A stretch of DNA of 62,118 nt from an uncultured Gammaproteobacteria bacterium. GTDB lineage: Bacteria > Patescibacteriota > Patescibacteriia > UBA1558 > S5-K13. Positions 1 through 62,118 of this stretch are shown piece after piece. The first letter of the stretch is position 1. Every line of letters begins with the position of its first letter. Location of the stretch: positions 1 to 62,118 of the forward strand of contig CAZXFD010000005.1 in NCBI GenBank assembly GCA_964640635.1, written 5' to 3'. A program made the translations under genes and the position numbers. The notes below the pieces were generated by a model. It worked only from the letters and a program-made list of their open reading frames with translations. It had not been told where the DNA came from and searched no databases.

Positions 1-576
1 GATGCAACAAACGGACCAATCATAAGGTTAAAATCTGGAAGAAGTGATACTTACAAAGGAATAAGTATATTTGATAGCTCTGCTACTACTGAAAGATGGT
101 TTGTCGGTGCGTCATCAGCACAATTTGTTATAAGAAGAGGTGGTAGCACGAATGCTTTAAAGGTGGATACAAGTAGTAATATTGAAATGAGCAATGCTTT
201 AAATGTGAAAGGTGCTATATCATCAGACACCTTGAAAGAAGATCAATCAGATGATTCTGAAGGCAGATGTTTGTATGCAAATAATGATGGTGTTATAAAG
301 GCGAAAACAACTGATTGTGGTGCGGGTGGAGGAGGTGGTTTTTGGACGAGTAATGGAAATAATATTTATAGAAATTCAGGTAATGTAGGAATAGGAACAA
401 CAAATCCAACACAAAAATTAGAAGTTAATGGTAATATTAAATTTTCTTCCGTTAACAATCAAATTATAGGAACAGATTCTTCTATTGATAACTTGCCGGG
501 TGCAAAAATTGAGTTTGATCAATATGGAAATTTAATAATCACTGTTTCTAGTTTTATTCCATATGGAAATCGCTAA
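1..576 (+). CDS. C-terminal part of an exported/fibre-like repeat protein (5'-truncated by window)
   Basis: Frame 1 is open from base 1 (DATNGPIIRLKSG...) to TAA at 574-576; contains GNVGIGTTNPTQKLEVNGNI motif typical of tail-fibre-like beta repeats. Confidence 0.7.
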   Translation, partial: DATNGPIIRLKSGRSDTYKGISIFDSSATTERWFVGASSAQFVIRRGGSTNALKVDTSSNIEMSNALNVKGAISSDTLKEDQSDDSEGRCLYANNDGVIKAKTTDCGAGGGGGFWTSNGNNIYRNSGNVGIGTTNPTQKLEVNGNIKFSSVNNQIIGTDSSIDNLPGAKIEFDQYGNLIITVSSFIPYGNR

Positions 577-626
577 TATCAACAATACTTTAATACATTG
601 ATAAATATTAATTTGAAAAAAGATTT

Positions 627-2444
627 ATGAATTTATTGCATAACAAAAGATTAATTATTTTATCGATTTTGTTTTTGCTTTTTATTTTTATTTTTTATGG
701 AAGCTTTAAGTATGGTTGGATTGATAATCCTGAGAATACTAATAAAGTATTCGCACAACAGAATCAGGATATGCAAAATTGTTTTATAGTAAGAAATGTT
801 TATACAGATTCACCAGTCGGGTCTATGAATTTTTATATTTGTGCAGACGGTATTTATTATTCAATAGATTATGTAAATTTTCATTTTGGTTTAAAGCCCA
901 CATTGTATGATACGCATATATTTAAGTTGTCTTGTAACATGATTATGGATCAAGAAAAGGCATCAAATCCCCTGTTTATTTTTTATGGTTCAGGTATTTG
1001 GGCTTCAATATGGGATTCTTTGCGCCAGCCATTTACTTCTTCGCAAGCAGGGGGGATTAGAGGATTTAAAATACAGAATGAATCAGGGCAAGCATTGGCA
1101 CTTTTTTATAATTCGGAAGATCCAAAAATTCTTGCTTTTCAAAAAGCTCAAGCATTTTATGAAGAACCTACAAATGTTAAGGGCTCTTTTGTCGTTAAAA
1201 CAAACATTTTAGATGAGGATGGAAGTATGGTAACTAAAACTTTGTTTTTTGTAGATGCAGGTGGGGTTAATTATAGATTTGGAATGTGTGGAGAAAAAAA
1301 ATTGCTCTCAGGAGTTCAATCTATTTCAGCAGGATCAAACTCAGTATGTGCAATAATGTTGGGTGGAACATTAAAGTGTTGGGGTGGTGGTCCAGAGTTT
1401 GCAACTACAACAACTAATTTATCAAATGTTACAAAAATTTCAATTGGAACCCCTGAACATGGTGGAGGTACTCAATATTGTGCTCTTTTGACAGATGGAA
1501 CTGTAAAATGTTGGGGTGATAATAGCTATAAACAGTCTGTTTGTAGTAATAATGATTACATAGCTACACCTACAGATGTGGGATTAACTAACGCCACAGA
1601 TATATCTGCCGGTATGAGTTTTTCTTGGGCATCTATTAGATCACAGATTTTAAAAAGATGGGGTCATGTAGATACATATAATCAATTACCAGCAGAAACT
1701 TTTTGTAGTGGATCTAGTCCGCAGACAGTTCCAAGTTCAGGCAACTCTATTAGCGAATTGAGTTCTAGTAAGAGTAGCGCTTTTGGATGTTTTATTGTTA
1801 ATAATGTTGTAAAATGTTGGGCTAAATGGGATACTTATTATAATTTTGGAATACTTGGTGGAGTGTCGCCTACTACAACACCAGTCACAATAAATGTTGG
1901 CGCTGGCACAGTTTTAAAAGTTGCCGTAGGTGGAGCTCATGCATGTGTATTGATGGAAAATGGCACTAAAATAGTAAAGTGTTGGGGTAATAACGCAAGT
2001 GGTCAATTGGGAAATGCAAGTGGTGGATTTAGCGCAACTCCTATTGTTGTAAGTGGTTTATATGATGCTGGTTTCGCCCCTATTGATATATCAGCTGGAG
2101 ATGCTCATACATGTGTTCGTCTCGAAAATGGGGCTGTAAAGTGTTGGGGTGACAACACTACGGGACAATTAGGGGGAAATGCTAGTCAACAAGGAGCGCC
2201 TGTTTTGGTAAGTGATGTTACAAATGCTACGAGTATATCTTTGGGAAGTTATTTTACATGTGCTCTTTTAAGTGATACTACTGTAAAATGTTGGGGATCA
2301 AATAAATATAATCAATTGGGGGCTGGTAATGCTTATATTCCTGGTGTGTTTGATGCCTGTGAATATGCAACATTTTGCCCTAGCACAAAAATTCCACATA
2401 GAGTTAGAGTGGATGAAGAAGCGAAAGTGAATTTAAAAAATTAA
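627..2444 (+). CDS. Membrane-anchored RCC1/BLIP-II-like beta-propeller protein
   Basis: N-terminal TM helix; about 7 repeats of SAGxxHTC...GxVKCWGxNxxGQLG. Confidence 0.85.
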   Translation: MNLLHNKRLIILSILFLLFIFIFYGSFKYGWIDNPENTNKVFAQQNQDMQNCFIVRNVYTDSPVGSMNFYICADGIYYSIDYVNFHFGLKPTLYDTHIFKLSCNMIMDQEKASNPLFIFYGSGIWASIWDSLRQPFTSSQAGGIRGFKIQNESGQALALFYNSEDPKILAFQKAQAFYEEPTNVKGSFVVKTNILDEDGSMVTKTLFFVDAGGVNYRFGMCGEKKLLSGVQSISAGSNSVCAIMLGGTLKCWGGGPEFATTTTNLSNVTKISIGTPEHGGGTQYCALLTDGTVKCWGDNSYKQSVCSNNDYIATPTDVGLTNATDISAGMSFSWASIRSQILKRWGHVDTYNQLPAETFCSGSSPQTVPSSGNSISELSSSKSSAFGCFIVNNVVKCWAKWDTYYNFGILGGVSPTTTPVTINVGAGTVLKVAVGGAHACVLMENGTKIVKCWGNNASGQLGNASGGFSATPIVVSGLYDAGFAPIDISAGDAHTCVRLENGAVKCWGDNTTGQLGGNASQQGAPVLVSDVTNATSISLGSYFTCALLSDTTVKCWGSNKYNQLGAGNAYIPGVFDACEYATFCPSTKIPHRVRVDEEAKVNLKN

Positions 2445-2491
2445 AACAAATTTATTTTAAATTATTTTTTATAGTTAATATAAAAAGATTA

Positions 2492-5400
2492 ATGCTAAAA
2501 GTTTTTAATAAAAAAAATAATAGAATTCTATTTTTTGCAATTATAATAATTGTTGTTTTTTCTTTTGTAATAAATACCAAATTTATATATAAAATGTTGT
2601 TTGCGCAAAATGAAAGTGGAACAGAAAATCCAGCAGGATGGAGTTGGAATAATATTTTTGGTTGGCATAGCGGAGGATGTAATGGAAGTTATTATGGAGA
2701 ATATGAGGATTTTTGTGGAATAGGAGAACCTGTTTTGGATGTAAATTTTGATAGTCAGGATTTTAATTTTACGACCGAGAGAATCAAAGATAATTCAATA
2801 AATCATTTTTCAGGAATAACTTCACATATAGATATTGCAAACGTTAGAAATAGAACTGGTAGCTCCAATTTTAATCAGTCTATTTATTTTGATGGAGTAA
2901 ATTCATTTATAGATTTTGGAATAAAACCAGAATTTAATTTTTCTAGCAATGCTCAGCCATTTTCTATAAGCGCATGGTTTAAATTAGATGACGCAGACTC
3001 TAATTATACAATATTTTCAAATGGTATAGGAAACAATGGACAATATATGTGCTATGTAGATACATCTTTAAAAGTTATATGCTTTATTGCTGGTAATAGA
3101 TTTGAATCTGATGAGGAAGCTGTGTTGTATGGCAAGTGGTATAATTTGACAATTACATATTCAGGATCAGATGATTCAAAATTTAATATATATCTTGGTC
3201 GCTATGATAATAATAAAGTTGTAACTGATTATTTATTTAAGGATAGGATCATATCTTCTTATGAAAATCATACAAATAGTAATTTATTAATAGGTAAGGG
3301 GAAAATAACTACAATAGGAGTAGACAATTTTTTCAAAGGTGAAATAGATGATTTTAGAATATTCAATGTTGCACTTACAGCTGAGCAAGTGCTTCATAAT
3401 ATGTCTCACAATTCAAATTATTCTATAAAAATAGATGAGTTAAATGGTAAGATTTCCGGATGGGTTTGGAATCAAGGTTTGGGATGGATTTGTGTAGGAG
3501 AAACTTGTTCACCATCAACTCCTCCAATTGGTGGTTTTTCAGCAAATCTTTCAGATACAAAACTAAATTGGCAAGGAAATATGAGTCAGGGTATATATCC
3601 TAATATGATAACTGGTTGGGCAAAGGTGAATAATCCAAATCCAAATAGTTTAGATCCAAATAATGGATGGATTTCTTTTCAGGGGGATGTTTTGACACCT
3701 ACCCAAAGAACTTATTCACAGTGCGCTAGTTGTGTCACAAGAGATAGAGAAGACGGGCTTGTGGGCTATTGGAAAATGGATGATGGATCTGATAATACAG
3801 TGTCTGATTCATCTGGATTCGATAGAGATGGAGTAATAAAAGATTATGAATCTGAAAATTGGGTTTTGAGTGGATGTGTATTGAATAATTGTTTTGCCCC
3901 AAAAACCGAAAATAATTTTGTAGAAATTTCAGGCATAGAAAGAATAAGCACTAATAATTTTTCTTTTGAAGTTTGGATAAAAATGAATGAGGCTATGAAG
4001 GGCGGGGGATATATATTGGGATTTAGAGGAGCAGACAAATCAAATTTTGTAATGCTTTTTAATGAGGAAACAATAAATGTCAAATTGTTAAAAATAGATG
4101 TATGGGCAGATGGGCGAACTATTTTAGATAAAAAATGGCACCATATTGTTTTTACAGCAGATAGACGAGGAGATGCAAAGATATATATAGATGGCAAGTT
4201 ATCAGAAAAATCAGTTAAAAATATTAGTGATTTAGCAAATGAAGAAATCAATGAAGACGTCTTAAATATTGGTAGTTCCGAAAAAATAGAGAGACTGAGT
4301 GGTGGTTTTGAAAAAATGGAAAATTGGAATGGTGAAATAGATGTTGTAAGAATGTATAGTAGAGCCATTAGCAAAGAAGAAGTCGCTTATAATTATAGAT
4401 ATGTAGAAAAAAGAACATGTTCTGCATGTTTTGATATAAAAACAGATTTTACACAAAATATTTGTTATGAATGTAATACTTGTTATTTTTCAGATTCTTT
4501 GTATAAATGTGATTCTTGTTATCGCTGTCATAAATATGGACTTGTTTTTGATTCAAATACAGCAAGTGTAAAAGGATATGCTTGGGGAGGAAAAGATTAT
4601 GGGTGGCTCAAGTTTGGACCAAGCTTGGGTTCTGGAATATATAGATCCTATGTTTCTGCAAAATATGGAAATATATATAGTAAGGGTAATATTGGATCAG
4701 ACTATTCTGTCACTCCGCCAATAGGTTCTTACAATTCATCTTATCTTATACAAGCCAATGGCCATCTCATAAATTGGGCAAGTGAAAGCTCCGTTACAAA
4801 ATTAGTTCAAGGATCTGTTACAACAACAATTCCTAATTTCAACCCTACAAAGCCGTGGCTAAATTATTTTGGAAATCCAAGAGGATATACGGCTCCTGTT
4901 TATGAATATCCAAAAAATACCAACGATTACGGAAATGTTTTAGGAAGTATTGATTATGACAAATTGGTAGCAAAGGCAAGAGTAGATAATCATACTTTTC
5001 CAGGTATAGTAAATGGAACAAATAATGGAATTACTACTTGTCTGGGTGGTAAAGTATATTATAATAATGCAGCTACAACGCTCGGCAATGCTGGTGGGTC
5101 ATCATTAACATTTTTAAACGCTGCTTCATTGAGTCTTTGCTCAGATGCTTCTGGATTATTAATTATTAATGGAGATTTAACGATCACTGGCGATATTTTT
5201 TATCAAGCCAATCCCGTAAGTGGTAGTTATAAATCGCTTGCCTCAGCAGCTTGGATAATAAAAGGAGATTTATTTATAGATCCAAACGTTACAAATTTAG
5301 CAGGAACATTTATTGTACTTGGACGAGATGATATAGATTGTGGTAATAACCTAGATGATCCGACAGAGGGATGTGGTATTATATATACAGGGGATAGTGA

Positions 5401-5587
5401 CAAGCAATTAAAAATTTCTGGTCAAATTATGGCAAAGAATTTTCAGTTTCAAAGAAAATATAAAGATGCTATGAAAAGTCCAGCGGAGCTTGTGATATAT
5501 GATGGAAGAAATATTATAAATCCACCAATGGGACTAGGAGATCTTATGAAATCTCTTCCAAGATGGGATCAGATAGCACCTTATTAA
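2492..5587 (+). CDS. Large exported protein with two LamG/concanavalin-like domains, GWxW repeats and Cys-rich segment
   Basis: N-terminal TM; two FSxxxW...W.H/N...G.ID..R.Y/F LamG units; GWSWNNIFGW, GWVWNQGLGW, GYAWGGKDYGW repeats; directly upstream of pilM. Confidence 0.8.
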   Translation: MLKVFNKKNNRILFFAIIIIVVFSFVINTKFIYKMLFAQNESGTENPAGWSWNNIFGWHSGGCNGSYYGEYEDFCGIGEPVLDVNFDSQDFNFTTERIKDNSINHFSGITSHIDIANVRNRTGSSNFNQSIYFDGVNSFIDFGIKPEFNFSSNAQPFSISAWFKLDDADSNYTIFSNGIGNNGQYMCYVDTSLKVICFIAGNRFESDEEAVLYGKWYNLTITYSGSDDSKFNIYLGRYDNNKVVTDYLFKDRIISSYENHTNSNLLIGKGKITTIGVDNFFKGEIDDFRIFNVALTAEQVLHNMSHNSNYSIKIDELNGKISGWVWNQGLGWICVGETCSPSTPPIGGFSANLSDTKLNWQGNMSQGIYPNMITGWAKVNNPNPNSLDPNNGWISFQGDVLTPTQRTYSQCASCVTRDREDGLVGYWKMDDGSDNTVSDSSGFDRDGVIKDYESENWVLSGCVLNNCFAPKTENNFVEISGIERISTNNFSFEVWIKMNEAMKGGGYILGFRGADKSNFVMLFNEETINVKLLKIDVWADGRTILDKKWHHIVFTADRRGDAKIYIDGKLSEKSVKNISDLANEEINEDVLNIGSSEKIERLSGGFEKMENWNGEIDVVRMYSRAISKEEVAYNYRYVEKRTCSACFDIKTDFTQNICYECNTCYFSDSLYKCDSCYRCHKYGLVFDSNTASVKGYAWGGKDYGWLKFGPSLGSGIYRSYVSAKYGNIYSKGNIGSDYSVTPPIGSYNSSYLIQANGHLINWASESSVTKLVQGSVTTTIPNFNPTKPWLNYFGNPRGYTAPVYEYPKNTNDYGNVLGSIDYDKLVAKARVDNHTFPGIVNGTNNGITTCLGGKVYYNNAATTLGNAGGSSLTFLNAASLSLCSDASGLLIINGDLTITGDIFYQANPVSGSYKSLASAAWIIKGDLFIDPNVTNLAGTFIVLGRDDIDCGNNLDDPTEGCGIIYTGDSDKQLKISGQIMAKNFQFQRKYKDAMKSPAELVIYDGRNIINPPMGLGDLMKSLPRWDQIAPY

Positions 5588-5716
5588 TTTCTAATTTCCA
5601 ATTTTCAATTTCAAGTGATAGTTTTTAATAATTTTTGAGATTTATCATTTGTAATTAATAATTAATACGTTTCAACGGTTTTGGAAATTTGACATTTGTA
5701 ATTTGTAATTAAAAAT

Positions 5717-6814
5717 ATGGGTTTATTTAAAGAAAAAAAACAAGATTTTTTAGGCATTGATATAGGAACATCCGGTATCAAAATTGTTCAACTTGCAAAT
5801 TATAATGGGAAAGCAAGAATTGTTACCTATGGAATGGTAGAAATGAATTCTGATCTTATAAGAAATAGAACACCAAGATTGTTAAAAGATGTTAGCGTCT
5901 CTATAAAAAAACTACTTGAAAAATCAAGAGTATCTACAAAAATTTGTTCAGCAGCGCTTCCTACGTTTTCTGTTTTTAGTTCTGTAATAAGTCTACCCAA
6001 GATGGATAAGGTTGATATGGATTCAGCTGTGAAATGGGAGGCAAAAAAGTTTATACCACTTCCAATGGAGGATATGATACTTAGTTGGGAGCTCATGGGA
6101 AGAAATAAAGCACAAACAAAAATAGCGCCAGAAAAATTTACAAATGAAAAAGGTTTTATTGAAACCCAATCAAGCTTTGATAAAGTATTTCTTACTGCTG
6201 CACCAAAGGGTGTTGTAAGTACATATATAGATCTTTTTAAGGGCTTAGGTATAGATTTATATAGTCTTGAAATAGAATCTTTTGCAACAGCAAGATCTCT
6301 TATTGATGACAGACTTACAACAACAATGATAGTAGATATAGGATCTATTACAACAGATGTTTGCGTTGTAGAAAATGGTTTTCCAATTTTAAATAGAAGT
6401 ATTGAAATAGGTGGAAATATTATGACAAAAGGAATAGCAGCTAGTATGAATGTAAGTGAAGAAAGAGCGGAGCAGTTTAAGAGAGATTTTGGACTAGTAT
6501 CGCTTGGAGAAAATGGAGGTGGCATTCCAAGAATTATAGAAGAAACTCTTAATCCAATGGTTAATGAAATTAAGTATGTTTTTGATCTGTATCGTCGCCA
6601 AGGGAACGGAACAGTAGAGAAAATAATATTATCAGGTGGCTCTGCTTATTTGCCAAATATTGTTAATTATCTTCAAAGTGTTTTAAATACACCAGTATAT
6701 ATTGGAGATGCATGGCATAAAGTAATGTATCCAAAAGAATTAAAACCAGTTCTTGATGAAATAGGTCCAAGATTTTCTGTTGCTATAGGACTTGCACTTA
6801 AAAATATAGTATAA
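5717..6814 (+). CDS. pilM: Type IV pilus assembly protein PilM
   Basis: LGIDIGTSGIK, VDIGSITT, ILSGGSA actin-fold motifs; C-terminal AIGLAL; first gene of pilMNO. Confidence 0.93.
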   Translation: MGLFKEKKQDFLGIDIGTSGIKIVQLANYNGKARIVTYGMVEMNSDLIRNRTPRLLKDVSVSIKKLLEKSRVSTKICSAALPTFSVFSSVISLPKMDKVDMDSAVKWEAKKFIPLPMEDMILSWELMGRNKAQTKIAPEKFTNEKGFIETQSSFDKVFLTAAPKGVVSTYIDLFKGLGIDLYSLEIESFATARSLIDDRLTTTMIVDIGSITTDVCVVENGFPILNRSIEIGGNIMTKGIAASMNVSEERAEQFKRDFGLVSLGENGGGIPRIIEETLNPMVNEIKYVFDLYRRQGNGTVEKIILSGGSAYLPNIVNYLQSVLNTPVYIGDAWHKVMYPKELKPVLDEIGPRFSVAIGLALKNIV

Positions 6815-6898
6815 TTAAATAGGTGAAAATAATTTTTATTGTGGCTGACAACTTATTTATCCCGTCTTGGCGGGACAAGCTGAAGGCTAAAAGCTAAA

Positions 6899-7867
6899 AT
6901 GAGTGATATAAATTTATTACCAGAAGATTTAAGAAAGAATGAATCAAAAATTCTGCAAGGCAGAGGATCTTTTTCTTATACTGATACTGAAGTTGAATAT
7001 ACGCCTGGAGAAAAATTACAAAAAAATGGAATTGGGGTTGTAGTTGATAAAGATAATAGTAAATCAAGAAATACTACAAATAATTTTAATAAAAATATAG
7101 CAACTCCTTACGTAGAAAAAAATATAAATATAGAGAAAGAAAGAGCTTATAATCCCCCAGTATTAGAGAAAAAAAATATTGTAAGTGAAAGTAATGAGAA
7201 TAAAAATAAAAAAGTAGGACAGGTAAGATCAAAGATGACTTTAGGAAAATTTTTAGCAAAGATAGATTTAGCTCTCAGATCCAAAAAGACTAAAAAAATG
7301 GAATCGGGTATTAATCTTATTCCAGAGAGCTTGAAAGCACCCTCTAATAAGGTTTTATTTTTTACTTTTTTTTATCCACTTTTGATTGTCGTGGGAATTG
7401 TTTTGGTGATATATTCTGGTTTAAAAATTTATGATATTCAAATACAAAACAACATAAAAGATGTTGATAATCAGGTTACAAGTGTTGTAGAGAGTGCGGG
7501 AGATTATAATAAATTAATTGTAGAGTTAGAGGATTGGCAAAATAAAACAAAAAAGATCAAAAATATTTTGACAAAGCATATTTATTGGACAGAGTTTTTT
7601 AGAAAATTAGAAGACAATACACTTGCAAATGTGAAATTTAATAATTTTTCAGGAAATATTCAGGGTAATCTTACATTTTTGGCAACAGCTCCAGATTATA
7701 CGACTGTCGTGCGTCAGTGGATGCACCTAAAAAGAGCAAAGGATTTTGTTAAAAATGTTATAATAAGTGGAGCAACGCTTTCTACAGGTCAAGCAGCTGG
7801 TAGTGGCGGAGTTTCTTTTTCAGTGACCCTAGATTTAGCTGAAGATATTTTTTATAAAACAGAATAA
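6899..7867 (+). CDS. pilN: PilN-like alignment protein with long N-terminal low-complexity linker
   Basis: N-terminal INLLP motif (repeated as INLIP), single TM, coiled coil, follows pilM. Confidence 0.7.
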   Translation: MSDINLLPEDLRKNESKILQGRGSFSYTDTEVEYTPGEKLQKNGIGVVVDKDNSKSRNTTNNFNKNIATPYVEKNINIEKERAYNPPVLEKKNIVSESNENKNKKVGQVRSKMTLGKFLAKIDLALRSKKTKKMESGINLIPESLKAPSNKVLFFTFFYPLLIVVGIVLVIYSGLKIYDIQIQNNIKDVDNQVTSVVESAGDYNKLIVELEDWQNKTKKIKNILTKHIYWTEFFRKLEDNTLANVKFNNFSGNIQGNLTFLATAPDYTTVVRQWMHLKRAKDFVKNVIISGATLSTGQAAGSGGVSFSVTLDLAEDIFYKTE

Positions 7868-7878
7868 ATAATTGAAAA

Positions 7879-8553
7879 ATGTTTGAAGATAAACAACAAA
7901 ATTCAAAAGAAGGTATCAAAGAAGAAAGAATAGATATCAAAGTTGGTAAAATCAAGAAAGATTCAAAACTCATTCTTTGGCTTATGAAATATAAAAAAGC
8001 CTTTATTCTTTTTGAGATGATTATATTTTTTGTGTCGTCCTACATTTTCTTTATTGGGCCAGAAGTTATGAAAGTGATTACATCGAAACAAATTTTATCT
8101 TCTAAAGAACAAGCACTTGTAGAAGCACAAAGTTTCAAGTTAAAAGTAGAAGAACTTCAAAGAGAGAGGGATGGAATACTTAGTCAAGACAATCAATATG
8201 CAAAAAAATTATATGAAGTTTTACCTCAAAAACAAAATTTACCAGAAATTATGGCCCAGGTAGATGCTCTTGTAAGAGATTATGGGCTCGTATTAGGAAG
8301 CGTGCAAATACAGGGCACTCAAGAAGATTCATCTGATGGTGAAATTCCAAACAATGAAGCACCAATAGGAGATATAATAAAAATAGTTCAAGTTACAGCC
8401 TTTGTTTTGGGTGGAGACGGAAGCTATGAGAAGGTAAAATTATTGTTAGATGGACTAGAAACTCATATAAGACTTTTTGATATAACCTCATTTAGTTTTG
8501 ACCCAGAAATGACAACTTATTCAATAGTTTTTAAGACCTATTATCTAGATTAA
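7879..8553 (+). CDS. pilO: PilO-like protein
   Basis: TM plus coiled coil, LPxxxNLPE motif, RLFDI strand; position after pilN. Confidence 0.7.
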   Translation: MFEDKQQNSKEGIKEERIDIKVGKIKKDSKLILWLMKYKKAFILFEMIIFFVSSYIFFIGPEVMKVITSKQILSSKEQALVEAQSFKLKVEELQRERDGILSQDNQYAKKLYEVLPQKQNLPEIMAQVDALVRDYGLVLGSVQIQGTQEDSSDGEIPNNEAPIGDIIKIVQVTAFVLGGDGSYEKVKLLLDGLETHIRLFDITSFSFDPEMTTYSIVFKTYYLD

Positions 8554-8557
8554 AAAA

Positions 8558-8923
8558 ATGGCAAAAAAAAATAAAAAAAATACATTGTTAATTATTGCTT
8601 TCATCATTTTAATGATCGCCGTAATTTATTTGAATAAAGAAAGACTTGGAATTAATACTTCAAAAGTAAGCGATATTATAATTCCAGACAGTGTTGTAGT
8701 TTCTAATAATGATCAAGTAAGCGAAATTAAAGCAAACAAAGATAAAATAGATAAAATTTTAAAAGAAACCAAGGACCTTCTACAAAAAGATCAGGGGTTT
8801 TTGAATAATTTACATTCTTATATAAGTCTTCCTATGACAGAGGATGAATATAAGTTTTTCATAGGTACTGTTCACAATGACTATCCATTTGGAAATCCAA
8901 TAAACGAAAAAAACAAAGAATGA
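8558..8923 (+). CDS. Small single-TM protein (PilP position)
   Basis: Lys-rich N-terminus plus TM; stop overlaps pilB start (ATGA). Confidence 0.6.
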   Translation: MAKKNKKNTLLIIAFIILMIAVIYLNKERLGINTSKVSDIIIPDSVVVSNNDQVSEIKANKDKIDKILKETKDLLQKDQGFLNNLHSYISLPMTEDEYKFFIGTVHNDYPFGNPINEKNKE

Positions 8924-10671
8924 TAAGCGACTACATAAATAAAATATTAGGTGCGATAAAAGAAAATAATTTATTAGACAACGATAAATTTTCTTTTCTG
9001 CAAGACAAACTAAAAAAAGAAAGTCCAAATATAGATGAACTTGTTAAAAAATATTCTCTTGTTGGTCAGGAAGAGTATGCAAAGATAAAGTCTCAGGCTA
9101 TAGGTATGCCCTATAAAGATCTGGTTGATGAGAATATTGGAAATGAAGCTCTTAGAATTTTGCCAATGAATTTAGCATCTAATTACAAGATGATAATTTT
9201 TAATAGGGTAAATGATATTTTGGAAGTAGGACTTGTTGACCCTGAAAATTTTAGTGCAATAGAAGCAGTAGAGTTTCTAGCGCATAAAAATAATTATAAT
9301 GTAAAATATTATCTTATATCAGAGAACTCTTTTAATAGTGCATTTAAAAAAGCACAAAACATAGAAGAAGAGGTTGGCGAGGCACTTGATTATGCAAAAG
9401 ACAAATTTGAAGATCTGGGAGATGTTGTAGAAGAAGAAAACTTAGAGGAAATAATTAAAACAGCCCCAGTTACAAAAATAGTTTCAGTTTTACTCAAGCA
9501 TGCGGTAGATGGAAGAGCATCAGATATTCACATAGAGCCCATTGGAAAAAATTCTGTAATAAGATTTAGAATAGATGGTGCACTTCATAAGTCCATTATT
9601 CTTCCTATATATATACATAATGCCCTTATAGCAAGAGTAAAAGTTATGTCGAACATGAAAATTGATGAAACAAGGATTCCCCAAGATGGAAGAATAAGAG
9701 TAAACGTCAAAAGTCAGGGAGAAGAAAAGAAGATAGATCTTAGAGTTTCCACTCTTCCACTATTGGATTATGAAAAAGTCGTAATGAGAATTTTAAGCAC
9801 GCCAGAAACAGTTCCAGATTTTGAAGAATTGGGTTTTATGGGAGAAGCGAGAAAGAAAATAGAGGTTGCAATAACAAAACCAAATGGGATGTTGCTCGTT
9901 ACAGGACCTACAGGAAGTGGTAAATCGTTTACTCTTTTTACTGCTTTAAATAGAATAAACAAAGAAGCTGTAAATATTTCAACATTAGAAGATCCAGTCG
10001 AGTATAGTGTTGAAGGTGTTAATCAATCTCAAATAAGACCGGAGGTAGATTATACATTTGCTACTGGACTTAGGTCACTACTTCGTCAAGATCCGGATAT
10101 TATCATGGTTGGAGAAATTAGAGATGCCGAAACAGCTGAGCTTGCTATTCACGCTGCTCTTACAGGACATCTTTTATTGTCCACACTTCATACAAATAAT
10201 GCACTAGGTGCAATTCCAAGACTTATGGATATGAAGGTAGAGCCATTTCTTTTGAGCTCCACTCTTAATCTTGTCCTTGCACAACGTTTAGTGCGAAAGA
10301 TTTGTGATAATTGCAAAGAAGAAATGAATTTACCAGAATCCCTGAATAAAGAAATAGAACAAATGATACAAGATTTACCAGAATCAGCTTTTTATGGTAA
10401 ATTTAAGAAAGGAGATAAGCCAAAATTTTATCGTGGCACAGGTTGTAATAGATGTGGCGGGACAGGATATAAAGGAAGATTAGCAATTGTTGAGGCATTT
10501 GAAATGGATAATAATTTGAAAGATGTCATCAATCAAAAGGCAGATATGATAAGGTTTCAGAACGAACTTAAAAAGCAAGGCTATATAAACATGGCCCAAG
10601 ATGGAGTTATAAAATCACTAGATGGAATTACAACAATACAAGAGGTTTTGAGCGTGACAAAGGATGAATAA
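8920..10671 (+). CDS. pilB: Type IV pilus extension ATPase PilB (GspE family)
   Basis: ASDIHIEP, Walker A GPTGSGKS, TLEDPVEY, Walker B DIIMVGE, GHLLLSTLH, CxxC...CxxC zinc motif. Confidence 0.95.
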   Translation: MISDYINKILGAIKENNLLDNDKFSFLQDKLKKESPNIDELVKKYSLVGQEEYAKIKSQAIGMPYKDLVDENIGNEALRILPMNLASNYKMIIFNRVNDILEVGLVDPENFSAIEAVEFLAHKNNYNVKYYLISENSFNSAFKKAQNIEEEVGEALDYAKDKFEDLGDVVEEENLEEIIKTAPVTKIVSVLLKHAVDGRASDIHIEPIGKNSVIRFRIDGALHKSIILPIYIHNALIARVKVMSNMKIDETRIPQDGRIRVNVKSQGEEKKIDLRVSTLPLLDYEKVVMRILSTPETVPDFEELGFMGEARKKIEVAITKPNGMLLVTGPTGSGKSFTLFTALNRINKEAVNISTLEDPVEYSVEGVNQSQIRPEVDYTFATGLRSLLRQDPDIIMVGEIRDAETAELAIHAALTGHLLLSTLHTNNALGAIPRLMDMKVEPFLLSSTLNLVLAQRLVRKICDNCKEEMNLPESLNKEIEQMIQDLPESAFYGKFKKGDKPKFYRGTGCNRCGGTGYKGRLAIVEAFEMDNNLKDVINQKADMIRFQNELKKQGYINMAQDGVIKSLDGITTIQEVLSVTKDE

Positions 10672-10706
10672 GTTGAGGTACGAAATAAGAATTAAAATTT
10701 AAATAT

Positions 10707-11087
10707 ATGGGTTACAAAAAAATTAAAATTTTGATAGCAGAGGATGATCCGTTTTTGTCACAGATGTATAGCGAAAAATTGGAAATGGAGGGCTATGACG
10801 TCACTCTTTCAACAGATGGTGAGTCAGCACTTGATAAAATGAAACTTGTAAAACCAGATATTGTATTACTTGATTTGCTAATGCCAAAAAAAGATGGTTT
10901 TGAAGTTCTTTCAGAAAAATCTACAGACATAGATATCAAGGATATACCAGTTATAGTTCTTACAAATCTTTCTCAGAATGAGCAGATAAAAAAATGTTAT
11001 GATTTGGGCGCAAAAGATTTTTTAATAAAAGCTTATTTTGTGCCAGCTGAAGTAATTCAGAAAATAAAGGATGTGCTAAATAAGTAA
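10707..11087 (+). CDS. Stand-alone response-regulator receiver (CheY-like)
   Basis: IAEDD, VLLDLLMP phospho-Asp, conserved T and K. Confidence 0.9.
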   Translation: MGYKKIKILIAEDDPFLSQMYSEKLEMEGYDVTLSTDGESALDKMKLVKPDIVLLDLLMPKKDGFEVLSEKSTDIDIKDIPVIVLTNLSQNEQIKKCYDLGAKDFLIKAYFVPAEVIQKIKDVLNK

Positions 11088-11162
11088 GAAGTATAAAGGA
11101 CGAGGTCCAAAGTCTAAATAAAATTAAAAATACGATTTTATCTTATATTTTGTATTTATTAT

Positions 11163-11236
11163 TTCAAACCTTATCCTTAATAACTTAACACTCCTTGCAC
11201 TTCATACTTCAAACCTTATCCTTAATAACTTAACAC
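11163..11236 (+). repeat. Perfect 29-bp direct repeat, 2 copies
   Basis: TTCAAACCTTATCCTTAATAACTTAACAC at 11163-11191 and 11208-11236. Confidence 0.9.
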
Positions 11237-11237
11237 C

Positions 11238-12290
11238 GTGCCAGCAATAGAACAATTACAATTAAATGAACTCATAAATCAAGCCATAAAAGAGCAAGTA
11301 AGCTCTATTTATTTCAATATAAGTAATTATCCTACTGTAGAAATTTTTGGTTCGCTCAAGTCTTTAAAAGACAAGCCAATTCTTACAAAAGAATTTTTGG
11401 AAACAATAGCTTCTAATTTTTTGTCAGATAATCAAAGAAGAATGTTGGATGAAAAAAAAGAGCTAAAAGTTGCTTATGATTGGTCTGCAAAAGTAAGATT
11501 GATTATGAATTTTTTTTATCAAAAACAGTCTCTTTCTATTTCTATAAAAATAGTCCCAACCCAACTAATGGATATTAATGATTTTGAGATTTCATCTATT
11601 ATGCAACAAGCAGTAGGTATGAATTCTGGCCTTGTAATAATTTGTGGGCCAGCATCATCAGGACGTAGTATGACTGTTTTATCGATGATAGATTATATAA
11701 ACAAAAATCAAGAAAAAAGAATAGCCACAATAGAAGAGCCAATTGAATATCAGTTTGTAAATAATTTGTCTATAATAAATCAAAGAGAAGTGGGTCTTGA
11801 TGTTGAATCTTTTGAAGAAGGACTCAAAAATGTCATTGATGAGAGTGTCGATGTAGTATATGTTTCTAAAATTCAGTCAAAAGAAGAAATAAATCTTGTA
11901 TTACAGGTTGCCTCTTCTGGTAAGCTAGTTTTTGTGATTATAGATAGTGAGTCAATAATAGAGCTTTTGGATAAAATTTTTGGAAGTTTTGATTTGTCAG
12001 AAAAAGAATGGGCAAAAAGCCTTGTAACAGAGTCTTTAAAAATTATTATAAATCAAAGAATGTTTCAAAAGGTGGGGGGCGGTCAAATAGTAACAGCAGA
12101 AGTTCTTACAATGACTCAATCAAGTAAGCCAATAGTAAAGTCATTTAAATTTGATCAGCTTAAATCAATAATGCAAACATCTAGAAGAGAAGGAATGCAA
12201 GATCTAGATGGAGTTATTAGAGATCTTTTGCAACGCGGGGTAATTAGATCAGAGGAAGCAAAAAAATATTTATCATCATTAAGTATATAA
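11238..12290 (+). CDS. pilT: PilT-family protein with degenerate catalytic motifs
   Basis: PilT-like layout (EPIEY, INQREVG, SIMQTSRREGMQ) but Walker A GPASSGRS, Walker B VYVSK, His box lost. Confidence 0.8.
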   Translation: MPAIEQLQLNELINQAIKEQVSSIYFNISNYPTVEIFGSLKSLKDKPILTKEFLETIASNFLSDNQRRMLDEKKELKVAYDWSAKVRLIMNFFYQKQSLSISIKIVPTQLMDINDFEISSIMQQAVGMNSGLVIICGPASSGRSMTVLSMIDYINKNQEKRIATIEEPIEYQFVNNLSIINQREVGLDVESFEEGLKNVIDESVDVVYVSKIQSKEEINLVLQVASSGKLVFVIIDSESIIELLDKIFGSFDLSEKEWAKSLVTESLKIIINQRMFQKVGGGQIVTAEVLTMTQSSKPIVKSFKFDQLKSIMQTSRREGMQDLDGVIRDLLQRGVIRSEEAKKYLSSLSI

Positions 12291-12291
12291 A

Positions 12292-13503
12292 ATGTCAGTT
12301 TTTTCATACAAAGCATTAAATGAAAATGGTCAGAGTATATCTGGTTTTGTTGACGCACCATCTGTTGATATTGCAGAAGGGGCACTCCTTGAAAGAGGAT
12401 TCAAAATTATAGATATTCAAGAAGAATCAAGTAATGAATTTTCTTTGGTAAAGCTTTTGCCATTTTTAAATAAAATAGGAAAGAAAGACTTAGTTATTTT
12501 TTCAAGACAGTTGTCTGTGATGATTTCAGCTACTGTGCCTATTATTCAAGCGCTTCGCGCAATATCCAAGCAAACTAAGAAGCTTCCACTACAGAAAGTA
12601 ATAGATGAAATTGCTGATGATGTAGATGGTGGTATGAAGTTGTCTGACGCATTTGATAAACACGATGCATTTGATAATGTTTTTGTAAATATGATAAGTG
12701 CTGGAGAAACATCGGGTAAGTTGGACGAAGTCTTAGAATACTTGGCGGATGAGATAGAAAAAAGCTATGACCTAGAGTCAAAAATAAAAGGTGCAATGAT
12801 TTACCCAGCTTTTATAGTGGGCGGACTTATTGTAGTCGGTGTTGCTATGATGGTGTTTGTTTTGCCAAATATGGTAGGAATGCTTGAGGAGTCAGGACAG
12901 ACACTCCCACTCCCTACAAGAATTTTGATATTTATAAGTGGCGCTTTAAGAAATTATTATTATTTGGTTCTTTTGTTTTTGTTTGGAGTCGTAGGAGGTT
13001 CTTATGTATTTGTCAAAAAGACAGTTGTTGGGGCAAATATTTTCAACACTGTAAAGCTCAAGTTCCCAGTATTTGGAAAGTTGTGGCAATATATTTATGT
13101 CGTTAGATTTTCAGGAACTCTATCAAGTCTTCTTGCAGCAGGTGTTTCTCTTACGGGTGCTCTTAGAATTTCGGGAGAAGTTGTCGGAAATGTAAAATAC
13201 AAAGAAGTTATTACAGGAACCATTGCAAAGGTAGAGGATGGTTATTCTATGGCGGATACACTTGCAAAATCAGAAATTTTTCCATCAATGGTAATTCAGA
13301 TGATAAGAGTGGGAGAAAAAACTGGTAAAATGAATTTGGTTTTAGATAAATTATCTAGTTTCTATGCAAGAGAGGTCAAAAATATTGTTTCAAATCTTTC
13401 TTCACTTCTTGAGCCAATAATTATGGTGGTCATTGGTATTGCTGTTGCTGGAATGGTAGCTGCTGTGCTTATGCCTATGTATAATATGGCGAATGCGTTT
13501 TAG
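12292..13503 (+). CDS. pilC: Type IV pilus platform protein PilC (GspF family)
   Basis: FSRQLSVM, AGETSGKLD, YPAF, GEKTGKM, LLEPII motifs. Confidence 0.95.
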   Translation: MSVFSYKALNENGQSISGFVDAPSVDIAEGALLERGFKIIDIQEESSNEFSLVKLLPFLNKIGKKDLVIFSRQLSVMISATVPIIQALRAISKQTKKLPLQKVIDEIADDVDGGMKLSDAFDKHDAFDNVFVNMISAGETSGKLDEVLEYLADEIEKSYDLESKIKGAMIYPAFIVGGLIVVGVAMMVFVLPNMVGMLEESGQTLPLPTRILIFISGALRNYYYLVLLFLFGVVGGSYVFVKKTVVGANIFNTVKLKFPVFGKLWQYIYVVRFSGTLSSLLAAGVSLTGALRISGEVVGNVKYKEVITGTIAKVEDGYSMADTLAKSEIFPSMVIQMIRVGEKTGKMNLVLDKLSSFYAREVKNIVSNLSSLLEPIIMVVIGIAVAGMVAAVLMPMYNMANAF

Positions 13504-13555
13504 TAAAAAGGCGAAGAGCGAAAGATAAAAGTTAAAAAGGCATAATTTTAAATTT

Positions 13556-14074
13556 ATGAACAAAAACAAAAAAGGTTTTACGATTATTGAACTTCTGGTT
13601 GTAATTGCAATTATTGGATTGCTATCGACCCTTGCTCTTAACTCTCTTGATAATGCAAGAAAGAACGCAAGAGATACAAAGAGAGTATCAGATTTAAAAA
13701 CTATTCAAAAAGCTCTTGAAATGTATGCAAATGCGCATGATGGTCATTTGCCTACAGGACCAGTAATCAACTTTAGTAGCCAGTTGGCAGAATATTTACC
13801 AGAAGGTTTACCACACAATCCTTTTTATGGAGTTATTAGATATTATTGGATATGCACAATTGGCACCAAATATATTTTATATGCAGATATGGAAAAAAAT
13901 ATTTATACACAAGCCTCTAAACCGGTTAATGATGATTTTAATTCTATTTCGGGATGTTATTATTTTCGTTATACCAGTCCAACTGCAAAGTCTAATGGGC
14001 TTTATACTTTTTCTCGCGCAATAAACTGTAGTCTTGATAATACGTATTGTTTTTCAGGAACTTTTACACCCTAG
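13556..14074 (+). CDS. Type IV pilin 1
   Basis: KKG|FTIIELLVVIAIIG class III signal peptide, ARDxKRxSD helix. Confidence 0.93.
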   Translation: MNKNKKGFTIIELLVVIAIIGLLSTLALNSLDNARKNARDTKRVSDLKTIQKALEMYANAHDGHLPTGPVINFSSQLAEYLPEGLPHNPFYGVIRYYWICTIGTKYILYADMEKNIYTQASKPVNDDFNSISGCYYFRYTSPTAKSNGLYTFSRAINCSLDNTYCFSGTFTP

Positions 14075-14204
14075 GAATTATTGTATTTGTCGTGTTTTGA
14101 AATTTGTGTTATATAATTTTTTCATCTCTTTATTATCGAAGATGGGGTGGGAGGTATAAAGGTGAAAGTTTCTTGTATTTCTCCTTCCGCCTAATTTTAA
14201 TTTA

Positions 14205-14213
14205 TGCTATAAT
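14205..14213 (+). promoter_or_regulatory. Extended -10 promoter upstream of pilin 2
   Basis: TG-C-TATAAT. Confidence 0.5.
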
Positions 14214-14349
14214 ATTTATATAAATAATGTTGATAAAAAAAGACTTTTGGGTTTGTCAAAGGTCAAATTAAAATAATTAAAATAAATAAGGTTATGAGTT
14301 CTACTGGGATTTACCTAGACTAGAGACATAACTAAGAAAGCTAAATAAA

Positions 14350-14805
14350 ATGAAGAAAAAAGGTTTTACTCTGATTGAGCTCTTGGTTGTAATCGCAATC
14401 ATTGGGCTACTATCAACACTTGCTGTAGTTTCTCTTGGAACTGCAAGAGGAAAAGCAAGAGATGCAAAAAGAATTTCTGATGTAAAAGCAATTCAAACCG
14501 CTATTGAAATGGCAAAAAATGATAATAATGGCAACATTGTTTTGACCAATATAGCAGCTTATATACAGGGTGGAATGCCTACTAGTAGTTTGGGATTTTA
14601 TATTTGTACTACAACAGATAAATATTTAATTGGGGCTAAGTTAGAAGATACTGGTGGAACTGGATCAATAACAACAAAGCCAACGTGGTTAGGTACTAAT
14701 GCTATGTGTGTTAAAACAGAAGCATTAACTGCAACACCTGTAGCATTACCAGCAACACATGAATGTACACTAGCAAGTAAAAGTTTTTGTACTGGCGATA
14801 ATTAA
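14350..14805 (+). CDS. Type IV pilin 2 (candidate major pilin)
   Basis: KKKG|FTLIELLVVIAIIG; has its own upstream promoter-like region. Confidence 0.93.
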   Translation: MKKKGFTLIELLVVIAIIGLLSTLAVVSLGTARGKARDAKRISDVKAIQTAIEMAKNDNNGNIVLTNIAAYIQGGMPTSSLGFYICTTTDKYLIGAKLEDTGGTGSITTKPTWLGTNAMCVKTEALTATPVALPATHECTLASKSFCTGDN

Positions 14806-14880
14806 AATTTTTTTATGTAATTTAAATGCTAAAACTAAAAATTTTAAATTTATAGTTTAGCATAAAAAGGATTTAATAAT

Positions 14881-15357
14881 ATGAAGAAAAAAGGTTTTAC
14901 ACTGATCGAGCTCTTGGTTGTAATTGCGATCATTGGGCTACTATCAACACTTGCTGTAGTTTCCCTTGGATCTGCAAGACAAAAGGCGGCTGATGCAAAG
15001 AGAATTTCTGATTTAAAAGCAATTCAAACAGCAATGGAGATGGTCAAAAACAATGCTGATCCAGAACTAGCAACAAATAGCACTACAACGCTTGGAGGAT
15101 ATATTCAGGGTGGTTTTCCAAAGCCAGTAAGCGATAGTTTCCTTTATTATATTTGTGCAAATGGATCAAGTTCTTTAATGGCCGCAACACTGCAAGCTAC
15201 CGGAGCTAATACAGCATCACCTATTTCAGGATCACCAACTACATATACAGCTGCTACACATTGTGTATCTGTTAATAGTAATTGGGTTAGAACTCCTCTA
15301 ACAGATTTTACGAATTTAAATTGTGGTACAAATGCATATTGTATTGGTGTTAAATAA
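14881..15357 (+). CDS. Type IV pilin 3
   Basis: KKKG|FTLIELLVVIAIIG; first 30 aa identical to pilin 2. Confidence 0.93.
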   Translation: MKKKGFTLIELLVVIAIIGLLSTLAVVSLGSARQKAADAKRISDLKAIQTAMEMVKNNADPELATNSTTTLGGYIQGGFPKPVSDSFLYYICANGSSSLMAATLQATGANTASPISGSPTTYTAATHCVSVNSNWVRTPLTDFTNLNCGTNAYCIGVK

Positions 15358-15374
15358 GAAGTAGTAGTTTTTTC

Positions 15375-15406
15375 AAACCCCGTTCATTTATAATGGCGGG
15401 GTTTTT
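15375..15406 (+). terminator. Intrinsic terminator after pilin 3
   Basis: AAACCCCGTT...GGCGGGGTTT stem followed by T-run. Confidence 0.75.
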
Positions 15407-15428
15407 AGTTTGTTGAAATTAGAAAAAC

Positions 15429-15466
15429 CCAACCCTGGGTTAGTCTATCGACTAACCCAGGGTTGG
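15429..15466. repeat. Perfect 17-bp inverted repeat
   Basis: CCAACCCTGGGTTAGTC-TATC-GACTAACCCAGGGTTGG. Confidence 0.9.
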
Positions 15467-15525
15467 TGTGATTAAATACTTTATGTAAATATGATATAAT
15501 AATTACATAAATATTTTTATATCGC

Positions 15526-16056
15526 ATGAATAATTGTAAAAATAAAAATTTCAAGAAAAAAGCCTTTACTCTTATTGAGCTTTTGGTTGTAATTGCTATT
15601 ATTGCACTTTTATCAACGCTCGTTTTAAATGCTTTTAGTAGTACAAGGTCAAAGGCGAGAGATGCGAAAAGAAGATCTGATTTAGTAGCCATTCAAAAAG
15701 CTATGGAGATGTATAAAGATAGTAATTCTAAACAAGAGGCAACAAATGATATTAATTTATTGAGTATATATATTCAAGGCGGATTTCCAAAACCAACAAG
15801 CGACAAATTTTATTATGTTTGTAAGGGTATTAACTGGGTTGGGAATAGAGATCTGACAAAATATTTAGTTGGTGTTGAATTAGAAAATGATCAAATTTCT
15901 CCAGATCAACTTTCTTCACCGCCATCGGGGAATACCCTTAATTCTTATAGCGCTACGGGATGTATATCTATTAATAATAATTTAGCTACAACTACTGTGA
16001 CTCAAGCAAGTGTTCCTTGTTTTGAATCTAATGTATATTGCGTTGGTAATAAATAG
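15526..16056 (+). CDS. Type IV pilin 4
   Basis: KKKA|FTLIELLVVIAIIA; YIQGGFPKP shared with pilin 3. Confidence 0.92.
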   Translation: MNNCKNKNFKKKAFTLIELLVVIAIIALLSTLVLNAFSSTRSKARDAKRRSDLVAIQKAMEMYKDSNSKQEATNDINLLSIYIQGGFPKPTSDKFYYVCKGINWVGNRDLTKYLVGVELENDQISPDQLSSPPSGNTLNSYSATGCISINNNLATTTVTQASVPCFESNVYCVGNK

Positions 16057-16176
16057 TATTATAAACCTAAATTTATATTAGATATTTAAAATATTCTATA
16101 AATTAGGATATTTTTTTATTTGATATTTTAGATTATTAGATTTTGATTTTGAGAAAATAAATAGGTGTGCATTTTC

Positions 16177-16205
16177 CTAGAGACGTAGCATTGCTACGTC
16201 TCTAC
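16177..16205 (-). repeat. GTAG-type REP-like palindrome
   Basis: Minus strand GTAG-AGACGTAGC-AAT-GCTACGTCT-CTAG. Confidence 0.75.
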
Positions 16206-16385
16206 GTTGTTTATATTGGACAGACAATATTATATGAACATGATTTAGTATTATAATGGATGCAATGTTAACAAAACGGAAATGCATAAAATAAAAACCC
16301 AGTATTGTGACTGAGATAGGGCGGTATTAAAACTAGTATCTAGTTTTTGTAATTTGAAATTTGTAATTTCGCACAAAGTGCGATT

Positions 16386-16460
16386 TGGTACCCTCGCCAG
16401 GAATCGAACCTGGATCCTATGCTCCGCAAGCACATATTCTATCCGTTGAACTACGAGGGC
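16386..16460 (-). tRNA. tRNA-Arg(GCG)
   Basis: GCCCTCG/CGAGGGT acceptor, TGTGC-TTGCGGA-GCATA anticodon arm, GGTTCGATTCC T-arm, encoded CCA. Confidence 0.95.
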
Positions 16461-16541
16461 GAATACTTATTTATACTACTAGATATTTGTATTTTTGACA
16501 ATATAAAAAGGGCTTATACAGCCCCATTAGGAAATAGTATA

Positions 16542-17030
16542 TTATATCTTTAAAATTTTCGATAAATAATCTGACAATGGTTCGTCATCTTTTTCTACAT
16601 CTTCGCTTAGGAAATTCATAAGTATATCTCTCACCTTGATGGGGTTTTGTTCTTTTAGGGGGATGTTGAGTCTTGGAGCAATTCTTGTTTTCATTTGAAT
16701 ATATAGATTGGATGTTATTGGTGGCTCGTATATGATAAAGAAACTAGAAATATCTTTGTATTTATAAAACTTTTCTCCAATCTCTATTCCCGCTTCCATA
16801 ATTTTGATATTTAGCTCAAGAGGATCTCTTCTTTCTTGAAGAATAAGTATTACGATAGTCATCACTATTATTACTGCGAATAAAAAATTGGAATTCATAA
16901 TTGCAATAATGATAAAGGCTATTGATGTTATAAGCATTATTACATACCACAAAAGAGATCTTTCCGGTTTTTCAAATTCCGGAAAATGCCAATCTATAAG
17001 TACGTTTCCTTTGTCTATTAATTCTTCCAT
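16542..17030 (-). CDS. Conserved hypothetical membrane protein (2 TM plus soluble domain)
   Basis: Start reassigned to ATG at 17030 because the longer ORF overlaps tRNA-Ser; WHFPEFEKPERS..WY motif then TM hairpin. Confidence 0.7.
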   Translation of the reverse strand: MEELIDKGNVLIDWHFPEFEKPERSLLWYVIMLITSIAFIIIAIMNSNFLFAVIIVMTIVILILQERRDPLELNIKIMEAGIEIGEKFYKYKDISSFFIIYEPPITSNLYIQMKTRIAPRLNIPLKEQNPIKVRDILMNFLSEDVEKDDEPLSDYLSKILKI

Positions 17031-17126
17031 ATTTTTTATTATACAATAATTATACATTTTTATGTAAAGATTGACAATGACATTTTTTTTAGGTAAAATT
17101 TTTATACCCTTGTAAAATATGGGTTT

Positions 17127-17216
<90 letters not shown>

Positions 17217-17587
17217 CACTAAGAATATTCACTTAAAAATGAATATTTTTTATTTATTATGAAAAAATATCAAACAATTTTGGGAGCGACGCAACTGCTT
17301 GCGTCGCGTAGGGATGAGAACGTCGGAGCGATGTCGAGCTAACAAGCGAGACCGCGAGACGGTGCCTAGACTAATCTGAGCGACGGCGAGGATTAAGTCG
17401 AAGGAGAATCCCCGCCTACCGGCAGGCAGGCCTCCCTCTCCGCCATTCGATTCGTCCTCATTTCATTCGGACTCACTCATGGTCTTCGACCACTCTCGAT
17501 TAAATAGCACGTTAATCGAATGTCCCGAGCGAAGTCGAGGGACAACATCCATAAGAATATTCACTTAAAAATGAATATTTTTTATTT
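17217..17587 (+). mobile_element. Non-coding tRNA-anchored element with duplicated tRNA 3' end and duplicated terminator
   Basis: CCTCCCTCTCCGCCA repeated at 17431-17445; 36-bp terminator at 17220-17255 and 17552-17587; GC-rich palindromic interior. Confidence 0.65.
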
Positions 17588-17646
17588 TTCAAACAAGATA
17601 AACTTATGTTATAATAATATTAATATTAATCAATATTCACGTTTTT

Positions 17647-20505
17647 ATGCTTAGAAAGCAAAAGTTATTAGCGTTTACAATTATAATTGTTTTTACGCTA
17701 TTTTTTATCTTAGCTCAGTCTACTCAAGCAAGTAGTGTTTTTGTTTTTAACAAGGATCTGCAAATAGGTAATGTTAATACTGATGTTAGAGAATTACAAA
17801 AGTTTTTGAATAATAATGGGTTTGTTTTAAATAAATCTGGTCTTGGCTCAAGGGGTAGAGAAACAACATTTTTTGGATTATCGACTAGAAATGCTTTAAT
17901 AAAATTTCAAAAGGCCAACAAAATTAACCCAGCTTTAGGATATTTTGGTTCTATTAGTAGAAATGTAGTTAATAAGAAAATGGAATTATTGTCTACAAGC
18001 TCTAGTTTTTTAGAAAATAAAGTTAATAATAATTTACCCGTCAATCAAATCAATAATCATCTTAATCAAAATATTAAAAGCGATTATTTTACTATCGGAG
18101 GCAATATTACTGGTATTGTTGCTACTGTAACTTTACAAAATAATGGTAAAGACGATTTAATTATTAATCTTGGTGATAATAGTAATTTTACATTCACCAT
18201 ACCATTAGCTGATAGGGCAAATTATAATATAACAGCCAAATCAAATTATATAGGTCAAAATTGCTATGTTTACAATGGTATTGGATCAGTTAATGGATCT
18301 AATGTAGAAAATATTAAAATTGCCTGTGGTTTGAATTTGCTATATAACCCATTTACTTTTAAATTGTCCGGATCTTCTATCAATACATTTACCCTTGTGT
18401 ATTCAGCAGGAGCACATGGCTCAATCACAGGATCAAGTTCTCAAATAGTAAATCGTGGATCAGACGCTTCTTCTGTCATCGCAATTCCAGACACTGGATA
18501 TCATTTTACTTCTTGGAGTGACGGTGTTTTAACAGCTATTAGAACAGATGTAAATATAACTTCTGCTTTTTCAGTTACTGCCAATTTTGCAATTAATACT
18601 TACGAAATTACATCATCTGCTGCTAGTAATGGTTCTATTACTGAAAGTCAGACAGTAAATTATGGAGCAAATCAAATCTTTGTTATTACTCCTTCTGCAG
18701 GTTATAGAGTTAGTGATGTTTTGATTGATGGTGTTTCAATTGGTTCTGTTGAAACATATATATTTAGTAATGTCACAGCTACACATAATATTTCTGCAAC
18801 TTTTATAAAAATAATTTCTGTCCCAGCTATTGCTGGGGTGACAGCACCAGTAACGGGTGCAACACCAGTATCAACTATTGATGATACTACAGAATATACA
18901 GCAACGATTACGTGGTCACCAGCGGGCGTATCCTTTACTCCAGTCACGCAATATACGGCTACGATTACCATTGCCCCAAAAGCAGGATATACATTGATGG
19001 GTGTATCTGAAAATTTTTTTACTGTAAATGGTGGCGTAGCAACCAATAATATAAATGAAGGAGTTGTTACGGTGGTTTTCCCAGAAACCCTAGCGATACC
19101 GATTACAGTAATAGGGGCAATCAGTGGAACATCCCAGGTCGGGTCAATATTAACAGCGGGAGCAATTACACCGTTAGATGCAACTGTAAATTATCAATGG
19201 AAAATATCTGAGACAGTAGATGGTATTTATGAAAATATAGTTGGTGCAACAAATAATACTTATACAATAGTCCTAGGAGATGTAGGAAAATTTATTAAAG
19301 TTGTCGCAACAGGTACTGGAAATTATTCTGGAACACAGACAAGTGAGGCTACAAGCGCTATCTCGCCCAATGTCACATCTAATTTAACTGGATTAGCTCT
19401 AAGCGGCTCCCCAGCAAATTATACTTTTGTTGGAAGTACTTATGATTATAATAATGTTTCGGTTTTTAATAGTGTAAGTAGTATTACAATAACCCCAACA
19501 GGAGTTGGATCTATAACTGTAAATGATGTATCTGTTATTTCTGGATCACCCTCTGGTGCTATAAATTTAACTGCTGGAGCAACAACAACAATTACAATTT
19601 CTGTTGCAGAATCTGAAAAATTACCAATAACTTATACGATTAATGTGTATAGAAATTCTATTCAAGCCACTCCTACATTTAGCTCTGCTTCTGGTGCACT
19701 TACATTTGGCACCACTGTAACAATTACTTCAAGTGGAGCAGACGCTATATATTACACCACCAATGGAGACGACCCAACGACATCATCTACCAATCAAGCA
19801 ACAACACCACTAGTTATTAATTCAACTGTGACGGTTAAGGCACTGGCAGTAAAATCTGGATATGATAATAGCGCTATTGGAAACGCATCTTATACTGCGC
19901 AAGTCATTTATGACTCCTATACTTATCCAATTGTACAAATAGGAAATCAGTATTGGTTTCAAAAAAATCTTGCAACCGCACACAATAATGATGGTACAAA
20001 TGTTACTAATATAACAAATGCCGCTAATTGGTCCACTGCCAATGTAAATGCATATGCTTGGTATAATAACGATTATGCTACTTATGGATCTGTTTATGGG
20101 GCTTTATATAATAATTTAGCAGCTACAAACGGTAAACTTTGTCCAGTCGGTTGGCATGTTCCAACAGATGAGGATTTAAAAATTTTAGTAGAGGGACAGG
20201 CAACAATAGGTTGTGAATCTGGTACAGATTGGCAATGTTCCCCAGCGGGAAGTGCTTTAAAAGAGTCTGGAACTACTCATTGGGGATCTCCAAATACAGG
20301 AGCAAATAATGCCTCTGGTTTTACTGCTTTAGCAGGGGGTTACCGCAATACTTCGGGTACGTTTGTTAGTCAGGGAACCTATAATTATTTATGGTCATCA
20401 TCTGTAAATAGGGCTAGCAGGCTTTTATCTAAAGATAATACAGATGTTTATCGTAATTTTGCTGGCGCTGTTAATGGTTTTTCTATACGTTGTTTGAAAG
20501 ATTAA
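17647..20505 (+). CDS. Secreted multidomain surface protein: peptidoglycan-binding domain, Ig/InlB-B-like repeats, cadherin-like and Fn3-associated domains, C-terminal Fib_succ_major-like domain
   Basis: Signal peptide; DVRELQKFLN...FGLSTRNALIKFQ; YTLVYSAGAHGSI repeats; QIGNQYWFQKNL, YGALYN, LCPVGWHVPT, GFSIRCLKD. Confidence 0.8.
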   Translation: MLRKQKLLAFTIIIVFTLFFILAQSTQASSVFVFNKDLQIGNVNTDVRELQKFLNNNGFVLNKSGLGSRGRETTFFGLSTRNALIKFQKANKINPALGYFGSISRNVVNKKMELLSTSSSFLENKVNNNLPVNQINNHLNQNIKSDYFTIGGNITGIVATVTLQNNGKDDLIINLGDNSNFTFTIPLADRANYNITAKSNYIGQNCYVYNGIGSVNGSNVENIKIACGLNLLYNPFTFKLSGSSINTFTLVYSAGAHGSITGSSSQIVNRGSDASSVIAIPDTGYHFTSWSDGVLTAIRTDVNITSAFSVTANFAINTYEITSSAASNGSITESQTVNYGANQIFVITPSAGYRVSDVLIDGVSIGSVETYIFSNVTATHNISATFIKIISVPAIAGVTAPVTGATPVSTIDDTTEYTATITWSPAGVSFTPVTQYTATITIAPKAGYTLMGVSENFFTVNGGVATNNINEGVVTVVFPETLAIPITVIGAISGTSQVGSILTAGAITPLDATVNYQWKISETVDGIYENIVGATNNTYTIVLGDVGKFIKVVATGTGNYSGTQTSEATSAISPNVTSNLTGLALSGSPANYTFVGSTYDYNNVSVFNSVSSITITPTGVGSITVNDVSVISGSPSGAINLTAGATTTITISVAESEKLPITYTINVYRNSIQATPTFSSASGALTFGTTVTITSSGADAIYYTTNGDDPTTSSTNQATTPLVINSTVTVKALAVKSGYDNSAIGNASYTAQVIYDSYTYPIVQIGNQYWFQKNLATAHNNDGTNVTNITNAANWSTANVNAYAWYNNDYATYGSVYGALYNNLAATNGKLCPVGWHVPTDEDLKILVEGQATIGCESGTDWQCSPAGSALKESGTTHWGSPNTGANNASGFTALAGGYRNTSGTFVSQGTYNYLWSSSVNRASRLLSKDNTDVYRNFAGAVNGFSIRCLKD

Positions 20506-20517
20506 TGGAAATAGTTT

Positions 20518-22041
20518 TTATTTACTATTTTTCCAGCTAATAATTTTTTGAGAAATTTTTTCTTTGAAATTTGTAATAATATTTACCCCAGATTTTTGTA
20601 GGGTATGTCTTATTTTTTCAGCTGCACTATGGGTTCTTACAAAATTGAGCCATTCTGGATTTGGGGTATTTCTTTTTTTATCAATAATAATATCTACTAT
20701 ATCTCCATTTTGAAGTTCGGAGTCAAGGCGAGTTATTTTGTTATTAATTCTTGCACCGATACATTTGTTGCCAATGTCAGTATGTATATGATATGCAAAA
20801 TCTATTGGAGTTGATTTCTCAGGGAGCTCTATTACATCATTTTTTGGCGTTAGGACAAAAATTTTTGTTTTAAACATATCGCTAAATTTGATATCTTTTA
20901 AATAATTTTTATTATCTTTGATTTTCTTTTGCCAATGTATGAGTTCATTTATCCATTTAAATTGTTGGTCGCTTAAATTGATTTTATAATTTTCTTTATA
21001 AATCCAGTGAGAGGCAATACCGAATTCTGCATATATGTCCATTTCTTCTGTTCTAATTTGAATTTCTATAGGATTGTGGTCCTCATTAAATATTGTTGTG
21101 TGTAGTGATTGATATCCATTTGGTTTAGGTCTCAAGATGTAATCTTTTACACGACCGTTTAATGGTTGCCAGTTATTATGTATTAATCCTAGAATAGAAT
21201 AACATTCTTCTTTTGTTTTTGTTATGATACGCAGTGCAATAAGGTCATAAATTTTTCCCATATCCTTATTTTTTCTAAGTAGTTTTTGGTATAGAGGATA
21301 GTAATGTTTTTTTCGCCCATATATTTTTATGAAAGGAATTTTGTTTTTTTTGAGAAGCTTTATAATATTCTTTTTTGTTTTAGCTAAGGATCTAGCCCTT
21401 TCTTCTACATGAGAATGAAGTTCTTTGAGTGTCCAAGTGTATTCTTCTGGGTAAACATATTTAAATGACAGGTCTTCAAGTCTTTCTTTCGCTTTATAAA
21501 TTCCAAGTCTTCCTGCAATGGGCGCATATATTTCTAGAGATTCAAGTGCTATTCTTTTTCTTTTTTCTTCACTTTTGTGATATTGAAGTGTTTTTAAATT
21601 ATCAATACGATCAGCGAATCTTACCAAAACTACCCTTATGTCTTCTGAAATAGCAATAAACATTTTTCTTAAATTTTCTGCATATCTTTCTTCTCCCCTG
21701 TAATGTATTTTTCCTATTTTTGTATCACCCTCGACTATTTTTGCAACATCTTCTCCGAATTCATTTTTCAAATCTTCTATAGTGAATTCCGTTTCTTCTG
21801 TTACGTCATGAAGAAGACCTGCGCATATCGTATCTACGTCTAAGTTCATAACACTAAGATAATAAGCTGTTCTAGCGCAATGATTTATATAGTCTTCTCC
21901 ACTTAATCTTTTTTGATTTTGATGAGCCAAAAGAGCAAATTCCCATGATTTTTTGATTTTTAAAATATCTCTTTTGAGATTGGGATCTTTTTTGTTGTTG
22001 TGAGAATATATTTCTATGATATTTCCTATTGTCTTTGTCAT
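20518..22041 (-). CDS. rel: RelA/SpoT (Rel) (p)ppGpp synthetase/hydrolase, HD+SYNTH+TGS only
   Basis: LLHDVTE HD motif, DLIALRI, KDYI..PKPNGYQSLHT, EIQIRT, TPIDFAY..HT TGS. Confidence 0.93.
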   Translation of the reverse strand: MTKTIGNIIEIYSHNNKKDPNLKRDILKIKKSWEFALLAHQNQKRLSGEDYINHCARTAYYLSVMNLDVDTICAGLLHDVTEETEFTIEDLKNEFGEDVAKIVEGDTKIGKIHYRGEERYAENLRKMFIAISEDIRVVLVRFADRIDNLKTLQYHKSEEKRKRIALESLEIYAPIAGRLGIYKAKERLEDLSFKYVYPEEYTWTLKELHSHVEERARSLAKTKKNIIKLLKKNKIPFIKIYGRKKHYYPLYQKLLRKNKDMGKIYDLIALRIITKTKEECYSILGLIHNNWQPLNGRVKDYILRPKPNGYQSLHTTIFNEDHNPIEIQIRTEEMDIYAEFGIASHWIYKENYKINLSDQQFKWINELIHWQKKIKDNKNYLKDIKFSDMFKTKIFVLTPKNDVIELPEKSTPIDFAYHIHTDIGNKCIGARINNKITRLDSELQNGDIVDIIIDKKRNTPNPEWLNFVRTHSAAEKIRHTLQKSGVNIITNFKEKISQKIISWKNSK

Positions 22042-22127
22042 ACTATTATTATATATGGTTTTCTAATAATAAAACAACCCATATGGATAAGTGGCGCCCT
22101 TTAGAAAAGAAATTTTTATATTTGAAG

Positions 22128-24167
22128 TTATTTACAATCTTTATTTGAACATTTTTCTCCATTTTTGAACTCTACCATAGGAGACTTACATTTTTCGCAT
22201 AATGTACCCGTAGGCTTGTACCAAGTTGCAAAATCACATTTTGGATAATTATTACAACCATAAAATGTTTTACCTCTCGACGTTCTTTTTGTGACCACAT
22301 TTCCATTTTCACATTTTGGACATTTTATACCAAGCTCTTTTGTCATGTTTTTTGTATTTTTACATTCTGGAAAATTTGAGCATGCTTTGAATTTACCGAA
22401 TCTTCCTAGTTTTATTATCATAGGAGATCCACATTTTTCACAAACCTCGTCTGTCGTGTTGTCTTCAAGTTCTATTTTTGAAACGGTTTCATATTTTTCT
22501 TTTAAGTTTGCTTTAAATGGAGTATAAAAATCGCGAAGAAATGGCACCCACTCTTTTTCACCTCTTGCAATATCATCCAGCCCCTCTTCCATAGTGGCTG
22601 TAAATTGATAATCAACGACATCTTTAAAAGATTCTACCATTACTTTGTTGATAAGCTCACCAGTTTCAGTAGGCATAAGCCTTTTTTGTTCTTTTATGAC
22701 ATATCTTCTTGCAATGATATTTGAAATTGTAGGTGCGTATGTAGAAGGTCTTCCTATTCCTAATTTTTCCATTATTTTGATAAGTGAAGCTTCGTTGTAT
22801 CTTGCTGGAGGTTCTGTAAAGTGTTGATCACCACTTACATTTTTTAGGTTTAGCGCCTCATTTTTCTTTAGTTCAGGAAGTTCGCCTTCTTCTATTTTCA
22901 TAGGATATACTTTTAGAAATCCATAAAAAGTAATTATGTTTCCAGAGGACATAAAAGAATAATTTTTTTCTTTATCGGATATTATAATTTTTGTTTTCTG
23001 CATTTTGGAAGGAGACATTTGACTAGCTACGGCTCTTTCCCAAATTAGTTTATATACTTTGTATTGTTTTGGGTCTAAATATTCTTTTATTAGTTCAGGA
23101 GTTTTTGTAACGTCCGTTGGTCTAATGGCTTCATGAGCTTCTTGTGCATTCTTGCTTTTTGTTTTGAATTGTCTTGTTTCAAGATATTCCTTTCCATATT
23201 CACTAGTTATAAATGAAGAGGCTTTTTCTATAAAGTTTGTTGATAGATTTAGAGAGTCTGTTCTCATGTATGTTATAAGACCAAGGCTTTCTTTTCCAAG
23301 TTTAATGCCTTCATATAGTTGTTGTGCTAGCATCATTGTTTGTTTTGAACTATATCCAAGCCTTATGTTTGAAGCTTGTTGAAGAGTTGATGTGGTAAAT
23401 GGAGGAAGAGGATTTTTGCTTGCCTCTTTTTTTTCTATGCTTTCAATAGAGTATTTTTTTTCTTTTATGTCTGTAATGATATTTTCTACATCATCATTTT
23501 TTGTAAAATAAAATTTATCAAGTGTTTTTTCGCTAATTTTTATAAGTTCTGACTCAAAGCTTAGGTTGGAATCTATTTTTTGAAATATAGATTTTATGGA
23601 CCAATATTCTTGCTTATTAAAATCTTTTATTTCTTGTTCTCTCTCGCAAATGAGTCTTAGTGCTGCAGATTGAACTCTTCCTGCAGAAAGTCCTTTTGCA
23701 ATTTTTTTCCATAAGAATGGAGATATTTCATAACCCACAAGACGATCTAGTATTCTCCTAGCTTGTTGTGCATTTATAAGATTCATATCAAGCTCTCTAG
23801 GATTTTTTAATGCTTCTAAAATGGCATCTTTTGTAATTTCATGAAAACAGATTCTTTTGTAATCTTTTGGTTTAAGAATAAAATTTAAGTGCCAAGAAAT
23901 AGCCTCTCCTTCTCTATCCTCATCAGTAGCAAAGTATATTGTACTAGCAGTTTTTGCTAATTTTTTGAGAACGCTAAGGTTTTTCTTTGCACGCGTAGGA
24001 ATTGTGTAGCTTGGTTCAAAATCATTTAGAACATCGACACCCATTTTACTAGCTGGTAAATCTCGGACATGACCAAATGATGATTCGACATCATATGAAG
24101 AGCCCAAGAATTTTTTTATTGTTTTTGCTTTTGTTGGAGATTCAACGATAACTAAATTTTTATTCAT
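22128..24167 (-). CDS. topA: DNA topoisomerase I
   Basis: IVESPTKA, ATDEDREGE, ITYMRTDS catalytic Tyr, C-terminal zinc ribbons. Confidence 0.97.
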   Translation of the reverse strand: MNKNLVIVESPTKAKTIKKFLGSSYDVESSFGHVRDLPASKMGVDVLNDFEPSYTIPTRAKKNLSVLKKLAKTASTIYFATDEDREGEAISWHLNFILKPKDYKRICFHEITKDAILEALKNPRELDMNLINAQQARRILDRLVGYEISPFLWKKIAKGLSAGRVQSAALRLICEREQEIKDFNKQEYWSIKSIFQKIDSNLSFESELIKISEKTLDKFYFTKNDDVENIITDIKEKKYSIESIEKKEASKNPLPPFTTSTLQQASNIRLGYSSKQTMMLAQQLYEGIKLGKESLGLITYMRTDSLNLSTNFIEKASSFITSEYGKEYLETRQFKTKSKNAQEAHEAIRPTDVTKTPELIKEYLDPKQYKVYKLIWERAVASQMSPSKMQKTKIIISDKEKNYSFMSSGNIITFYGFLKVYPMKIEEGELPELKKNEALNLKNVSGDQHFTEPPARYNEASLIKIMEKLGIGRPSTYAPTISNIIARRYVIKEQKRLMPTETGELINKVMVESFKDVVDYQFTATMEEGLDDIARGEKEWVPFLRDFYTPFKANLKEKYETVSKIELEDNTTDEVCEKCGSPMIIKLGRFGKFKACSNFPECKNTKNMTKELGIKCPKCENGNVVTKRTSRGKTFYGCNNYPKCDFATWYKPTGTLCEKCKSPMVEFKNGEKCSNKDCK

Positions 24168-24172
24168 TTTAT

Positions 24173-25450
24173 TTAGAAGCTTATTCTGTTTTTTAAAATA
24201 TATTGTTCATCAATCCATCTTTCTCTCAAATTTCCAGTGAGATACATGGATCCTGTAATTACAAGACAATCGGCACTTCCAGTTACAGATAGTGCATAGT
24301 CTAGTGCTTGCCATTGATCTAGGAAATAGTCTGTTTTTAATTTTGGTTTTATCTTTTTTACGGCGCTTCTATAATTTATAAGGGGGGTTGTTTTTCTTCC
24401 ACCTACAAGATTTAAACTTCTCGTAAATACAACATGGTCTGCTATGGGGAGTATTTCATTTAAAGATTCTTGTAAATCTTTGTCATAAACCATGCCAAAT
24501 AAGATAACAAGTTTTTTGTATTTTATATTTTTTAGATCTTCAACAAGTTTTCTAAGTTTGATTCTATTATGAGCACCATCAATGATAACGCGAGGAGCAA
24601 CTTGAATTGTTTCAAATCTGCAAGGAAGTCGTAAACTTGAAAGCGCTTTGTCTGCAGTTTTTTTGCTTATGTGCATTAACTCGGCAATTTTTTTTGGAAT
24701 TATTGTATTTTTTTCTGCATTCGCGTGTATTTTTATTGGAATAAATTTTGCATTTAATTGCTTACAACGATTACTAAACATTTTTAGAATTTGTGGACGA
24801 GCCTCAGTTGTAATGAGTGTGCAATTTTGTTTTATTATTCCCATTTTTTCAGTAGCTATTTCTTTCAATGTATTTCCCAATAAGTCTTGATGATCATAAT
24901 CTATATTTGTAATAACTGCATATTTTGTTCCAGTTATAATATTTGTAGGATCACATAGTCCACCTACGTGCACTTCTAGAACAACCCACTCACACTGCAT
25001 TTGTTGAAAATATATAAATGAAATTGCCAAAAATACTTCAAAATAAGAAGGTGTTCCATAAGGACTATGTAGTGAGCACTCTGTCAGTGGATTTTTTAGA
25101 CTATCTACGATATTTGCAAAAGAGTTTGGAGATATATATTTATTTCCTACCTTCATTCTTTCAATAGGTGTTGTTGTGTGTGGTGAAGTATAGGAGCCAA
25201 CTTTGTATCCAGCTTTTTTTAGCAAATTATGGATAGCTATTGTATTTGATCCCTTTCCAGCCGTGCCTGTAACATGAATATATTTAAAATTTTTGTGAGG
25301 ATTTCCAATCAGTTTCAATAGGTATTCTAATCTTTTGATGTAGAATGTTCTATCTGGAGTGCCACCCTTTTCAGAGTAATTTGTTGCAGGAATGTTGTTT
25401 AAAGACTTTAAAAACTCAACCGCCTTTTGATATTTTATATTTGTAATCAT
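24173..25450 (-). CDS. folC: FolC-like Mur ligase (folylpolyglutamate synthase family)
   Basis: IHVTGTAGKGS, YTSPH, LEVHVGG..DPTN, ITNIDYDH..LG, PCRFE, DGAHN; start placed at ATG 25450. Confidence 0.82.
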   Translation of the reverse strand: MITNIKYQKAVEFLKSLNNIPATNYSEKGGTPDRTFYIKRLEYLLKLIGNPHKNFKYIHVTGTAGKGSNTIAIHNLLKKAGYKVGSYTSPHTTTPIERMKVGNKYISPNSFANIVDSLKNPLTECSLHSPYGTPSYFEVFLAISFIYFQQMQCEWVVLEVHVGGLCDPTNIITGTKYAVITNIDYDHQDLLGNTLKEIATEKMGIIKQNCTLITTEARPQILKMFSNRCKQLNAKFIPIKIHANAEKNTIIPKKIAELMHISKKTADKALSSLRLPCRFETIQVAPRVIIDGAHNRIKLRKLVEDLKNIKYKKLVILFGMVYDKDLQESLNEILPIADHVVFTRSLNLVGGRKTTPLINYRSAVKKIKPKLKTDYFLDQWQALDYALSVTGSADCLVITGSMYLTGNLRERWIDEQYILKNRISF

Positions 25451-25499
25451 TTTGAGGTGATTATTGTTTAAATTATAATTTTTTCCAATAAAAAATAGC

Positions 25500-26591
25500 T
25501 TAGTTTGATACTTTATAATTTTGATTTCCAATGTTCTCTATCAAATTGGATAATTCCATTTTCGTCAAACTAGCTATTACGATATTAACATTAAGTCTAC
25601 TACTTATTACTATTTTGTCAATGCTCATGGGGCCATTCTCTAAAAGTTCATAAATCATTTTTTCTGTATCTGATTCAAAAATAGGTTTCTTTTTTGCTGA
25701 TTTTACTTGATTTGATGTGATTTTATAGATTTCTAGCACATCTTCTATGGATGTAATTAGCTTTGCCCCCTGTTTTATGAGATTATTGGTGCCTATTGAG
25801 TTTTTGTTGAAAATTGATCCCGGGATTGTTAAAACCTCACGATTCTCGTCTATTGCAAAGTTTGCTGTTATTAGGGCGCCAGATTTTTCATCAGCTTCTA
25901 TTACAAGAGTTGCACAGGATAATCCAGCAATTATTCTATTTCTTTTGGGAAAATTTTCTTTTGCGAGTTTTGAGTCAATAGGGAATTCAGAAATAATAAG
26001 TCCATTTTCTTCAATTTGTTTGCTGAGCTCTGTATTTGAAGTTGGATATATTTGATTTATTGCAGAGCCAAGGACTGCTATTGTTGACCCCACTCCCTTT
26101 AAGGCTTCAATGTGAGCTAGAGAGTCTATTCCCATGGCAAGGCCAGAGACTATTGTAATGTTTTGATTTGAGATTTGGCTCACCATGTTTTTTACAACAT
26201 CTTTTCCATAATGACTATATTTTCTGGTCCCAACAATACTAAGTAGATTTTTGTTTTTTAGTAGTTCAATATTTCCCCTTGTAAAAAGTATTATTGGAGG
26301 AGAATAAGTTTCTTTTAATAATTTTGGATAATCATTATCAAAGCAACTGATTACATTAATATTTTGTTTTTCATATTTTTCTATTTCACGATCTATGTCT
26401 ATAAGATTTCTATTTTTGATAAAAGTTTTTGCCAATTTTTCTCCTAATGTATTTTCTATATCAGGATAGTTGAGATTCCAAATTTTTTCAAAGTCGTTAA
26501 ATATTTCATATAGTTTATTTATTCTTCTATATCCAAAATAGGGGATTAGAGACAGTCCGAGGATATATTTTGTGTTGGTATCAATTTTCAT
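25500..26591 (-). CDS. dprA: DNA processing protein DprA
   Basis: SIVGTR, SGLAMGID, FPKRNRIIAGL, SGALITA, C-terminal winged helix. Confidence 0.96.
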   Translation of the reverse strand: MKIDTNTKYILGLSLIPYFGYRRINKLYEIFNDFEKIWNLNYPDIENTLGEKLAKTFIKNRNLIDIDREIEKYEKQNINVISCFDNDYPKLLKETYSPPIILFTRGNIELLKNKNLLSIVGTRKYSHYGKDVVKNMVSQISNQNITIVSGLAMGIDSLAHIEALKGVGSTIAVLGSAINQIYPTSNTELSKQIEENGLIISEFPIDSKLAKENFPKRNRIIAGLSCATLVIEADEKSGALITANFAIDENREVLTIPGSIFNKNSIGTNNLIKQGAKLITSIEDVLEIYKITSNQVKSAKKKPIFESDTEKMIYELLENGPMSIDKIVISSRLNVNIVIASLTKMELSNLIENIGNQNYKVSN

Positions 26592-26639
26592 AGTTTTTAT
26601 TATTAGTTTAATTTATTTTTTATAATTCCTATCATTTTT

Positions 26640-27176
26640 TCAGTTACTGGGATTATTTTGTATATATTTTCTACATTTCCACAAATCATTTTCTGTCCTG
26701 ATAATATGTTCGTAATAGGATGTCTGCCAACGAAAACATATTGCGTGATTTACCAGATTTATTTTTTTAGATGAAAATGTTTTAAATCCGCGAATCATTT
26801 CAAATAATGGATATGGTTTGTATTCCGTAGAGGCGGGTTTGTAACCCGCCTCAGAGATGGGTTGCAAACCCATTTCTACGTGTTTATTGAAATTTACATA
26901 TTTTATTTTAATAATTCCGTGGAAATGATTCGGCATTATAACAAATGAATCCAAAATACAATTTTTATAATGATTTGGTAAATCACGCCAACAATGTTTT
27001 ACAATATATTCCAATCTATTTGACACCATTTTTTCATTTATAATTTCACCAAACATCTTTATTTTATTCTTGATACAGATTGTAACAAAATAAAAACCAG
27101 GATTAGAATAATCCCAGCAATTGAGTCTCGTTGATTTAATTCTATATTTATTTTTAAATAAGGCCTTGTTTTCCAT
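26640..27176 (-). mobile_element. HUH Y1 transposase, REP-associated (RAYT)-like
   Basis: RL..WDYS.PG.YFVTIC, MPNHFHGII (HUH), WQ.SYYEHIIR, YIQNNP catalytic Tyr. Confidence 0.85.
26826..26880. repeat. Inverted doublet of GTAG REP hairpins inside the transposase CDS
   Basis: GTAG-AGGCGGG-TTTGTAA-CCCGCCT (+) and GTAG-AAATGGG-TTTGCAA-CCCATCT (-). Confidence 0.85.
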
Positions 27177-27236
27177 ACAATCGCTTTTCAGGTGATTATG
27201 TATATATCTTATTACTATAATTTTTAAATATCAAGA

Positions 27237-27265
27237 TTGACAAATGATTTTTTATATATTATTGT
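27237..27265 (+). promoter_or_regulatory. Sigma70-type promoter of orphan gene
   Basis: TTGACA-N17-TATTGT. Confidence 0.55.
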
Positions 27266-27299
27266 ATTGTTAATAAAAAAATATATTTCGGGAGGAATA

Positions 27300-28229
27300 A
27301 TGAAAGACAAAATTTATTCAATACCAGTTAAGGATAGGATGGGGTGGTACGAAAAAAAACGAGGATTTATGCATATTTTTCATATTGTAGTCTTTGTTAT
27401 TCTAATTATAACGTTGATGTTTGTCGCGTTTGAAGTAGATCAAAAAGCAAGATTTTTATCAGCCAAGGTAATAATAATTTGTTTTATTATAAATTCGATA
27501 ATTTATTTTATTCATTGGTTAAATAATCCATATACCATCATGTTATTGAATTATAATAAAGAAAGGCCATCAGTAACTATGATGCCAATTCATCCTAAAT
27601 CAATAAAAGAATGTATTAAGATACACTCGAATGATGAGGGTGTTTTTTATGATATCTTGAAACAGTTTTATTCGTTTTATTGTTGTTATCCAGTTGAAGG
27701 TGATATGTGTTTAGGGGATTATATTTTGGAAAATTATTCAGAGTATAAGGATGACCCAGAGGTAATGGTTTTCGCAAGTGATAAATGGCTTTTGAATTAT
27801 TTTAAAAGAAATGATTTTAGTGAAGCTAGTTTAAAGTTGATATTTACAATAGCTTTCTTTGACGACAATCTGAGAAATCATCACCCAGGAATTATGCGTA
27901 GCCTAGATAAAACCTATATGGAAAACAATGTTTTGGGTGGAATTGGAATGATGTTGGACGAAGATTATAAGAAGGCGCGTAGAAAAAAGTATAATGGACT
28001 TTGTGTCTGTCAGATGTCTCATAGTGCCACGTTAATGTTGAGAATGATTAATGGTTATTATTTAGATATAGATATTAAAGACAAAAAGACCTATGTCGTA
28101 GATTGGCTGTTTGATAATATAGAAAGGCCATATGAAGATTTGATAGATCATACACTTACTTTGGAGGGTGTCCGTGATAATGGAATACTAAAAAAACATA
28201 TTCTAGAGAAATATTCAGAAAAAAATTGA
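27300..28229 (+). CDS. Orphan protein with 2 N-terminal TM helices
   Basis: GGGAGG at 27290-27295 before ATG 27300; no recognisable family; terminator AACCGCA/TGCGGTT plus T-run at about 28237-28267. Confidence 0.75.
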   Translation: MKDKIYSIPVKDRMGWYEKKRGFMHIFHIVVFVILIITLMFVAFEVDQKARFLSAKVIIICFIINSIIYFIHWLNNPYTIMLLNYNKERPSVTMMPIHPKSIKECIKIHSNDEGVFYDILKQFYSFYCCYPVEGDMCLGDYILENYSEYKDDPEVMVFASDKWLLNYFKRNDFSEASLKLIFTIAFFDDNLRNHHPGIMRSLDKTYMENNVLGGIGMMLDEDYKKARRKKYNGLCVCQMSHSATLMLRMINGYYLDIDIKDKKTYVVDWLFDNIERPYEDLIDHTLTLEGVRDNGILKKHILEKYSEKN

Positions 28230-28279
28230 AACAATAACCGCATCATTTAAATATGTGCGGTTTTTTTGTTTAATCAATA

Positions 28280-28308
28280 TTGACAAAGTTTTTCATTCGT
28301 GTTAGACT
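28280..28308 (+). promoter_or_regulatory. Sigma70-type promoter of rlpA-like gene
   Basis: TTGACA-N17-TAGACT with extended TG. Confidence 0.65.
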
Positions 28309-28343
28309 TGTTTTCCAAAATACAAAAAAATACAGGAGTAACA

Positions 28344-28796
28344 ATGAAAATAATCACCTTATTGATTATAATGTCGTTTATCATTGGAATAATGTTTATT
28401 CCAGTTATATGCCTTAGCGATCTTCATGCAAAAAATGCATGTCAACAAACGGACCTTGGAAATTCAACTCAAGTTAAGAAAAGTGTCACAATAGAAAAAA
28501 CTATTTACGGTAAGTCTTCTTGGTATGGGCAGTACTTTCATGGTCGTACGATGGCAAATGGAGATCTATTTGACATGTATGATCCTACAATCATTGCTCA
28601 CAAATATTTACCATTTGGTACAATACTCAAAATTACGAATATCCAAAATGGTAAGTCTCTTGAGGGCACAGTGCAGGATAGAGGACCTTATGTAGTAGGA
28701 AGAGACATAGATTTATCTTATGCTGGAGCAAAAATTCTAGGCATGGATGAGCAAGGTGTCGCAAGCATAAAAATGGAGATTTTGCACAAAAGCTAA
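28344..28796 (+). CDS. rlpA: RlpA-family (DPBB) lytic transglycosylase-like protein
   Basis: SSWYG..FHGR.MANG..FDM, AHKYLPFGT, DRGPY, DLSYAGA; CAGGAG before ATG 28344. Confidence 0.9.
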   Translation: MKIITLLIIMSFIIGIMFIPVICLSDLHAKNACQQTDLGNSTQVKKSVTIEKTIYGKSSWYGQYFHGRTMANGDLFDMYDPTIIAHKYLPFGTILKITNIQNGKSLEGTVQDRGPYVVGRDIDLSYAGAKILGMDEQGVASIKMEILHKS

Positions 28797-28972
28797 TCTC
28801 TGGAATTATAAAACAAGCTCGCAGGTTTAATACATGCGAGTTTTTATTTTGATATCATTGAATGAGAAGTCGAATGATTTTATAAAAATGAGTTATATGG
28901 CCTCATAAGAGGAGTTGACTAACTTTACCTCGAGGAATCTAATATGCGCCATGGTGGTATGCCATGAACTCC

Positions 28973-29000
28973 TTGACAAATATTTTAGATGTGCTATAAT
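28973..29000 (+). promoter_or_regulatory. Consensus sigma70 promoter driving a non-coding transcript
   Basis: TTGACA-N16-TATAAT with extended TG. Confidence 0.75.
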
Positions 29001-29006
29001 AGCTTA

Positions 29007-29188
29007 TACAATATACATTAACAATTGTTATTATATTTCTACCTGTCAGTAGTTTTTGGTTGCCCCCCTCCTGGCGGCCTTAAATGCAAGTTAGGTGATG
29101 TTCCTTGCTTCGGCTTGTGAATAGCATCTACACTGACTGGTAGTAATATGCTAATAATACATGACCCGTCATTTTGATAGGGTTTTTT
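29007..29188 (+). ncRNA. Candidate structured ncRNA, about 180 nt, unknown family (6S-like long closing stem)
   Basis: About 30-bp closing stem 29024-29052 with 29128-29158, two internal hairpins, own promoter and ACCC/GGGT plus T-run terminator, no ORF on +. Confidence 0.7.
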
Positions 29189-29195
29189 GTTTTTT

Positions 29196-29230
29196 AAAAA
29201 AAGGGCCAGGACCAGCGTGGGTCCTGGCCC
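29196..29230 (-). terminator. Minus-strand intrinsic terminator (perfect 11-bp GC stem)
   Basis: GGGCCAGGACC/GGTCCTGGCCC followed by T7 on minus strand. Confidence 0.7.
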
Positions 29231-29310
29231 CAAATTTAGATTGACAAATTAATATAATAGTTATAATATCAAATGTTAGCAATAAAGCTAATTAAAATTA
29301 GGAGGAAAAA

Positions 29311-29799
29311 ATGAAATATTCACTTTTTATGCTATTAGTCATTGTGATTTCGCTGTTTTCTTTTGGATGTGAATCAAATCCTGTAGAGATAACAGCAACT
29401 GGAAATAACACCGTCTACATAGGTCCAAATTCTGGGTTACCAGGTAATTGTGAGTGGTTTATAATGTATATGACTAATCACGGCCCAGCAATTTTGGCGG
29501 TTAATGGTCCAGCAACTGCCGTTGGGTATCAGATTAGAAGTGGTGCAACCATATATTTTCAAGATAGATATGTTGGTCCTAACGGGGATTCATATCAGTA
29601 TGGTAGCTACTTGCCCTTGGATACTTGGTTGGAGTTTAATTATGTAATTTTCAAGTCTTCTTTTTCCGGTTGGCTTTGGCCTATAGCTGATTTCTGGGTT
29701 GGACTAAATGATGCAATTGTTGAATCTAGCTATCAGTGGCAAGTCAAATTTGTAGATAATGGAGATGGAAATTTACAAGTTGAGCTAGCCGATGAATAA
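29311..29799 (+). CDS. Orphan putative lipoprotein, beta-rich
   Basis: TTGACA at 29241, AGGAGG at 29300-29305, signal peptide ending FSFG|C; terminator at about 29811-29840. Confidence 0.75.
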   Translation: MKYSLFMLLVIVISLFSFGCESNPVEITATGNNTVYIGPNSGLPGNCEWFIMYMTNHGPAILAVNGPATAVGYQIRSGATIYFQDRYVGPNGDSYQYGSYLPLDTWLEFNYVIFKSSFSGWLWPIADFWVGLNDAIVESSYQWQVKFVDNGDGNLQVELADE

Positions 29800-29865
29800 T
29801 CCTTTTAACAAAAAGGCTCGTCACAATAGACGGGCTTTTATTTTTTTTTATCTAAATTCTATATT

Positions 29866-30387
29866 TTACTCTAAGGTGTATTCTAATATTTTGTTTACTT
29901 CATTTATTGCACTATCAAGTTTTTCTTTTTCAATATCACTAAATTTTTGAAGAACTATATCTTCAGATGGCAAGTCTAGTGGATTATCATTTTTTATTCC
30001 AATTCTTATTCTAAAAAATTCCGTTGAACCAAGAATATCGATAATTGATTTTATGCCATTGTGCCCAGCAGAGGATTCAAATAATCCAGATTTTATTTTT
30101 CCAAGTTCTATATCTAAATCATCATAAACTACAATAATATCTTTGTTTTCTATTTTGTAATATTGTTTTACTACATTTACTGCTTCGCCACTTATATTCA
30201 TGAATGTCAGTGGTTTTATAATAACCGAGTCACCAGTTTTTAATATATAGGCTTTTAACTTTTTGTTCTCTGTAAAATTTCCAAGATTATTTTTTTCTAC
30301 AAAAAAGTCAATCGCCATAAAGCCGGCGTTGTGTTTTGTTTTTTCATATTGTGTTCCTGGATTTCCCAGTCCAACTATTAATTTCAT
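29866..30387 (-). CDS. pth: Peptidyl-tRNA hydrolase
   Basis: LIVGLGNPG..Y..T.HNAG, KPLTFMN.SG, YDDLD, GHNG, RIRIGI. Confidence 0.97.
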   Translation of the reverse strand: MKLIVGLGNPGTQYEKTKHNAGFMAIDFFVEKNNLGNFTENKKLKAYILKTGDSVIIKPLTFMNISGEAVNVVKQYYKIENKDIIVVYDDLDIELGKIKSGLFESSAGHNGIKSIIDILGSTEFFRIRIGIKNDNPLDLPSEDIVLQKFSDIEKEKLDSAINEVNKILEYTLE

Positions 30388-30442
30388 ATTATTAGTGAGG
30401 TTAATTTGTTGGTTGCGTAGCTACGTAGCTATGAAGCTAATT

Positions 30443-31819
30443 CTATCTAACCATTGTTCTAGATTTTCTTACATATACTACAACCGGTACTCCACGAAGT
30501 GAGAATTCTTCTCTTATCTTTTTTTCCATAAATCTGATATATGAATCGTGTAAACTTGTTTTTGATCCAATGGAAATTTCAAATGTAAGTGGATTTACGG
30601 CAACATTTTTTATGTCATATATTCTTGGTTTGTGTGATCCACGACCTATTGTAGGTGGATGAAGCTTGATAATTTTTAGAAGAAACTTTTTGAGGATTTC
30701 ACGACTTATTTCTATTTGATTTTTTTTGTATATATCTATTGCTTCATCAAGTATTTGAAAGATTCTTTGTTTGCTTATTGCTGATATTGGGAGCACACTT
30801 GCCCATGATAGGTAGGGCATCATTTTATTATAATAAGCTACATATTTATTATATGATTTTGTATCTTTATCTTCAACAATGTCCCACTTGTTTGCAACCA
30901 GAATAAGTCCTTTTTTTTCTTCTTTTATAATTTCTGCAAATTTCATGTCACCCACTGATAGTGGAAGAGAAACATCTGTGACAAGTATTATGATATCGCT
31001 TTGTCTTATTGCTTTTTTGGTCTGTACTACTGACTTTGACTCAAGCTCATCTTTTTTTATTTGCATGGTTTTTTTTCGTACACCCGCTGTGTCAACAAGA
31101 ATAAAGTTTTGTTCTTTGTATAAAAATGGAATAAATTGCGCGTCTCTAGTAGTATGTTCTTTTTGGGATACAATAACTCTATTTTCATTTAAAATAGCAT
31201 TTATGATAGATGATTTACCAACATTAGTTTTTCCAATGAACGTAATTTTGATTGCATTTTTGATTTCGTTTGTTTCAGTTTTGGCTTTAACTTTTTTTAC
31301 AACCTCATCTAATAAATCTCCTACTCCAACTCCGCTAGCAGAGGATATCATAAAAGGATCTCCAAGTCCTAGTTTAAAAAATTCATTGCTTTGATTTCTA
31401 TCTTGCTTACTATGGCATTTGTTTACCACAAGGATAGAATTGAGTTTGTTTTTCTTTATAAAATTTGCAAACTCTCTATCCTGTGGCATAAGTCCAGTTT
31501 TTACATCTACCAAAAAAATGACAAGATCAGAATTTTGGATTGCTTGTTTTGTTTTCTTATAAATTTCAAGCTCCATTTCTGGTAGCTTTGTTTTTTCCAA
31601 ATCTTTCAATATTTCTGTTTCAAGTCCACCAGTATCTACAACTGTAAATCTTTTTCCAAGCCATTCAGCTTCTTGATAGTTTGCATCCCTTGTGGTATTA
31701 GCTATTGGACTTATTATAGCTTTATTTTTTACGAGTAAATTAAATAGCGTAGATTTGCCTACGTTGGTACGACCTATTATAGATACAACAGGTAATTTAT
31801 TTGTGTTTTTTGCTGTCAT
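30443..31819 (-). CDS. der: Ribosome biogenesis GTPase Der/EngA
   Basis: Two G domains (GRTNVGKST, GKTNVGKSS; DTGG, DTAG; NKWD) plus KH-like C-terminus. Confidence 0.96.
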   Translation of the reverse strand: MTAKNTNKLPVVSIIGRTNVGKSTLFNLLVKNKAIISPIANTTRDANYQEAEWLGKRFTVVDTGGLETEILKDLEKTKLPEMELEIYKKTKQAIQNSDLVIFLVDVKTGLMPQDREFANFIKKNKLNSILVVNKCHSKQDRNQSNEFFKLGLGDPFMISSASGVGVGDLLDEVVKKVKAKTETNEIKNAIKITFIGKTNVGKSSIINAILNENRVIVSQKEHTTRDAQFIPFLYKEQNFILVDTAGVRKKTMQIKKDELESKSVVQTKKAIRQSDIIILVTDVSLPLSVGDMKFAEIIKEEKKGLILVANKWDIVEDKDTKSYNKYVAYYNKMMPYLSWASVLPISAISKQRIFQILDEAIDIYKKNQIEISREILKKFLLKIIKLHPPTIGRGSHKPRIYDIKNVAVNPLTFEISIGSKTSLHDSYIRFMEKKIREEFSLRGVPVVVYVRKSRTMVR

Positions 31820-31823
31820 AATA

Positions 31824-33221
31824 TTATTTTTGATCCTTACCCAGTATTATAAGGAAATCTACACCTTCTTCAAGTGTGTTTTTAAGTTCGTCTGGAATAG
31901 CCGTTGATCTTGCTCCAAGTATCAAGGATTGAATAGTTTCAAGTGTCTTGGGTTTTTTATTTTTACTAAGATCATAAATGATTGTAGTTTCATAATTCTT
32001 TTTATCTGCATTTCCAAGAGATCTTATTTCAAGTCCAGAGCTTTTTAATTTTTGTGAGACTTTTGATGCTAGTCCGCTTGCATCTGTTCCATTTAGAATT
32101 ATTATAACTGGATTTTCTTCTTCAATCTGCCGTGCATCTTTTTGTTCAAATATGTTTAAGAAATAATTTTTTAAGTTAGTGTAATCATAATTTCTTGGAA
32201 TAAGGACGTATGCACCATCATACGTAGAAGTTGTACCTTGTAAAATACTATCTGGAGCATCACTTATCGTGCTGTTTAATATATTTTTTTGATCAAGTGT
32301 TCTTAGAATTTCTGCGAATCTTATTGCTTCCCAAGACTCGACATCTGTTTGTATATATTTATTTAAAATATTAAACATTTTTACAATTTTACTTGGATTG
32401 GTAATAGTTGAAAAACTTAATACTTTTTCTTTGACGGCATTTATGATTTTGAATTGTCTTTTGCTTCTTGCAAAATCATTTCCTTCTGTGCCAGTGCCTT
32501 CGGTTATTATTCCATGACGAGATCTTGAAAATTGTAATGCCCTTTCGCCGGTCATATGTTCTTTGCCTTTTTTGAATATAAGTTTTTGCACCTTGTGATT
32601 ATATGTAGGATATTGATAGTCTACAAAACTATTATCAATTATTACATCAACACCCCCTAGCGCATCAACTACTTCCTTGAATCCATAGAAATCTATAATC
32701 ATGGCGTAGTGAATTGGAATCCCAATATTTTTACTAACTATTTCTTTTTCATATTTCATTCCATAGCCTTTTTTTATTTGCTCACCTATTGTGTATAGAG
32801 AATTTACTTTTTTGTATTGACCATTATCAATACGTACAAGCAAGTCTCTTGGAATTGAAACCATTGATATTTCTTTAGTATCATAATTGTAGCTTAGAAG
32901 TATTATTGTATCTGTAAGATATGGACCATCATGTCCTTCACCACCCATTCCCATTATTAGGATATTTGTTCTTCCATCTTTCTCGCCCTGCAATTTTTTT
33001 GTATCAGCGGCAATAAGATGGGATATTTGTTTTATAAAAGAATTTTTTTGTATTGTTTGTGAAAAACCAGAATTAGAGGTGGCTGCGATATTTGAAAGTA
33101 TGAAAATGCTTGTCAAAAAAATAACCAAAAACAAAAAAAGCATGTTTTTGAATATTAGCTTGTTCTTGACTTTTCTGTATTGTTTCTCTATGTCTATGTA
33201 GTTTTTGTCTACTTCATTCAT
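31824..33221 (-). CDS. LCP (LytR-CpsA-Psr) family protein with LytR C-terminal domain
   Basis: TM; NILIMG, TDTIIL, SIPRDL, ALQFSRSR, ARSKRQ; ILNGT..SGLA C-terminal domain. Confidence 0.92.
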   Translation of the reverse strand: MNEVDKNYIDIEKQYRKVKNKLIFKNMLFLFLVIFLTSIFILSNIAATSNSGFSQTIQKNSFIKQISHLIAADTKKLQGEKDGRTNILIMGMGGEGHDGPYLTDTIILLSYNYDTKEISMVSIPRDLLVRIDNGQYKKVNSLYTIGEQIKKGYGMKYEKEIVSKNIGIPIHYAMIIDFYGFKEVVDALGGVDVIIDNSFVDYQYPTYNHKVQKLIFKKGKEHMTGERALQFSRSRHGIITEGTGTEGNDFARSKRQFKIINAVKEKVLSFSTITNPSKIVKMFNILNKYIQTDVESWEAIRFAEILRTLDQKNILNSTISDAPDSILQGTTSTYDGAYVLIPRNYDYTNLKNYFLNIFEQKDARQIEEENPVIIILNGTDASGLASKVSQKLKSSGLEIRSLGNADKKNYETTIIYDLSKNKKPKTLETIQSLILGARSTAIPDELKNTLEEGVDFLIILGKDQK

Positions 33222-33507
33222 AGTATAATGATTTTTCAGATTAACTATTGTGTATGATACTACAAAAAAGAGGTTTTGTTAAGGGATGCCCGTCTCGCCT
33301 AACGGCGAAGCCGAGGCGGACGAATGTAAGCACAATGTCAATATACTAATGAGTACTAATAATACTAATTAATATGAATAATATATATATGAATGTTTGT
33401 GAAGTGTTTAGTTTTTAAGGTTTAGTGTTTACAACGTATAATATAAAGATGATCTAAATACTAAGCTCTAACTTTCTAATCTCCTAATTTTTTGCTATTA
33501 TATTACT

Positions 33508-33702
33508 ATGGGAATAAAAGATGTAATAAAAAATCTTCCAGTAATGGAAACAAAGGGCGATTATTTTGGTGTTGCATCCGATAAATTTGTCAATGGATTT
33601 TTGGAATTTATTTTTAAGAGCTTGCCAAGGATACTTTTTGGTCTTGCTATTTTTTATACACTTTATAATATATTGAGTCCGATGGTGGTTGTAGTTAGAT
33701 AG
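33508..33702 (+). CDS. Small hypothetical membrane protein
   Basis: 64 aa, one C-terminal TM; isolated intergenic ORF. Confidence 0.5.
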   Translation: MGIKDVIKNLPVMETKGDYFGVASDKFVNGFLEFIFKSLPRILFGLAIFYTLYNILSPMVVVVR

Positions 33703-33735
33703 AGTTTAGTATTTGGGGTTTAGTATTTAGTATTT

Positions 33736-33766
33736 TTCGCCAAAGGCGGATCAGCCTCAGGCTGAA
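33736..33766. repeat. Double-hairpin REP-like element (copy 1)
   Basis: CGCC-AAA-GGCGG-AT-CAGCC-TCA-GGCTG. Confidence 0.75.
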
Positions 33767-33945
33767 GAGTTTAGTTAAGAAGAGGACCTGGGTTCTTTTT
33801 TTATTTGTGGTAAGAGTCGAAAGGTTAAGGATAAATAAGCAAAGTTTGACAAATAAATTTATAAATGATAAGAAAAATACATTACTAAATGCTGGACAAA
33901 AATGTCATAGTAAAGGTAAAAAAAGAATGTACTGGGAGGTACAAA

Positions 33946-34668
33946 ATGAAAAATCTAAATACTGGTAGTTTGCTTCCTGTGCCAAGGGGCGAATTTGAAG
34001 CAAGCATAAACGTTTTAGAAAATGCAGGAATGAAACCCTGGATGTTGAACTTGTTACGTTCATCAAGGGGTGAATTAATTGCAAAGAGAGTAATATCTGT
34101 TTTTATTGAGATTAAGCTAAAGGAATGGCAAGAATTCTATAAAAAATACTTTGATCTCGAGATCGACGTGTTTAATGTTATTTTACCAGATCCTATAAAG
34201 AATTTTGATAAACTCATTATCGTAGTGCCTAGTCTAACTATTGGAAAGGTGTTTGATGTGATGTCCAAGCATTTTAAATGTTCGTGGACGACTGATAAAT
34301 GGGACGGACAATGGCATTTTAAAAAAGAAGACATTCTTAATTATGTTAACTCAGAAGCAAAAAATTATGCATTTTGGGTTAGAGATAGTTCTGAGTCAGA
34401 TCAAAAATATCTTGGGAAGTTAACGGACGAGAATCGGCAGGTGAATTGTCCTATAGAAAATATGCTAGAAGCTTTGCTCCATATTTTCAAAGTCTGGGAT
34501 GAGTCTGGGGAGTTCATTAATTCAAGAACTAATTTACTTACCTATTGCGATGCTTTCCAAGGAGTTTTAATAAGCATTAACTATCGAGGGGCAGGCATAG
34601 TATATGTAAATTTATTTTATGGTTTTGCACGACCTGAACACTGTGGCCCAAGAGAAAAAATAGTTTAA
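33946..34668 (+). CDS. Orphan protein, possible divergent C-type-lectin-fold family member
   Basis: TTGACA at 33846, GGGAGG at 33934-33939; WQEFYKKYF, YAFWVRD..ESD, C-terminal GPRE.IV; terminator at about 34682-34718. Confidence 0.65.
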   Translation: MKNLNTGSLLPVPRGEFEASINVLENAGMKPWMLNLLRSSRGELIAKRVISVFIEIKLKEWQEFYKKYFDLEIDVFNVILPDPIKNFDKLIIVVPSLTIGKVFDVMSKHFKCSWTTDKWDGQWHFKKEDILNYVNSEAKNYAFWVRDSSESDQKYLGKLTDENRQVNCPIENMLEALLHIFKVWDESGEFINSRTNLLTYCDAFQGVLISINYRGAGIVYVNLFYGFARPEHCGPREKIV

Positions 34669-34811
34669 GTAAGAATTGTAGAGCCCTATTTGTAAAAATT
34701 TGCAGACAGGGCTTTTTTGTTTGTATTCGAATCAATCTTGGGTTGGGTATTGATTAATAAAAAAACAGCCACATAAAGGTGTAGCTGTAAGTATTAGTTT
34801 TTACTAAGTCA

Positions 34812-35354
34812 TTAGACTTCGGTGAGTTCGATCTCATCGTCGTTTTGTAGAATGCAGTCTAAGCTTAGGAGTTTTTCTGGATTATCGAACTCATGGACAT
34901 TAAAGTTCTCTGGCAAGGAGAGGGTATCTTTGGTTTGTTCTATAAGTTGAGCAATGGTACTTCCCTCAAGAACTTTTATCGGGTTTCCTTTTCCATCACA
35001 ATATATCCAAACTTCAATTATTCCTGGTTTGGAAAATGTTATCTCCTCTCCGCTTGCGACTGTGGCATCATTGGTGAGAATTTCCCCATAACTTTTTGCT
35101 ATGAGATCAGGTGGTACATTAGATTTTTCTCGGATTTTTGATACGGTGGTTTCTTCTTTAACTTTGATAACCATTTCGGGCTCGATAAATGTGATCTCAT
35201 CATGCTGCTCAACTGAAGCAATATCTCGGAGAACTTTATCCCCAATTTTTGCAATGAATCCCGAGGGGATATTAAATTGTTCCCTGAGTTTGAATAGGGG
35301 CATCTTCCCAAATGAGTTAATGTCCGCATTGTGGATATTAATAATTATTTTCAT
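34812..35354 (-). CDS. Protein with three tandem ubiquitin-like (beta-grasp) repeats
   Basis: Repeats K(L/I)RE..N(I/V)P...IAK..G..L....V...(D/E)EITF..P; TTGACA-N17-TAAGAT promoter, AAGGAGG RBS. Confidence 0.7.
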   Translation of the reverse strand: MKIIINIHNADINSFGKMPLFKLREQFNIPSGFIAKIGDKVLRDIASVEQHDEITFIEPEMVIKVKEETTVSKIREKSNVPPDLIAKSYGEILTNDATVASGEEITFSKPGIIEVWIYCDGKGNPIKVLEGSTIAQLIEQTKDTLSLPENFNVHEFDNPEKLLSLDCILQNDDEIELTEV

Positions 35355-35514
35355 GATTTCCTCCTTGTATTTTTTGATATCTTATTACTTATGTTATATT
35401 TTGTCAACGGGTCATACGACCCGTTTTAATGAAAAATGCCGAACCCCGGATTGGTTAAGTTATAAATAAAAAACAAGGCTTTCGCCTCGTCTTTAGATGT
35501 ATATATAAAAGAAG

Positions 35515-35697
35515 TTATTTTATTTTTTTTGGCTTTGCCATTGTTTTAATACAATTTGCACAAACATTTACATATTTGTCACCAACTTTTTTGCTCTGCA
35601 TATTTATTTTTACCACCCTTTTTGTTTTTACTTGAGAATGGCTTTTTAAAAATCCAGATGAAGTACCTCTTTGACATATTGAACAAATTTTTGGCAT
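35515..35697 (-). CDS. rpmB: 50S ribosomal protein L28 (zinc-binding type)
   Basis: MPKICSIC..G...G...SHS..KTKR....N.Q...CANCIK. Confidence 0.88.
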   Translation of the reverse strand: MPKICSICQRGTSSGFLKSHSQVKTKRVVKINMQSKKVGDKYVNVCANCIKTMAKPKKIK

Positions 35698-35870
35698 ATA
35701 ATTAGTTAGATTAGTAAGATTGGCCTGCCCCGCGGAAGCGAAGCGTAGGCGGGGGAAATTAGTATAGAATTATTGAGAAATTTTTGACTTTCTCCTATAT
35801 TCACTATACAATAGGATATATGTAATTTTAAAATTTGTCAAGAAGTCATTCGACCTCTCAAAACAATATT

Positions 35871-36512
35871 ATGCCAATAACATTTATGTTTAGTCAGCCA
35901 ATGGTTTTTGTTGCCTGGCTACTTGCAGTTTTAATTGCTCTTACAATTCATGAGTTTTCCCACGGTTTTTTTGCATTTAAACAGGGCGACCCAACAGCAA
36001 AGATAATGGGAAGAATATCCCTTAACCCACTTAGACATCTTGATGTTTTTGGATTTTTAGCAATGTTGTTTTTGGGATTTGGTTGGGCAAAACCAGTTCC
36101 AATAAATCCTATTTATTTTAAAAACAAAAAATGGGGAGAGGCGATAGTCTCTATTGCAGGACCAATGAGCAATTTATTTATGGCATTGTTTTTTGGCATT
36201 ATTTTAAAGATACTATATTCTTCTACGGGAATTTCAGGAGACAACCTAATGGTAAATTTTTTGTATTTTATAGTTCTTATAAATTTAATTTTTTGCATAT
36301 TTAATCTTATTCCAATTCCGCCACTTGATGGCTCTCATATATTGTTCTCTGTTTTGGGAGAAAAGTTTTCAGAGATAAAATATTTTTTAGCAAAGAATGG
36401 ACCAATGTTTCTTTTTGGAATTATTATGTTGGACCTTGTTATGAATGGAGGAATATTTAGCCATTTATTTAGTTTTTTCTTTAACATTAGCAACAAGCTT
36501 ATTTTTGGGTAG
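35871..36512 (+). CDS. Site-2 protease family (M50) membrane peptidase
   Basis: HEFSH, GDPTAK.MGR.SLNPLRH, AGPMSN, FNLIPIPPLDG. Confidence 0.93.
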   Translation: MPITFMFSQPMVFVAWLLAVLIALTIHEFSHGFFAFKQGDPTAKIMGRISLNPLRHLDVFGFLAMLFLGFGWAKPVPINPIYFKNKKWGEAIVSIAGPMSNLFMALFFGIILKILYSSTGISGDNLMVNFLYFIVLINLIFCIFNLIPIPPLDGSHILFSVLGEKFSEIKYFLAKNGPMFLFGIIMLDLVMNGGIFSHLFSFFFNISNKLIFG

Positions 36513-36681
36513 TCATAAAAACTAATACTATTTATTCATGGCCCTTGCTTTTTTTTCTCTTTATGATAAAATATTGACTAATCACAAGACTTGTGATAAC
36601 CTTTTTTAGTATTATAAAATAGGTTTTAAATTTAATAATCTTTTTAATCAGTCTTATTGATATAATAGGACAAGTAAATAA

Positions 36682-37110
36682 ATGCCAACAATAAATCAAT
36701 TAACAAAAAATCCAAGAAAAAATCCAAGAAAAAAGTTGAAAATGATTGGACTTAAGGTTACTTCAAATTCTTTAAGAAGAACAAAGAAAACAAGCAATGT
36801 AGGATCTTCTTTCAAAAGAGGGGTTTGTGTTAAGGTTACTACAGTAACTCCAAAAAAACCTAATTCAGCTCTTAGAAAAATAGCTAGAGTAAGACTTTCA
36901 AATGGATCAGAAGTAACAGCATATATTCCAGGAATGGGTCATAATTTGCAAGAGCATTCAATCGTTTTGATAAGAGGTGGAAGAGTAAAAGATTTATCAG
37001 GTGTTTCTTACCATATAGTAAGAGGTGTCTATGATACTCAGGGTGTCCAAAATAGAGCTCAAGGAAGATCTATTTATGGAGCAAAAAGACCAAAAGAAAA
37101 GAAGGTATAG
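36682..37110 (+). CDS. rpsL: 30S ribosomal protein S12
   Basis: [31 protein letters not shown]. Confidence 0.98.
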
Positions 37111-37115
37111 TTAAT

Positions 37116-37149
37116 TTCTCAGCCAAAGGCTGATCCGCCTCGGGCGGAA
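37116..37149. repeat. Double-hairpin REP-like element (copy 2)
   Basis: TTCTCAGCC-AAA-GGCTG-AT-CCGCC-TCG-GGCGGAA. Confidence 0.8.
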
Positions 37150-37218
37150 AATTTCAAATGTCAAATTTCAAAAGTAAATGTATTTGACTTAAAACTTAAA
37201 ACTTTAAACTTAAACAGC

Positions 37219-37683
37219 ATGAGAGGAAAAAAATCACCAAAAAGAAAAATTGAAGCAGATAAAAAGTTTGCTAATATTGTTATTGCAAAGCTTATTAATT
37301 ATGTAATGAAAGATGGTAAGAAATCAATTGCAGAAGGTATTGTTTATGACGCTATTGATATAGTATCTCAAAAAACAAAACAAGACGGATTATCAGTATT
37401 TACTCAAGCAATGAAAAATATTCAACCATCAGTAGAAGTAAAAGGAAGAAGAGTCGGTGGTGCAAATTATCAAGTTCCTGTCATTGTTTCAGGAGATAGA
37501 AAGAATACACTAGCATTTAGATGGCTTCTTGAAGCAAGTAGATCAAAAAAAGGCAAAAGAATGGCAGAGAAATTAGCTGATGAAATAATTTTAGCTACAA
37601 ACAATGAGGGTGATGCTATAAAGAAGAAAATCAATGTTAATAAAATGGCTGAATCCAATAAAGCTTTTGCACATTTTGGTTAA
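37219..37683 (+). CDS. rpsG: 30S ribosomal protein S7
   Basis: GKKS.AE, VEVK.RRVGGANYQVP, MAESNKAFAHF. Confidence 0.98.
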   Translation: MRGKKSPKRKIEADKKFANIVIAKLINYVMKDGKKSIAEGIVYDAIDIVSQKTKQDGLSVFTQAMKNIQPSVEVKGRRVGGANYQVPVIVSGDRKNTLAFRWLLEASRSKKGKRMAEKLADEIILATNNEGDAIKKKINVNKMAESNKAFAHFG

Positions 37684-37862
37684 TTTTTTAGCTACGTAGA
37701 CGTTGATTTACGTAGTTTATTGTGCGTTTTAATAGGCGAAGTGAATGGCAATCTTAAAGCCCAAGCGCTATAGCGGGGCAAGCTTCCGCCTTTCCACTTC
37801 CGCCTTTTTATTTTATATCTAAATACTTTAAACTTAATACTTTAAACTTTAAATTTAACACT

Positions 37863-39941
37863 ATGCCAAGACAATTTCCGTTAGAACAAACAAGAAATAT
37901 AGGAATTATAGCTCATATAGATGCTGGAAAGACAACAGTAAGTGAGCGCGTTTTATATTATACAGGTAAAAAACATAAAATCGGAGAAGTTCATAATGGT
38001 GAAGCTGAAATGGATTGGATGGAACAAGAAAAAGAAAGAGGAATCACTATCACATCAGCTGCAACAACTTGTTTTTGGCATGATTATAGAATAAATCTTA
38101 TTGATACCCCAGGACACGTAGATTTTACAGCTGAGGTAAAAAGATCTTTGAGAGTATTAGATGGTGCTGTCATTATTTTTGATGGTGTTGCAGGAGTAGA
38201 ACCACAATCTGAAACAAACTGGAGATACGCTGAAGATTATCAAGTTCCAAGACTTGCTTTTATAAACAAGATGGATAGAATGGGGGCTAATTTCTTTTTC
38301 GATCTTGACTCTATTCACGATAGACTTACAAAAAGAGCATTTCCTATTCAATTGCCAATCGGAGCAGCTGAAACATTTAAAGGTATTGTAGACTTACTAG
38401 AAGAAAAAGCATATATCTATGAAGGAGAGCAAGGAGATACTATCAATATAACAGAAATACCAGAAGATATGAAAGAACTATGTGCTGAATATAGAGGAAA
38501 ATTATTAGAAGCAATAGTTGAAAATGATGAGGCTTTGATGGAAAAATATTTAGCAGGAGAAGTTATCCCACTAGAAGATTTGAAAAGAGTTTTGAGAATT
38601 GCTGTTATAGAAAATAAAATTGTTCCTGTTCTTGCAGGAAGCGCACTTAAGAATAAAGGTGTTCAAAAAATGCTTGATTGTGTTGTTGATTATTTACCAT
38701 CACCACTTGATATTCCTCCAATAAAAGCAATAGACAAGGATACCGGAGAAGAAGTTGCAAGAAAGACTGATGACAATGAAAAACTTACTGCACTTGCATT
38801 TAAAATAGCAGTAGATCCATTTGTTGGAAGACTTATTTTTGTTAGAGTATATTCAGGAGTATTAAAATCAGGTTCTTATGTTTATAACTCTTCAACTGAT
38901 ACAAAAGAAAGAATTGGAAGAATTGTAAGACTTCATGCAAATTCACGTGAAGATGTTGATGAAATATATGCTGGTGAAATAGCAGGCGTTATTGGTTTAA
39001 AAGATACAAAAACAGGAAATACATTATGTTCTGAAGATGATAATATTTTACTTGAATCAATTACATTTCCAGAACCAGTTATTCATATGTCTGTTGAACC
39101 AAAAACAAAACAAGATCAAGAAAAAATGGGCATGGCTCTTTCAAAGCTTGGTGAAGAAGATCCAACTTTCAAAATCAGAACAGATGAAGAAACACAACAA
39201 ACTATTATTGCTGGAATGGGAGAATTGCATTTAGAAGTTCTTGTTGAAAGAATGAGAAGAGAATTTAAAGTAGAGGTTAATACTGGAAGACCACAAGTAG
39301 CTTATAAAGAAACAATTAAAACATCTGCTCAAGCAGAAGGAAAATATGTTAAACAGTCTGGTGGTCGTGGTCAATATGGACATTGTTGGATAAAGATAGA
39401 ACCACAAGAAGACAAGGCGAAAGGATTTGAATTTATCGATCAAGTTAAAGGCGGTGCTATTCCAAGAGAGTATATTCCAGCTATTGAAAAGGGTATAAAA
39501 GAAGCTATTGATGAAGGAGTATTAGCACATTATCCGATTATTGATGTAAAAGCTACTGTATATGATGGATCCTATCATGACGTTGACTCATCTGAAGCAT
39601 CGTTTAAAATTGCTGGTAAAATGGCATTTAAAGAGGCTTTTAGAAATGCAAAACCAATAATATTAGAACCTATTATGAAAGTACAGGTTACAACACCCGA
39701 AAGTTATATGGGAGATGTCATTGGAGATCTCAATTCAAAAAGAGGTCAAATCGATGAAATGGTTGATAAAGGAAATGTAAAGGTTATAAATTCAAGAGTT
39801 CCACTGTCAGAATTATTTGGATATGCAACAACTCTTCGTGGCATGACTCAAGGTCGTGCAGCCTATTCAATGGAATTTAGCCATTATCAAGAAGCACCTT
39901 CAAAAATAGCACAAGAAATTGTTGAGGGAACTAGAAAATAA
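37863..39941 (+). CDS. fusA: Elongation factor G
   Basis: [49 protein letters not shown]. Confidence 0.99.
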
Positions 39942-39991
39942 ACTTGATTTTATTTATAAAATATAGTAACCTTATTTATTGTTAAAAAAAT

Positions 39992-40204
39992 ATGTTTGAT
40001 TTAGATAAAATATTCCAAATAGCAGATAGTGGCAAAGAAGTATTCATTGCAAGAGACGCTAAGCCGATGCTTGTCGTAATGCCCTTAGAACAGTATGATA
40101 GACTTACGTCTTTAGAGAAAAAAGATGTTTTAGAAAATAGAATCAAAGATACGGGATTAAATGAGGATTATGCGTCAAGAGTTAGAAGATCTATTATAGA
40201 ATAA
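39992..40204 (+). CDS. Solo Phd/YefM-like small protein
   Basis: SGKEVFIARDAKPMLVVMPLEQYDRL resembles the Phd pattern G.EV.ITR.GKP.AV...EEY..L; TTGATT-N17-TAACCT promoter at 39944-39972. Confidence 0.6.
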   Translation: MFDLDKIFQIADSGKEVFIARDAKPMLVVMPLEQYDRLTSLEKKDVLENRIKDTGLNEDYASRVRRSIIE

Positions 40205-40219
40205 AGATAGGTGTCTGAC

Positions 40220-40248
40220 TTGCGTTTTTATAATTTTTTTGATAGAAT
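40220..40248 (+). promoter_or_regulatory. Dedicated tuf promoter
   Basis: TTGCGT-N17-TAGAAT with extended TG. Confidence 0.6.
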
Positions 40249-40321
40249 TAATACACATTAATTTAAAACTTGCTTTAAAAGGCAAAAAACGAGTTAAACT
40301 CGTTAATAAAGGAAAAAAAAT

Positions 40322-41509
40322 ATGGCAGAAAATTTTAATAGAAACAAAACCCATGTAAACGTAGGTACTATCGGACACGTTGATCATGGAAAAACAACCC
40401 TTACAGCTGCTATTTTACAAGTTCTAATGGCATCTGGTGGAGTTGCTCAAAACAAATCAGTAGATCAAATTGATAATGCTCCAGAAGAAAAAGAAAGAGG
40501 TATTACAATTGCTACTGCTCACGTAGAATATGAAACAGAAAAAAGACACTATGCTCACGTAGATTGTCCAGGGCATGCTGACTATGTAAAAAATATGATT
40601 ACAGGAGCAGCTCAAATGGATGGAGCAGTACTAGTTGTTTCAGCTACAGACGGTGCTATGCCTCAGACAAGAGAACATATTCTTTTGGCAAAACAAGTTG
40701 GTGTTCCTTATATCATAGTATTTTTGAACAAAACCGATCAAGTAAGTGATCCAGAACTTATCGACCTTGTAGAAGAGGACATAAGAGATTTACTCAAAAA
40801 ATATGAATTCCCTGGAGATACAACACCTGTTATTAGAGGATCAGCTCTTAAAGCATTAGAAGATCCAACAGGAGAAGCTTCAAAACCAATTTTAGAACTT
40901 ATGAAAGCATTAGATGAATATATTCCAGATCCAGTAAGAGATCTAGATAAACCATTTTTGATGCCTATTGAAGACGTTTTCTCAATTGAAGGAAGAGGAA
41001 CAGTTGTCACAGGAAGAATTGAAAGAGGTATTGTTAAAATCAATGAAGAAGTTGAAATCATCGGAATGAAAGATACTACAAAGACTGTAGTTACTGGAAT
41101 TGAGATGTTTAACAAATCATTGAATCAAGGACAAGCAGGAGATAATGCAGGACTTCTTTTAAGAGGTACAAAAAAAGATGATGTTGAAAGAGGACAGGTT
41201 TTAGCAAAGCCAGGATCTGTTACTCCTCATTCAGAGTTTGAAGCTCAAATTTATATCTTGTCTAAAGATGAGGGTGGAAGACATACACCATTCTTTAAAG
41301 GATACAAACCACAATTTTATATCAGAACATGTGACGTTACAGGTGATATTGAATTACCAGAAGGAACAGAAATGGTTATGCCTGGAGATACAGTAAATCT
41401 AAAAGTAAAACTTATCACACCAGTTGCTTTAGAAGAAAAACAAAGATTTGCTATTAGAGAAGGTGGTAAAACAGTTGGAGCAGGGGCTGTTGTTAAAATC
41501 ATGAAATAA
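40322..41509 (+). CDS. tuf: Elongation factor Tu
   Basis: [38 protein letters not shown]. Confidence 0.99.
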
Positions 41510-41519
41510 ATTTTTTTAC

Positions 41520-41558
41520 CCCCCCATCTTGCTAGTCAAGATGGGGGGATAATTGTTA
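41520..41558. other. Perfect 12-bp stem-loop between tuf and rpsJ
   Basis: CCCCCCATCTTG/CAAGATGGGGGG; no downstream T-run. Confidence 0.7.
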
Positions 41559-41577
41559 TTTAATAATCTAGTTAAAT

Positions 41578-41955
41578 ATGGAAAAAAAGAATACAAGTAA
41601 AGCTAGCGTTGTAAAGTCTCAAGGTGATGCACAAGAAGGTGCTGAAAAGGCAACTAATAGAATTAGAATAAAGATAAAGGCATATGACCATATGTTGATT
41701 GACCAGTCTACAAAGACTATTATTGATGTTGCTGTAAGAAATGGAGCAAGCATTATAGGACCTATTCCACTTCCAACAAATATCAAAAAGTATACAGTTT
41801 TGAAGTCAACTTTTGTTCATAAGGATTCAAGAGATCAATACGAAATGAGAGTTCATAAAAGACTTATCGATATACTAGAGCCAAACAAAAAAGTTATTGA
41901 TTCTTTGATGAGTCTGGACTTGCCAAATGGTGTTGACATTGAAATTAAGATGTGA
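41578..41955 (+). CDS. rpsJ: 30S ribosomal protein S10
   Basis: [32 protein letters not shown]. Confidence 0.97.
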
Positions 41956-42102
41956 TATTCTATTTGAGAATAAGATTTAAAAATTATTACTATACTCATT
42001 GAGTAGAATAACCCAGTAGGAAGTGTTCTATGAGATGAATTAAGTAAGGAGATTGAAATTTCATTTATTAAATTCTGCAAAATATATTAATTTTAAAAGC
42101 AG

Positions 42103-42154
42103 AATCGCAACTTTAGATCTTGATGTTTTTGAAGATTTAAGGTTACGATTTTTT
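42103..42154 (+). terminator. Terminator/attenuator-like 19-bp hairpin before rplC
   Basis: AATCGCAACTTTAGATCTT pairs with AAGATTTAAGGTTACGATT (18/19 including GU) then T-run. Confidence 0.55.
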
Positions 42155-42166
42155 GTTATAAAATAT

Positions 42167-43000
42167 ATGAATTTTATACTAGGTAAAAAAATTAGAATGA
42201 CTCAAATCTTTCGAGAAGACGGAAGATTTGTTCCAGTTACAGAAATTAGCATTACACCAAGCACAGTAATAGGAACAAGAACAAAAGAAAAGGACGGATA
42301 TTCTGCCCTTATTTTGGCTTATGGAAATAAAAATAAAGTATCAAAGTCTATAGCTGGTTTTTTTAAAAAACTAGGAAATTTTAGAACTATCAAAGAATTC
42401 AGAACAGATAACATGGCAATAGATTTAAAGGTTGGTGATAAAATAGGTATAAATAGTTTTAGCGTAGGAGATAAAGTAAAAATATCATCACTTTCTAAGG
42501 GAAGAGGATTCCAAGGTGTTGTAAAAAGACACGGATTTGCTGGAGCTATAGCTACTCATGGTACAAAAGATCAAGTAAGAATGCCTGGAAGTATCGGAGC
42601 AACAGCACCAGCTCGTGTTTTCAAAGGACTCAGGATGCCTGGACACATGGGCAATGCAAGAGTAACAATTGACAATTTAGAAATAGTAAAAATAGATTTA
42701 GAACATAATCTAATATATATAAAAGGAGCCGTTAGTGGAGCAAGAAACGCACTTTTATATATTTATGGAAAAAACGATTTTAAGGTGTTTGAAGAAGTTA
42801 AACCAGTAGAAACTGAAACAGAAGCAAAAATAGAAGATACTATAACGCCAGAAGAACCAAAAATAGAAATTAAAGAAGAAGATATAAACATAGAAAGTGT
42901 TGCAGCCCCAGAAAAAGTAGAAGAAGTAAAGATAGAAGAAACAAAAGATTCTGAACCAGTAGAGGAAGTAAAAGCGGAAGAAGTTAAAGAAGAAAAATAA
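42167..43000 (+). CDS. rplC: 50S ribosomal protein L3 with acidic C-terminal extension
   Basis: Start at MNFILGKKIRMTQ; KGRGFQGVVKRHGF, LRMPGHMG. Confidence 0.97.
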   Translation: MNFILGKKIRMTQIFREDGRFVPVTEISITPSTVIGTRTKEKDGYSALILAYGNKNKVSKSIAGFFKKLGNFRTIKEFRTDNMAIDLKVGDKIGINSFSVGDKVKISSLSKGRGFQGVVKRHGFAGAIATHGTKDQVRMPGSIGATAPARVFKGLRMPGHMGNARVTIDNLEIVKIDLEHNLIYIKGAVSGARNALLYIYGKNDFKVFEEVKPVETETEAKIEDTITPEEPKIEIKEEDINIESVAAPEKVEEVKIEETKDSEPVEEVKAEEVKEEK

Positions 43001-43084
43001 AGTATAGAGTTTAGTTGTTAGGGTTTAGAGTTTAGGAATACAAACATCTAAAAACTAAATACTAAAAACTAGATAGCTAAAAAT

Positions 43085-43717
43085 ATGATAAAAGAAAAAA
43101 TTTACAATTTAGAAGGAAAAGAAACTGGAGAAATAGAATTAGATTCAAAGATTTTTGATATAAAAATAAAACCATGTGTTATCCAACAGGTTGTAGAGGC
43201 TTATCTTGCAAATAGAAGAAGTACCATATCACACACAAAGACAATTTCAGAAGTTCGTGGTGGTGGTAGAAAACCTTGGAAACAAAAGGGTACAGGACGT
43301 GCAAGACAGGGTTCTATCAGAGCAAATCAATGGAAGGGTGGAGGAGTTGTATTTGGACCCTCAAAGGATCAAAACTTTGAAAAGAAAATCAATCAAAAAG
43401 TTAAGACAAAAGCTTTGTTTATGGTTTTGACAGATAAATTACAAAATCAAAAACTAAGAATCGTAGAAAATTTAGATTTAGCAGATCAAAAAACAAAAAA
43501 CATTCTTTCAATATTTAAAAAGTTGGAATTAGATAACAAAAAATCACTTATAGCAAAGGACGTTACTGATGAAAATCTAAAAAATGCAACAAAGAATTTG
43601 AAAACTATCAAATTTGTAGCAGCAGATAGTTTGAATGTTTATACAATGTTAAAATATGAATATTTGATTTTGACAAAAGAAGCAGTAAACAAGATAAGCA
43701 AACATTTTCTAAAATAA
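43085..43717 (+). CDS. rplD: 50S ribosomal protein L4
   Basis: EVRGGGRKPWKQKGTGRARQGS. Confidence 0.98.
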   Translation: MIKEKIYNLEGKETGEIELDSKIFDIKIKPCVIQQVVEAYLANRRSTISHTKTISEVRGGGRKPWKQKGTGRARQGSIRANQWKGGGVVFGPSKDQNFEKKINQKVKTKALFMVLTDKLQNQKLRIVENLDLADQKTKNILSIFKKLELDNKKSLIAKDVTDENLKNATKNLKTIKFVAADSLNVYTMLKYEYLILTKEAVNKISKHFLK

Positions 43718-43721
43718 AACT

Positions 43722-44159
43722 ATGGGAATATTTACTAAGAAAAAATTAGACACTGATATAGATAAAGACAATTTGCCAAAAGAGAGTGCAAAGGAGCTTA
43801 CAGTTGAAGAAATCACGAACTCTAAGAAAGAAAAAAAACATGTTGCAAAAGCAGGCGTTGTAAAATCAGACACAAAGAATGCTTACAAGGTTTTAGTTAA
43901 ACCAATCATTTCAGAAAAAGCAGCACATCTAAAAATACAAAATAAATATTTATTTCAAGTAAGTTTGGATACAACAAAGAATGAAATCAAAAAAGCTATT
44001 TTTCATGTTTATGGTGTGTGGCCAATAGAAATTAATGTAATAAATACAAAGGGTAAGAAGGTTAGATACGGAAAATCTCATGGTGTTACAAAAGATAAGA
44101 AAAAAGCAATTGTAACTCTTAAAAAGGGAGATAGTATGGAAGTTTATGAAGGAGTATAA
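43722..44159 (+). CDS. rplW: 50S ribosomal protein L23 with N-terminal extension
   Basis: KPIISEKA, KYLFQV, EIKKAI, KKAIVTL. Confidence 0.95.
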   Translation: MGIFTKKKLDTDIDKDNLPKESAKELTVEEITNSKKEKKHVAKAGVVKSDTKNAYKVLVKPIISEKAAHLKIQNKYLFQVSLDTTKNEIKKAIFHVYGVWPIEINVINTKGKKVRYGKSHGVTKDKKKAIVTLKKGDSMEVYEGV

Positions 44160-44198
44160 ATAATTACAAATTTCTAATTTCAAATTTCAAATAATGAT

Positions 44199-45041
44199 AT
44201 GCCAATAAAATTATACAAACCAACAACATCAGCAAGAAGACACACATCAGTATCAGTTAGTTTTGTTGCACCAAGAAAAAATAAATTAGTAAAAAAATTA
44301 TCTGTTATAAAGAAAAAGCACGGTGGTAGAAATAATCAAGGAAAAATAACCGTAAGACATCAAGGTGGTGGAGCAAAAAGATATATCAGAATTGTTGATT
44401 TTAAAATGGATAAATATGATATTCCTGCAAAAGTAGAGCAAATAGAATATGATCCGAATAGAAATGCATATATAGCTCTTATTTGTTATAGAGATGGAGA
44501 AAGAAGATATATTTTAGCGTGTGAAAATTTGAAGAAAGATCAGATTGTTATAAGCTCAGAAACAAAACTCACATTGTCAGATGGAAATAGATTTCCGCTA
44601 CATCTTATACCAGCAGGAACTCCAATATGTAATTTAGAATTACAGCCTAAAAAAGGTGGAAAACTTGTTCGTAGTGCTGGAAACAGTGCAACGCTCATGG
44701 GTATAGATGGAAATAATGCTCAAATCAAACTTCCTTCTGGAGAAATGAGATTAGTATCAAAAGATTGTTTTGCAACCATAGGAGCTGTATCAAATTCAGA
44801 ATTTAGAAATATTAGATGGGGAAAGGCAGGAAGAACAAGACATCGTGGAATAAGACCTACGGTTCGTGGAAAAGTAATGAATCCATGTGATCATCCTCAT
44901 GGTGGTGGAGAAGGTAAGCATCCTATTGGACTTAAATATCCAAAGACACCTTGGGGTAAGCACGCAATAGGTGTAAAGACAAGAAAGAAAAAGAAATACA
45001 GTAATAATAGAATCATAAAACGCAGAGCTAAGAGAAAATAA
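44199..45041 (+). CDS. rplB: 50S ribosomal protein L2
   Basis: [35 protein letters not shown]. Confidence 0.99.
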
Positions 45042-45048
45042 TTTAAAT

Positions 45049-45143
45049 AGCTATCAGCTATTAGTTATCAGCCATTAGGGTTAATATCTAATAGCTAAAT
45101 TAAATAAGGTGCTGACAGCTGACAGCTGAAAGCCGAAAGCTAA
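45049..45143. repeat. 7-nt periodic dyad repeat element
   Basis: Left arm (AGCTATC)n, right arm GCTGACA GCTGACA GCTGAAA GCCGAAA GCTAAAA. Confidence 0.8.
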
Positions 45144-45148
45144 AAAAT

Positions 45149-45427
45149 ATGTCAAGAAGTTTAAAAAAATTACCATTTACATGTCCTAAACTATTAAAGA
45201 GAGTAGCTAATTCCAAGCCAGGAGACAATGCAATGATAAAGACATGGTCAAGAAGATCTACTATCATTCCAGAAATGGTTGGATATACTATTTATGTACA
45301 TAATGGAAAAAGTCATTTGCCAGTATTTATTGTAGAAAACATGGTAGGACATAAACTAGGAGAATTTTCTCTTACAAAGAAATTTATTTCTCATGGTGGT
45401 AAGATGGCAAAAACACAAAAGAAATAA
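45149..45427 (+). CDS. rpsS: 30S ribosomal protein S19
   Basis: [29 protein letters not shown]. Confidence 0.98.
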
Positions 45428-45436
45428 TTAATAACC

Positions 45437-45456
45437 AGCTACGTAGCTACGTAGCT
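45437..45456. repeat. Self-complementary (AGCTACGT)n repeat
   Basis: AGCTACGTAGCTACGTAGCT, 20-bp perfect palindrome; other copies at 30416, 37690, 47449, 50470. Confidence 0.85.
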
Positions 45457-45479
45457 ATTAAGCCAACAAGCTAAATAAT

Positions 45480-46016
45480 ATGGAAGTAAAAGCACAATTA
45501 AAATATTATAGAGTAGCACCAAGAAAAGTAAGATTAGTTACGGATGTTATTAGAGGTATTGGTGTAAAGTCTGCAATAGGGCAACTTAAAAATCTTAGTA
45601 AAAAATCTGCTACAGATATTTTGAAGCTTTTAGATTCAGCTATAGCAAATGCTACAAATAATTTTTCACTAGACAAAGACAATTTATTTATAAAAAAAAT
45701 ATTTGTAAATCAGGGGCCAGCACTAAAAAGATGGATGCCAAGAGCACATGGAAGAGCAGGAAGAATCTTGAAATTTACAAGCCACATTACTATTATTTTA
45801 GATGAATATAAGCCAAGTGATGAAAGTAAGGCTAAAAAATTAGTTAAAAAATCAATTAAGAAATCAGATAAAAAAGAAGTAATATCAGAAGAAAAAAATA
45901 CAGATAAGATTGTCAAAACACCAAAACTTAGAGCAAACAAAATCGATGCAAAATTAAATAGAAGAGGCGTTAAAACCAATTTAAAAACCTTTGTAAGAAA
46001 GGCGGGAGATAAATAA
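45480..46016 (+). CDS. rplV: 50S ribosomal protein L22 with Lys-rich C-terminal extension
   Basis: RVAPRKVRLV, SAIANA, GPALKRW.PRAHGRA, TSHITIIL. Confidence 0.97.
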   Translation: MEVKAQLKYYRVAPRKVRLVTDVIRGIGVKSAIGQLKNLSKKSATDILKLLDSAIANATNNFSLDKDNLFIKKIFVNQGPALKRWMPRAHGRAGRILKFTSHITIILDEYKPSDESKAKKLVKKSIKKSDKKEVISEEKNTDKIVKTPKLRANKIDAKLNRRGVKTNLKTFVRKAGDK

Positions 46017-46017
46017 C

Positions 46018-46758
46018 ATGGGACAAAAAGTAAATCCAATATCTTTTAGACTAGGAAACCTACAGACTTGGAAGTCTAGATGGTTTAGTGATAAAAGTTA
46101 CGCACAATTTTTAAAAGAAGATATTACAATTAGAAGATTTTTGAAAGTTAAACTAAGAGAAGCATCTGTTGCAAGATTAGAAATAAATAGATCAGGTAAT
46201 GGTATAGAATTGGTAATCCATTCAGCAAGACCAGGTATTATTATAGGTCGTGGTGGAACAGGCGTAGATGAATTAAAAAAAGAGATACTTGTAAAATGTT
46301 TCAAAAATAAAAAACAGAACCTAAAGATTTCTATAGAAGAAGTAAGAAGACCAGGAATGTCTGCAGAAATAGTTTTGCAAAATATGATAGATCAAACAGA
46401 AAAAAGATTGCCATATAGAAAAATTATGAAAAAGGCAATTGAAAAAGCATTAGAAGCAGGATGTCGTGGAATAAAAGTTATGATGTCAGGAAGATTAAAC
46501 GGAGTAGAAATTGCAAGAAGAGAAATGTTGAGAGACGGTAGATTACCACTTCATACACTACGCGCAGACATTGACTATGCAAGAGGAGTAGCAAGAACTA
46601 CTTACGGAGCGATAGGAATAAAGGTATGGTTATATAAAGAATCAGAACCAAGCACCAACACAAAGGTAGTGTCAATGGAAGAATCTCAAGAAAAGAAAAT
46701 GTCTCCAAGAAGAACTCCATTTAATAAAGACGTAAAGAAACCATATAATAAAAAATAA
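46018..46758 (+). CDS. rpsC: 30S ribosomal protein S3
   Basis: MGQKVNP..FRLG, ARPGIIIG, SGRLNG.EIAR, PLHTLRADIDY. Confidence 0.98.
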   Translation: MGQKVNPISFRLGNLQTWKSRWFSDKSYAQFLKEDITIRRFLKVKLREASVARLEINRSGNGIELVIHSARPGIIIGRGGTGVDELKKEILVKCFKNKKQNLKISIEEVRRPGMSAEIVLQNMIDQTEKRLPYRKIMKKAIEKALEAGCRGIKVMMSGRLNGVEIARREMLRDGRLPLHTLRADIDYARGVARTTYGAIGIKVWLYKESEPSTNTKVVSMEESQEKKMSPRRTPFNKDVKKPYNKK

Positions 46759-46828
46759 TTTTAAATAGCTACTAGCTTTTAAAAGCTGGTAGCCATCTAT
46801 CTAAGGGTAGATTAAGAAAGCTAAAGAT

Positions 46829-47239
46829 ATGTTAGCACCAAAAAAAGAAAAACACAGAAAATGGCATAGAGGTGACCAAATTAAAGGGGTTGCTACACAA
46901 TGCAATAAAATTAGCTTTGGAAGTTTTGGATTAAAGTCAAAAGAGGCTGGTTGGATTACTGCAAGACAAATTGAATCAGCTAGACGTGCAATAGTTCATC
47001 ATTTACAAAGAGGTGCAAAATACTGGATTAGAATATTTCCACACAAACCAATCACATCAAAAAGTGGAGAAATGCCTATGGGAAAAGGAAAAGGACCGGT
47101 TGATCATTATGTAGCAGTAGTAAAACCAGGAACCATTCTATTCGAGCTAGAAGGAATAAAAGAAAATGATGCAAAAGAAGCTTTTAGATTAGCATCACAT
47201 AAATTATCAGTAAAATGTACCTTTGTTTCAAAGGAATAA
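46829..47239 (+). CDS. rplP: 50S ribosomal protein L16
   Basis: [21 protein letters not shown]. Confidence 0.98.
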
Positions 47240-47243
47240 ATAT

Positions 47244-47441
47244 ATGGAATTTAAAGAATTAAAAGAAAATAAAGTAGAGGATTTACAAAAAACATTGCAA
47301 TCTGAAAGAGAAAAAGTTAGAGCTTTGAGATTTAGTGTAAATTCAAAACAAGAAAAAAATGTAAGAAAAATGAGACAAGCAAGAAAAATAATAGCTCAAG
47401 TTCTTACTATTCTAAATATAAAAAAAGAAGATACAAAATAA
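47244..47441 (+). CDS. rpmC: 50S ribosomal protein L29
   Basis: MEFKELKE, LRF, RK.IAQVLT; position in operon. Confidence 0.92.
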   Translation: MEFKELKENKVEDLQKTLQSEREKVRALRFSVNSKQEKNVRKMRQARKIIAQVLTILNIKKEDTK

Positions 47442-47491
47442 TTAAGTTAGCTATGTAGCTACGGAGCTGTAAAGCTAAGAAGCTGAATAAT

Positions 47492-47746
47492 ATGGAAAAT
47501 AAGCAAAAAAAACAATCTAGAGAATTAAGTGGTGTAGTTGTAAGTAATAAAATGATGAAAACCGTTGTTGTTAAAGTTGATACTACAAAAACTCACAAGA
47601 TCTACAAGAAGAAATATGTTGTCAGCAAAAAATATAAAGCTCATGATGAAACTAATGAATATAAAAAGGGAGATAAAGTTTTAATGAGAGAAACAAAGCC
47701 TGTGTCAAAAGACAAAAAATGGGCAGTAATAAAAAAGATAAAGTAA
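47492..47746 (+). CDS. rpsQ: 30S ribosomal protein S17
   Basis: [32 protein letters not shown]. Confidence 0.98.
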
Positions 47747-47754
47747 TACAGATA

Positions 47755-47825
47755 GTTAGTAAGTTAGCAAGTTAGTTGGTTAGAATGTCTGACCCACTAA
47801 TCACCCTAACCCACTAACCAACTAA
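47755..47825. repeat. 8-nt periodic dyad repeat element
   Basis: GTTAG at 47755/63/71/79 facing CTAA(C) at 47797/806/814/822. Confidence 0.85.
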
Positions 47826-47829
47826 ATAT

Positions 47830-48201
47830 ATGATACAAATGCAAACAATGTTGAATGTCGCTGACAATACTGGAGCAAAAAAAGTCCAGTGTATTAAGGT
47901 ACTCGGTGGAACCAAAAGAAGATATGCAAGAATAGGCGATATTATAATAGTTGCAGTAAAATCAGCACAGCCACATAGTATGGTTAAAAAAAGTGATGTT
48001 CTAAAGGCTGTAATAGTAAGACAAAGAAAAGAATTTAGAAGACCCAGTGGAATGTATGTAAGATTTGATGATAATGCTGTTGTAATAATGGATAAAGATG
48101 CAAAAGAGCCTAGAGGCACAAGAATATTTGGACCAGTCGCAAGAGAATTAAGAGCCGCTGGATATAATAAAATAATTTCACTTGCACCGGAGGTTTTATA
48201 A
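47830..48201 (+). CDS. rplN: 50S ribosomal protein L14
   Basis: [34 protein letters not shown]. Confidence 0.99.
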
Positions 48202-48236
48202 TAGGTTAATAGCATAATTGAATAATAGATATAAGT

Positions 48237-48554
48237 ATGAACACAATTAAAATAAAAAAGAACGATCAAGTAAAAATTCTTTCAGGAAAAGATAAAGGTA
48301 AAACAGGAAAGGTTAATCAGATTTTTGCTAAAGAAGAAAAAATCGTTGTAGAAGGTGTAAATAAAAAATTTAAAAATCTAAGACCAAGAAAAGAAAATGA
48401 AAAAGGTCAAAGAATTGAATTTTTTGGACCAATAGGCATGTCAAAGGCTATGCTTATTTGTAAGAAATGTGGAAGAACAACAAGAATCTCTTACAAAATT
48501 TCAGAAGCAAAAAAATATAGAGTTTGTAAAAAATGTAATGAAGTAATTGATTAG
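48237..48554 (+). CDS. rplX: 50S ribosomal protein L24
   Basis: IKKNDQV..LSGKDKGKTG, VVEGVN, CxxC. Confidence 0.97.
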   Translation: MNTIKIKKNDQVKILSGKDKGKTGKVNQIFAKEEKIVVEGVNKKFKNLRPRKENEKGQRIEFFGPIGMSKAMLICKKCGRTTRISYKISEAKKYRVCKKCNEVID

Positions 48555-48622
48555 TATATAATACCCAGTTAGATTCGCTATTCTAAGATATTAGCGAGAT
48601 AAATAACTGAACAAGCAAAATT

Positions 48623-49210
48623 ATGATAAGTATAAAAGAAAAATACACAAAAGAGGTTATTTCAAAAATGAAAACTGATTTTGGATACAAAAATTCTTTA
48701 TCTGTTCCAAAAATTGAAAAAATTACTTTTAATGTAGGACTAGGTAGAGCTATAACCAACAAAGAATATGTTGCTATTGCAGAAAATACATTATCTAGAA
48801 TTACTGGTCAAAAATCAGTTCAAACAAAAGCAAAAAAATCTATTTCAGCTTTCAAAATTAGAGAAGGAATGATTATTGGAGTAAAGGTTACAATTAGAGG
48901 TAGTAAAATGTATGATTTTTTAGATAAATTAATTAATATTACATTTCCTAGAGTAAGAGATTTCCATGGTATTGATGTAAAAAATAAACATCTGGATTCA
49001 AAAGGAAACTTTGCTTATGGATTTAAAGAATACACTGTTTTTCCAGAAATAAAGGCTGATGAAGTTGAGCATGTTCACGGACTTGAAATTGCCATCACAA
49101 CAACAGCAAAGACAAAGGCAGAGTGTTATTTCTTGTTAAAATATATGGGATTCCCATTTATTATAGATAAAGAATTTGAAGAAAAATTAAAGAATAGTTT
49201 CAAAAAATAA
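48623..49210 (+). CDS. rplE: 50S ribosomal protein L5
   Basis: VPKIEKI..NVG, ITGQK, SAFKIREG, PRVRDF.G. Confidence 0.98.
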   Translation: MISIKEKYTKEVISKMKTDFGYKNSLSVPKIEKITFNVGLGRAITNKEYVAIAENTLSRITGQKSVQTKAKKSISAFKIREGMIIGVKVTIRGSKMYDFLDKLINITFPRVRDFHGIDVKNKHLDSKGNFAYGFKEYTVFPEIKADEVEHVHGLEIAITTTAKTKAECYFLLKYMGFPFIIDKEFEEKLKNSFKK

Positions 49211-49211
49211 T

Positions 49212-49397
49212 ATGGCAACACAAGGACAAATAGCAAAATCAAATAAAAAACCAAAATTTTCAACTAGAATTGTAAGAAGATGTTGGAAGTGCGGTAGAAA
49301 AAGATCATACATGAGAGATTTCAATCTTTGTAGAATCTGTTTTAGAGAACTAGCAAGTAAAGGTGAGATGCCAGGAGTAAAAAAGAGTAGTTGGTAA
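49212..49397 (+). CDS. rpsN: 30S ribosomal protein S14, zinc-binding type Z
   Basis: RCWKCGR...LCRICFRE...G.MPGV.KSSW. Confidence 0.97.
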   Translation: MATQGQIAKSNKKPKFSTRIVRRCWKCGRKRSYMRDFNLCRICFRELASKGEMPGVKKSSW

Positions 49398-49438
49398 TAA
49401 AATAAATAATTAATATAAGTTGATATTACAATAAAATT

Positions 49439-49831
49439 ATGATGACAGATCCAATAGCTGATATGCTAACTAGAATAAGAAACGCTCAGGCTGTTAAAAA
49501 GCAAGAGGTCATTATTCCATTTTCAAAAATTAAATATGAAATTGCTAAGCTGTTAGTAAGAGAGAGCTATCTTAATTCTGCTGAAAAAGTAAAGGAAAAG
49601 TTTGATGTAATTAAAATAGAATTAAAATACAGCCCTACAGGAGAATCAGCAATAGAACATATAAAAAGAATATCAAAGCCAGGACAGAGAATCTATGTAG
49701 CAAGTGATAAATTGCCAAAAGTTTTGAATGATATTGGTCTTGCTATTATTTCTACATCAAGTGGAATAATAACCAACAAAAAGGCAAGAAGAATGAAGGT
49801 TGGCGGAGAATTTTTATTTGAAATATGGTAA
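49439..49831 (+). CDS. rpsH: 30S ribosomal protein S8
   Basis: TDPIADMLTRIRNA, RISKPGQRIY, STSSG. Confidence 0.98.
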   Translation: MMTDPIADMLTRIRNAQAVKKQEVIIPFSKIKYEIAKLLVRESYLNSAEKVKEKFDVIKIELKYSPTGESAIEHIKRISKPGQRIYVASDKLPKVLNDIGLAIISTSSGIITNKKARRMKVGGEFLFEIW

Positions 49832-49904
49832 AGAGATGAAGATCTAGGGGCAAAAGACGAAAGTTTTTATAGCCTATAAATTTATAACTTTTTAATTAAA
49901 ATAT

Positions 49905-50459
49905 ATGTCAAGAATAGGAAAATTACCAGTTGTTATACCAGAAAAAGTTGATGTAAAAATCAGCGATGTTTCTATTGAAGTTTCTGGACCAAAGGGAAAG
50001 TTAATAGAACTATTAGTTCCTGATACAAAAACAGAGATAGTTGAAGAAAATGGTCAAAAACAAATTATAATAAGTATTGATGACGATACTGACAAAAATA
50101 AAAGAGCAAAATGGGGACTACAGAGAAGTCTTATTGCTAATATGGTAATAGGTGTTGTAAGTGGATATGAAAAAAAATTAGAAATAAATGGAGTGGGTTT
50201 TAAAGCAGAAGCAAAGCCAGGAATGGTTCTTTTAAATGTTGGTTTTTCTCATCAAGTTGAATATAAATTACCAGAAGGTGTTGGCGCAGTTGTAGAAAAA
50301 AATGTTATCACGCTTATCGGAATAAGTAAGCAATTAGTTGGTCAAACAGCAGCTGAAATAAGAGCAATCAAAAAACCAGAACCATACAAAGGAAAAGGTA
50401 TTAAATATTCAGATGAAATAATTAGAAGAAAAGTAGGAAAAGTTGCTAAATCAGGCTAA
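49905..50459 (+). CDS. rplF: 50S ribosomal protein L6
   Basis: MSRIGKLP, GPKG, GFSH, KPEPYKGKGI. Confidence 0.98.
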   Translation: MSRIGKLPVVIPEKVDVKISDVSIEVSGPKGKLIELLVPDTKTEIVEENGQKQIIISIDDDTDKNKRAKWGLQRSLIANMVIGVVSGYEKKLEINGVGFKAEAKPGMVLLNVGFSHQVEYKLPEGVGAVVEKNVITLIGISKQLVGQTAAEIRAIKKPEPYKGKGIKYSDEIIRRKVGKVAKSG

Positions 50460-50505
50460 CAATTAAATCAGCTACGTAGCTACGTAGCCAATAAGCTAAA
50501 ATCAT

Positions 50506-50859
50506 ATGGATAAAAATAAATTAAAAAATAGCACAAAAGAAAGAAAGACTAATAGGGTAAGAAAAACTATCAAAAGTAGTTCAAAAAGACCAAGATTGTC
50601 AGTATTCTTTAGTTTACTTCATTCTTATGCTCAGATTATAGATGATTCAAAAGGTGTAACTATGGTAAGTGCAAGTGATAAAGAATTAAAGAATAAAGGA
50701 AAAAACATTGAAATAGCAAAAGAACTCGGAAAACTTATAGCAACAAAAGCAAAAGAGAAAAAAATAGAAACAGTTGTTTTCGATAGAGGATTTAAGAAAT
50801 ATCATGGCAAGGTCAAAGCACTTGCAGATGGTGCAAGAGAAGAAGGATTAAAATTTTAA
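50506..50859 (+). CDS. rplR: 50S ribosomal protein L18
   Basis: [36 protein letters not shown]. Confidence 0.97.
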
Positions 50860-50868
50860 TATATTTAT

Positions 50869-51432
50869 ATGGAAGACAAAAAATCAACATTTGATAGATC
50901 AAACAATAGAAGACAAGTACCAAGAGAAAAACCAGAGTTTGAACAAAAGCTCGTCGATCTTGCAAGAGTCACTAGAGTTATGGCAGGTGGAAAAAGACTA
51001 AGATTCAGAGCTTGTGTTGTTATAGGTGATTTTAATGGTAGACTTGGATGGGGTATCGCAAAAGGTGCCGATGTTTCAATTGCTATAAATAAGGCAGTGA
51101 ATCAAGCAAAAAAAAGACTTATAGACGTAAAGATTTATAAGAATACTATAAGACATGAAGTGCTTGGAAAATTCAAGTCAGCTCAAGTATTTATTAAGCC
51201 AGCTACAGAAGGTCGTGGAATTATTGCTGGAGGTGTTGTAAGAGATTTATTAGAGCTATCAGGTATTAAAGATGCTATTGCAAAAATTTATGGTGCTAAA
51301 AATAAAATGAATAATGTAAAAGCCGTTTTTAAAGCACTAGATCAATTAAAAGATATACAAGAAGAAGTAGTGGTAGAGGCTGAGGCAACTAAAGAAATCA
51401 AAAAAGAGGAAATTAAAGAAGAAAATAAATAA
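50869..51432 (+). CDS. rpsE: 30S ribosomal protein S5
   Basis: RVTRVMAGG.R.RF, VVIGD, KPA.EG.GIIAGG. Confidence 0.98.
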   Translation: MEDKKSTFDRSNNRRQVPREKPEFEQKLVDLARVTRVMAGGKRLRFRACVVIGDFNGRLGWGIAKGADVSIAINKAVNQAKKRLIDVKIYKNTIRHEVLGKFKSAQVFIKPATEGRGIIAGGVVRDLLELSGIKDAIAKIYGAKNKMNNVKAVFKALDQLKDIQEEVVVEAEATKEIKKEEIKEENK

Positions 51433-51444
51433 TTTAATTATATA

Positions 51445-51520
51445 GTCAGATAGTTAGTCAGTTAGTCAGAACGTTAGAAATTTCCTAACCAACTAACAAG
51501 CTAACTTACTAACCTACTAA
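51445..51520. repeat. 8-nt periodic dyad repeat element at the position where rpmD would lie
   Basis: GTTAG/GTCAG arm facing CTAA(C) at 51485/493/501/509/517. Confidence 0.8.
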
Positions 51521-51524
51521 ATAT

Positions 51525-52016
51525 ATGTTAACACTCAGTAATTTAAAAGTTCAAAAAGGAGCTAAACAAAAGAAACAAAGACTAGGTCGTGGAGATGCTT
51601 CTGGTCGTGGTAATTATTCTGGACATGGAATGAAGGGGCAGAAAGCAAGGGCTGGTGTTTCAGGACTCAAAAGATTGGGTATGAAGAAAAATATAGCTCA
51701 ACTTCCAAAGCACCGAGGATTCAATAGACAATCTACAATATTTAATATAGTAAATATTAATATACTTGAGAAATATTTTAAATCAGGTGAAGAAGTCAAT
51801 GTAAATAGTCTTCTAAAATTAGGATTTATTAATGATATCAAAAACCCTTTGAAAATTTTATCAAAAGGAAGTTTGACCAAAAAACTTACAGTGAAGGCTC
51901 ATCATTTTTCAAAAACAGCAAAAGATGCAATAATAAAAGCTGGAGGAAGTGTTGTTGAAACTCCAAGAATAAAAAGAAACAATCCAGCAAGAAAAGTACC
52001 TATAATCAAAAAATAA
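51525..52016 (+). CDS. rplO: 50S ribosomal protein L15
   Basis: RLGRG..SG.G..SG.G.KGQKAR, PKHRGF, KILSKG. Confidence 0.97.
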   Translation: MLTLSNLKVQKGAKQKKQRLGRGDASGRGNYSGHGMKGQKARAGVSGLKRLGMKKNIAQLPKHRGFNRQSTIFNIVNINILEKYFKSGEEVNVNSLLKLGFINDIKNPLKILSKGSLTKKLTVKAHHFSKTAKDAIIKAGGSVVETPRIKRNNPARKVPIIKK

Positions 52017-52017
52017 G

Positions 52018-53301
52018 ATGTTTTTAGATAAAATAAAACAAATATATAAAATAAGAGATTTAAGAAACAGTATTGTATTTGTTTTAGTGATGCTTTTGGT
52101 AAGTAGAATTGTTTACCATATTCCAATTCCAGGACTTGATATTGTAACTTTGAGAAATTTATTTCAATCAAATCAATTTTTGGGACTTATGGATTTGTTC
52201 TCCGGTGGAGGACTTACTAATTTTTCTATAGCAATGTTGGGCGTTGGTCCTTATATTACAGCTTCTATCATTATTCAGCTTCTTTCAATGATCGTTCCCC
52301 AATTAGAGGCTCTTACAAAAGAAGGTGAAGAAGGTCAGAGAAAAATAAATGCTTATACAAAATATCTTACTATTCCACTTGGAGCTATGCAGGCTTATGG
52401 ATTTTTGACATTACTTCAAAAATCTGCAAATACACCAATTCTATCAAATCTTAGCGGACTTCAATATGCAGCAGTAATTATTACAATTACAGCAGGAACG
52501 TTCTTCTTGGTTTGGATAGGAGACCTTATTACTGAAAAGAAAATTGGAAATGGTGTATCATTGCTTATTTTTGCTGGAATAGTTGCAAAACTTATTTCCA
52601 CAACAAAAAATATTTTTGTAGTATATGACGCAAGCAAGATATTTAGTTTATTGGTATTTGTTGCAACAGCAATACTTACAATAGTTGTTGTTGTGATGGT
52701 AAATGAAGGCCAGAGAAATATTCCTGTGTCATATGCAAGAAGAGTAAGGGGAAATAAAGTTTTCGGAGGTGTAAATACTCACTTGCCACTCAAGGTAAAT
52801 CAATCAGGAGTTATTCCAATTATTTTTGCTATTTCTCTTATTATGTTTCCTACAATGATAGCAAGATTTTTTGCTGCCGCTGGAAATCAGACAATAGCTT
52901 CTATTTCAAATTGGGTTATTAATTTATTTCAAAATCAAGTTTTCTACGGTGTGATATATTTCTTACTTGTATTTGCATTTACATATTTTTATACAGCTGT
53001 TATATTTCATCCAGACAAAATTGCAGAAAATCTCCAAAAACAAGGTGGATTTGTACCAGGTATTAGACCAGGAAGCCATACGGCACAGTATTTACAAAAC
53101 ATCGTATCACGTATCAATTTAGCAGGAGCACTTTTCCTTGGTATTGTAGCCGTGCTTCCAGTAGTTTTGCAAGGTCTTACAAGAGGAATTGGATCTACCG
53201 TGATTGGTGGAACAAGTATTTTGATTGTTGTATCAGTTGTAATTGAAACAGTAAAACAAATAGATTCTCAGCTTACAATGAGAAATTATGATAAGCTTTA
53301 G
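52018..53301 (+). CDS. secY: Preprotein translocase SecY
   Basis: HIPIPG, LGVGPYITASII, GNGVSL, PIIFA, GGFVPGIRPG, GGTSILI. Confidence 0.99.
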   Translation: MFLDKIKQIYKIRDLRNSIVFVLVMLLVSRIVYHIPIPGLDIVTLRNLFQSNQFLGLMDLFSGGGLTNFSIAMLGVGPYITASIIIQLLSMIVPQLEALTKEGEEGQRKINAYTKYLTIPLGAMQAYGFLTLLQKSANTPILSNLSGLQYAAVIITITAGTFFLVWIGDLITEKKIGNGVSLLIFAGIVAKLISTTKNIFVVYDASKIFSLLVFVATAILTIVVVVMVNEGQRNIPVSYARRVRGNKVFGGVNTHLPLKVNQSGVIPIIFAISLIMFPTMIARFFAAAGNQTIASISNWVINLFQNQVFYGVIYFLLVFAFTYFYTAVIFHPDKIAENLQKQGGFVPGIRPGSHTAQYLQNIVSRINLAGALFLGIVAVLPVVLQGLTRGIGSTVIGGTSILIVVSVVIETVKQIDSQLTMRNYDKL

Positions 53302-53367
53302 GAAACTAGGAAACTAGGAAATTAGGAAGTCGGGGTAAAACCTGATTTTTTGTTTATTTTTTGACTA

Positions 53368-53396
53368 TTGACATATAGCATTAAATATGATATATT
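53368..53396 (+). promoter_or_regulatory. Sigma70 promoter of inserted orphan gene
   Basis: TTGACA-N17-TATATT with extended TG. Confidence 0.7.
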
Positions 53397-53406
53397 ACCA
53401 TGTTAT

Positions 53407-53418
53407 TGTTCTTTAACA
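53407..53418 (+). promoter_or_regulatory. boxA-like antitermination motif
   Basis: TGTTCTTTAACA, 11/12 match to E. coli rrn boxA TGCTCTTTAACA, a few nt after the predicted TSS. Confidence 0.5.
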
Positions 53419-53545
53419 TAAATGTAACAGAGTGCCTTCTTTGAGGGATTTTTTGCAAGAATTAAAATATTCAAAATTTGAAGGTCGTTTTAAGCGACAA
53501 TTGTTTTTAATTTAATAAAAATGGTGACCAAAAAAGGAGGAAACC

Positions 53546-54415
53546 ATGTCAACAAATGCTAAAGAAACAAGAGTTGTTAGAGGACTTGAAAAGGGTATGG
53601 AGCTTGAGCTTCGTACATATTCAAGGTGTGGTGAGGTTCTGTTTGAAAGATGCGTTGCTGCTGAAAGTCAAAGGATGGTGTATTTTAACGTCCATAAGAA
53701 AAATTTGTCTGATCAGGGCAAGCTTCAAAGTGGGCGGGCTAAGTCGGTTTGGAGGGTAATCGTAGATGCAATATTCGATAACGAAAAAAGTATATGTGTT
53801 TATGTACACTTACCAGACCCAGAAAGAATCTCACATGAGGAGTTTTCCGTGGCCGGATATACAAATGGTCAAGAAATTACGGTCATGGTGGGAAGCCTCA
53901 ATGATGATACCAAATACATTCTCTCGGATAATCGTCAGGATGGTATTAGAATTAGATTCCATATCGATGAGGAAAATGAAGAGCAATTTAAAAAACTCAA
54001 CTCCTCAGTTTATGGTGATAAATGGCTTGCCAGAGTGGTCTTTTTAAAACCCCCCAATGATGAGAGTAGGGGTCAAAAAACAGTCCATGCAAATATAGAG
54101 CTATTAGGCTCTGAACCCATATCCAAGATTGTGTTTGATGAATTCCGGACAGGAAATTATTATTCCGTGTCCGTTACCATCAACCCTCAAAAGGTTAATC
54201 AACTTTGCTCCATTTTTCGTAGTGGAAAGAAGGTTCTCTTTTGCCTTGACCAGGAGAGAGAGGACTACAAAGAAAGTAGAGAATATCTTCAAACCCTCAA
54301 GGTGGGATGGAATACGAGATTTACTGTTACCAGAGCTAAAATTGGTAACAAAGAGGTCGTAATTTACGGTTATCTTAATGATGCTGTAAATAAAAAACAG
54401 AAAACCACCGCATAA
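53546..54415 (+). CDS. Orphan protein with three degenerate ~90-aa beta-rich (OB-like) repeats
   Basis: AAGGAGG RBS; repeats begin GLEKGMEL, GYTNGQEI, EFRTGNYY; higher GC than flanks. Confidence 0.7.
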   Translation: MSTNAKETRVVRGLEKGMELELRTYSRCGEVLFERCVAAESQRMVYFNVHKKNLSDQGKLQSGRAKSVWRVIVDAIFDNEKSICVYVHLPDPERISHEEFSVAGYTNGQEITVMVGSLNDDTKYILSDNRQDGIRIRFHIDEENEEQFKKLNSSVYGDKWLARVVFLKPPNDESRGQKTVHANIELLGSEPISKIVFDEFRTGNYYSVSVTINPQKVNQLCSIFRSGKKVLFCLDQEREDYKESREYLQTLKVGWNTRFTVTRAKIGNKEVVIYGYLNDAVNKKQKTTA

Positions 54416-54653
54416 TCCAGCGCGGCAAAAATATATGGAGGCTAGGTCCAACGTGATCGATGCCTCTTTTTTATATGCGAATATTACGATACTAATATAT
54501 TAATGTATGCTAATAATACTAATATAAAAATAGTACGAATGAATTTGTATAAATTTGTATAATTAGCATACATCAGCATATTGGCATTGTGCTCAAAATA
54601 GGGTAATATTTATTTAGTATTTAATCATATTAATTTAATCTAAAGACAAAGTA

Positions 54654-55292
54654 ATGAATTTAATTTTTTTTGGGATTATTGGTTCTGGGAAAGGAACTCA
54701 AGCAGAACTTATTTCAAATAAATTTCATATTCCTATTATATCAACGGGAAATATTTTTCGTCGTAATATTAAGAATAAAACAAAGCTAGGAATACAAATT
54801 GAGCATATTTTAGCAAAAGGTCACTTGGTGGACGATAAAATCACGGTAAAAGTTTTACAAAAAGAACTTAAAAAAATTGATTTAAAAAAAGGCATTATTT
54901 TTGATGGTTTCCCTAGAACACTACATCAAGCAAAAATGTTGAAACATATTTTATCAATTGATCACGTTTTTAATATTTCTTTATCAGAACATGAAGTTCT
55001 TGATAGGATTTTAAATAGAAGAACATGTAAATGTGGAGCAACTTATCATATAAAACATAATCCACCAAAAAAAGAGGGGGTCTGTGATAAGTGCAAAAGA
55101 AAATTATTTATAAGAGATGATTCAAAACCAGCTGTTGTCAAAAATAGAATACGTGTCTACAAAAATAAAACAGAGAAATTGATAGAATTTTACAAGGAGA
55201 AAAGAATGCTTATAAATATAAATGGAAACCCATCTATAAAAGAAGTTTTCAAACAAATATCTGACAAAATAATAGAGTTAAAAAAGAAATGA
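54654..55292 (+). CDS. adk: Adenylate kinase (zinc LID)
   Basis: G.IGSGKGTQA, ISTGNIFR, FDGFPRT, RDDS. Confidence 0.96.
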   Translation: MNLIFFGIIGSGKGTQAELISNKFHIPIISTGNIFRRNIKNKTKLGIQIEHILAKGHLVDDKITVKVLQKELKKIDLKKGIIFDGFPRTLHQAKMLKHILSIDHVFNISLSEHEVLDRILNRRTCKCGATYHIKHNPPKKEGVCDKCKRKLFIRDDSKPAVVKNRIRVYKNKTEKLIEFYKEKRMLININGNPSIKEVFKQISDKIIELKKK

Positions 55293-56059
55293 TAACTATA
55301 AAAAATGAAAAAGAAATAAAAATTTTAGAAATTGGAGGAAAAATCCTTGGAAATATTTTGTTTAAACTTGGGCAGGCTGCAAAAGTAGGAGTTAGAGTTG
55401 GAGATCTTGAAGATATAGCAGAGAAATTAATTCTTGAGTCTGGAGGTATTCCGTCTTTCAAAAATTATGGGGATGATGATCCATATCCATGCACGCTTTG
55501 TGTTTCTATAAACGATGGGGTGGTTCACTGTATTCCTGACAATACAATTTTGAAAGATGGGGACATAGTAAGCTTAGATATTGGAATGAAATATCCAAGA
55601 ACCGACGAGGGATTATATACTGATTGTGCTATTACAGTTGCTGTTGGAAATATTTCTAGCGATGCTCAAGAACTTATGGACGTTACAAAGGGAGCTCTCA
55701 ATAAGGCAATTAGCATAATAAAGCCAGGGATATATTTAAATAAAATAGGGGAGACAATAGAAGATTATGTATCTTCACGTGGAAACTATGGAATTGTAAA
55801 AGAGCTCGTAGGTCATGGAGTAGGGTATGCCGTTCACGAAGACCCTTTTATACCAAACTATAGAGTTGGGTTTAAAGGAGAAATACTTAAATCAGGAATG
55901 GTTTTGGCTATTGAGCCTATGATAAATTTTGGAAGTAGTTCTATTCGCTCTGATAAAAGTGGGTGGAATATAAAAACTCAAGACGGATCTATCTCTGCTC
56001 ATTTTGAGCACACTATCGTGGTGACAGATGATGGATGTAGGATATTGACTCAGGCGTAG
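55289..56059 (+). CDS. map: Methionine aminopeptidase type I
   Basis: SLDIG, TDCA.T, GHGVG..HEDP, AIEPM, SAHFEHT. Confidence 0.97.
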   Translation: MITIKNEKEIKILEIGGKILGNILFKLGQAAKVGVRVGDLEDIAEKLILESGGIPSFKNYGDDDPYPCTLCVSINDGVVHCIPDNTILKDGDIVSLDIGMKYPRTDEGLYTDCAITVAVGNISSDAQELMDVTKGALNKAISIIKPGIYLNKIGETIEDYVSSRGNYGIVKELVGHGVGYAVHEDPFIPNYRVGFKGEILKSGMVLAIEPMINFGSSSIRSDKSGWNIKTQDGSISAHFEHTIVVTDDGCRILTQA

Positions 56060-56097
56060 AAATTAATAAATAAATGATGAATGGTTAATTTAATAAA

Positions 56098-56210
56098 TAC
56101 GAAATTTTAAATACGAAATTATAAACAATATTTAAATTTGAAATTATAAATTATTTAAAAATTATAATTTGGAATTTGTTTCGTATTTCGAATTTAATAT
56201 TTGAGATTTA
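56098..56210. repeat. AT-rich imperfect inverted-repeat element
   Basis: ATACGAAATT (x2) left arm, TTTCGTATTTCGAATTT right arm. Confidence 0.6.
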
Positions 56211-56216
56211 AATTTT

Positions 56217-56621
56217 ATGTTAATAAAATTTCTAGGTATAGATTACGGTAGTTCTAAAATAGGACTTGCACTTGGAAATAGTAAAGACATGTTATCTTTG
56301 CCATATAATATTTTAAATGAAGAAGAATTTTTTAATAATATTACAAGTATTATAGATCAAGAAGAAATAGCAGAAATAGTTGTTGGCTATCCTATGAATA
56401 TGAGTAATCACGAAACTAAGCAGACAGATAAGACTAAGATTTTTATAGAAAAGTTAAAGAAGATTGTCACTATTCCAATCCACATGGAAGATGAAAGAAT
56501 GACTAGTCTAATGGGTCAAAAGTTACAAAGACAAGGTGGAGCAAAAGTTACAAGAGGCGATGATTCAGCTGCCGCAAGTCTTATTTTGGACTCTTTTTTA
56601 CAAAGAAAATATGTTAAATAA
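56217..56621 (+). CDS. ruvX: YqgF/RuvX family nuclease
   Basis: LGIDYG..KIGLA, IVVGYP, DERMTS, DDS.AA..IL. Confidence 0.93.
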   Translation: MLIKFLGIDYGSSKIGLALGNSKDMLSLPYNILNEEEFFNNITSIIDQEEIAEIVVGYPMNMSNHETKQTDKTKIFIEKLKKIVTIPIHMEDERMTSLMGQKLQRQGGAKVTRGDDSAAASLILDSFLQRKYVK

Positions 56622-57690
56622 AATTATATTTTATAGTTGTTTATTTTTAGCTTCATTTTTATTGAGCTATTTTTTGATACCTTTTTTTAGAAAACTTTCT
56701 ATAAAACTAGGTATTTTAGATATACCTCAGGGAGATAGAAAAATTCATGAACAACCAATGCCACTTCTTGGGGGTTGGGCAATATTTGTTTCTTTTTTGA
56801 TTTGTTTGTTTGCAATTATTTTGATAAGACCAGGACTTATAAGTGGATCAACTAGTTATATTCATGTTATTGCAATAGTTGTTTCTGGATTTTTACTTAT
56901 GATTATGGGCACCTTAGATGATAAATATAATTTGTCTGCAAAAAAACAATTGTTTTGGGTAATTTTAGTATGTCTTATAATTATTTTATCTGGGGTAGCT
57001 ATTAAATTTATAACTCGTCCTGGTGGAGGAGTGATAGATCTTACCCTAGGATTAAAATATAATTTTCTAGGAATAAATATTTATCTAATAGGATCTCTTA
57101 TTACATTTGCTTGGCTTATAATAATGACAAATTCTACGAAATTATTAGATGGCCTAGATGGCTTGTCTAGTGGAGTAGTTTTTATAGGGATGATAATTCT
57201 TTTTATAGTTAGTCTATTTTGGGATAAACCAGATAGCCTTACGTCAGTTCTTACGATTATTTTTGCAGGTGCAATATTAGGGTTTTTAATTTTTAATTTC
57301 CACCCAGCAAAAATATTTTTAGGAAATGGAGGGAGCAATCTACTAGGTCTTTATTTGGGGGTTTTTGCTATCATAAGTGGAGCAAAAATAGCTACAGCAC
57401 TTCTTGTAATGGGTGTGGCTGTTATAGATATGTTTTGGGTAGTCATTCAAAGATTGTTTAGAAAAGAAGCGCCATTCAAGCATGCCGATAGGAAGCACCT
57501 TCATTTTAGACTACTTGATTTGGGATTTAGTCACAAACAAAGCGTTTTGATAATATATTTTATATCATTATTTTTTGGTACTATATCGCTTTTTCAAAAC
57601 ACTACTGGGAAGATTATAATGACACTTTTTTTGTTGCTTTTTATGTTTTCAATATTTTTTTATATTTACAAAAAGAATGCAAAAGTTTAA
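56611..57690 (+). CDS. MraY/WecA/TagO-like polyprenyl-phosphate GlcNAc-1-P transferase
   Basis: RKIHE.PMPLLGG, GTLDD, LLDGLDGL, FNF.PAKIFLG, DRKHLH.RL; start set at ATG 56611. Confidence 0.9.
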   Translation: MLNKIIFYSCLFLASFLLSYFLIPFFRKLSIKLGILDIPQGDRKIHEQPMPLLGGWAIFVSFLICLFAIILIRPGLISGSTSYIHVIAIVVSGFLLMIMGTLDDKYNLSAKKQLFWVILVCLIIILSGVAIKFITRPGGGVIDLTLGLKYNFLGINIYLIGSLITFAWLIIMTNSTKLLDGLDGLSSGVVFIGMIILFIVSLFWDKPDSLTSVLTIIFAGAILGFLIFNFHPAKIFLGNGGSNLLGLYLGVFAIISGAKIATALLVMGVAVIDMFWVVIQRLFRKEAPFKHADRKHLHFRLLDLGFSHKQSVLIIYFISLFFGTISLFQNTTGKIIMTLFLLLFMFSIFFYIYKKNAKV

Positions 57691-58123
57691 GAAAATTTTA
57701 TTACTTGTTATATCGCTTTGTATTGTCTCGGGATGTGCTAATTCTAATAGTGAAGAAACAAAAGGTAAAAATATTTTATTGAAGAATGAAACCATCAAAG
57801 TAGAAATAGCAGATACACAATATCTAAGAGAGAGAGGGCTTTCTTATAGAACTGATTTGTGTAAGGAGTGTGGCATGCTTTTTCTTTTTAAAAGCTATAA
57901 AAATTATGCATTTTGGATGAAGGACATGAATTTTCCGCTGGATATAATTTATTTGAAAGATAATAAAGTTGTTGAAATTTTTAAATCAGTTCCCCTTACA
58001 ACTGGAGATAAAATAACTCAAATTTATCCTCAAAATGAGGCTAATATGGTCTTGGAGCTAAACTCGGGATGGTCAGATAGTCACAATCTAGAGATAGGGG
58101 ACAATATTGACATTTTAGATTAA
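57677..58123 (+). CDS. DUF192 family lipoprotein
   Basis: Lipobox IVSG|C; VEIADT...ERGLS.R, GMLFLF, FWMK.M.FPLDII, VLELNSG. Confidence 0.9.
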   Translation: MQKFKKILLLVISLCIVSGCANSNSEETKGKNILLKNETIKVEIADTQYLRERGLSYRTDLCKECGMLFLFKSYKNYAFWMKDMNFPLDIIYLKDNKVVEIFKSVPLTTGDKITQIYPQNEANMVLELNSGWSDSHNLEIGDNIDILD

Positions 58124-58173
58124 ATGTATTAACATTATTACACGATAATAATTCAATTACTAAGTATAACAAT

Positions 58174-58509
58174 ATGGAAAAAACAGTAGCTAAAGACTTA
58201 AAAATAGCCATTATAAGGACAGGTGGTAAACAATACAAAGTCAAAGAAGGTAGTAAAGTAAAAGTAGAAAAACTAGAAGGTGAGCTAGAATCAAAGATAA
58301 TCTTGGAGGATGTTTTATTTATCTCAGACGCAGATGGAGAAAACATTGAACTTGGAACCCCAGTATTAGATAGAAAAATTGAAGCAAAAATAATCAAACA
58401 AGCAAGAGCTCCTAAGATAAGGGTGGTAAAATACAAGAACAAGACAAGATATCATAAGGCATATGGTCACAGACAGCACTTTACAGAGCTTGAAATCACA
58501 AAAATATAA
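58174..58509 (+). CDS. rplU: 50S ribosomal protein L21
   Basis: AII.TGGKQYKV, GTPVL, GHRQ.FTEL.I. Confidence 0.97.
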   Translation: MEKTVAKDLKIAIIRTGGKQYKVKEGSKVKVEKLEGELESKIILEDVLFISDADGENIELGTPVLDRKIEAKIIKQARAPKIRVVKYKNKTRYHKAYGHRQHFTELEITKI

Positions 58510-58528
58510 GAATATCACGTATTATATA

Positions 58529-58556
58529 AAAAAGTCCCTAATAAGGGATTTTTTTG
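58529..58556 (+). terminator. Intrinsic terminator after rplU
   Basis: AAGTCCCT/AGGGATTT stem plus T-run. Confidence 0.65.
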
Positions 58557-58623
58557 TGTTTCTGGGTATACTTGATTTATCTAATATAATATGATTTAAT
58601 TATATGTTAAAAAAGGAGGAATC

Positions 58624-58830
58624 ATGGAAAATATGCCATTTTTGCACAATATCATTTTTTACGTGTTGTTATTGCTTTGTATGCTTGAGGGCCTTGGAAG
58701 AATATTGGGGAAAAAAGGACTTGGCGTAAAAGCGGGTAAGAAGATTATACGAGGCTTAATTAATTTATTAGCCCTTGTATTTAGAGAGGGCGGTAAGGTT
58801 CTTTTAAAATTAGCTAAATCAATTAAGTAA
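58624..58830 (+). CDS. Small orphan membrane protein
   Basis: AAGGAGG before ATG; TM plus amphipathic basic helix; terminator AACCGAG/CTCGGTT at about 58830-58860. Confidence 0.65.
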   Translation: MENMPFLHNIIFYVLLLLCMLEGLGRILGKKGLGVKAGKKIIRGLINLLALVFREGGKVLLKLAKSIK

Positions 58831-58913
58831 ACCGAGCAAAAAACTCGGTTTATTTTTTTTGCTTATTTATAGAAGATGAGATTGAGTTATGATACGGGAT
58901 TGAACTTTTTAGT

Positions 58914-59112
58914 GATAGATTTTGTATGTGCAGATTTTTTTCTTTTCCACCCTTTTCTAGAAAAGGGTGGAGCCTAAAAGTCGCGAGCAGTACAAGAATT
59001 TTAAAATTTATCATTTCGTCAAACTAAAACTTCAAAATGTTACCTATCGGTAACTTGAAGTTTTTTGACGTTTGACTTCATTCAAATTTTATAAAATTCT
59101 TATAAGTTCGCA
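58914..59112. mobile_element. 199-bp palindrome plus long-hairpin element, copy A
   Basis: 78/79 identity with 60185-60263; 24-bp palindrome CCACCCTTTTCTAGAAAAGGGTGG; 129-nt hairpin closed by GCGAGC/GTTCGC. Confidence 0.7.
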
Positions 59113-59257
59113 AACAAATAACATAGTATACGTTTTATTAATAACATTATAATATAATAAGTGTTTGAGCGTGGATTTCGGTTTCGCTTTTCTCGAGTCT
59201 AAGCGATCTCGGAGTCGAATACAAGACACTCAATTCTAATTAAAAATGTTTCTCTCG

Positions 59258-59338
59258 TGCCCTTCGGCAAGCTCAGGGCATTCGTCTCGCTTTTATATGT
59301 AAGTGGCGGAACGCCATGAGCGAGCGAAGCGAGTCGAA
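59258..59338 (-). mobile_element. Non-coding element abutting tRNA-Val CCA end
   Basis: TTCGACTCGCTTCGCTCGCTCATGG...CGAATGCCCTGAGC..CGAAGGGCA, homologous to 17446-17544. Confidence 0.65.
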
Positions 59339-59414
59339 TGGTGGGCATGAGAGGATTTGAACCTCTGACTTTCACGATGTGAACGTGACACTCTAACCAC
59401 TGAGTTACATGCCC
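59339..59414 (-). tRNA. tRNA-Val(CAC)
   Basis: GGGCATG/CATGCCC acceptor, TCACG-TTCACAT-CGTGA anticodon arm, TTCAAAT T-loop, encoded CCA. Confidence 0.95.
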
Positions 59415-59507
59415 AAGTTAATTTTGAATGATGAGTAAATTTTGAATTAAGAATTATGAATTATTTGAGTTTTTAGTAAATTTTTATAAGCTCGCAAATA
59501 AAATTCA

Positions 59508-60083
59508 TTATAATATTATTTCATTTAATAGTTTTGGAAATTCATTTGTTTTCATATCCCCCAGTGTATAGTGACCATGATTTGGAAACTCTATTATTTT
59601 TCCACCCAATGCATTATGAAATATTTTTAAGCTCTTTTTACCATCTTCTTCTTCATCGTTTGATGTAAACATTATAATTTCTTTAACTCTTGAAACGATA
59701 GATTTATCAATATCATATTCATAAAATGTTTTATCAGCACCATCATTTCTATATGGAAGCTTCCAAGGTGCTACAAGTATAAGTTTTGGAATTTGTTTCT
59801 TTGTTTCTCCTAGATAACGAACCAAGAAAGCACATCCGCAACTATGACCTATTAAAATAGTATTTTCTGAAACGTCATATTTTTCAAGTTCTTTTTTGAA
59901 TTTTTCATAATCTGGTTTCCATGGTTCTGGCATTTGAGGAGTTGAAACATTAATTTTGTTTTCAACTAATTTTTCTTTAAGCCATGGGATCCAATGCTTA
60001 TCATACGTGCGAGTTTCTACATTCATTGCTTTTTCTTCATCTCCTGGACAGCCATGAATGATTATGCAATTTATATTTTTCAT
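59508..60083 (-). CDS. Alpha/beta hydrolase, RBBP9/YdeN family
   Basis: IIIHG, W..WL, MPEPW.P, GHSCG nucleophile elbow, S.D, GH. Confidence 0.9.
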   Translation of the reverse strand: MKNINCIIIHGCPGDEEKAMNVETRTYDKHWIPWLKEKLVENKINVSTPQMPEPWKPDYEKFKKELEKYDVSENTILIGHSCGCAFLVRYLGETKKQIPKLILVAPWKLPYRNDGADKTFYEYDIDKSIVSRVKEIIMFTSNDEEEDGKKSLKIFHNALGGKIIEFPNHGHYTLGDMKTNEFPKLLNEIIL

Positions 60084-60184
60084 ATATTTTTTATTAATAT
60101 ATTATTTATAAATTATAATACAGAATTTAATATTGGTATAATTGATATAGAATTGAGTTTTGAGACGTAATTGAATTTTTTTGA

Positions 60185-60383
60185 GATAGATTTTGTATGT
60201 GCAGACTTTTTTCTTTTCCACCCTTTTCTAGAAAAGGGTGGAGCCTAAAAGTCGCGAGCAGTATAAAAATTTAAAAAACTCTTCGCTTAGTCAAATCAAA
60301 ATTTTTACACTCGTCATACCTATTCCTCATGAAAATTTTGTTTGCCTTCACTCGAGTTTTTAGTAAATTTTTATAAGCTCGCA
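60185..60383. mobile_element. 199-bp palindrome plus long-hairpin element, copy B
   Basis: Same 5' 79 bp as copy A; hairpin closed by GCGAGC/GCTCGC; last 30 bp repeated at 59467-59496. Confidence 0.7.
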
Positions 60384-60433
60384 GAATTGATATTTGTAAT
60401 TTGATATTGATTTGACATTTGAAATTTGTAATT

Positions 60434-60467
60434 TTCCGCCATAGGCGGATCAGCCTTTGGCTGAGAA
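60434..60467. repeat. Double-hairpin REP-like element (copy 3)
   Basis: Reverse complement is 32/34 identical to 37116-37149. Confidence 0.85.
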
Positions 60468-60468
60468 A

Positions 60469-61062
60469 TTACTTTACCTCTCTTCTATTCTCTAGGGCAG
60501 AGGATAGGGTTATTTCGTCGGTGTATTCGATATCAGAGCCCATTGGAATTCCACGAGCCAGACGAGTTATTTTGATGTTCATATTTGCTAATATGTTTTT
60601 GAGGTATGTTGTAGTTGCCTCACCTTGTATGTTTGAGTCGAAAGCAAGAATTAGCTCATCTACATCATTAGTTTTTATTCTATTTATGAGCTCTTTTATA
60701 AAAAGTCTATCAGGAGTTATGCCCATTATAGGATCAATTAACCCACCCAGTATATGAAAGACGCCATTGAACTTTTTCATGTTTTCAATTGTTTCTAAAT
60801 CTGTTGCAGTTGCGACAACGCAGATTATTTTTTGTAATCTTTTTTCATCAGAACATATTGAACAAGGATTTATATCAGAAAAATTATTGCAAATAGAACA
60901 AACTTTTATATCTTTAATAAGTGTGAGGGCATTTATAAATTCATCTATTTTGTTTTTTGATTTTCCAATCAAAGAAACAGCAAGGCGTTCTGCTGTTTTT
61001 GGTCCAATGCCTGGGAGAGTAATAAATTGGTCTATTAAATTTTTGAGAGATTTTGGAAACAT
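60469..61062 (-). CDS. recR: Recombination mediator RecR
   Basis: LPGIGPKTAERL, C..C.N....C.IC, FHILGG, LARG.PMG.DIEY.D..TL..ALE.R. Confidence 0.97.
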   Translation of the reverse strand: MFPKSLKNLIDQFITLPGIGPKTAERLAVSLIGKSKNKIDEFINALTLIKDIKVCSICNNFSDINPCSICSDEKRLQKIICVVATATDLETIENMKKFNGVFHILGGLIDPIMGITPDRLFIKELINRIKTNDVDELILAFDSNIQGEATTTYLKNILANMNIKITRLARGIPMGSDIEYTDEITLSSALENRREVK

Positions 61063-61074
61063 TTATCTGGTAAT

Positions 61075-61104
61075 AACCTCGAAGGTCCTAGGACCCTCGA
61101 GGTT
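61075..61104. repeat. Palindromic stem-loop between ybaB and recR
   Basis: AACCTCGA-AGGTCC-TA-GGACC-C-TCGAGGTT. Confidence 0.7.
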
Positions 61105-61108
61105 GATG

Positions 61109-61396
61109 TTAGAATTTAAAGTCTGGCATTGTTATTTCGCCACTTTTCATTTTTTCAGCCATTATTTTTTGAAGTTTTTTAATAGCATCATTAAATGTAT
61201 CGGGGATATATTTTTCTAATTCAGATTTAGCCATTCCTTCAGGAATGTTTATAGATAGAACATTTTGGTTTCCATCCATTTTGAGTTTGATCCCGTGATT
61301 TTCTATTTCAATTATTTCTTGAGATAGAGTGTTTTGCATTTGTTTTGCTTGAGAACGTAGGTCTTTGATTTGATTCAATTTTGAAAATAAAGTCAT
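61109..61396 (-). CDS. ybaB: YbaB/EbfC nucleoid-associated protein
   Basis: QAK.MQ..L, MDGNQ.V..I.I, FNDAIKK; canonical position upstream of recR. Confidence 0.88.
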   Translation of the reverse strand: MTLFSKLNQIKDLRSQAKQMQNTLSQEIIEIENHGIKLKMDGNQNVLSINIPEGMAKSELEKYIPDTFNDAIKKLQKIMAEKMKSGEITMPDFKF

Positions 61397-61402
61397 TTGT
61401 TT

Positions 61403-61461
61403 GTTTATCCCGCTAAGGCGTGGGTTTATCCCGCTATGCGTGGGTTTGTCCCGCTAAGGCG
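61403..61461. repeat. Three tandem 20-21 bp repeats
   Basis: GTTT(A/G)TCCCGCTA(AG/T)GCG(TGG) x3. Confidence 0.85.
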
Positions 61462-61476
61462 AGTATTATTAAATAA

Positions 61477-62118
61477 TTAATTAAGTTCTTCCGGTATCGA
61501 ATTTTTATCTCTTTCGAGAGTTTTAAAACTTACCGTGTTAAAGTCGAAATATAAATGCACAAGTCCTGTCGGTCCATTTCTGTGTTTTGCGATATGAATT
61601 TCAGCAATGTTTTTTTCTTCAGGAGTAAGATCTTCTAATCTATAATTTCTATCTGCTGCTTTTCTATAAATAAATAAAACTACGTCAGCATCTTGTTCAA
61701 TACTACCGGATTCTCGCAAGTGAGCTAGTTTTGGAATAGCTGGCTTCGATTGTTCTACGGCACGAGAAAGCTGTGAAAGAGCAATAATAGGAATATTGAG
61801 TTCTCTTGCAATACTTTTTAGTCCACGAGTTATCTCAGCAACTTCTTGAACTCTATTTTCTTGACCAGACTTACTTTCCATAAGCTGTAGGTAGTCTATT
61901 ATAAGCACGGAAAGATTATGTTCTAGCTTTAATCTTCTTGCCTTTGTTCGAATTTGCATTATGTTCAATATGCCAGAGTCATCTATAAATATTTTACTAT
62001 CAGCAAGAGTTCCCATAGCTCTTCCAATTCTTGGAAAATCATCATGATCATCTCTATCTGATAAGCGCCCGGTTCTCATTTTCCATAGAGATACACCAGC
62101 CTCAGAACAGAGGATTCT
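61477..62118 (-). CDS. dnaB: Replicative DNA helicase DnaB, C-terminal part (5'-truncated by window)
   Basis: IIDYLQLM, NR.QEV.EITRGLK..ARELN.P, LSQLSR..E, LRESGSIEQDAD, IAKHRNGPTG; frame open to window end. Confidence 0.97.
   Translation of the reverse strand, partial: RILCSEAGVSLWKMRTGRLSDRDDHDDFPRIGRAMGTLADSKIFIDDSGILNIMQIRTKARRLKLEHNLSVLIIDYLQLMESKSGQENRVQEVAEITRGLKSIARELNIPIIALSQLSRAVEQSKPAIPKLAHLRESGSIEQDADVVLFIYRKAADRNYRLEDLTPEEKNIAEIHIAKHRNGPTGLVHLYFDFNTVSFKTLERDKNSIPEELN

Follow-up and report, generated by a model that had tools for sequence, protein, structure and literature searches.

A conserved PilT homolog with degenerate catalytic motifs in a Patescibacteria type IV pilus operon is most likely a pseudo-ATPase

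For host attachment, movement and DNA uptake, the ultrasmall CPR bacteria are believed to depend largely on type IV pili. The Walker motifs, the catalytic Glu, two arginine fingers and the Asp-box Glu are completely conserved in PilT-like ATPases (PMC5424180). Walker A binds ATP, the Walker B Glu polarises water, the Asp and His boxes are both required, and R206, next to the Walker B Glu, has been shown to matter (PMC6762196). Single substitutions at catalytic residues inactivate PilT (PMC6762196; PMC5065972). The PilT of Saccharibacteria (TM7x) has been reported with conserved Walker boxes (PMC11623550).

The locus described here encodes a PilT homolog that resembles canonical PilT (A. aeolicus 2ewv, P. 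aeruginosa 3jvv, Geobacter metallireducens PilT4 6ojx, the TM7x PilT and the canonical CPR PilT P0033) in fold, size and operon slot. It also keeps the Asp-box Glu, the QRE motif, the P-loop glycines and the pore-loop Glu, but differs at the Walker A Lys, the catalytic Glu, both His-box histidines, both arginine fingers, the R206-equivalent and the AIRNLIRE arginines. Its predicted defect in hydrolysis would be shared with engineered Walker A/B PilT mutants and the R206S variant of V. cholerae MO10, which act as a PilU adaptor (PMC6762196). Those are single substitutions in strains with PilU beside pilT, whereas the degenerate PilT combines many joint losses that are fixed lineage-wide, and no PilU-like partner was seen nearby. 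PilU itself, a PilT paralog, also lacks a canonical AIRNLIRE, and the PilU structure 9n32 is a close structural match; in PilU, however, the catalytic motifs are complete, and its gene neighbours an intact pilT, neither of which holds for the degenerate PilT. Related machines also have P-loop components that do not hydrolyse. One is FlaH of the archaellum, which illustrates how a RecA-fold ring or partner that binds nucleotide but is catalytically inert can regulate the motor of a type IV filament; FlaH is KaiC-like and not a PilT homolog, and the likeness is one of concept only. In the literature searched, we found no published description of a degenerate, inactive or pseudo-ATPase PilT in CPR bacteria.

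A pilus operon with a degenerate pilT

The window, by which we mean the whole stretch of 62,118 nt that was analysed, has a G+C content of about 31%. Its genes follow the order RCC1-repeat protein, LamG-domain protein of 1031 aa, pilM, pilN-like, pilO-like, a 121-aa ORF, pilB, receiver, degenerate pilT, pilC and pilins (Table 1). As the original prediction had stated, the pilT reading frame is full length and adjoins pilC, with its stop at 12290 and the pilC ATG at 12292, and the neighbouring PilB has its motifs intact (GPTGSGKS, EDPVE, DIIMVGEIRD, GHLLLSTLHT and Cys4). The spacer that holds the 45-bp tandem duplication is not conserved in the orthologs of the degenerate pilT. A dprA gene lies 13 kb from it.

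Table 1. Pilus genes of the window and motif positions within the degenerate PilT.
Feature	Residues	Position (nt)	Strand	Remarks
pilM		5717-6814	+	Pfam; conserved synteny
pilN-like		6899-7867	+	conserved synteny
pilO-like		7879-8553	+	conserved synteny
small 121-aa ORF		8558-8923	+	conserved synteny
pilB, extension ATPase		8920-10671	+	all catalytic motifs and Cys4 zinc motif intact
receiver-only (CheY-like) response regulator		10707-11087	+	126 aa, between pilB and degenerate pilT; Pfam PF00072
45-bp tandem duplication		11150-11236	+	directly upstream of the pilT GTG start
degenerate pilT		11238-12290	+	GTG start, 350 aa; PilT-fold protein with degenerate catalytic motifs (probable pseudo-ATPase)
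arginine-finger region	89-104	11502-11549	+	I89 and K104 at finger positions; R87 kept
Walker A-like P-loop GPASSGRS	137-144	11646-11669	+	opposite GPTGSGKS; Lys to Arg143
Asp box TIEEPIE	164-170	11727-11747	+	opposite TIEDPIE; D167 to Glu
Walker B-like DVVYVSKIQS	205-214	11850-11879	+	opposite DV(I)F/LVGEMRD
His-box-like GKLVFVIID	228-236	11919-11945	+	opposite GHLVFGTLH
AIRNLIRE-equivalent helix SSKPIVKS	295-302	12120-12143	+	from PilT alignments
pilC, platform protein (T2SSF)		12292-13503	+	begins 2 nt after the pilT stop
four type IV pilin genes		13556-16056	+	N-terminal methylation motifs

A phmmer search of PDB sequences matched residues 5-342 to Aquifex aeolicus PilT (2ewv, E 1.4e-57); PilT of P. 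aeruginosa, PilT2 of Thermus, PilT4 of Geobacter and PilU were likewise aligned over the full length. The protein has the two-domain PilT architecture of about 350 aa, without the N-terminal domains or the Cys4 zinc motif of PilB. An AF2 model of the monomer, built from the alignment of its ortholog clade, reached a pLDDT of 87.3 and a pTM of 0.85, and in Foldseek it matched PilT4 with a TM of 0.90-0.91. Because this confident model superposes on PilT4, the fold is predicted to be intact. Pfam PF00437 (T2SSE) scores the protein at 56.2 bits against a gathering threshold of 24.9, with the match limited to residues 120-279, and NCBIfam TIGR01420 gives 249.9 bits, below its cutoff of 319.1, compared with 462.3 for the canonical CPR PilT P0033. 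Members of the clade carry the public names 'ATPase, T2SS/T4P/T4SS family', 'TadA' (both generic) or 'twitching motility protein PilT'. In four wastewater-metagenome runs, the Logan contigs reproduced positions 10700-12300 with 0 differences at 14-32x depth, and since these four run assemblies are identical over that interval, an assembly artefact is ruled out. A search for transcripts yielded no RNA runs.

The receiver encoded just upstream consists of a receiver domain alone (PF00072, 78 bits), and its active site is intact, with E12, D13, D14, D56, T86 and K108 conserved in 96-100% of 72 orthologs. No partner histidine kinase was found by Pfam in the window or by a crude H-box/G2-box regular expression over about 97 loci. 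In a first sample of loci, a receiver was present in 68 of 77 with a degenerate PilT vs 3 of 16 with a canonical one (Fisher p 8e-8). In a second sample, however, it stood upstream of canonical PilT in 40 of 80 CPR loci. Since half of these canonical loci also carry a receiver, a special partnership with the degenerate PilT is unsupported, and we rejected the receiver as a module specific to it. The receiver is instead widespread in the pilus operons of CPR bacteria, and its linkage is ancestral or common.

Lost, replaced and retained residues of the catalytic site

The strings GPASSGRS, TIEEP, DVVYVSKIQS and GKLVFVIID had been read in the original prediction as replacements of the catalytic motifs of PilT. 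All four were found, and when the protein is aligned residue by residue with PilT of Aquifex (2ewv) and P. aeruginosa (3jvu), they lie opposite the canonical motifs. In the Walker A-like loop, G137, G142 and R143 are invariant within the ortholog clade described below; the Lys position is occupied by Arg in 26 of 26 clade members and by Lys in 157 of 157 canonical PilTs. The Asp box is altered at D167 alone, while E166 and E170, the latter being the Mg-coordinating Glu (PMC5424180), are both kept and invariant in the clade. In the Walker B-like segment, G210 is replaced by Ser, the catalytic Glu by K211, the Arg by Q213 and the Asp by S214, and across the clade the catalytic-Glu position 211 is Lys in 14 members and Arg in 12. 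Both histidines of the His box are gone, with K229 and D236 in their places, each in 26/26 members.

Further changes extend beyond those that had been listed: I89 and K104 at the finger positions, Q213 as the R206-equivalent, D201 in place of the 'LRED' Arg, and SSKPIVKS in place of AIRNLIRE. The fingers were located by mapping R271/R286 of PilB_Gm (PMC5424180) through PilB and PilT alignments onto positions 89 and 104; in the clade, position 89, here Ile, is variable, and position 104 is Lys in 96% of members. In the helix equivalent to AIRNLIRE, both arginines have become Lys and the Ile, Asn and Glu are gone, while the hydrophobic positions are retained. From the family-wide catalytic set, only the Asp-box Glu and the P-loop glycine scaffold survive.

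To place these changes against the background of PilT conservation, the clade (26 sequences) was set against 157 canonical PilTs; the comparison covered the 72 positions with at least 90% conservation in the canonical set. At 30 of these, the clade keeps the canonical residue, among them G131, G137, P138, G142, T146, N155, E166, P168 and E170, as well as Q182-R183-E184, E216, G228, Q273 and E288. Another 16 positions have been swapped for a different conserved residue. The swaps K143R, H161R, R201D, H229K, H236D and R301K occur in 26/26 clade members, and G210S, R104K and T217E are further conserved swaps. The remaining 26 have turned variable, including Glu211, R213, D214, R89 and S22-D23. 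Within the clade, R143, K229, D236, R161 and D201, all substituted relative to canonical PilT, are thus as invariant as the retained Q182-R183-E184, E166, E170 and P-loop scaffold. Judged by its residues, the protein is a probable pseudoenzyme: a clear homolog of an enzyme family that lacks the catalytic residues and is under purifying selection.

Orthologs, selection and the wider degenerate family

The protein database holds a discrete ortholog clade of about 25 proteins with 51-98% identity, followed by a gap down to 38%; 25 of these database orthologs bear the same substitutions. Every clade member carries CGPxSxGR[ST], VY[VL]S[KR]I and SGKLV....D, and usually TIEEP. A locus scan with the single protein returned one true ortholog together with unrelated gammaproteobacterial PilTs, and the clade alignment was needed as query. 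With it, a scan of species-representative genomes yielded 12 loci, several of them labelled Candidatus Komeilibacteria. As in the window, the degenerate pilT is encoded with pilB and pilC in a type IV pilus locus in all 12, and the order pilM-N-O-x-pilB-receiver-pilT-pilC-pilin is identical in 12/12 species-level Candidatus Komeilibacteria genomes. No Komeilibacteria locus departed from the arrangement of pilB, receiver, degenerate pilT and pilC with spacers of 1-100 nt, which recurred in about 68 other loci.

We then asked whether the gene is retained or decaying, since simple decay would be marked by dN/dS near 1 and frameshifted orthologs. The gene is full length in 12/12 species (346-357 aa) and shows no frameshifts. 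Its dN/dS by the Nei-Gojobori method was 0.039-0.128, on a par with 0.023-0.141 for pilB and 0.029-0.132 for pilC. For pilT, comparison with the two closest genomes gave 0.039 and 0.097, and four further pairs gave 0.06-0.13; dS comes near saturation in the more distant pairs. Together with the invariance of the substituted residues, the 12 full-length syntenic copies and low dN/dS bear out the earlier proposal of a homolog that, though apparently catalytically dead, is kept and not decaying.

The clade has many relatives. An exhaustive phmmer search of 1.8 billion representatives at 50% identity, followed by a motif table, showed that, of the 148 nearest representatives, 79 have lost the Walker A Lys, the catalytic Glu, a His-box His or more than one of these; among the 148, Walker A Arg occurs in 39, the Glu is missing in 46 and both histidines are missing in 64. 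A genome scan with a sub-alignment returned >512 relatives, the best 80 of which came from Komeili-, Buchanan-, Falkow- and Kuenenbacteria, 'Parcubacteria' and unclassified Patescibacteria, where the lineage names are those of record titles and some are plainly wrong (CPR MAGs labelled Gammaproteobacteria). The annotated loci form a graded series of loss. In the first grade only the His box is affected (signature KDEEKSN), in the second the Walker A Arg is added (R.EE.RN), and in the third, the Komeilibacteria clade, the catalytic Glu is also gone (REEKQKD). In many members of the family, a Walker A Arg stands alongside a retained Walker B Glu. An orphan subfamily of the degenerate PilT is found beside pilM and dprA, without pilB or pilC.

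In neighbour-joining (NJ) trees, which are distance-based and open to long-branch effects, the degenerate forms split from all canonical PilTs in 200/200 bootstraps. The CPR canonical and degenerate forms together split from non-CPR PilTs in 200/200, the Komeilibacteria clade was recovered in 200/200, and the CPR canonical PilTs alone formed a clade in only 22/200. This topology is compatible with the degenerate family having arisen from within the CPR canonical PilTs. Because the canonical CPR PilT P0033 (GCA_001443025.1) occupies the identical slot between pilB and pilC, the degenerate pilT is best seen as a positional ortholog of pilT that degenerated in situ. The clade is not an isolated oddity but part of a large, well-separated degenerate PilT family that spans several Patescibacteria lineages. 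The protein would be a lineage-wide, selected PilT pseudoenzyme, descended from PilT and, by its sequence, failing most features that define a PilT ATPase.

Possible roles at the pilus base and their alternatives

Because motif loss coincides with conservation and purifying selection, the degenerate PilT is most likely a pseudo-ATPase. We favour, with a probability of roughly 0.6, a protein that can probably still bind nucleotide and has a non-enzymatic role at the base of the pilus, for example as a competitor of PilB, a brake or a passive-retraction factor. Since the clade shows no variation at the P-loop glycines, the Ser/Thr and the Mg-binding Asp-box Glu, and the replaced residues are charge swaps that have become fixed, the pocket is probably still used by a nucleotide or another phosphate ligand without turnover, although the conserved P-loop could still support slow hydrolysis. 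Retention of the pore-loop E216 and of an AIRNLIRE-like amphipathic helix suggests that the protein still docks as a ring at the PilC/PilM platform.

In the mechanism that we propose, the pocket would hold its phosphate ligand without turning it over, and the ring would compete with PilB for docking at the PilC/PilM platform. Once docked, it may serve as a non-motor switch, a brake or clutch, that ends extension. It would then lock or stabilise the extended pilus, or permit a slow, motor-independent retraction, and the switching might be controlled by the CheY-like receiver of the operon. Dynamic pili with which a non-motor PilT could be compatible include the Com pili of monoderms, Tad pili with the bifunctional CpaF, and motor-independent retraction. 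Those systems, in which retraction has no dedicated ATPase, have no PilT homolog, whereas the present operon has kept, under selection, a protein derived from PilT. Three reports describe retraction of other type IV pili without a dedicated motor (bioRxiv 10.1101/2021.02.10.430637; bioRxiv 10.1101/2021.01.17.426607; PMC6920026). A broader version of this mechanism, which we put forward only tentatively and at well below even odds, is that a nucleotide-binding, non-hydrolysing ring is the only PilT-type protein in much of the CPR, so that a PilT-derived clutch, not a motor, switches the pili. It would apply to Komeili-, Buchanan-, Falkow- and Kuenenbacteria and their relatives. The pili of these episymbionts would then never be retracted by a motor; they would extend or else be locked or retract passively, possibly gated by the orphan CheY-like receiver.

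The main rival to the pseudo-ATPase acting by itself is an adaptor, in which the inactive PilT would couple an active retraction ATPase encoded elsewhere, PilU-like or a second PilT, to PilC. There is precedent, since inactivated V. cholerae PilT variants still support PilU-dependent retraction and the natural R206S variant of PilT makes PilU essential (PMC6762196), and the degenerate PilT retains the fold and the putative docking elements. The active partner, however, did not come to light: tblastn with canonical PilTs found no other PilT-like gene in the 62-kb window, which exact-protein look-ups extended by only about 2 kb upstream, and none was seen within 10 kb on either side of about 95 loci of the degenerate PilT and its relatives. 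The roles suggested in the original prediction were a scaffold, a brake or a hetero-hexamer subunit, perhaps for stable host attachment; of these, a hetero-hexamer, if formed with an intact PilT, has so far gained no support from the same searches. CPR genomes are small, and pilU normally adjoins pilT. Furthermore, the 76 assemblies with the degenerate PilT and the 80 plus 16 canonical CPR loci had 0 assemblies in common among the matches listed; likewise among these matches, the lineage labels of the two sets differ, and 0 of the 96 canonical CPR loci come from an assembly or lineage label that bears the degenerate form. Different labels and the lack of shared assemblies together point to mutual exclusivity of the two forms among the matches listed. 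We consider the adaptor unlikely on this evidence, but it would be favoured if another part of the genome encoded an intact PilT or PilU.

The other explanations become progressively less likely. The degenerate PilT might still be a working, perhaps slow, ATPase and retraction motor with a remodelled site, using the P-loop Arg and other acidic residues as base. Such a site could be read from the invariant P-loop scaffold, E166/E170 and Q182-R183-E184, from replacements that are fixed and not random, as in a re-engineered site, and from the many family members in which the Walker B Glu is kept beside the Walker A Arg. Yet the catalytic Glu, both histidines, both arginine fingers and R213 have been lost together in the clade, a positive charge sits at the catalytic-Glu position, and single substitutions of such residues are enough to inactivate PilT (PMC6762196; PMC5065972), which makes residual activity improbable. 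Recruitment to a job unrelated to pilus dynamics, such as DNA uptake or translocation or another form of secretion, is more doubtful still. The dprA gene 13 kb away and the orphan subfamily beside pilM and dprA would suit it, but the strict order of pilB, receiver, pilT and pilC argues for co-expression and a role in one machine. Finally, loss of the catalytic motifs and a Pfam T2SSE score of only 56 bits might have been put down to simple decay or to a sequencing or assembly artefact. This we rejected, as the odds are negligible given dN/dS of 0.04-0.13, full-length orthologs free of frameshifts in 12 species, invariant swaps at the substituted residues and a sequence identical in four independent run assemblies.

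In genome surveys, the presence of pilT is routinely taken as evidence for retraction and twitching. If whole CPR lineages carry only a dead PilT, such inferences would be wrong for them, and their pili would need another form of regulation or retraction. A dedicated family model would improve annotation, as the curated TIGR01420 already fails to name the protein. The separation of the docking or structural role of PilT from its motor role has so far been approached only through engineered point mutants, and a fixed, conserved PilT pseudoenzyme would offer a tool for telling the two apart.

The receiver gene and the spacer upstream of pilT*

A receiver-only gene lies between pilB and pilT in most operons with pilT*, the PilT-fold gene with degenerate catalytic motifs, and in about half of the canonical CPR pilus operons. 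A histidine kinase for this orphan receiver was found neither in the window nor in the locus flanks. The spacer upstream of pilT* contains a tandem duplication (Table), in which two 42-nt copies are 88% alike; an exact 27-mer within it occurs twice in the whole window, both times there. The 98%-identical ortholog (L001) and the L081 locus start with ATG and carry spacers unrelated to that of the window, with G/C-rich inverted repeats in the L001 spacer. Contigs from the wastewater-metagenome run X4 break at 11223-11249.

Table. Features of the window
Feature	Position	Strand	Context
First ORF	163-576	+	Tail of an 886-aa gene present on Logan contigs (L259)
RCC1-repeat (beta-propeller) protein, N-terminal hydrophobic segment	627-2444		Head of pilus operon
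LamG/pentraxin-like protein, 1031 aa, N-terminal hydrophobic segment	2492-5587		Head of pilus operon
Orphan receiver-only response regulator	10707-11087		Between pilB and pilT*; also in loci L081-L257
45-bp tandem duplication	11150-11236		Ends 1 base before the pilT* GTG start
Predicted surface protein, 952 aa	17647-20505		Just 3' of pilin genes
relA/spoT, topA, Mur-ligase-family gene, dprA	20518-26591	-	3' of pilus locus
DnaB-like ORF, right end	61477-62079	-	C-terminal part of DnaB_C domain only

Other degenerate PilT forms

A separate degenerate PilT subfamily was present in five loci (L110, L115, L123, L124 and L163; PilT-like gene at ~10000-11060), with the catalytic-motif signature KKEESRE, in which the Walker A Lys is retained and the His box is gone. 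This gene lies directly 5' of pilM, a ~1060-aa ORF, dprA and topA, and no pilB, pilC or receiver gene was found near it. The nearest 50%-identity representatives also included tandem double-PilT-module proteins of 700-1000 aa (P0121-P0125, P0145 and P0158). Several of these have degenerate motifs in one or both modules, which suggests that they are built-in pseudo-dimers.

Record titles and a paired operon

Among the TPA MAG records, the title 'uncultured Gammaproteobacteria bacterium' goes with PilT*-type CPR pilus operons (L001, L082, L085-L087, L091 and many of L098-L173), and the title 'uncultured Candidatus Saccharibacteria bacterium' with canonical CPR PilT. These titles look like artefacts of mapping, yet they follow the PilT type without exception. 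In one MAG, CAIRBL01, the complete pilM-N-O-pilB-RR-pilT*-pilC operon occurs twice, on separate contigs (L102 and L127); either the pilus system is duplicated or the bin is mixed.

Surroundings of the pilus operon

On a 524-kb JGI contig (L095), the relA/spoT-topA-Mur-ligase-dprA neighbourhood likewise follows the pilus operon. The 952-aa protein combines PG-binding, InlB B-repeat-like, cadherin-like, Fn3-associated and Fibrobacter 'Fib_succ_major' domains. At the operon head, synteny of the LamG gene is kept in all 12 of 12 Komeilibacteria loci, and the gene is fast-evolving (dN/dS 0.26-0.34). The RCC1-repeat and LamG proteins may be pilus-associated adhesins, comparable to PilX2, an RCC1-propeller protein described in TM7x (PMC11623550).

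Follow-up and report, generated by a model that had tools for sequence, protein, structure and literature searches.

Gene content of the window and architecture of the cassettes

The stretch analysed here (the window; 62,118 nucleotides, GC ~31%) is a Ca. Komeilibacteria-like Patescibacteria contig, and its host is a tiny-genome Patescibacteria/CPR bacterium. On the plus strand it carries a type IV pilus cluster (5717..16056; PilM, PilB/T-like ATPases, PilC and four pilins) and a core block running from rpsL-rpsG-fusA-tuf through the S10/spc r-protein genes to secY (36682..53301), both without Shine-Dalgarno (SD) sequences. About 10% of the genes are short monocistronic units of another kind, the cassettes, in which promoter, SD, ORF and terminator follow one another. 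The seven SD-led starts described in an earlier note were all confirmed, that of 28344 with a weaker motif, and each belongs to a complete self-contained unit, as had been claimed: a TTGAC/TTGAT-type -35 and a -10 precede the SD, and a hairpin with a U-tract ends the unit. The promoters (TTGACA-N17 plus -10) were located by scan or by eye, and promoters and terminators alike are consensus predictions. The same note had taken all seven for solitary genes, which does not hold for 27300, 28344 and 29311, since these form one island with a small RNA (sRNA) gene between DprA/RAYT and Pth, nor for 33946 and 35354, which are a convergent pair.

The first cassette of the island, c27300 (27237..28267, plus strand), consists of a promoter at 27237-27265, the SD GGGAGGA at 27290-27296 with a spacer of 3 nt (4 nt from the GGAGG core), the CDS at 27300-28229 and a terminator at 28237-28267. 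It encodes a 309-aa protein with two N-terminal hydrophobic segments and no family (GC3 0.277). In c28344 (28280..28850, plus strand; promoter 28280-28308, CDS 28344-28796, terminator 28817-28850) the SD CAGGAGT at 28333-28339 has a spacer of 4 nt (5 nt from AGGAG) and is the weakest of the seven. Its 150-aa product, with a signal peptide and an RlpA/DPBB domain, is the sole member of the seven with a known family. The third, c29311 (29241..29849, plus strand), has its promoter at 29241-29269, the SD TAGGAGGA at 29299-29306 (spacer 4 nt, 5 nt from AGGAGG), a CDS at 29311-29799 for a 162-aa protein with a lipoprotein-type signal (...FSFGC), and a terminator at 29812-29849.

The plus-strand member of the convergent pair, c33946 (33846..34722), comprises a promoter at 33846-33874, the SD GGGAGGT at 33934-33940 (spacer 5 nt, 6 nt from GGAGG), a CDS at 33946-34668 and a terminator at 34681-34722, and specifies a 240-aa protein of no family (GC3 0.307). 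Its minus-strand partner, c35354 (34759..35407), reads from a promoter at 35407-35379 through the SD AAGGAGGA at 35366-35359 (spacer 4 nt, 5 from AGGAGG) and the CDS at 35354-34812 to a terminator at 34788-34759; the 180-aa product has three internal repeats and no family, and its GC3 of 0.370 is the window maximum. The secY/adk gap holds c53546 (53368..54472, plus strand; promoter 53368-53396 with a score of 11/12, CDS 53546-54415, terminator 54437-54472), in which a leader of ~145 nt carries AAGGAGGA at 53534-53541 (spacer 4 nt, 5 nt from AGGAGG). It encodes a 289-aa ORFan, for whose family a search of 5.8e9 proteins gave 2 matches and one of 1.84e9 gave 4 representatives. The last, c58624 (58572..58860, plus strand; -35/-10 58572-58600, CDS 58624-58830, terminator 58829-58860), has AAGGAGGA at 58613-58620 with a spacer of 3 nt (4 nt from AGGAGG) and encodes a 68-aa hydrophobic/cationic peptide. 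Its -35 is TTGATT, read as TTGACT in the relative L002, the only one of 161 loci in which tblastn found a match (97% aa).

The cassettes stand apart in family membership and in composition. Searches of Pfam, NCBIfam, PHROG and PADLOC gave no family for six of the seven SD-led genes, which bears out the earlier count of six orphans. Genes without a Pfam family number 6/7 among the SD-led and 5/~61 among the others (Fisher P = 3e-5), a tally in which ~33 non-SD genes were scanned and gene order served to identify the r-protein and translation-factor genes. The proposed comparison of codon usage and GC also sets the cassettes apart: their GC3 values, 0.28-0.37, are the top seven among 67 window genes (P = 1.7e-5) and separate them cleanly from the other 60, core-gene codons being strongly A-ending (GC3 ~0.19). 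Promoter type, by contrast, is no cassette hallmark, as TTGACA-type promoters are also found at bL28, bL21, tRNA-Ser and the sRNA gene and are thus of the host's own type.

Two classes of start site

A near-perfect (A)GGAGG lies 4-6 nt 5' of the ATG in six of ~68 genes in the window, and the RlpA-like gene 28344, with AGGAG, is the seventh SD-led gene. The remaining genes have A-rich, G-poor leaders with AA at -6/-5, A at -3 and T at -1, the frequencies in the SD-less context being 80% for A(-6), 78% for A(-5), 60% for A(-3) and 62% for T(-1). The duplex energy with CACCUCCU is bimodal over the window genes. The six strong sites fall between -9.9 and -11.3 kcal/mol; 28344 (-6.6), S3 (46018; -7.1) and recR (60469-61062; -7.1, with poor spacing) are intermediate, and nearly all of the other ~60 genes lie above -5.5. 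The claim that core genes have A/T-rich leaders devoid of SD is upheld. The binomial probability of six sites in 68 genes arising by chance is ~7e-5 to 3e-6.

One might suppose that the SD matches are accidental, or that start codons were picked to fit them; indeed, the longest ORFs of 27300 and 28344 begin upstream, at TTG or GTG, and an upstream ATG is available for 33946. However, a comparable site precedes only ~1% of ATG triplets across the window, the alternative starts fall within predicted promoters, the motif is kept in orthologues, and the contrasts in GC3 and family membership are independent of start choice. This explanation is effectively refuted.

The SD-less conserved genes include ribosomal proteins, pili, replication/repair functions and envelope enzymes. 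Strong SDs are absent from the 36682..53301 block, where the best candidate is the GGGAG of S3, 9 nt upstream of the start, and genes of this block seldom bear an SD in 80 related loci. Tandem arrays of 7-8 nt adjoin, on the upstream side, many of the SD-less start codons of the block. Since the promoter-proximal core genes bL28, bL21, rpsL and the gene of a 952-aa surface protein also have leaders without SD, the SD-less state is not an effect of operon position.

SD strength and conservation among relatives

The sample comprised ~62 kb of the host genome and ~20-kb pieces of relatives. A test of SD strength against gene conservation, which the earlier note had proposed, gave a sharp result in the near clade (12 loci): a strong SD precedes none of 197 core genes and 20 of 128 non-core ORFs, a set that includes some spurious ORFs, so that SDs are not equally common in core genes there. 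The GC3 of SD-led and core genes in this clade is 0.30 and 0.19, respectively (P = 6e-9). Over 161 Patescibacteria loci the enrichment is weaker, ~3-fold, with strong SDs at 11.6% of genes without a homologue in other loci and at 3.9% of genes conserved in at least 20 loci; the rare SD-led genes again have the higher GC3 (P = 1e-6). Certain lineages do bear SDs on r-protein genes, e.g., L24, S8 and Map.

Turnover of the cassettes

Among relatives with 72-90% nucleotide identity, cassettes are gained, lost, or replaced in their coding part alone. The orthologous sister sites, at which presence and absence were to be compared, include all three outcomes. c27300 is missing from L081 (~90% nt identity), where the junction lies within a repeated TTGACAAA -35, and from the X7 contig (joint 27215->28275); it is found in X5. 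L081 retains c28344 and has a different, 75-aa SD-led unit at a place that is empty in the window. L166 lacks c27300, c28344, c33946 and c35354 at the syntenic junctions and has another SD-led unit, of 157 aa. At the junction between bL28 and the pair formed by the LCP gene and a 64-aa gene (LCP gene - 64-aa gene | bL28), c33946 is missing in both L166 and L082, and in L082 the LCP-bL28 gap is occupied by another SD-led ORF; coverage of c33946 is zero in X6/X7, and the cassette is present in X5. c35354 is likewise missing in L082 and found in L162 and X5. In L004 and L006 the secY-adk site is vacant; in L005 and L007 it is filled by unrelated SD-led ORFs.

At two sites the exchange is confined to the CDS. 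The syntenic homologues of c29311 share 89% aa identity with the window protein in L081 and ~31% in L166 and L167, the latter two being 76% identical to each other; all three keep AGGAGG or AAGGAG. Replacement relative to L167 is limited to the CDS segment 29317-29807, and the X5 contig jumps from 29120 to 29990, across this cassette. A homologue of c53546 lies at the same site in L003, with 60% aa identity, and in L002, with 34%; all three genomes have AGGAGG, and the segment that diverges from L002 spans 53500-54392. These hyper-divergent syntenic orthologues of c29311 and c53546 keep both the SD and a raised GC3 between genomes that are ~72-82% identical, so that the signature is maintained and not merely imported.

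Vertical, syntenic conservation thus applies to some cassettes over short distances and fails for others, which show indels or replacement. c27300, c28344, c33946 (77% aa) and c35354 are all syntenic in L167, an 82%-identical relative, so that mobility must be slow, and loss instead of gain could explain the absences. A reading in which the cassettes are immobile, vertically inherited lineage-specific genes that act at the surface, in interactions or in immunity and are subject to diversifying selection builds on this synteny, on the fixed sites of the c29311 and c53546 families across the clade, on signal or membrane segments in three of the seven proteins, and on the host-type promoters. The absences would then be lineage-specific deletions, weak codon adaptation would raise GC3, and less A-rich, more structured mRNAs would need an SD. 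We nevertheless regard it as rather unlikely. The CDS-only segments have 31-34% identity between flanks with 82-84% nt identity, and the c29311 allele of L167 resembles that of L166, a more distant genome, more closely than that of the window, a pattern better explained by allele replacement than by clock-like divergence. Moreover, unrelated ORFs occupy one junction in different lineages, and L081 and the window each own a unit missing from the other.

Origin of the cassettes and probable use of the SD

Since the core is SD-less and strain-variable orphans are SD-led, one cell appears to use two modes of translation start, divided between core and accessory genes. The earlier note had ascribed the cassettes to a distinct origin, which was not borne out: a search for a donor or a phage/viral relative found none, and the promoters are those of the host. 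A related proposal has the cassettes arriving recently from donors that use SDs (phages, plasmids or host bacteria), in a recipient whose ribosome either lacks an anti-SD or keeps it hidden, and ignores AGGAGG. AGGAGG, GC3 and terminators would be donor baggage, as the deviant composition, the orphan status with indel polymorphism, and the complete avoidance of SD by core genes might suggest; loss of the anti-SD motif has also been reported for a Parcubacteria subgroup (PMC9297842). We consider this very unlikely. More than 15 independent near-perfect units occur in at least eight genomes, and neutral relics at 31% GC should decay. The search for donor or viral relatives found none, and the promoters share the TTGACAAA type of the host. 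Finally, AGGAGG with its 4-6-nt spacing is kept in otherwise diverged leaders (c53546 in the window, L003 and L002; c29311 in the window, L081, L166 and L167), which points to selection on the SD.

The persistence of SD and raised GC3 in the diverged orthologues argues that the host ribosome probably reads the SD. As about half of Parcubacteria 16S genes have no detectable CCTCCT motif (Tsurumaki et al. 2022, PMC9297842), we infer such use from conservation alone; RNA sequencing runs were searched for the window sequence, and none contain it. On balance, we favour two start-site regimes in which an SD-led flexible genome is read by the host 30S. The 30S would keep a usable CCUCC tail, and SD-anti-SD pairing would recruit it to cassette mRNAs. 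With an SD, a GC-richer ORF that has just arrived or is diverging fast could be translated immediately, and would be spared the sequence-wide A-rich adaptation used in SD-independent core initiation. Between close relatives, cassettes are inserted or deleted, or the segment of RBS plus CDS alone is exchanged while the promoter and terminator flanks are conserved. Such turnover would probably proceed by homologous or short-homology recombination in shared flanks; the c27300 deletion junction is in a duplicated TTGACAAA -35 box.

A candidate sRNA and the regulatory reading

Between c28344 and c29311 lies a candidate sRNA (29007-29195), structured and highly conserved, with a 12/12-consensus promoter; in four genomes it is immediately upstream of an SD-led cassette. 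It has an invariant, anti-SD-like CCCCUCCU loop. C-rich-loop sRNAs of the RsaE/RoxS type in Firmicutes pair with SD regions, and the candidate likewise presents a C-rich loop whose CCUCC is complementary to GGAGG. It differs in its single loop motif; a sequence or Rfam relationship to RsaE/RoxS was not found. Conceivably, SDs are kept so that flexible genes switch as a group, either through 16S anti-SD availability or through this sRNA, whose apical loop might mimic the anti-SD and mask cassette SDs. The strongly promoted, conserved sRNA adjoining the cassettes is in line with this, and control that acts specifically through the SD has a precedent in another lineage with few SDs (PMC9976891, PMC13000453). 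Loop complementarity is, however, limited to the 6-nt SD core, and we judge the regulatory reading distinctly improbable.

Comparison with known systems

The two-regime reading recalls phage 'morons', reportedly described by Juhala, Hendrix and others in 2000 and said to be autonomous promoter-gene-terminator insertions of deviant composition between conserved genes. The cassettes likewise have their own promoter and intrinsic terminator, sit between genes that are adjacent in relatives, deviate in composition, and are variable and mostly functionally unassigned. Unlike morons, they are flanked by chromosomal housekeeping genes (secY/adk, DprA/Pth, LCP/bL28) and not by phage or prophage, had no phage family or viral relative in the searches, and can retain promoter and terminator while the CDS is swapped.

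In Flavobacterium johnsoniae and other Bacteroidia, initiation is SD-independent, with the anti-SD present but sequestered; upstream adenines act in a Kozak-like manner, and SDs are kept on few genes, e.g., rpsU (PMC6847099, PMC7797042, PMC9976891, PMC13000453). The SD-less context of the window matches the A(-3)/A(-6) start determinants measured in F. johnsoniae (PMC6847099), and in Flavobacteriia bS21 changes the availability of the 16S anti-SD (PMC9976891, PMC13000453). A low-GC genome, an SD-less core, adenines at -3/-6, depletion of G and a strong-SD minority are common to both. Here, however, the minority makes up ~10% of the genes and is composed of strain-variable orphans instead of an autoregulatory r-protein gene, and promoters are of the TTGACA/TATAAT type and not of the Bacteroidia type. 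The Parcubacteria reported to lack the anti-SD motif (PMC9297842) belong to the same superphylum, and in them too SD pairing is dispensable for most genes. That study deals with the rRNA motif only, whereas the lineage of the window keeps perfect, conserved SDs on a subset of its genes, which argues that the anti-SD of this host is probably intact.

Shine-Dalgarno sites and translation starts in the window

The window, apparently a complete metagenomic contig of 62,118 bp, has a GC content of about 31% and encodes, in order, surface proteins and a type IV pilus cluster; RelA, TopA, a Mur ligase and DprA; Pth, Der and an LCP protein; bL28 and an M50 protease; the rpsL-rpsG-fusA-tuf genes and the S10/spc ribosomal protein genes to secY; and adk, map, ruvX, a glycosyltransferase, a DUF192 protein and bL21. 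Among the matches listed, the best relatives of SecY, EF-G and other proteins belong to metagenome-assembled genomes labelled Candidatus Komeilibacteria, Parcubacteria or Patescibacteria. Four wastewater runs cover the sequence at about 20x; all the DNA runs that matched it came from wastewater or soil, and none of the RNA runs contained it.

ORFs were called mechanically, and the 18 nt 5' of each candidate start were scored for pairing with CACCUCCU. The resulting duplex energies are distributed bimodally. Six genes, starting at 27300, 29311, 33946, 35354 (minus strand), 53546 and 58624, score between -9.9 and -11.3 kcal/mol, and almost all of the remaining ~60 are weaker than -5.5 kcal/mol. 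Intermediate values were obtained for S3 (-7.1 kcal/mol; GGGAG, 9 nt from the start), for recR (-7.1 kcal/mol, poorly spaced) and for the RlpA-like gene at 28344 (AGGAG, -6.6 kcal/mol). With the last included, seven starts carry (A)GGAGG or AGGAG, with duplexes of -6.6 to -11.3 kcal/mol. From the GGAG(G)/AGGAGG core to the start the distance is 4–6 nt, both in these seven and in 13 more units from relatives, within the range of about 4–9 nt expected of a Shine-Dalgarno (SD) site. When every GGAG in the window was listed, these seven proved to be essentially all of the well-spaced SD-led starts. Such a site is expected by chance at about 1% of ATG triplets, and its occurrence at 6 of 68 genes corresponds to P ~1e-5. 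The seven units, hereafter named by start position (c27300 and so forth), therefore stand as the earlier note had described them, on duplex scoring, the GGAG listing, and the promoter, terminator and family scans. An SD precedes every one of these genes, but their description as solitary and uniformly strong does not hold throughout, since c27300, c28344 and c29311 form one group, c33946 and c35354 are a convergent pair, and the SD of c28344 is the weakest of the seven.

In three of the seven cassettes the ORF can be extended upstream, and public gene calls took the extended ORFs for c33946 (259 aa) and for a c27300 homologue (333 aa). Programs that have learned gene calling on "no SD" will misplace the starts of just these SD-led cassette genes.

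The SD-less starts

The 61 other starts have A at -6 (80%), -5 (78%) and -3 (60%) and T at -1 (62%), with G at only 3–8% from -8 to -3. Adenine determinants at -3 and -6 have been measured in the SD-poor Flavobacterium johnsoniae (PMC6847099), and the context in the window agrees with them. An alternative SD adapted to an altered 16S tail was considered for the core genes and rejected; the AAnAAT at -6 to -1 is too near the AUG for an SD helix, and no other motif is shared. Operon position was likewise rejected as the cause, because bL28, bL21, rpsL and the gene for a 952-aa surface protein have recognisable promoters and leaders of 10–110 nt and no SD.

A small membrane protein gene (55–64 aa) that follows the LCP gene at 33508-33702 (+) is conserved in three related loci, L166 (5932-6123), L167 and L082 (2611-2778). 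It has no SD, which shows that a short length is not in itself predictive of an SD. In the window its -10-like box lies just ~6 nt before the ATG, and the transcript is possibly leaderless. A 70-aa ORF between fusA and tuf at 39992-40204 (+) is also SD-less; it has a sub-threshold match to the Phd/YefM antitoxins (E = 3e-5), and no partner toxin ORF was seen.

The spacers of the core operons are made up of arrays of 3–5 tandem copies of 7–8-nt units (ACTTAAA, GCTGAAA, CTAAAAA, TAGGAAAC and others, most with a stop codon), which end 2–7 nt before at least 10 SD-less starts and precede none of the SD-led ones. Examples are located at 5686-5710, 6877-6899, 37187-37214, 37825-37858, 43048-43083, 44162-44192, 45111-45145, 47792-47825, 48198-48234, 51485-51520 and 53299-53328. 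The arrays are enriched in the window and in loci L001-L003 (4–10 per 10 kb; median of 0.9 in ~160 Patescibacteria loci), and the unit sequence varies between relatives at the same junction. A longer repeat, the 20-nt unit GTTTATCCCGCTAAGGCGTGG present 2.9 times head to tail at 61403-61461, is directly upstream of the minus-strand gene at 61109-61396.

Distribution of SD sites in core and accessory genes

A strong SD precedes 20 ORFs across 12 near-clade loci. The 197 genes with homologues in at least 10 outside loci include none of them; 17 are among the 105 ORFs without an outside homologue and 3 among the 23 with one to nine, i.e., 20 of 128 non-core ORFs. The strong-SD ORFs also have a higher GC at third codon positions (GC3; 0.30 vs 0.19, P = 6e-9). 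In 161 Patescibacteria loci (~2.7 Mb) the trend is weaker and of the same sign, the share of strong SDs falling from 11.6% in genes with no homologue elsewhere to 3.9% in genes conserved in at least 20 loci, and the GC3 of the SD-led rare genes is raised relative to their own locus (P = 1e-6). Strong SDs are rare throughout the group, and in a few lineages they precede L24, S8 or Map. The association of SD strength with low gene conservation, for which the earlier note had proposed a genome-wide test, is thus seen in these loci.

Architecture and composition of the cassettes

For all seven units a -35/-10 pair and a hairpin/U-tract terminator are predicted from the sequence, each set around a single gene. 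The -35 box of c58624 is TTGATT. Because TTGACAAA is also located 5' of bL28 and of a candidate sRNA, and TTGACAAT 5' of tRNA-Ser, the predicted cassette promoters are of the host's own type. Six of the seven products have no Pfam, NCBIfam, PHROG or PADLOC family; among the other genes, 5 of ~61 lack a Pfam family (Fisher P = 3e-5), a tally based on scans of ~33 non-SD genes, with the ribosomal protein and translation factor genes assigned by gene order. Ranked by GC3, the cassette genes occupy the top seven places among 67 genes (0.277–0.370; mean 0.193; Mann-Whitney P = 1.7e-5), and A at third positions is lower.

The leader of c53546 (53397-53545, ~145 nt) is conserved between the window, L002 and L003 apart from its last ~45 nt. 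Within it are two small elements of a hairpin and U-run (53435-53447 and 53484-53498) and a CCUUCU stretch, a potential pairing partner of the SD. A regulatory RNA in this leader was rejected, as its fold (z = -0.75) is no better than that of shuffled sequences and Rfam gave no credible match; one in the 17.2–17.6-kb spacer was rejected too, again with no credible Rfam match. An AlphaFold model of the c53546 product from a 2-sequence alignment had a pLDDT of 35 and was unusable. The c58624 product (58624-58830, +), conserved in L002 only, is a 68-aa peptide. Its N-terminal segment is hydrophobic and its tail is amphipathic and rich in lysine and glycine, which is reminiscent of small membrane-active (type I toxin-like) peptides.

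Occurrence of the cassettes in sister loci

At orthologous sites in sister loci the cassettes are variably present, missing or replaced. Locus L081 (~87–91% nucleotide identity) lacks exactly c27300, with the junction in the repeated TTGACAAA -35 box. It retains c28344 and c29311 and has a different 75-aa unit, with TTGACT, AAGGAGGA and a terminator, where the window has 120 nt. A contig from run X7 joins 27215 to 28275, the same deletion of c27300, and one from X5 skips from 29120 to 29990, which removes c29311. L167 (~82% identity) keeps c27300, c28344, c33946 and c35354. In L166 (L003 genome; ~72% identity) the conserved junctions are without the REP-associated tyrosine transposase-like (RAYT) gene, c27300, c28344, c33946 and c35354, and the order is DprA, the sRNA, a c29311 homologue, an extra 157-aa SD-led gene, Pth, Der, LCP, a 63-aa gene, bL28 and M50. 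L082, in which LCP, Der and M50 are ~58–59% identical at the amino acid level, lacks c33946 and c35354 and has an unrelated 77-aa GGAGG-led ORF there. In the EF-G scan L082 was the only near relative among the matches listed; the Der scan gave one locus, and an exact look-up of bL28 gave no match.

The space between secY and adk is unoccupied in L004 and L006. L003 (60% amino acid identity) and L002 have c53546 homologues there, and L005 and L007 have unrelated ORFs led by AGGAGG, of 301 and 58 aa in the former and 137 aa in the latter. Between the window and L002, nucleotide identity is 82–84% on either side of a segment that runs from 46 nt before the ATG of c53546 to 24 nt before its stop, and the proteins are 34% identical. 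The c29311 alignment with L167 ends at 29317 and restarts at 29807; L167 has there a 138-aa SD-led gene and a 216-aa lipoprotein, the latter 31% identical to the copy in the window and 76% to that of the more distant L166. By these alignments, c53546 (window/L002) and c29311 (window/L167) are swaps of the coding part only. Such swaps within conserved promoter/terminator frames point to recombination-based allele exchange at fixed expression sites.

Deep homology searches found only close relatives of the cassettes. For c53546 there were 2 matches in 5.8e9 proteins and 4 representatives in 1.84e9, and for c27300 two close relatives. Neither PHROG nor PADLOC matched a cassette, save for PHROG matches to the RlpA domain of c28344, and scans of viral contigs with c27300, c35354 and c33946 found no relatives. 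For the distinct origin that the earlier note had proposed, the arguments are therefore composition and turnover; no donor or viral match was found in these searches, and the combination of GC3 and SD is kept in diverged orthologues. Because of this persistence, the signature is a property that genes of this class maintain, and more than a trace of having arrived recently.

Probable use of the SD by the host ribosome

Rfam detected no rRNA in the window, and the universal 16S motifs are absent from all of the loci checked (168). The genes rpsU, rpsR and rpsF are also missing from the window and the loci. In Parcubacteria, the CCTCCT motif is present in only 48% of 16S genes (Tsurumaki et al. 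2022, PMC9297842). AGGAGG and its spacing are invariant in the orthologous leaders of c53546 (window, L003 and L002) and at the c29311 site (window, L081, L166 and L167), where other positions have diverged or been replaced; the motif is also conserved in c27300 and c33946 (window and L167). Near-perfect motifs occur in many independent units from at least eight genomes. Because the motif and its spacing are invariant in diverged leaders and recur in so many units, this indirect evidence favours use of the cassette SDs.

The sRNA candidate is encoded between c28344 and c29311 at 29007-29195 (+). Its promoter (28973-29000; TTGACA-16-TATAAT) matches the consensus at 12 of 12 positions, and the terminator is located at 29163-29195. 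The body of ~185 nt has a fold z-score of -4.2 and a 54-pair consensus fold; its core is 100% identical in L081, where the neighbouring genes are just 87–91% identical, and the substitutions at paired positions in L166, L167 and X5-X7 all preserve pairing. The apical loop (29065-29072) is invariant and reads CCCCUCCU, the 16S anti-SD motif, and one idea is that it might mask the cassette SDs. A whole-molecule duplex scan against the start regions, which ignored accessibility, did not single out the SD-led genes. No Rfam family was found at E <= 1, and two metagenome pattern scans gave no match.

Proposed division of translation initiation

The best reading of these results is a split of initiation mode between the core and the flexible genome. 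Core genes would employ context-dependent, SD-independent initiation. In the flexible monocistronic orphan units classical SD pairing would serve as the portable signal, and these units would turn over via recombination in their conserved flanks. SD-poor lineages such as Bacteroidia and some CPR pose the question of why the anti-SD is kept though the majority of genes dispense with it. In the present case what SD use remains is found on accessory fast-turnover orphans (20/128 vs 0/197 core), not on a housekeeping regulator, which suggests that the SD works in plug-and-play fashion to get new or hypervariable genes translated and that the core has moved to context-dependent initiation. We consider it improbable that the SD/anti-SD pair has been reassigned to a dedicated channel serving strain-variable orphans only, switched as a class by the CCCCUCCU anti-SD mimic of the sRNA or by regulated exposure of the 16S tail. 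Were this so, it would provide a functional reason for anti-SD retention in SD-poor bacteria and a built-in gate on the expression of newly acquired or hypervariable genes. The core/flexible split in initiation mode also has a practical side, as the SD, GC3 and promoter/terminator frame together form a simple sequence signature of the flexible genome in uncultured Patescibacteria.

Comparison with known systems

Integron gene cassettes are promoterless ORFs with an attC site, beside an integrase/attI platform. This type was rejected, as the present units have their own promoters, no imperfect-palindrome site or flanking repeats are shared, and the window encodes no integrase. An IS or REP-RAYT element, in which a unit with a transposase is flanked by terminal inverted repeats or REP hairpins, was also rejected; a RAYT-like gene and three pairs of REP-like hairpins exist and do not bound the cassettes. 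The double hairpin, TCAGCCnnnGGCTGATCCGCCnnnGGCGG, is located at three intergenic sites, 33737-33765 (-), 37119-37147 (+) and 60436-60464 (-), with none expected by chance. The RAYT-like gene (26640-27176, -) is multi-copy, because its contig depth in run X1 is 2–3x that of the surroundings; it is replaced by other DNA in L081 and absent in L166.

In the Bacteroidia type of SD-blind translation, the anti-SD is present but sequestered by bS21, bS18 and bS6, and rpsU carries an SD. The near clade shares with it the SD-less core (0/197), and the window the A-rich, Kozak-like context (A at -6, 80%; at -3, 60%), whereas a different set of genes keeps the SD. The cassettes resemble phage morons in that a predicted promoter and a factor-independent terminator surround a single gene in all seven cases, in their insertion between genes that are adjacent in related genomes, and in their deviant GC3. 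In contrast to morons, their flanks are chromosomal (secY/adk, dprA/pth, LCP/rpmB and rplU/tRNA-Val), with no phage or prophage genome. The closest known analogues are the Bacteroidia system and the phage morons; with the latter the cassettes share the architecture but not the chromosomal housekeeping setting.

What the first reader, a model, noticed from the sequence alone, without database searches (positions are those of the whole stretch)
28973..29188. Unannotated ~180-nt structured ncRNA displaying an anti-Shine-Dalgarno loop
Seen: consensus promoter (TTGACA-N16-TG.TATAAT), no ORF on +, and an intrinsic terminator at 29164-29188. The RNA folds into a ~30-bp closing stem (ATTGTTATTATATTTCTACC 29024-29043 with 29139-29158, continued by GTCAG/CTGAC). 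The stem encloses two hairpins: GGTTGCC-[CCCCTCCT]-GGCGGCC (29058-29079) and a cUUCGg-capped GATG..CATC arm. The exposed loop contains CCUCCU, the exact complement of AGGAGG. Established: C-rich exposed loops seed sRNA-RBS pairing (S. aureus RNAIII, RsaE), and 6S RNA has a long closing stem at about this length. Inference: either a divergent 6S-like RNA or a trans-acting silencer of SD-bearing mRNAs, which here are almost only the orphan cassettes. This is my top candidate for an undescribed system.
Basis: partly seen in the sequence, partly recalled or inferred. Interest (0 to 1): 0.82.

Follow-up and report, generated by a model that had tools for sequence, protein, structure and literature searches.

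The report
New structured small RNA with anti-SD loop
This is a real, previously undescribed small non-coding RNA gene of a group of tiny uncultured bacteria (Patescibacteria); it always displays the sequence that normally sits on the ribosome to recognise mRNAs, in a genome that hardly uses that signal, but what it does is still inferred.

Summary
At 28973-29195 (+) a perfect sigma-70 promoter, the only one in the 62-kb window, drives a ~185-nt RNA that ends in an intrinsic terminator.

The RNA folds as a three-way junction: a ~24-pair closing stem (P1), a hairpin (P2) with loop CCCCUCCU, and a UUCG-capped arm (P3). I found 9 further distinct homologues, plus one divergent one, at the same syntenic site in related Patescibacteria (between pth and dprA, or a DPBB gene).
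- 98% of pair cells are paired, and 23 of 50 pairs show compensatory changes.
- The 8-nt loop is invariant (UCCCUCCU in the divergent copy).
- Each copy keeps its own promoter and a sequence-divergent terminator.

No Rfam family matches, not even 6S or SRP at E up to 10, and there is no 6S-type bubble.

The genome is SD-poor: 55 of 64 genes have no SD. AGGAGG sits almost only before Pfam-less orphan genes, including the lipoprotein gene that follows the RNA in all ten close copies.

Best reading: a stand-alone sRNA of a new family. Its loop most likely pairs with the SDs of the few SD-led mRNAs. That mechanism is inferred, not shown. A protein-binding anti-SD mimic is a serious rival. 6S-like is not supported.

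The parts
28973..29000 (+). Sigma-70 promoter TTGACA-N16-TGcTATAAT (perfect -35 and -10, extended -10). The inferred transcription start is near 29007.
   Evidence: only exact consensus in the window. A TTGACAA...TGnTATAAT-type promoter is conserved upstream of all 10 close homologues, with a TTGACA-N17-TAACAT version in L022.
29007..29023 (+). Short, non-conserved 5' leader. It is absent in L009 and L007, where transcription would start at the foot of P1.
   Evidence: Alignments: this stretch is diverged or deleted while the core is nearly invariant.
29024..29050 (+). P1 closing stem, 5' strand. It contains the invariant block AUAUUUCU, with a U-U mismatch opposite AGUAAU.
   Evidence: 24 pairs, 10 with compensatory changes, 97.5% paired.
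29052..29085 (+). P2 hairpin: lower stem GUUU/AAAU, a UU/UU internal loop, then a 7-bp upper stem.
   Evidence: 11 pairs, 6 with compensatory changes, 99% paired.
29065..29072 (+). Apical loop CCCCUCCU. It contains CCUCCU, the complement of AGGAGG.
   Evidence: Invariant in 10 of 10 homologues; UCCCUCCU in the divergent L022 copy. Unpaired probability is about 1.0 in every homologue.
29086..29091 (+). Junction strand J2/3, GCAAGU, single-stranded.
   Evidence: Invariant in 9 of 10 homologues; GCAAGC in L030.
29092..29130 (+). P3 arm, with a near-invariant apex UUCCUUGCUUCGGCUUGUGA (UUCG tetraloop at 29109-29112).
   Evidence: 15 pairs, 7 with compensatory changes. These include the pair that closes the tetraloop, C-G to G-C in L030.
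29132..29158 (+). P1 closing stem, 3' strand. It is preceded by the single junction nucleotide C29131.
29163..29195 (+). Intrinsic terminator: hairpin plus UUUUUUGUUUUUU.
   Evidence: The position is conserved and the sequence is not, in all 11 homologues.
29241..29799 (+). Neighbouring unit that may belong to the system: its own promoter (29241-29269), SD AGGAGG (29300-29305) and a 162-aa lipoprotein-like orphan gene (29311-29799).
   Evidence: Homologous lipoprotein genes with GGAGG-type SDs (AGGAG only in L012 and L020) follow the RNA on the same strand in all 10 close homologues. No Pfam match.

Best explanation
SHOWN: 28973-29195 (+) is a stand-alone small-RNA gene, the founding example of an undescribed RNA family.
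- It has a strong constitutive-type promoter, a ~140-nt covariation-supported three-way-junction core and its own intrinsic terminator.
- It sits at a fixed syntenic site (LytR-Der-Pth-[lipoprotein genes]-RNA, then DprA or a DPBB gene) in a clade of low-GC, SD-poor Patescibacteria.
- Its most deeply conserved element is an always-unpaired 8-nt apical loop, CCCCUCCU. This loop carries the anti-Shine-Dalgarno hexamer.

INFERRED mechanism: the RNA acts in trans. The long P1 stem and the junction hold P2 out as a rigid presentation arm. The loop pairs with the 5-6 nt GGAGG/AGGAGG Shine-Dalgarno element of the few SD-led mRNAs, which are orphan or accessory genes and include the lipoprotein gene next door. 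This would occlude the ribosome-binding site or change mRNA stability, as the C-rich loops of RsaE/RoxS and RNAIII do.

The stated confidence applies to the mechanism. Confidence that this is a real, new, independently transcribed structured sRNA is about 0.9.
For: Reality and independence:
- The promoter is unique in the window.
- Fold z = -4.36.
- Nine further distinct close homologues lie at the syntenic site (10 sequences with the window's copy), with 98% paired cells and 23 of 50 compensatory pairs.
- G-U pairs and covariance-model scores fix the strand: 154.7 bits on + against 29.1 on -.
- Every copy has its own promoter and a sequence-divergent terminator.
- No coding periodicity.
- The core is 98.6% identical between the window and L002, whose Der proteins are 87% identical, while the leader and the sequence upstream of -35 are unrelated.

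Loop as functional centre:
- It is invariant in 10 of 10 homologues while the stem beneath it covaries.
- It is the only sequence block kept in the divergent L022 copy (22.9 bits, E about 0.005, same site and orientation).
- Its unpaired probability is about 1.0.

Target logic:
- 55 of 64 window genes have no SD.
- With the RNA masked to its unpaired segments, the five best of 61 start regions all pair with the loop (-10.1 to -10.8 kcal/mol). They are exactly the SD-led orphan genes.
- The gene downstream of the RNA carries a GGAGG-type SD in every close homologue.

Precedent: RsaE/RoxS C-rich motifs bind SD regions (PMC6158497, PMC8216469).
Against: - No expression or interaction data exist.
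- Complementarity is only 5-6 nt, the same as any SD-aSD pairing, so the target prediction is close to circular.
- No ribosome-binding site in 194 kb of related DNA matches the full loop (AGGAGGGG). That leaves the invariance of all 8 loop bases unexplained.
- Large invariant blocks outside the loop (J2/3, P3 apex, the U-U motif in P1) are atypical for a pure base-pairing sRNA and suggest a protein partner or tertiary structure.
- L022 keeps the RNA with no adjacent lipoprotein gene and no strong SD in 13.7 kb.
- SD-poverty is also seen in relatives with no RNA hit within 10 kb (L026, L028).
- Adjacency to SD-led genes is inherited synteny, not independent evidence.
Confidence: 0.38

Rival explanations
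1. Protein-binding RNA or anti-SD mimic. The loop imitates the 3' tail of 16S rRNA, and the conserved junction, P3 apex and P1 U-U motif form a protein-recognition surface. The RNA would titrate or scaffold a factor that normally recognises the anti-SD. One example is a bS21/bS18/bS6-type sequestering pocket, as in SD-blind Bacteroidia; another is a 16S 3'-end processing or modifying enzyme. This would tune how many ribosomes can read SD-led genes.
For: - All 8 loop bases are invariant, more than SD pairing needs.
- Several invariant blocks lie outside the loop, including a conserved U-U mismatch flanked by invariant pairs in P1.
- The genome has Bacteroidia-like start contexts: A-rich, 55 of 64 genes without an SD.
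- In Bacteroidia the anti-SD is held by bS21/bS18/bS6, and SD-led genes respond to bS21 occupancy (PMC7797042, PMC9976891).
Against: - No candidate partner protein is linked to the locus.
- J2/3 and the P3 apex are not conserved in the divergent L022 copy.
- The 16S 3' end and the bS21 status of this organism could not be examined, because no rRNA is present in the window or in any fetched locus.
Confidence: 0.25
2. Cis-acting 5' leader or attenuator of the downstream lipoprotein operon. Transcription from the strong promoter partly reads through the terminator, and the anti-SD loop masks the SD of the downstream gene on the same transcript.
For: - The RNA is always upstream of, and on the same strand as, SD-led genes in the 10 close homologues: the lipoprotein gene directly, or a ~142-aa gene and then the lipoprotein gene.
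- The terminators are of moderate strength, -6.5 to -10.8 kcal/mol in the close homologues where a hairpin was folded.
Against: - The terminator sequences differ in every lineage and do not overlap or compete with P1, so no switch is apparent.
- A 24-pair P1 cannot plausibly be displaced.
- A separate TTGAC-type promoter lies between the terminator and the gene in the window, L002, L009 and L007.
- The loop is about 230 nt from the SD.
- L022 has the RNA converging directly on pth with no downstream gene.
Confidence: 0.1
3. Divergent 6S-type RNA that binds RNA polymerase holoenzyme as an open-promoter mimic.
For: - Length of about 165-185 nt and a long closing helix.
- A strong promoter, suggesting abundance.
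Against: - No hit to 6S or 6S-Flavo even at E up to 10 with permissive filters.
- The covariation-supported structure has a structured hairpin plus 6 nt on the 5' side and a single nucleotide on the 3' side, where 6S needs a two-stranded bubble.
- The divergent L022 copy is only about 118 nt in its core.
Confidence: 0.05
4. Not an RNA gene: a chance hairpin, a small protein gene or a repeat element.
For: - Mechanical ORFs of 27-45 aa overlap the region.
Against: - Compensatory changes in 23 of 50 pairs.
- No codon periodicity.
- No start codon or SD is conserved.
- Single copy in the window.
- Conserved promoter and terminator.
Confidence: 0.01

Closest known systems
RsaE/RoxS (Firmicutes) and the C-rich hairpins of S. 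aureus RNAIII
   Same: Hfq-independent style of sRNA in low-GC bacteria, in which unpaired C-rich motifs (UCCC/CCCC) in hairpin loops pair with G-rich SD regions to block translation (PMC6158497, PMC8216469). Here a single C-rich loop is the best-conserved element.
   Different: - No sequence or structure match to Rfam RsaE or any other family.
- One C-rich loop instead of two or three.
- A 24-pair closing stem and a three-way junction with invariant junction strands, which those RNAs lack.
- The host genome barely uses SDs.
- Function is untested.
6S RNA (Rfam RF00013; 6S-Flavo RF01685)
   Same: Similar length, a long helix formed by the 5' and 3' ends, and probably high expression.
   Different: - No covariance-model match.
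- No two-stranded central bubble: the junction has 1 nt on the 3' side.
- No evidence of product RNA.
SD-blind translation in Bacteroidia (anti-SD sequestered by bS21/bS18/bS6; the rare SD-led rpsU is autoregulated)
   Same: Genome-wide lack of SDs with A-rich start contexts, plus a handful of genes with very strong SDs (PMC7797042, PMC9976891).
   Different: - In Bacteroidia the regulator is a ribosomal protein and the SD-led gene is rpsU.
- Here the SD-led genes are orphan or lipoprotein genes, and a separate RNA carries an anti-SD copy.
- Whether ribosomes of this clade are SD-blind is unknown.
Cyanobacterial Yfr1 and similar sRNAs with an ultraconserved unpaired pyrimidine-rich motif (from my own knowledge)
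   Same: A short invariant single-stranded pyrimidine-rich element framed by structure, restricted to one lineage.
   Different: Unrelated sequence, a much larger structured scaffold, and no Rfam match.

Membership tests
6S RNA | Match to the Rfam 6S or 6S-Flavo covariance models | tested here: not met
   Neither family is listed at the gathering threshold or at E up to 10 on 28850-29300.
6S RNA | Large central bubble with both strands unpaired, between a closing stem and a terminal stem | tested here: not met
   The covariation-supported structure is a three-way junction. The 5' side is a paired hairpin plus 6 nt; the 3' side is 1 nt.
6S RNA | Binds RNA polymerase holoenzyme and templates product RNAs | not testable with these tools
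   Needs biochemistry or small-RNA sequencing.
RsaE/RoxS-type C-rich sRNA | Match to the Rfam family model | tested here: not met
   No such hit.
RsaE/RoxS-type C-rich sRNA | Unpaired C-rich motif(s) conserved across homologues | tested here: met
   CCCCUCCU is invariant in 10 of 10 homologues and unpaired probability is about 1.0. Only one motif is present, not several.
RsaE/RoxS-type C-rich sRNA | Demonstrated pairing with SD regions of target mRNAs | not testable with these tools
   Only in-silico 6-bp duplexes of about -10.5 kcal/mol with SD-led start regions.
Independent sRNA gene (generic) | Own promoter and own intrinsic terminator, conserved in position across homologues | tested here: met
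Independent sRNA gene (generic) | Secondary structure supported by compensatory substitutions | tested here: met
   23 of 50 pairs. 0 of 500 shuffles reach this, and slid controls reach at most 8.
Independent sRNA gene (generic) | Expression as a discrete transcript | not testable with these tools
   No transcriptome data were available.
Riboswitch / transcription attenuator | Terminator mutually exclusive with the sensor fold (alternative pairing), with a short switchable P1 | tested here: not met
   The terminators do not overlap P1, differ in sequence in every lineage and show no conserved anti-terminator. P1 has 24 pairs.
Bacterial SRP (4.5S) RNA | Rfam model match; helix-8 GNRA tetraloop with conserved AGCA/GGAA-type internal loops | tested here: not met
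   No SRP hit. The apical loop is UUCG flanked by U-rich internal loops.

The most novel reading that the evidence does not exclude
In this SD-poor Patescibacteria clade, the Shine-Dalgarno motif may no longer be a general ribosome signal. It may instead serve as an address tag on accessory or orphan genes. A dedicated, abundant RNA carrying a copy of the anti-SD would read that tag. It could do so in two ways:
- It could gate translation of all SD-led, possibly foreign, genes by masking their SDs.
- It could act as a decoy for the machinery that sequesters the ribosomal anti-SD.

Either would be the first RNA-based, genome-wide 'SD gatekeeper', and the first functionally framed sRNA in the Candidate Phyla Radiation.
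Probability: 0.12. Interest if true: 0.85.

Novelty: new variant of a known kind. Interest (0 to 1): 0.55.

Why it matters
To my knowledge, no regulatory RNAs have been characterised in Patescibacteria (CPR), which are ultra-small, mostly uncultured episymbionts. My literature searches found no described family like this one, and Rfam 15 has no match.

A well-supported new RNA family is a concrete handle on post-transcriptional control in this radiation. Its invariant element is an anti-SD copy, and its host genome has largely abandoned SD-led initiation.

It also bears on an open question that Bacteroidia work has raised: what are the rare strong SDs for in SD-poor lineages?

The hypothesis can be tested directly in heterologous reporters and in vitro.

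Tried and rejected
- **Rfam:** the gathering-threshold scan of the window and of 9 related loci found only tRNAs. The permissive scan of the locus gave only sub-threshold hits driven by terminators or AT-rich sequence (MicC, MicF, VrrA and others), mostly on the minus-strand hairpin at 29202-29231.
- **Exact-pattern scan of JGI metagenomes** (CCCCTCCT..GCAAGTTAG..TTCGG): 4 hits. Two are real (L016, and L017 which equals L003). L018 and L019 are chance matches, with no hairpin and no nhmmer hit.
- **More distant pth neighbourhoods** (L026-L029, Pth about 51-54% identical) have no homologue within 10 kb.
- **The last contig look-up** (P0094, nearest to the L022 type) returned gene positions but no DNA. 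It shows a 496-nt pth-dprA gap of unknown content.
- **Search for full-loop complements** (AGGAGGGG) at ribosome-binding sites in 194 kb: none. The single non-self occurrence, inside an L030 gene, is what chance predicts.
- **Homologue search with the 162-aa lipoprotein** gave only 4 hits. Its AlphaFold model had pLDDT 53 and was not used for fold search.
- **Considered and rejected on sequence or structure:**
  - Retron msr-msd and DGR RNA: no reverse transcriptase adjacent; the DGR in relatives is 6-9 kb away.
  - IS-associated guide or bridge RNAs: the weak Y1_Tnp gene is absent from most loci.
  - Hammerhead and other ribozymes, tmRNA, RNase P, 5S, Y RNA: no Rfam hits.
  - Type I toxin-antitoxin system: no small hydrophobic ORF conserved.
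- **Alignment A5** from cmsearch was discarded because it included a reverse-strand match.

Full report
**1. What is in the sequence**

The region 28973-29195 on the + strand contains, in order:
- A perfect sigma-70 promoter, TTGACA-N16-TGcTATAAT (28973-29000, 12/12 with an extended -10). An exact TTGACA-N16-18-TATAAT occurs only here in the 62-kb window; shuffles give a mean of 0.13.
- A short leader.
- A ~140-nt core.
- A hairpin followed by UUUUUUGUUUUUU (29163-29195).

The 183-nt stretch 29008-29190 folds at -55.9 kcal/mol against -38.4 +/- 4.0 for dinucleotide shuffles (z = -4.36, 0 of 200 as good).
- a long closing stem (29024-29050 with 29132-29158);
- hairpin GGUUGCC[CCCCUCCU]GGCGGCC;
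- a UUCG-capped arm.

The mechanical ORF list shows 27-45-aa ORFs across the region, but none has an SD.

The window is about 31% GC. Names attached to the nearest Pth homologues place the organism in Patescibacteria/CPR.

**2. Homologues**

The flanking genes gave relatives. Der found one species-level relative, L002, at 87% amino-acid identity. Pth homologues at 57-70% identity, and one lipoprotein homologue, led to contigs that keep the order LytR-Der-Pth-(one or two small genes)-[~400-nt gap]-DprA or DPBB gene.

nhmmer and a covariance model (R1) found the RNA in that gap, on the same relative strand, in L002, L009/10, L007/8, L003/4/17, L023, L016, L012-15, L020/21 and L030/32. With the window's own copy, that makes 10 distinct sequences.

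Between the window and L002 the core is 98.6% identical. The leader and everything upstream of the -35 are unrelated.

A more distant genome, L022 (Pth 51% identical), has a weaker match (22.9 bits, E about 0.005) at the same site and in the same orientation:
- It has the same architecture: long P1, and P2 with an 8-nt loop reading UCCCUCCU.
- Its P3 is short and unrelated.
- It folds with z = -4.36.

Relatives at a similar distance (L026-L029) show nothing within 10 kb.

An exact-motif scan of JGI metagenomes returned only two true members. The family therefore looks narrow, but my wide searches were few and exact-match based.

**3. Structure and selection**

On the 10-sequence alignment (A6), the RNAalifold structure has 50 pairs in three helices.
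- 98.0% of cells are standard pairs (shuffled 88.3 +/- 0.9).
- 23 pairs carry changes on both sides (shuffled 14.0 +/- 2.0; 0 of 500 shuffles reach the observed value).
- Sliding the 3' partners by 1-3 columns gives 34-49% pairing and at most 8 such pairs.
- Numerous G-U pairs, and scores of 154.7 bits on + against 29.1 bits on -, fix the strand.
- Variable columns are spread 25/24/22 over the three frame positions, so nothing suggests coding.

Invariant blocks are:
- the P2 loop CCCCUCCU;
- GUAGUU at the top of P1;
- J2/3, GCAAGU(UAG);
- the P3 apex UUCCUUGCUUCGGCUUGUGA, with one compensatory flip of the tetraloop-closing pair in L030;
- UACAC;
- a P1 segment, AUAUUUCU opposite AGUAAU, around a U-U mismatch.

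The loop has an unpaired probability of about 1.0 in every homologue.

**4. A gene of its own**

- All close homologues carry a TTGACAA...TGnTATAAT-type promoter.
- In the L003/L016/L023 subclade the promoter lies about 95 nt further upstream, and an extra covarying 5' hairpin is included.
- All 11 copies end in a hairpin plus U-run placed 1-8 nt after P1. The terminator sequences are unrelated between lineages and do not overlap P1.
- In the window, L002, L009 and L007 a second TTGAC-type promoter lies between this terminator and the next gene.

This is the anatomy of an independent sRNA gene, not of a riboswitch or attenuator.

**5. Comparison with known RNA families**

Rfam 15 at gathering thresholds finds only three tRNAs in the window and four in nine related loci. 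A permissive scan of 28850-29300 (E up to 10) lists no 6S, SRP, RsaE, ribozyme or riboswitch family. The weak hits are terminator-driven and mostly sit on the neighbouring minus-strand hairpin.

The 6S idea also fails on structure. The junction has a paired hairpin plus 6 nt on one side and a single nucleotide on the other, not a two-stranded bubble.

**6. Context that bears on function**

Of 64 likely genes in the window, 55 have no SD-like motif before the start and show A-rich contexts instead.

AGGAGG precedes only three genes:
- the gene right after the RNA (29311);
- a 180-aa gene (35354, minus strand);
- a 289-aa gene (53546).

GGAGG or AGGAG precede alternative starts of three more ORFs. 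Five of the six have no Pfam match; the sixth, the 28299 ORF, is the DPBB_1 protein.

The gene after the RNA belongs to a fast-evolving lipoprotein family (signal peptide plus a Cys lipobox). This family follows the RNA in all 10 close homologues, sometimes after a 142-aa gene, with GGAGG-type SDs in most and AGGAG in L012 and L020. L022 has the RNA but no such gene.

SD-poverty extends to relatives without a detected RNA.

When the RNA is masked to its unpaired segments, the five best of 61 start regions all pair with the loop, at -10.1 to -10.8 kcal/mol against a median of -4.9. They are the SD-led orphans. This is nearly true by construction, and random 45-nt windows reach -11.1 at the 1% quantile.

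No ribosome-binding site in 194 kb matches the whole loop.

**7. Interpretation**

Shown:
- a new, conserved, independently transcribed structured sRNA;
- its deepest-conserved feature is an exposed anti-SD-containing loop.

Inferred (confidence about 0.38): the loop pairs in trans with the SDs of the few SD-led mRNAs, in the manner of RsaE/RoxS and RNAIII C-rich loops (PMC6158497, PMC8216469).

The main rival (about 0.25) is a protein-binding anti-SD mimic. It is suggested by:
- the invariance of all eight loop bases;
- the invariant blocks outside the loop;
- the Bacteroidia precedent, where the anti-SD is held by bS21/bS18/bS6 and rare SD-led genes respond to that (PMC7797042, PMC9976891).

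A cis-leader role (about 0.1) and a 6S-like role (about 0.05) are disfavoured for the reasons given above.

**8. Limits**

- There are no expression data and no rRNA sequence from this clade.
- The final contig look-up returned no DNA.
- The lipoprotein structure model was too poor to use (pLDDT 53).
- The distribution of the family is therefore a lower bound.

Noticed in passing
window 29202-29231: A GC-rich, near-perfect palindrome (GGGCCAGGACC..GGTCCTGGCCC; 12-bp stem with 9 G-C pairs). On the minus strand it is followed by TTTTTTT, so it looks like a textbook minus-strand terminator, yet no minus-strand gene feeds it. It is present only in the window and L002, inserted between the sRNA terminator and the lipoprotein-gene promoter. 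A single copy is present in the window.
   Followed up: partly
whole window (gene starts): The genome is strongly SD-poor: 55 of 64 genes have no SD motif, and start contexts are A-rich (for example AAAAATATG), as in Bacteroidia. The few AGGAGG SDs sit before Pfam-less orphan genes (29311; 35354 minus strand; 53546).
   Followed up: partly
L003:12736-12840(-), L016, L023 (upstream of the RNA core): In this subclade the conserved promoter lies about 95 nt further upstream. The extra 5' segment contains a hairpin, GCAGGGAA/TTCCCTGC, that covaries (GCGGAGAA/TTCTCCGC in L016). This makes it a lineage-specific 5' domain of the RNA.
   Followed up: partly
L028:12070-12260 (-): Another unit of about 150 nt, bounded by a promoter (TTGACA-N17-TGTGCTATAT) and a terminator, lies upstream of a Sm_multidrug_ex gene in a more distant Patescibacteria contig. 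It is unrelated in sequence to the RNA studied here and contains a purine-rich GGGGAGAG stretch.
   Followed up: no
window 26640-27176 (-); L003:11358-11960: A weak IS200-like Y1 transposase (REP-associated-type) gene lies near the locus in the window and in L003 but not in the other relatives. In the window, the segment between dprA and the RNA (Y1 gene, a 330-aa orphan, the DPBB protein) looks like a variable insertion region.
   Followed up: no
L003:1197-4084, L005, L012:58-1571: Diversity-generating-retroelement-like cassette genes lie 6-9 kb from der in several relatives: RVT_1 reverse transcriptase, bAvd and an Lcl_C-domain target gene in L003 and L005; only bAvd and Lcl_C in the stretch of L012 shown.
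   Followed up: no
L002 (CAZWVD010000022.1): The public record is titled 'uncultured Gammaproteobacteria bacterium'. Its gene order, its 31% GC and its 87%-identical Der match this Patescibacteria lineage, so the label is probably a binning or naming error.
   Followed up: no
JGI 3300075153 contig carrying P0094 (no DNA returned): A 496-nt gene-free gap lies between pth and dprA in the nearest relative of the L022 type. It is the obvious place for another divergent copy of the RNA, but this could not be checked.
   Followed up: no

Follow-up and report, generated by a model that had tools for sequence, protein, structure and literature searches.

Tandem ubiquitin-like (Ubl) proteins of bacteria have so far been known, to our knowledge, as substrates of the E1/E2-type operons denoted Bil and Bub, and some conjugation operons of this type defend against phages. 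The beta-grasp fold also serves as a non-covalent binding surface that does not require a Gly-Gly tail, as in the UBL domains of adaptors, YukD/EsaB and TGS. The Bil/Bub operons encode proteins with between one and three beta-grasp domains next to genes for E1, E2 and a peptidase, and the Ubl3 proteins of these operons can form Ca2+-dependent filaments (PMC11601603). “PolyUbl” proteins with E1/JAB neighbors were predicted in 2006 (PMC1779556), so that the background on which an earlier note on the present DNA had drawn, namely the occurrence of multi-Ubl proteins in Bil/Bub operons, is correct.

The locus described here lies in a 62-kb stretch of DNA (hereafter the window) of ~31% G+C. Genes of the window include a type IV pilus cluster, relA/spoT, topA, dprA, LytR, der and pth, along with an S12-S7-EF-G-EF-Tu-S10 ribosomal region. 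The gene of interest encodes a protein with three predicted Ubl domains, and its coordinates, together with those of the flanking signals, are collected in Table 1.

The gene and its expression signals

The open reading frame on the minus strand is a real gene, given that homologs exist, that dN/dS in the comparisons with relatives is 0.22-0.44, and that the promoter and the Shine-Dalgarno (SD) sequence are invariant across the relatives. Two overlapping ORFs on the plus strand (34893-35141 and 35101-35469) are spurious because both homology and purifying selection reside in the minus-strand frame. Of the interval originally assigned to the protein (34812-35407), the coding part stands, whereas the remainder is the promoter and lies outside the coding sequence. 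The product is acidic (pI 4.6; 32 Asp and Glu versus 18 Lys and Arg residues) and contains no signal peptide or anchor.

An alignment of the spacer between rpmB and the Ubl gene from five related loci shows that the promoter hexamers, the SD sequence and the start codon are invariant and that the remaining spacer varies; promoter and SD are unchanged in the five relatives even though the encoded proteins are merely 41-80% identical. All three signals with which the earlier note had credited the gene, that is, its own promoter, SD sequence and terminator, could be located, the first two being conserved in relatives. The hairpin that abuts the -35 box is followed by TTTT when read on the plus strand, which gives it the look of a candidate terminator for antisense transcripts. 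None of the RNA runs searched for the gene carries it, and no Rfam families were found in or around the locus.

Table 1. Positions of the Ubl gene, its repeats and the adjacent signals in the window
Feature	Position	Strand	Remarks
Coding sequence, 180 aa and stop	34812..35354	-	ORF list, homologs, dN/dS
Stop codon	34812-34814	-	
Repeat 1 (R1), aa 1-60, predicted short-type beta-grasp	35175..35354	-	insertion in first hairpin
Repeat 2 (R2), aa 61-111, predicted beta-grasp, the shortest	35022..35174	-	truncated N-terminal hairpin; pLDDT 88-93
Repeat 3 (R3), aa 112-180, predicted long-type beta-grasp	34815..35021	-	complete beta-grasp: b1-b2 hairpin, helix, b3-b5
Shine-Dalgarno sequence AAGGAGG	35360..35366	-	5 nt before ATG; GGAGG invariant in relatives
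Sigma-70-type promoter, TTGACA-17 nt-TAAGAT	35379..35407	-	both hexamers invariant in five relatives
Intrinsic-terminator-like hairpin and T-run	34765..34788	-	24 nt past the stop codon
Hairpin ACGGGTC-GTAT-GACCCGT abutting the -35 box	35407..35424	-	compensatory changes; kept in 2 of 4 relatives
rpmB (ribosomal protein L28)	35515..35697	-	constant upstream neighbor, same strand
Terminator of rpmB	35469-35494		

Three repeats with a predicted beta-grasp fold

As had been proposed from the sequence, the protein consists of three repeats, with modules of 60, 51 and 69 aa. The linkers between the domains span only 2-4 residues, and the junctions read IEPE/M (R1-R2) and SKPG/I (R2-R3). The local alignment of R1 with R2 scores 76, a value that none of 2000 shuffles reached (20.4 +/- 3.9; z = 14), and the similarity of R3 to R2 as a single pair is weak (z = 2.7 in shuffles). 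All 22 repeats cut from seven family proteins align as one module, in which a short type (51-61 aa, motif N-I/V-P-x-D/E-L-I/V-A-K ... F-x-K-P-E/G) and a long type (63-80 aa, motif L-E-G-S/T-T-I) can be distinguished. The comparison of the family profiles of the two types (hhalign probability 97.6%, E 4.6e-12) indicates that all three repeats are homologous. The string of residues that the earlier note had listed as common to R1 and R2 proved nearly right, apart from a ‘G’ that is shifted in register and dot counts that are wrong by one in two places; the parallel it had drawn between R2 and ubiquitin is real but modest, z being 4.8 against human ubiquitin with one of 2000 shuffles scoring as high, and the R2 motif NVPPDLIAK resembles GIPPDQQRL of ubiquitin.

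For each repeat, the prediction is a beta-grasp domain of the ubiquitin/ThiS-like kind. The AlphaFold2 (AF2) model, a prediction built on a shallow alignment of 9 rows, has a pLDDT of 85.3 and a pTM of 0.67, and in it DSSP assigns each of the three modules the order b-b-a-b-b-b (E-E-H-E-E-E); R3 is modeled as a complete beta-grasp, and the first hairpins of R1 and R2 are shortened. Foldseek against the PDB returned 51 matches at E <= 1e-3 with probabilities of 0.99-1.00, and the 50 that are listed all have the ubiquitin fold. Linear polyubiquitins (tetra-, tri- and di-ubiquitin) occur among them together with ISG15, FAT10, the tandem Ubl of OASL, the multi-ubiquitin of Citrobacter (9d5a, E 3e-4), a bacterial Ubl (8tyx, an Ubl-DUB complex), two ubiquitin fusions and a talin FERM head. 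The best structural match is 7yui_A (E 1.8e-7), ISG15 is matched at a Foldseek TM of 0.39-0.45, and single-domain matches reach a TMt of 0.71 at an rmsd of 2.2 A. In a library of viral structures, the matches are mostly ubiquitin or Ubl, including giant-virus ubiquitins and the ubiquitin insertions of pestiviruses. The model obtained from the single sequence is poor (pLDDT 56), yet its Foldseek matches include tri-ubiquitin. The check by AlphaFold and Foldseek hence yielded three predicted beta-grasp modules with ubiquitin-fold matches, as the earlier note had anticipated, and not a model devoid of such folds.

At the sequence level, the signal is fainter. When PDB sequences were searched with a profile built from 18 repeats, most of the matches were to ubiquitin or Ubl proteins, including designed variants of ubiquitin, DSK2, the BMI-1 UBL, TtuB and SAMP2, at marginal E-values (0.006-0.6, the best being 0.006). 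Five of the 18 isolated repeats match Pfam ThiS, and alignment by hhalign of the repeat profile with single sequences of ubiquitin and E. coli ThiS is weak (probabilities of 13% and 1%, respectively). The search of PDB sequences with the single protein sequence gave chance matches alone, such as LysR at E 0.26.

Other classes of beta-grasp proteins were considered and rejected. A ferredoxin-type 2Fe-2S cluster is excluded by the cysteines, of which the protein has two, neither of them conserved. Immunoglobulin-binding repeats of the Protein G/L type and secreted beta-grasps of the streptokinase type were discarded in view of the missing signal peptide and anchor and of their absence among the listed Foldseek matches.

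A small family

No match of the window protein was obtained in Pfam, PADLOC, PHROGs or NCBIfam, the Pfam families YukD, TGS and ubiquitin included; Pfam ThiS likewise failed to match it at E <= 10, and at the same cut-off Pfam Multi_ubiq (PF14452) matched neither any of the proteins P0001-P0007 nor single repeats. The homologs, too, lack a YukD match. One distant member alone, P0007, exceeds the Pfam ThiS cut-off of 22.5 bits, scoring 56.3 bits (E 4.9e-15) over four stretches, and further matches the Pfam families ThiS-like and Urm1, together with a weak, sub-threshold match to TGS (E 0.0024).

The search of 5.8 billion clustered proteins identified five relatives, and an exhaustive scan of 1.84 billion representative proteins four true relatives. 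P0002 and P0003 (180 aa) are 76-81% identical to the window protein; P0004 and P0006 (126-127 aa) combine a short and a long module, similar to R2-R3; P0005 (123 aa) consists of an R1-like and a long module; and P0007 (466 aa) contains seven repeats. The number of modules within the family is therefore 2, 3 or 7, and the unit of the family is a pair of a short-type and a long-type domain. The pI is 4.1-5.1 in four of five family members. Searching with a profile of the aligned repeats recovered P0004-P0006 and nothing further, a search with P0007 as the query returned P0007 alone, and no relative was found in JGI metagenome contigs (two scans), viral contigs or, by tblastn, phage records. The scan of genome contigs gave a single contig with a relative, labeled “Candidatus Komeilibacteria bacterium S5_K13”, and the DNA runs that contain the locus are wastewater metagenomes, which places the organism of the window among Komeilibacteria-like bacteria of the Candidate Phyla Radiation (CPR). 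As far as these searches reach, the family is a tiny genus-level clade related to Candidatus Komeilibacteria plus one outlier.

HYR-like repeat proteins (P0008-P0014), which had surfaced as candidate relatives, show chance or convergent beta-hairpin similarity and are not relatives: their match is confined to the hairpin SKPGIIEVWIYCDGKGN across the R2/R3 junction, repetition has raised the scores, and the hairpin is not conserved in P0002 or P0003, where YRGEKRD is found.

Genomic neighborhood and mosaic evolution

In all five Komeilibacteria-like loci, the Ubl gene is located directly downstream of rpmB and is followed by a convergent gene for a 64-aa membrane protein; the other neighbors are genes for an M50 peptidase, a 259-aa unknown protein and LytR. 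In the window, the 259-aa gene sits between the Ubl gene and the 64-aa gene; it is present in loci L001, L002, L005 and L010 and absent from L008 and L009. The locus of P0007 adjoins NfeD and Band_7 genes, not ribosomal genes, and has a G+C content of 36-40%.

The Ubl protein of the window is 41-80% identical to its relatives, compared to 83-93% for L28, the M50 peptidase, LytR and the 64-aa protein, and the amino-acid change of the Ubl gene is 3-6 times faster than that of its neighbors. The dN values are 0.25-0.50 for the Ubl gene and 0.01-0.13 for L28 and the 64-aa gene; the corresponding dN/dS range of the Ubl gene given above is to be compared with 0.05-0.16 for the flanks (against L001) and 0.05-0.46 for L28. 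In every pair, dN/dS of the Ubl gene is below 1, which indicates purifying selection despite the fast change, and no frameshifted or truncated copies of the gene were seen among those compared.

The gene is a mosaic between strains. In the comparison with L001, codons 31-90 show a dS of 0 and the nucleotide identity at 35041-35220 is 97-99%, and R3 shows a dS of 0.6-1.0, the genomic background being 0.55-0.89. Domains are also related across proteins: R1 shares 68% identity with the first domain of the two-domain P0005 and only 33% with its own neighbor R2, and the identity between R3 and the second domain of P0004 is 61%. R1 and the first domain of P0005 are orthologous, as are R3 and the second domain of P0004. 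It follows that the two- and three-module architectures are connected through the loss of modules or through allelic recombination, and that they do not stem from recent tandem duplication. With a fast-evolving, mosaic Ubl gene and a 259-aa gene of variable presence, the stretch from rpmB to the 64-aa gene is a small variable island within a conserved backbone. An evolution this rapid and mosaic, with shuffling of modules, suggests that the partner varies and is not a core housekeeping target, although weak constraint instead of a variable partner could also be behind the fast change.

Features of conjugation

The last glycine of the window protein is G131, and R3 ends in ...DDEIELTEV; across the family, the C-termini are TEV, IEA, IEV, IEI, TKA and KIQ, with no conserved C-terminal Gly in any member. 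Gly-Gly is absent from the repeat junctions of the window protein as well as from its C-terminus. The Gly of the SKPG junction is replaced by Glu (KPE) in the two-domain relatives P0004, P0005 and P0006.

No ThiF/MoeB, UQ_con/E2, Prok-E2, JAB or DUF6527 was detected in those ORFs of the 62-kb window that were scanned with Pfam; most of the ribosomal-protein run at 36.7-52 kb, from about 43 to 52 kb, was identified by ORF order and by the precomputed Pfam labels of syntenic loci. The neighborhoods of the homologs likewise contain no E1, E2, JAB or DUF6527 genes. ThiG, MoaE and TtuA were not found as neighbors, nor were type VII secretion (ESX/T7SS) genes found in the window, and neither a connection with a secretion system nor matches to defense or phage families emerged from the searches. 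Because of the missing C-terminal Gly, the protein as encoded could not be conjugated, and in combination with the lack of accompanying E1, E2 or deubiquitinase genes this argues that it neither carries sulfur nor modifies other proteins covalently. The earlier description of the gene as a stand-alone, non-conjugated one, with no C-terminal Gly-Gly and no E1/E2/JAB genes nearby, is upheld by these observations: the gene has its own conserved promoter, and no partners of a conjugation operon are encoded in the neighborhoods.

Possible modes of action

With neither a conjugation tail nor conjugation enzymes nearby, simple binding is most likely. The account that we favor, and that we would give somewhat better than an even chance, is that the product is a cytoplasmic, acidic, non-conjugated tandem-Ubl protein that acts as a multivalent adaptor or scaffold by non-covalent binding. 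Downstream of rpmB, a strong and conserved promoter of its own would drive transcription of the gene, and its product, three head-to-tail beta-grasp domains with linkers of 2-4 residues, would reside in the cytoplasm. Each beta-grasp face could bind a partner or another copy of the protein, as UBL domains and free ISG15 do, and several binding faces would make the protein a multivalent adaptor or scaffold. The partner would be one that changes quickly and might belong to a phage, the host or another strain, or be the protein itself. Both the non-covalent mode of binding and the nature of the partner are inferences.

Self-assembly, in which the protein would form dimers or metal-dependent filaments like Ubl3 and would serve as a scaffold or sensor and not to adapt other proteins, is unlikely. 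It is consistent with the three-beta-grasp architecture, shared with Ubl3, with the appearance of the filament protein 9d5a among the Foldseek matches, with the strongly acidic composition and the precedent of Ca2+-mediated Ubl3 filaments (PMC11601603), and with the consensus promoter and SD sequence, which suggest high expression; however, there is no sequence match to Multi_ubiq, and the two-domain relatives would lack the geometry of the Ubl3 dimer.

Quite improbable is the explanation that the gene is a weakly constrained lineage-specific orphan of no important function, its beta-grasp repeats representing a stable and easily duplicated fold. The narrow distribution (four true relatives among the 1.84 billion representatives, and an empty result for JGI metagenome contigs, for viral contigs and for phage records), the variable presence of the neighboring 259-aa gene and a dN/dS above that of most flanks, though overlapping with the range of L28, all fit such an orphan. 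A dN/dS below 1 in every pair, perfectly conserved promoter and SD sequences, the retention of the gene in five of five related loci and the lack of frameshifted or truncated copies argue against it.

We attach a similarly low probability to a more far-reaching version, in which a rapidly diversifying, non-conjugatable poly-Ubl would take part in a molecular conflict of an episymbiotic CPR bacterium, or form a self-assembling Ubl filament, with alleles and module numbers shuffled by recombination to match the partner. The fast, mosaic, module-shuffling evolution is the sole pointer to a role in conflict or interaction, and it amounts to a hint. The adaptor or decoy, possibly host-directed, of the earlier note is conjectural: neither a signal peptide nor a link to secretion nor a match to defense or phage families speaks for it. 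An example of a conflict role would be a decoy or multivalent binder of host or phage Ubls, of Bil/Bub-type machinery or of other machinery that recognizes Ubls.

Among the rivals of the adaptor or scaffold, those that involve RNA or conjugation face the most contrary evidence. A factor associated with translation or RNA, for instance a TGS-like beta-grasp bound to RNA or the ribosome, is very unlikely. The constant site downstream of rpmB, among ribosomal genes in five of five Komeilibacteria-like loci, and the weak TGS match of P0007 would accord with such a factor, but this synteny is merely genus-deep and P0007 itself lies beside NfeD/Band_7; the Ubl gene has a separate promoter and rpmB its own terminator; the window protein has no TGS match; the acidic pI, found in four of five family members, argues against RNA binding; and evolution 3-6 times faster than that of L28 and a variable domain number are unlike core translation factors.

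A Ubl precursor that would become conjugatable or sulfur-carrying once cut at the ...KPG junction, served by an E1-like enzyme encoded elsewhere, is brought to mind by the end of R2 (FSKPG) and by the PG or LG at the ends of four of the seven P0007 repeats, which resemble the FFPPVTGG-type tails of MoaD. Even with the ThiS match of P0007 and the processing of Bil and Bub Ubls (PMC11601603) on its side, this reading is very unlikely as well, as the junction Gly is not conserved (KPE in three relatives), every family member lacks a C-terminal Gly, and E1, E2, JAB and DUF6527 are missing from the 62 kb and from the homolog neighborhoods.

Relationship to known beta-grasp systems

The best structural matches of the modeled protein are linear polyubiquitin, ISG15 and FAT10, which likewise consist of head-to-tail Ubl domains with minimal linkers, and the (I/V)PPD loop of ubiquitin recurs in R2. 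The protein differs from them in its bacterial origin, an identity of only 12-19%, the Pfam affinity of the family to ThiS and the absence of Gly-Gly at the junctions and the C-terminus, so that neither DUB processing nor conjugation is expected.

By sequence, the nearest family is ThiS/MoaD (PF02597, PF14453, PF09138), by way of P0007 (56 bits). The matches of the profile and Foldseek searches include TtuB and SAMP2, and the motif ...DGDEIxF..P... before the last strand is common to both groups. In contrast to ThiS/MoaD, the window protein stays below every threshold, has tandem instead of single modules and lacks both Gly-Gly and ThiF/MoeB, ThiG, MoaE or TtuA neighbors. Non-conjugated beta-grasp modules would be alike in the mechanism proposed here, that is, non-covalent binding; YukD/EsaB and TGS differ in that the window protein matches neither in Pfam, has no type VII genes nearby and is acidic, in contrast to RNA-binding proteins.

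Ubl3 (BilA/BubA, PF14452) is similar in being a small bacterial protein with three tandem beta-grasp domains, represented by the matches 9d5a and 8tyx, and in having a variable number of domains (1 to 3 in Bil/Bub; PMC11601603). The protein described here differs from Ubl3 in having no Multi_ubiq or PADLOC match, no partner genes and no C-terminal Gly; its modules are smaller (51-69 aa against about 70-75), and its source is a CPR bacterium instead of a proteobacterium, actinobacterium or cyanobacterium. It thus appears to belong to a family of stand-alone tandem Ubls that are non-conjugatable and confined to a CPR lineage, with a three-domain architecture and a predicted fold that are already known. 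What is unusual is that a conserved strong promoter goes together with the loss of every conjugation feature and with an evolution that is fast and modular: next to the Bil/Bub substrates, the gene would represent a poly-Ubl that has given up conjugation entirely, in a CPR bacterium with a reduced genome. If no partner is found, the family would be a well-characterized orphan with a familiar fold; if one is found, it would exemplify a purely non-covalent use of the poly-Ubl architecture in bacteria and provide a handle on CPR biology.

Sequence conservation of the Ubl gene and its promoter hairpin

The segment of the Ubl gene (encoding three predicted beta-grasp domains) at 35041-35220 shares 97-99% nucleotide identity with its counterpart in L001, one of the related loci in which the gene adjoins rpmB, and across codons 31-90 dS between the two equals 0. 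Because the background dS between the window genome and the L001 genome is 0.55-0.89, the near-identity of this segment suggests either recent recombination or a nucleotide-level constraint as yet unrecognised. The dS of rpmB is likewise low (0.03-0.16).

The hairpin abutting the promoter of the Ubl gene (see the table) is retained through compensatory changes in L001 and L008, and is absent from two other related loci, L005 and L009. Since TTTT follows the hairpin on the + strand, this structure may function as an antisense stop that would block antisense transcription entering rpmB.

Features of the window and of the locus encoding P0007
Feature	Coordinates	Strand	Remarks
Large RCC1-repeat and laminin-G/pentaxin-like proteins	627-5587		upstream of type IV pilus cluster
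Type IV pilus gene cluster	5717-16056	+	
64-aa protein gene	33508-33702	+	hydrophobic helix at C-terminus
Twin-hairpin motif, first copy	33738-33765	+	CGCCAAAGGCGG-AT-CAGCCTCAGGCTGA
259-aa protein gene	33889-34668	+	convergent with Ubl gene
Hairpin ACGGGTC-GTAT-GACCCGT	35407-35424		touches -35 box of Ubl gene promoter
Ribosomal protein S12	36682-37110	+	142 aa
Twin-hairpin motif, second copy	60437-60464	+	3 mismatches
P0007	L007, 4105-5505		466 aa; seven beta-grasp repeats in tandem

The variable island and the dispersed repeat

The 259-aa gene is the second variable gene of a small island shared with the Ubl gene: it is not present in L008 and L009, and the identity of its product among relatives is 61-79%. 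Searches of Pfam, PHROGs, NCBIfam and PDB with this protein gave no match. The 64-aa protein, for which no family match was found, is conserved (84-89% identity across relatives), and its gene invariably occupies the same position, convergent with and downstream of the Ubl locus.

The twin-hairpin motif occurs twice in the window, compared with 0 copies expected by chance, and an Rfam search returned no family for it. When metagenome contigs were aligned to the locus, depth reached about 60 at 33719-33778 versus about 5 elsewhere; because the contigs matching this segment are many and unrelated, coming from wastewater and groundwater runs, the motif is a short intergenic repeat dispersed in related genomes.

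Other genes of the window and the distant homolog P0007

Ribosomal protein S12 appears to carry a 35-residue basic N-terminal extra stretch ahead of the conserved core, and is also 142 aa long in L001, L002 and L010. P0007, a distant homolog of the Ubl protein in which short and long repeats alternate, is a singleton in the protein databases and the only family member away from the rpmB context; its gene adjoins those for NfeD and a Band_7 (flotillin-like) protein.

The pilus cluster encodes PilM, PilB-like and PilT-like ATPases, a response regulator and PilC; a further four genes are prepilin-like, and these carry N-methylation motifs. Together with the large proteins encoded upstream, its content is consistent with a surface-attaching CPR lifestyle.
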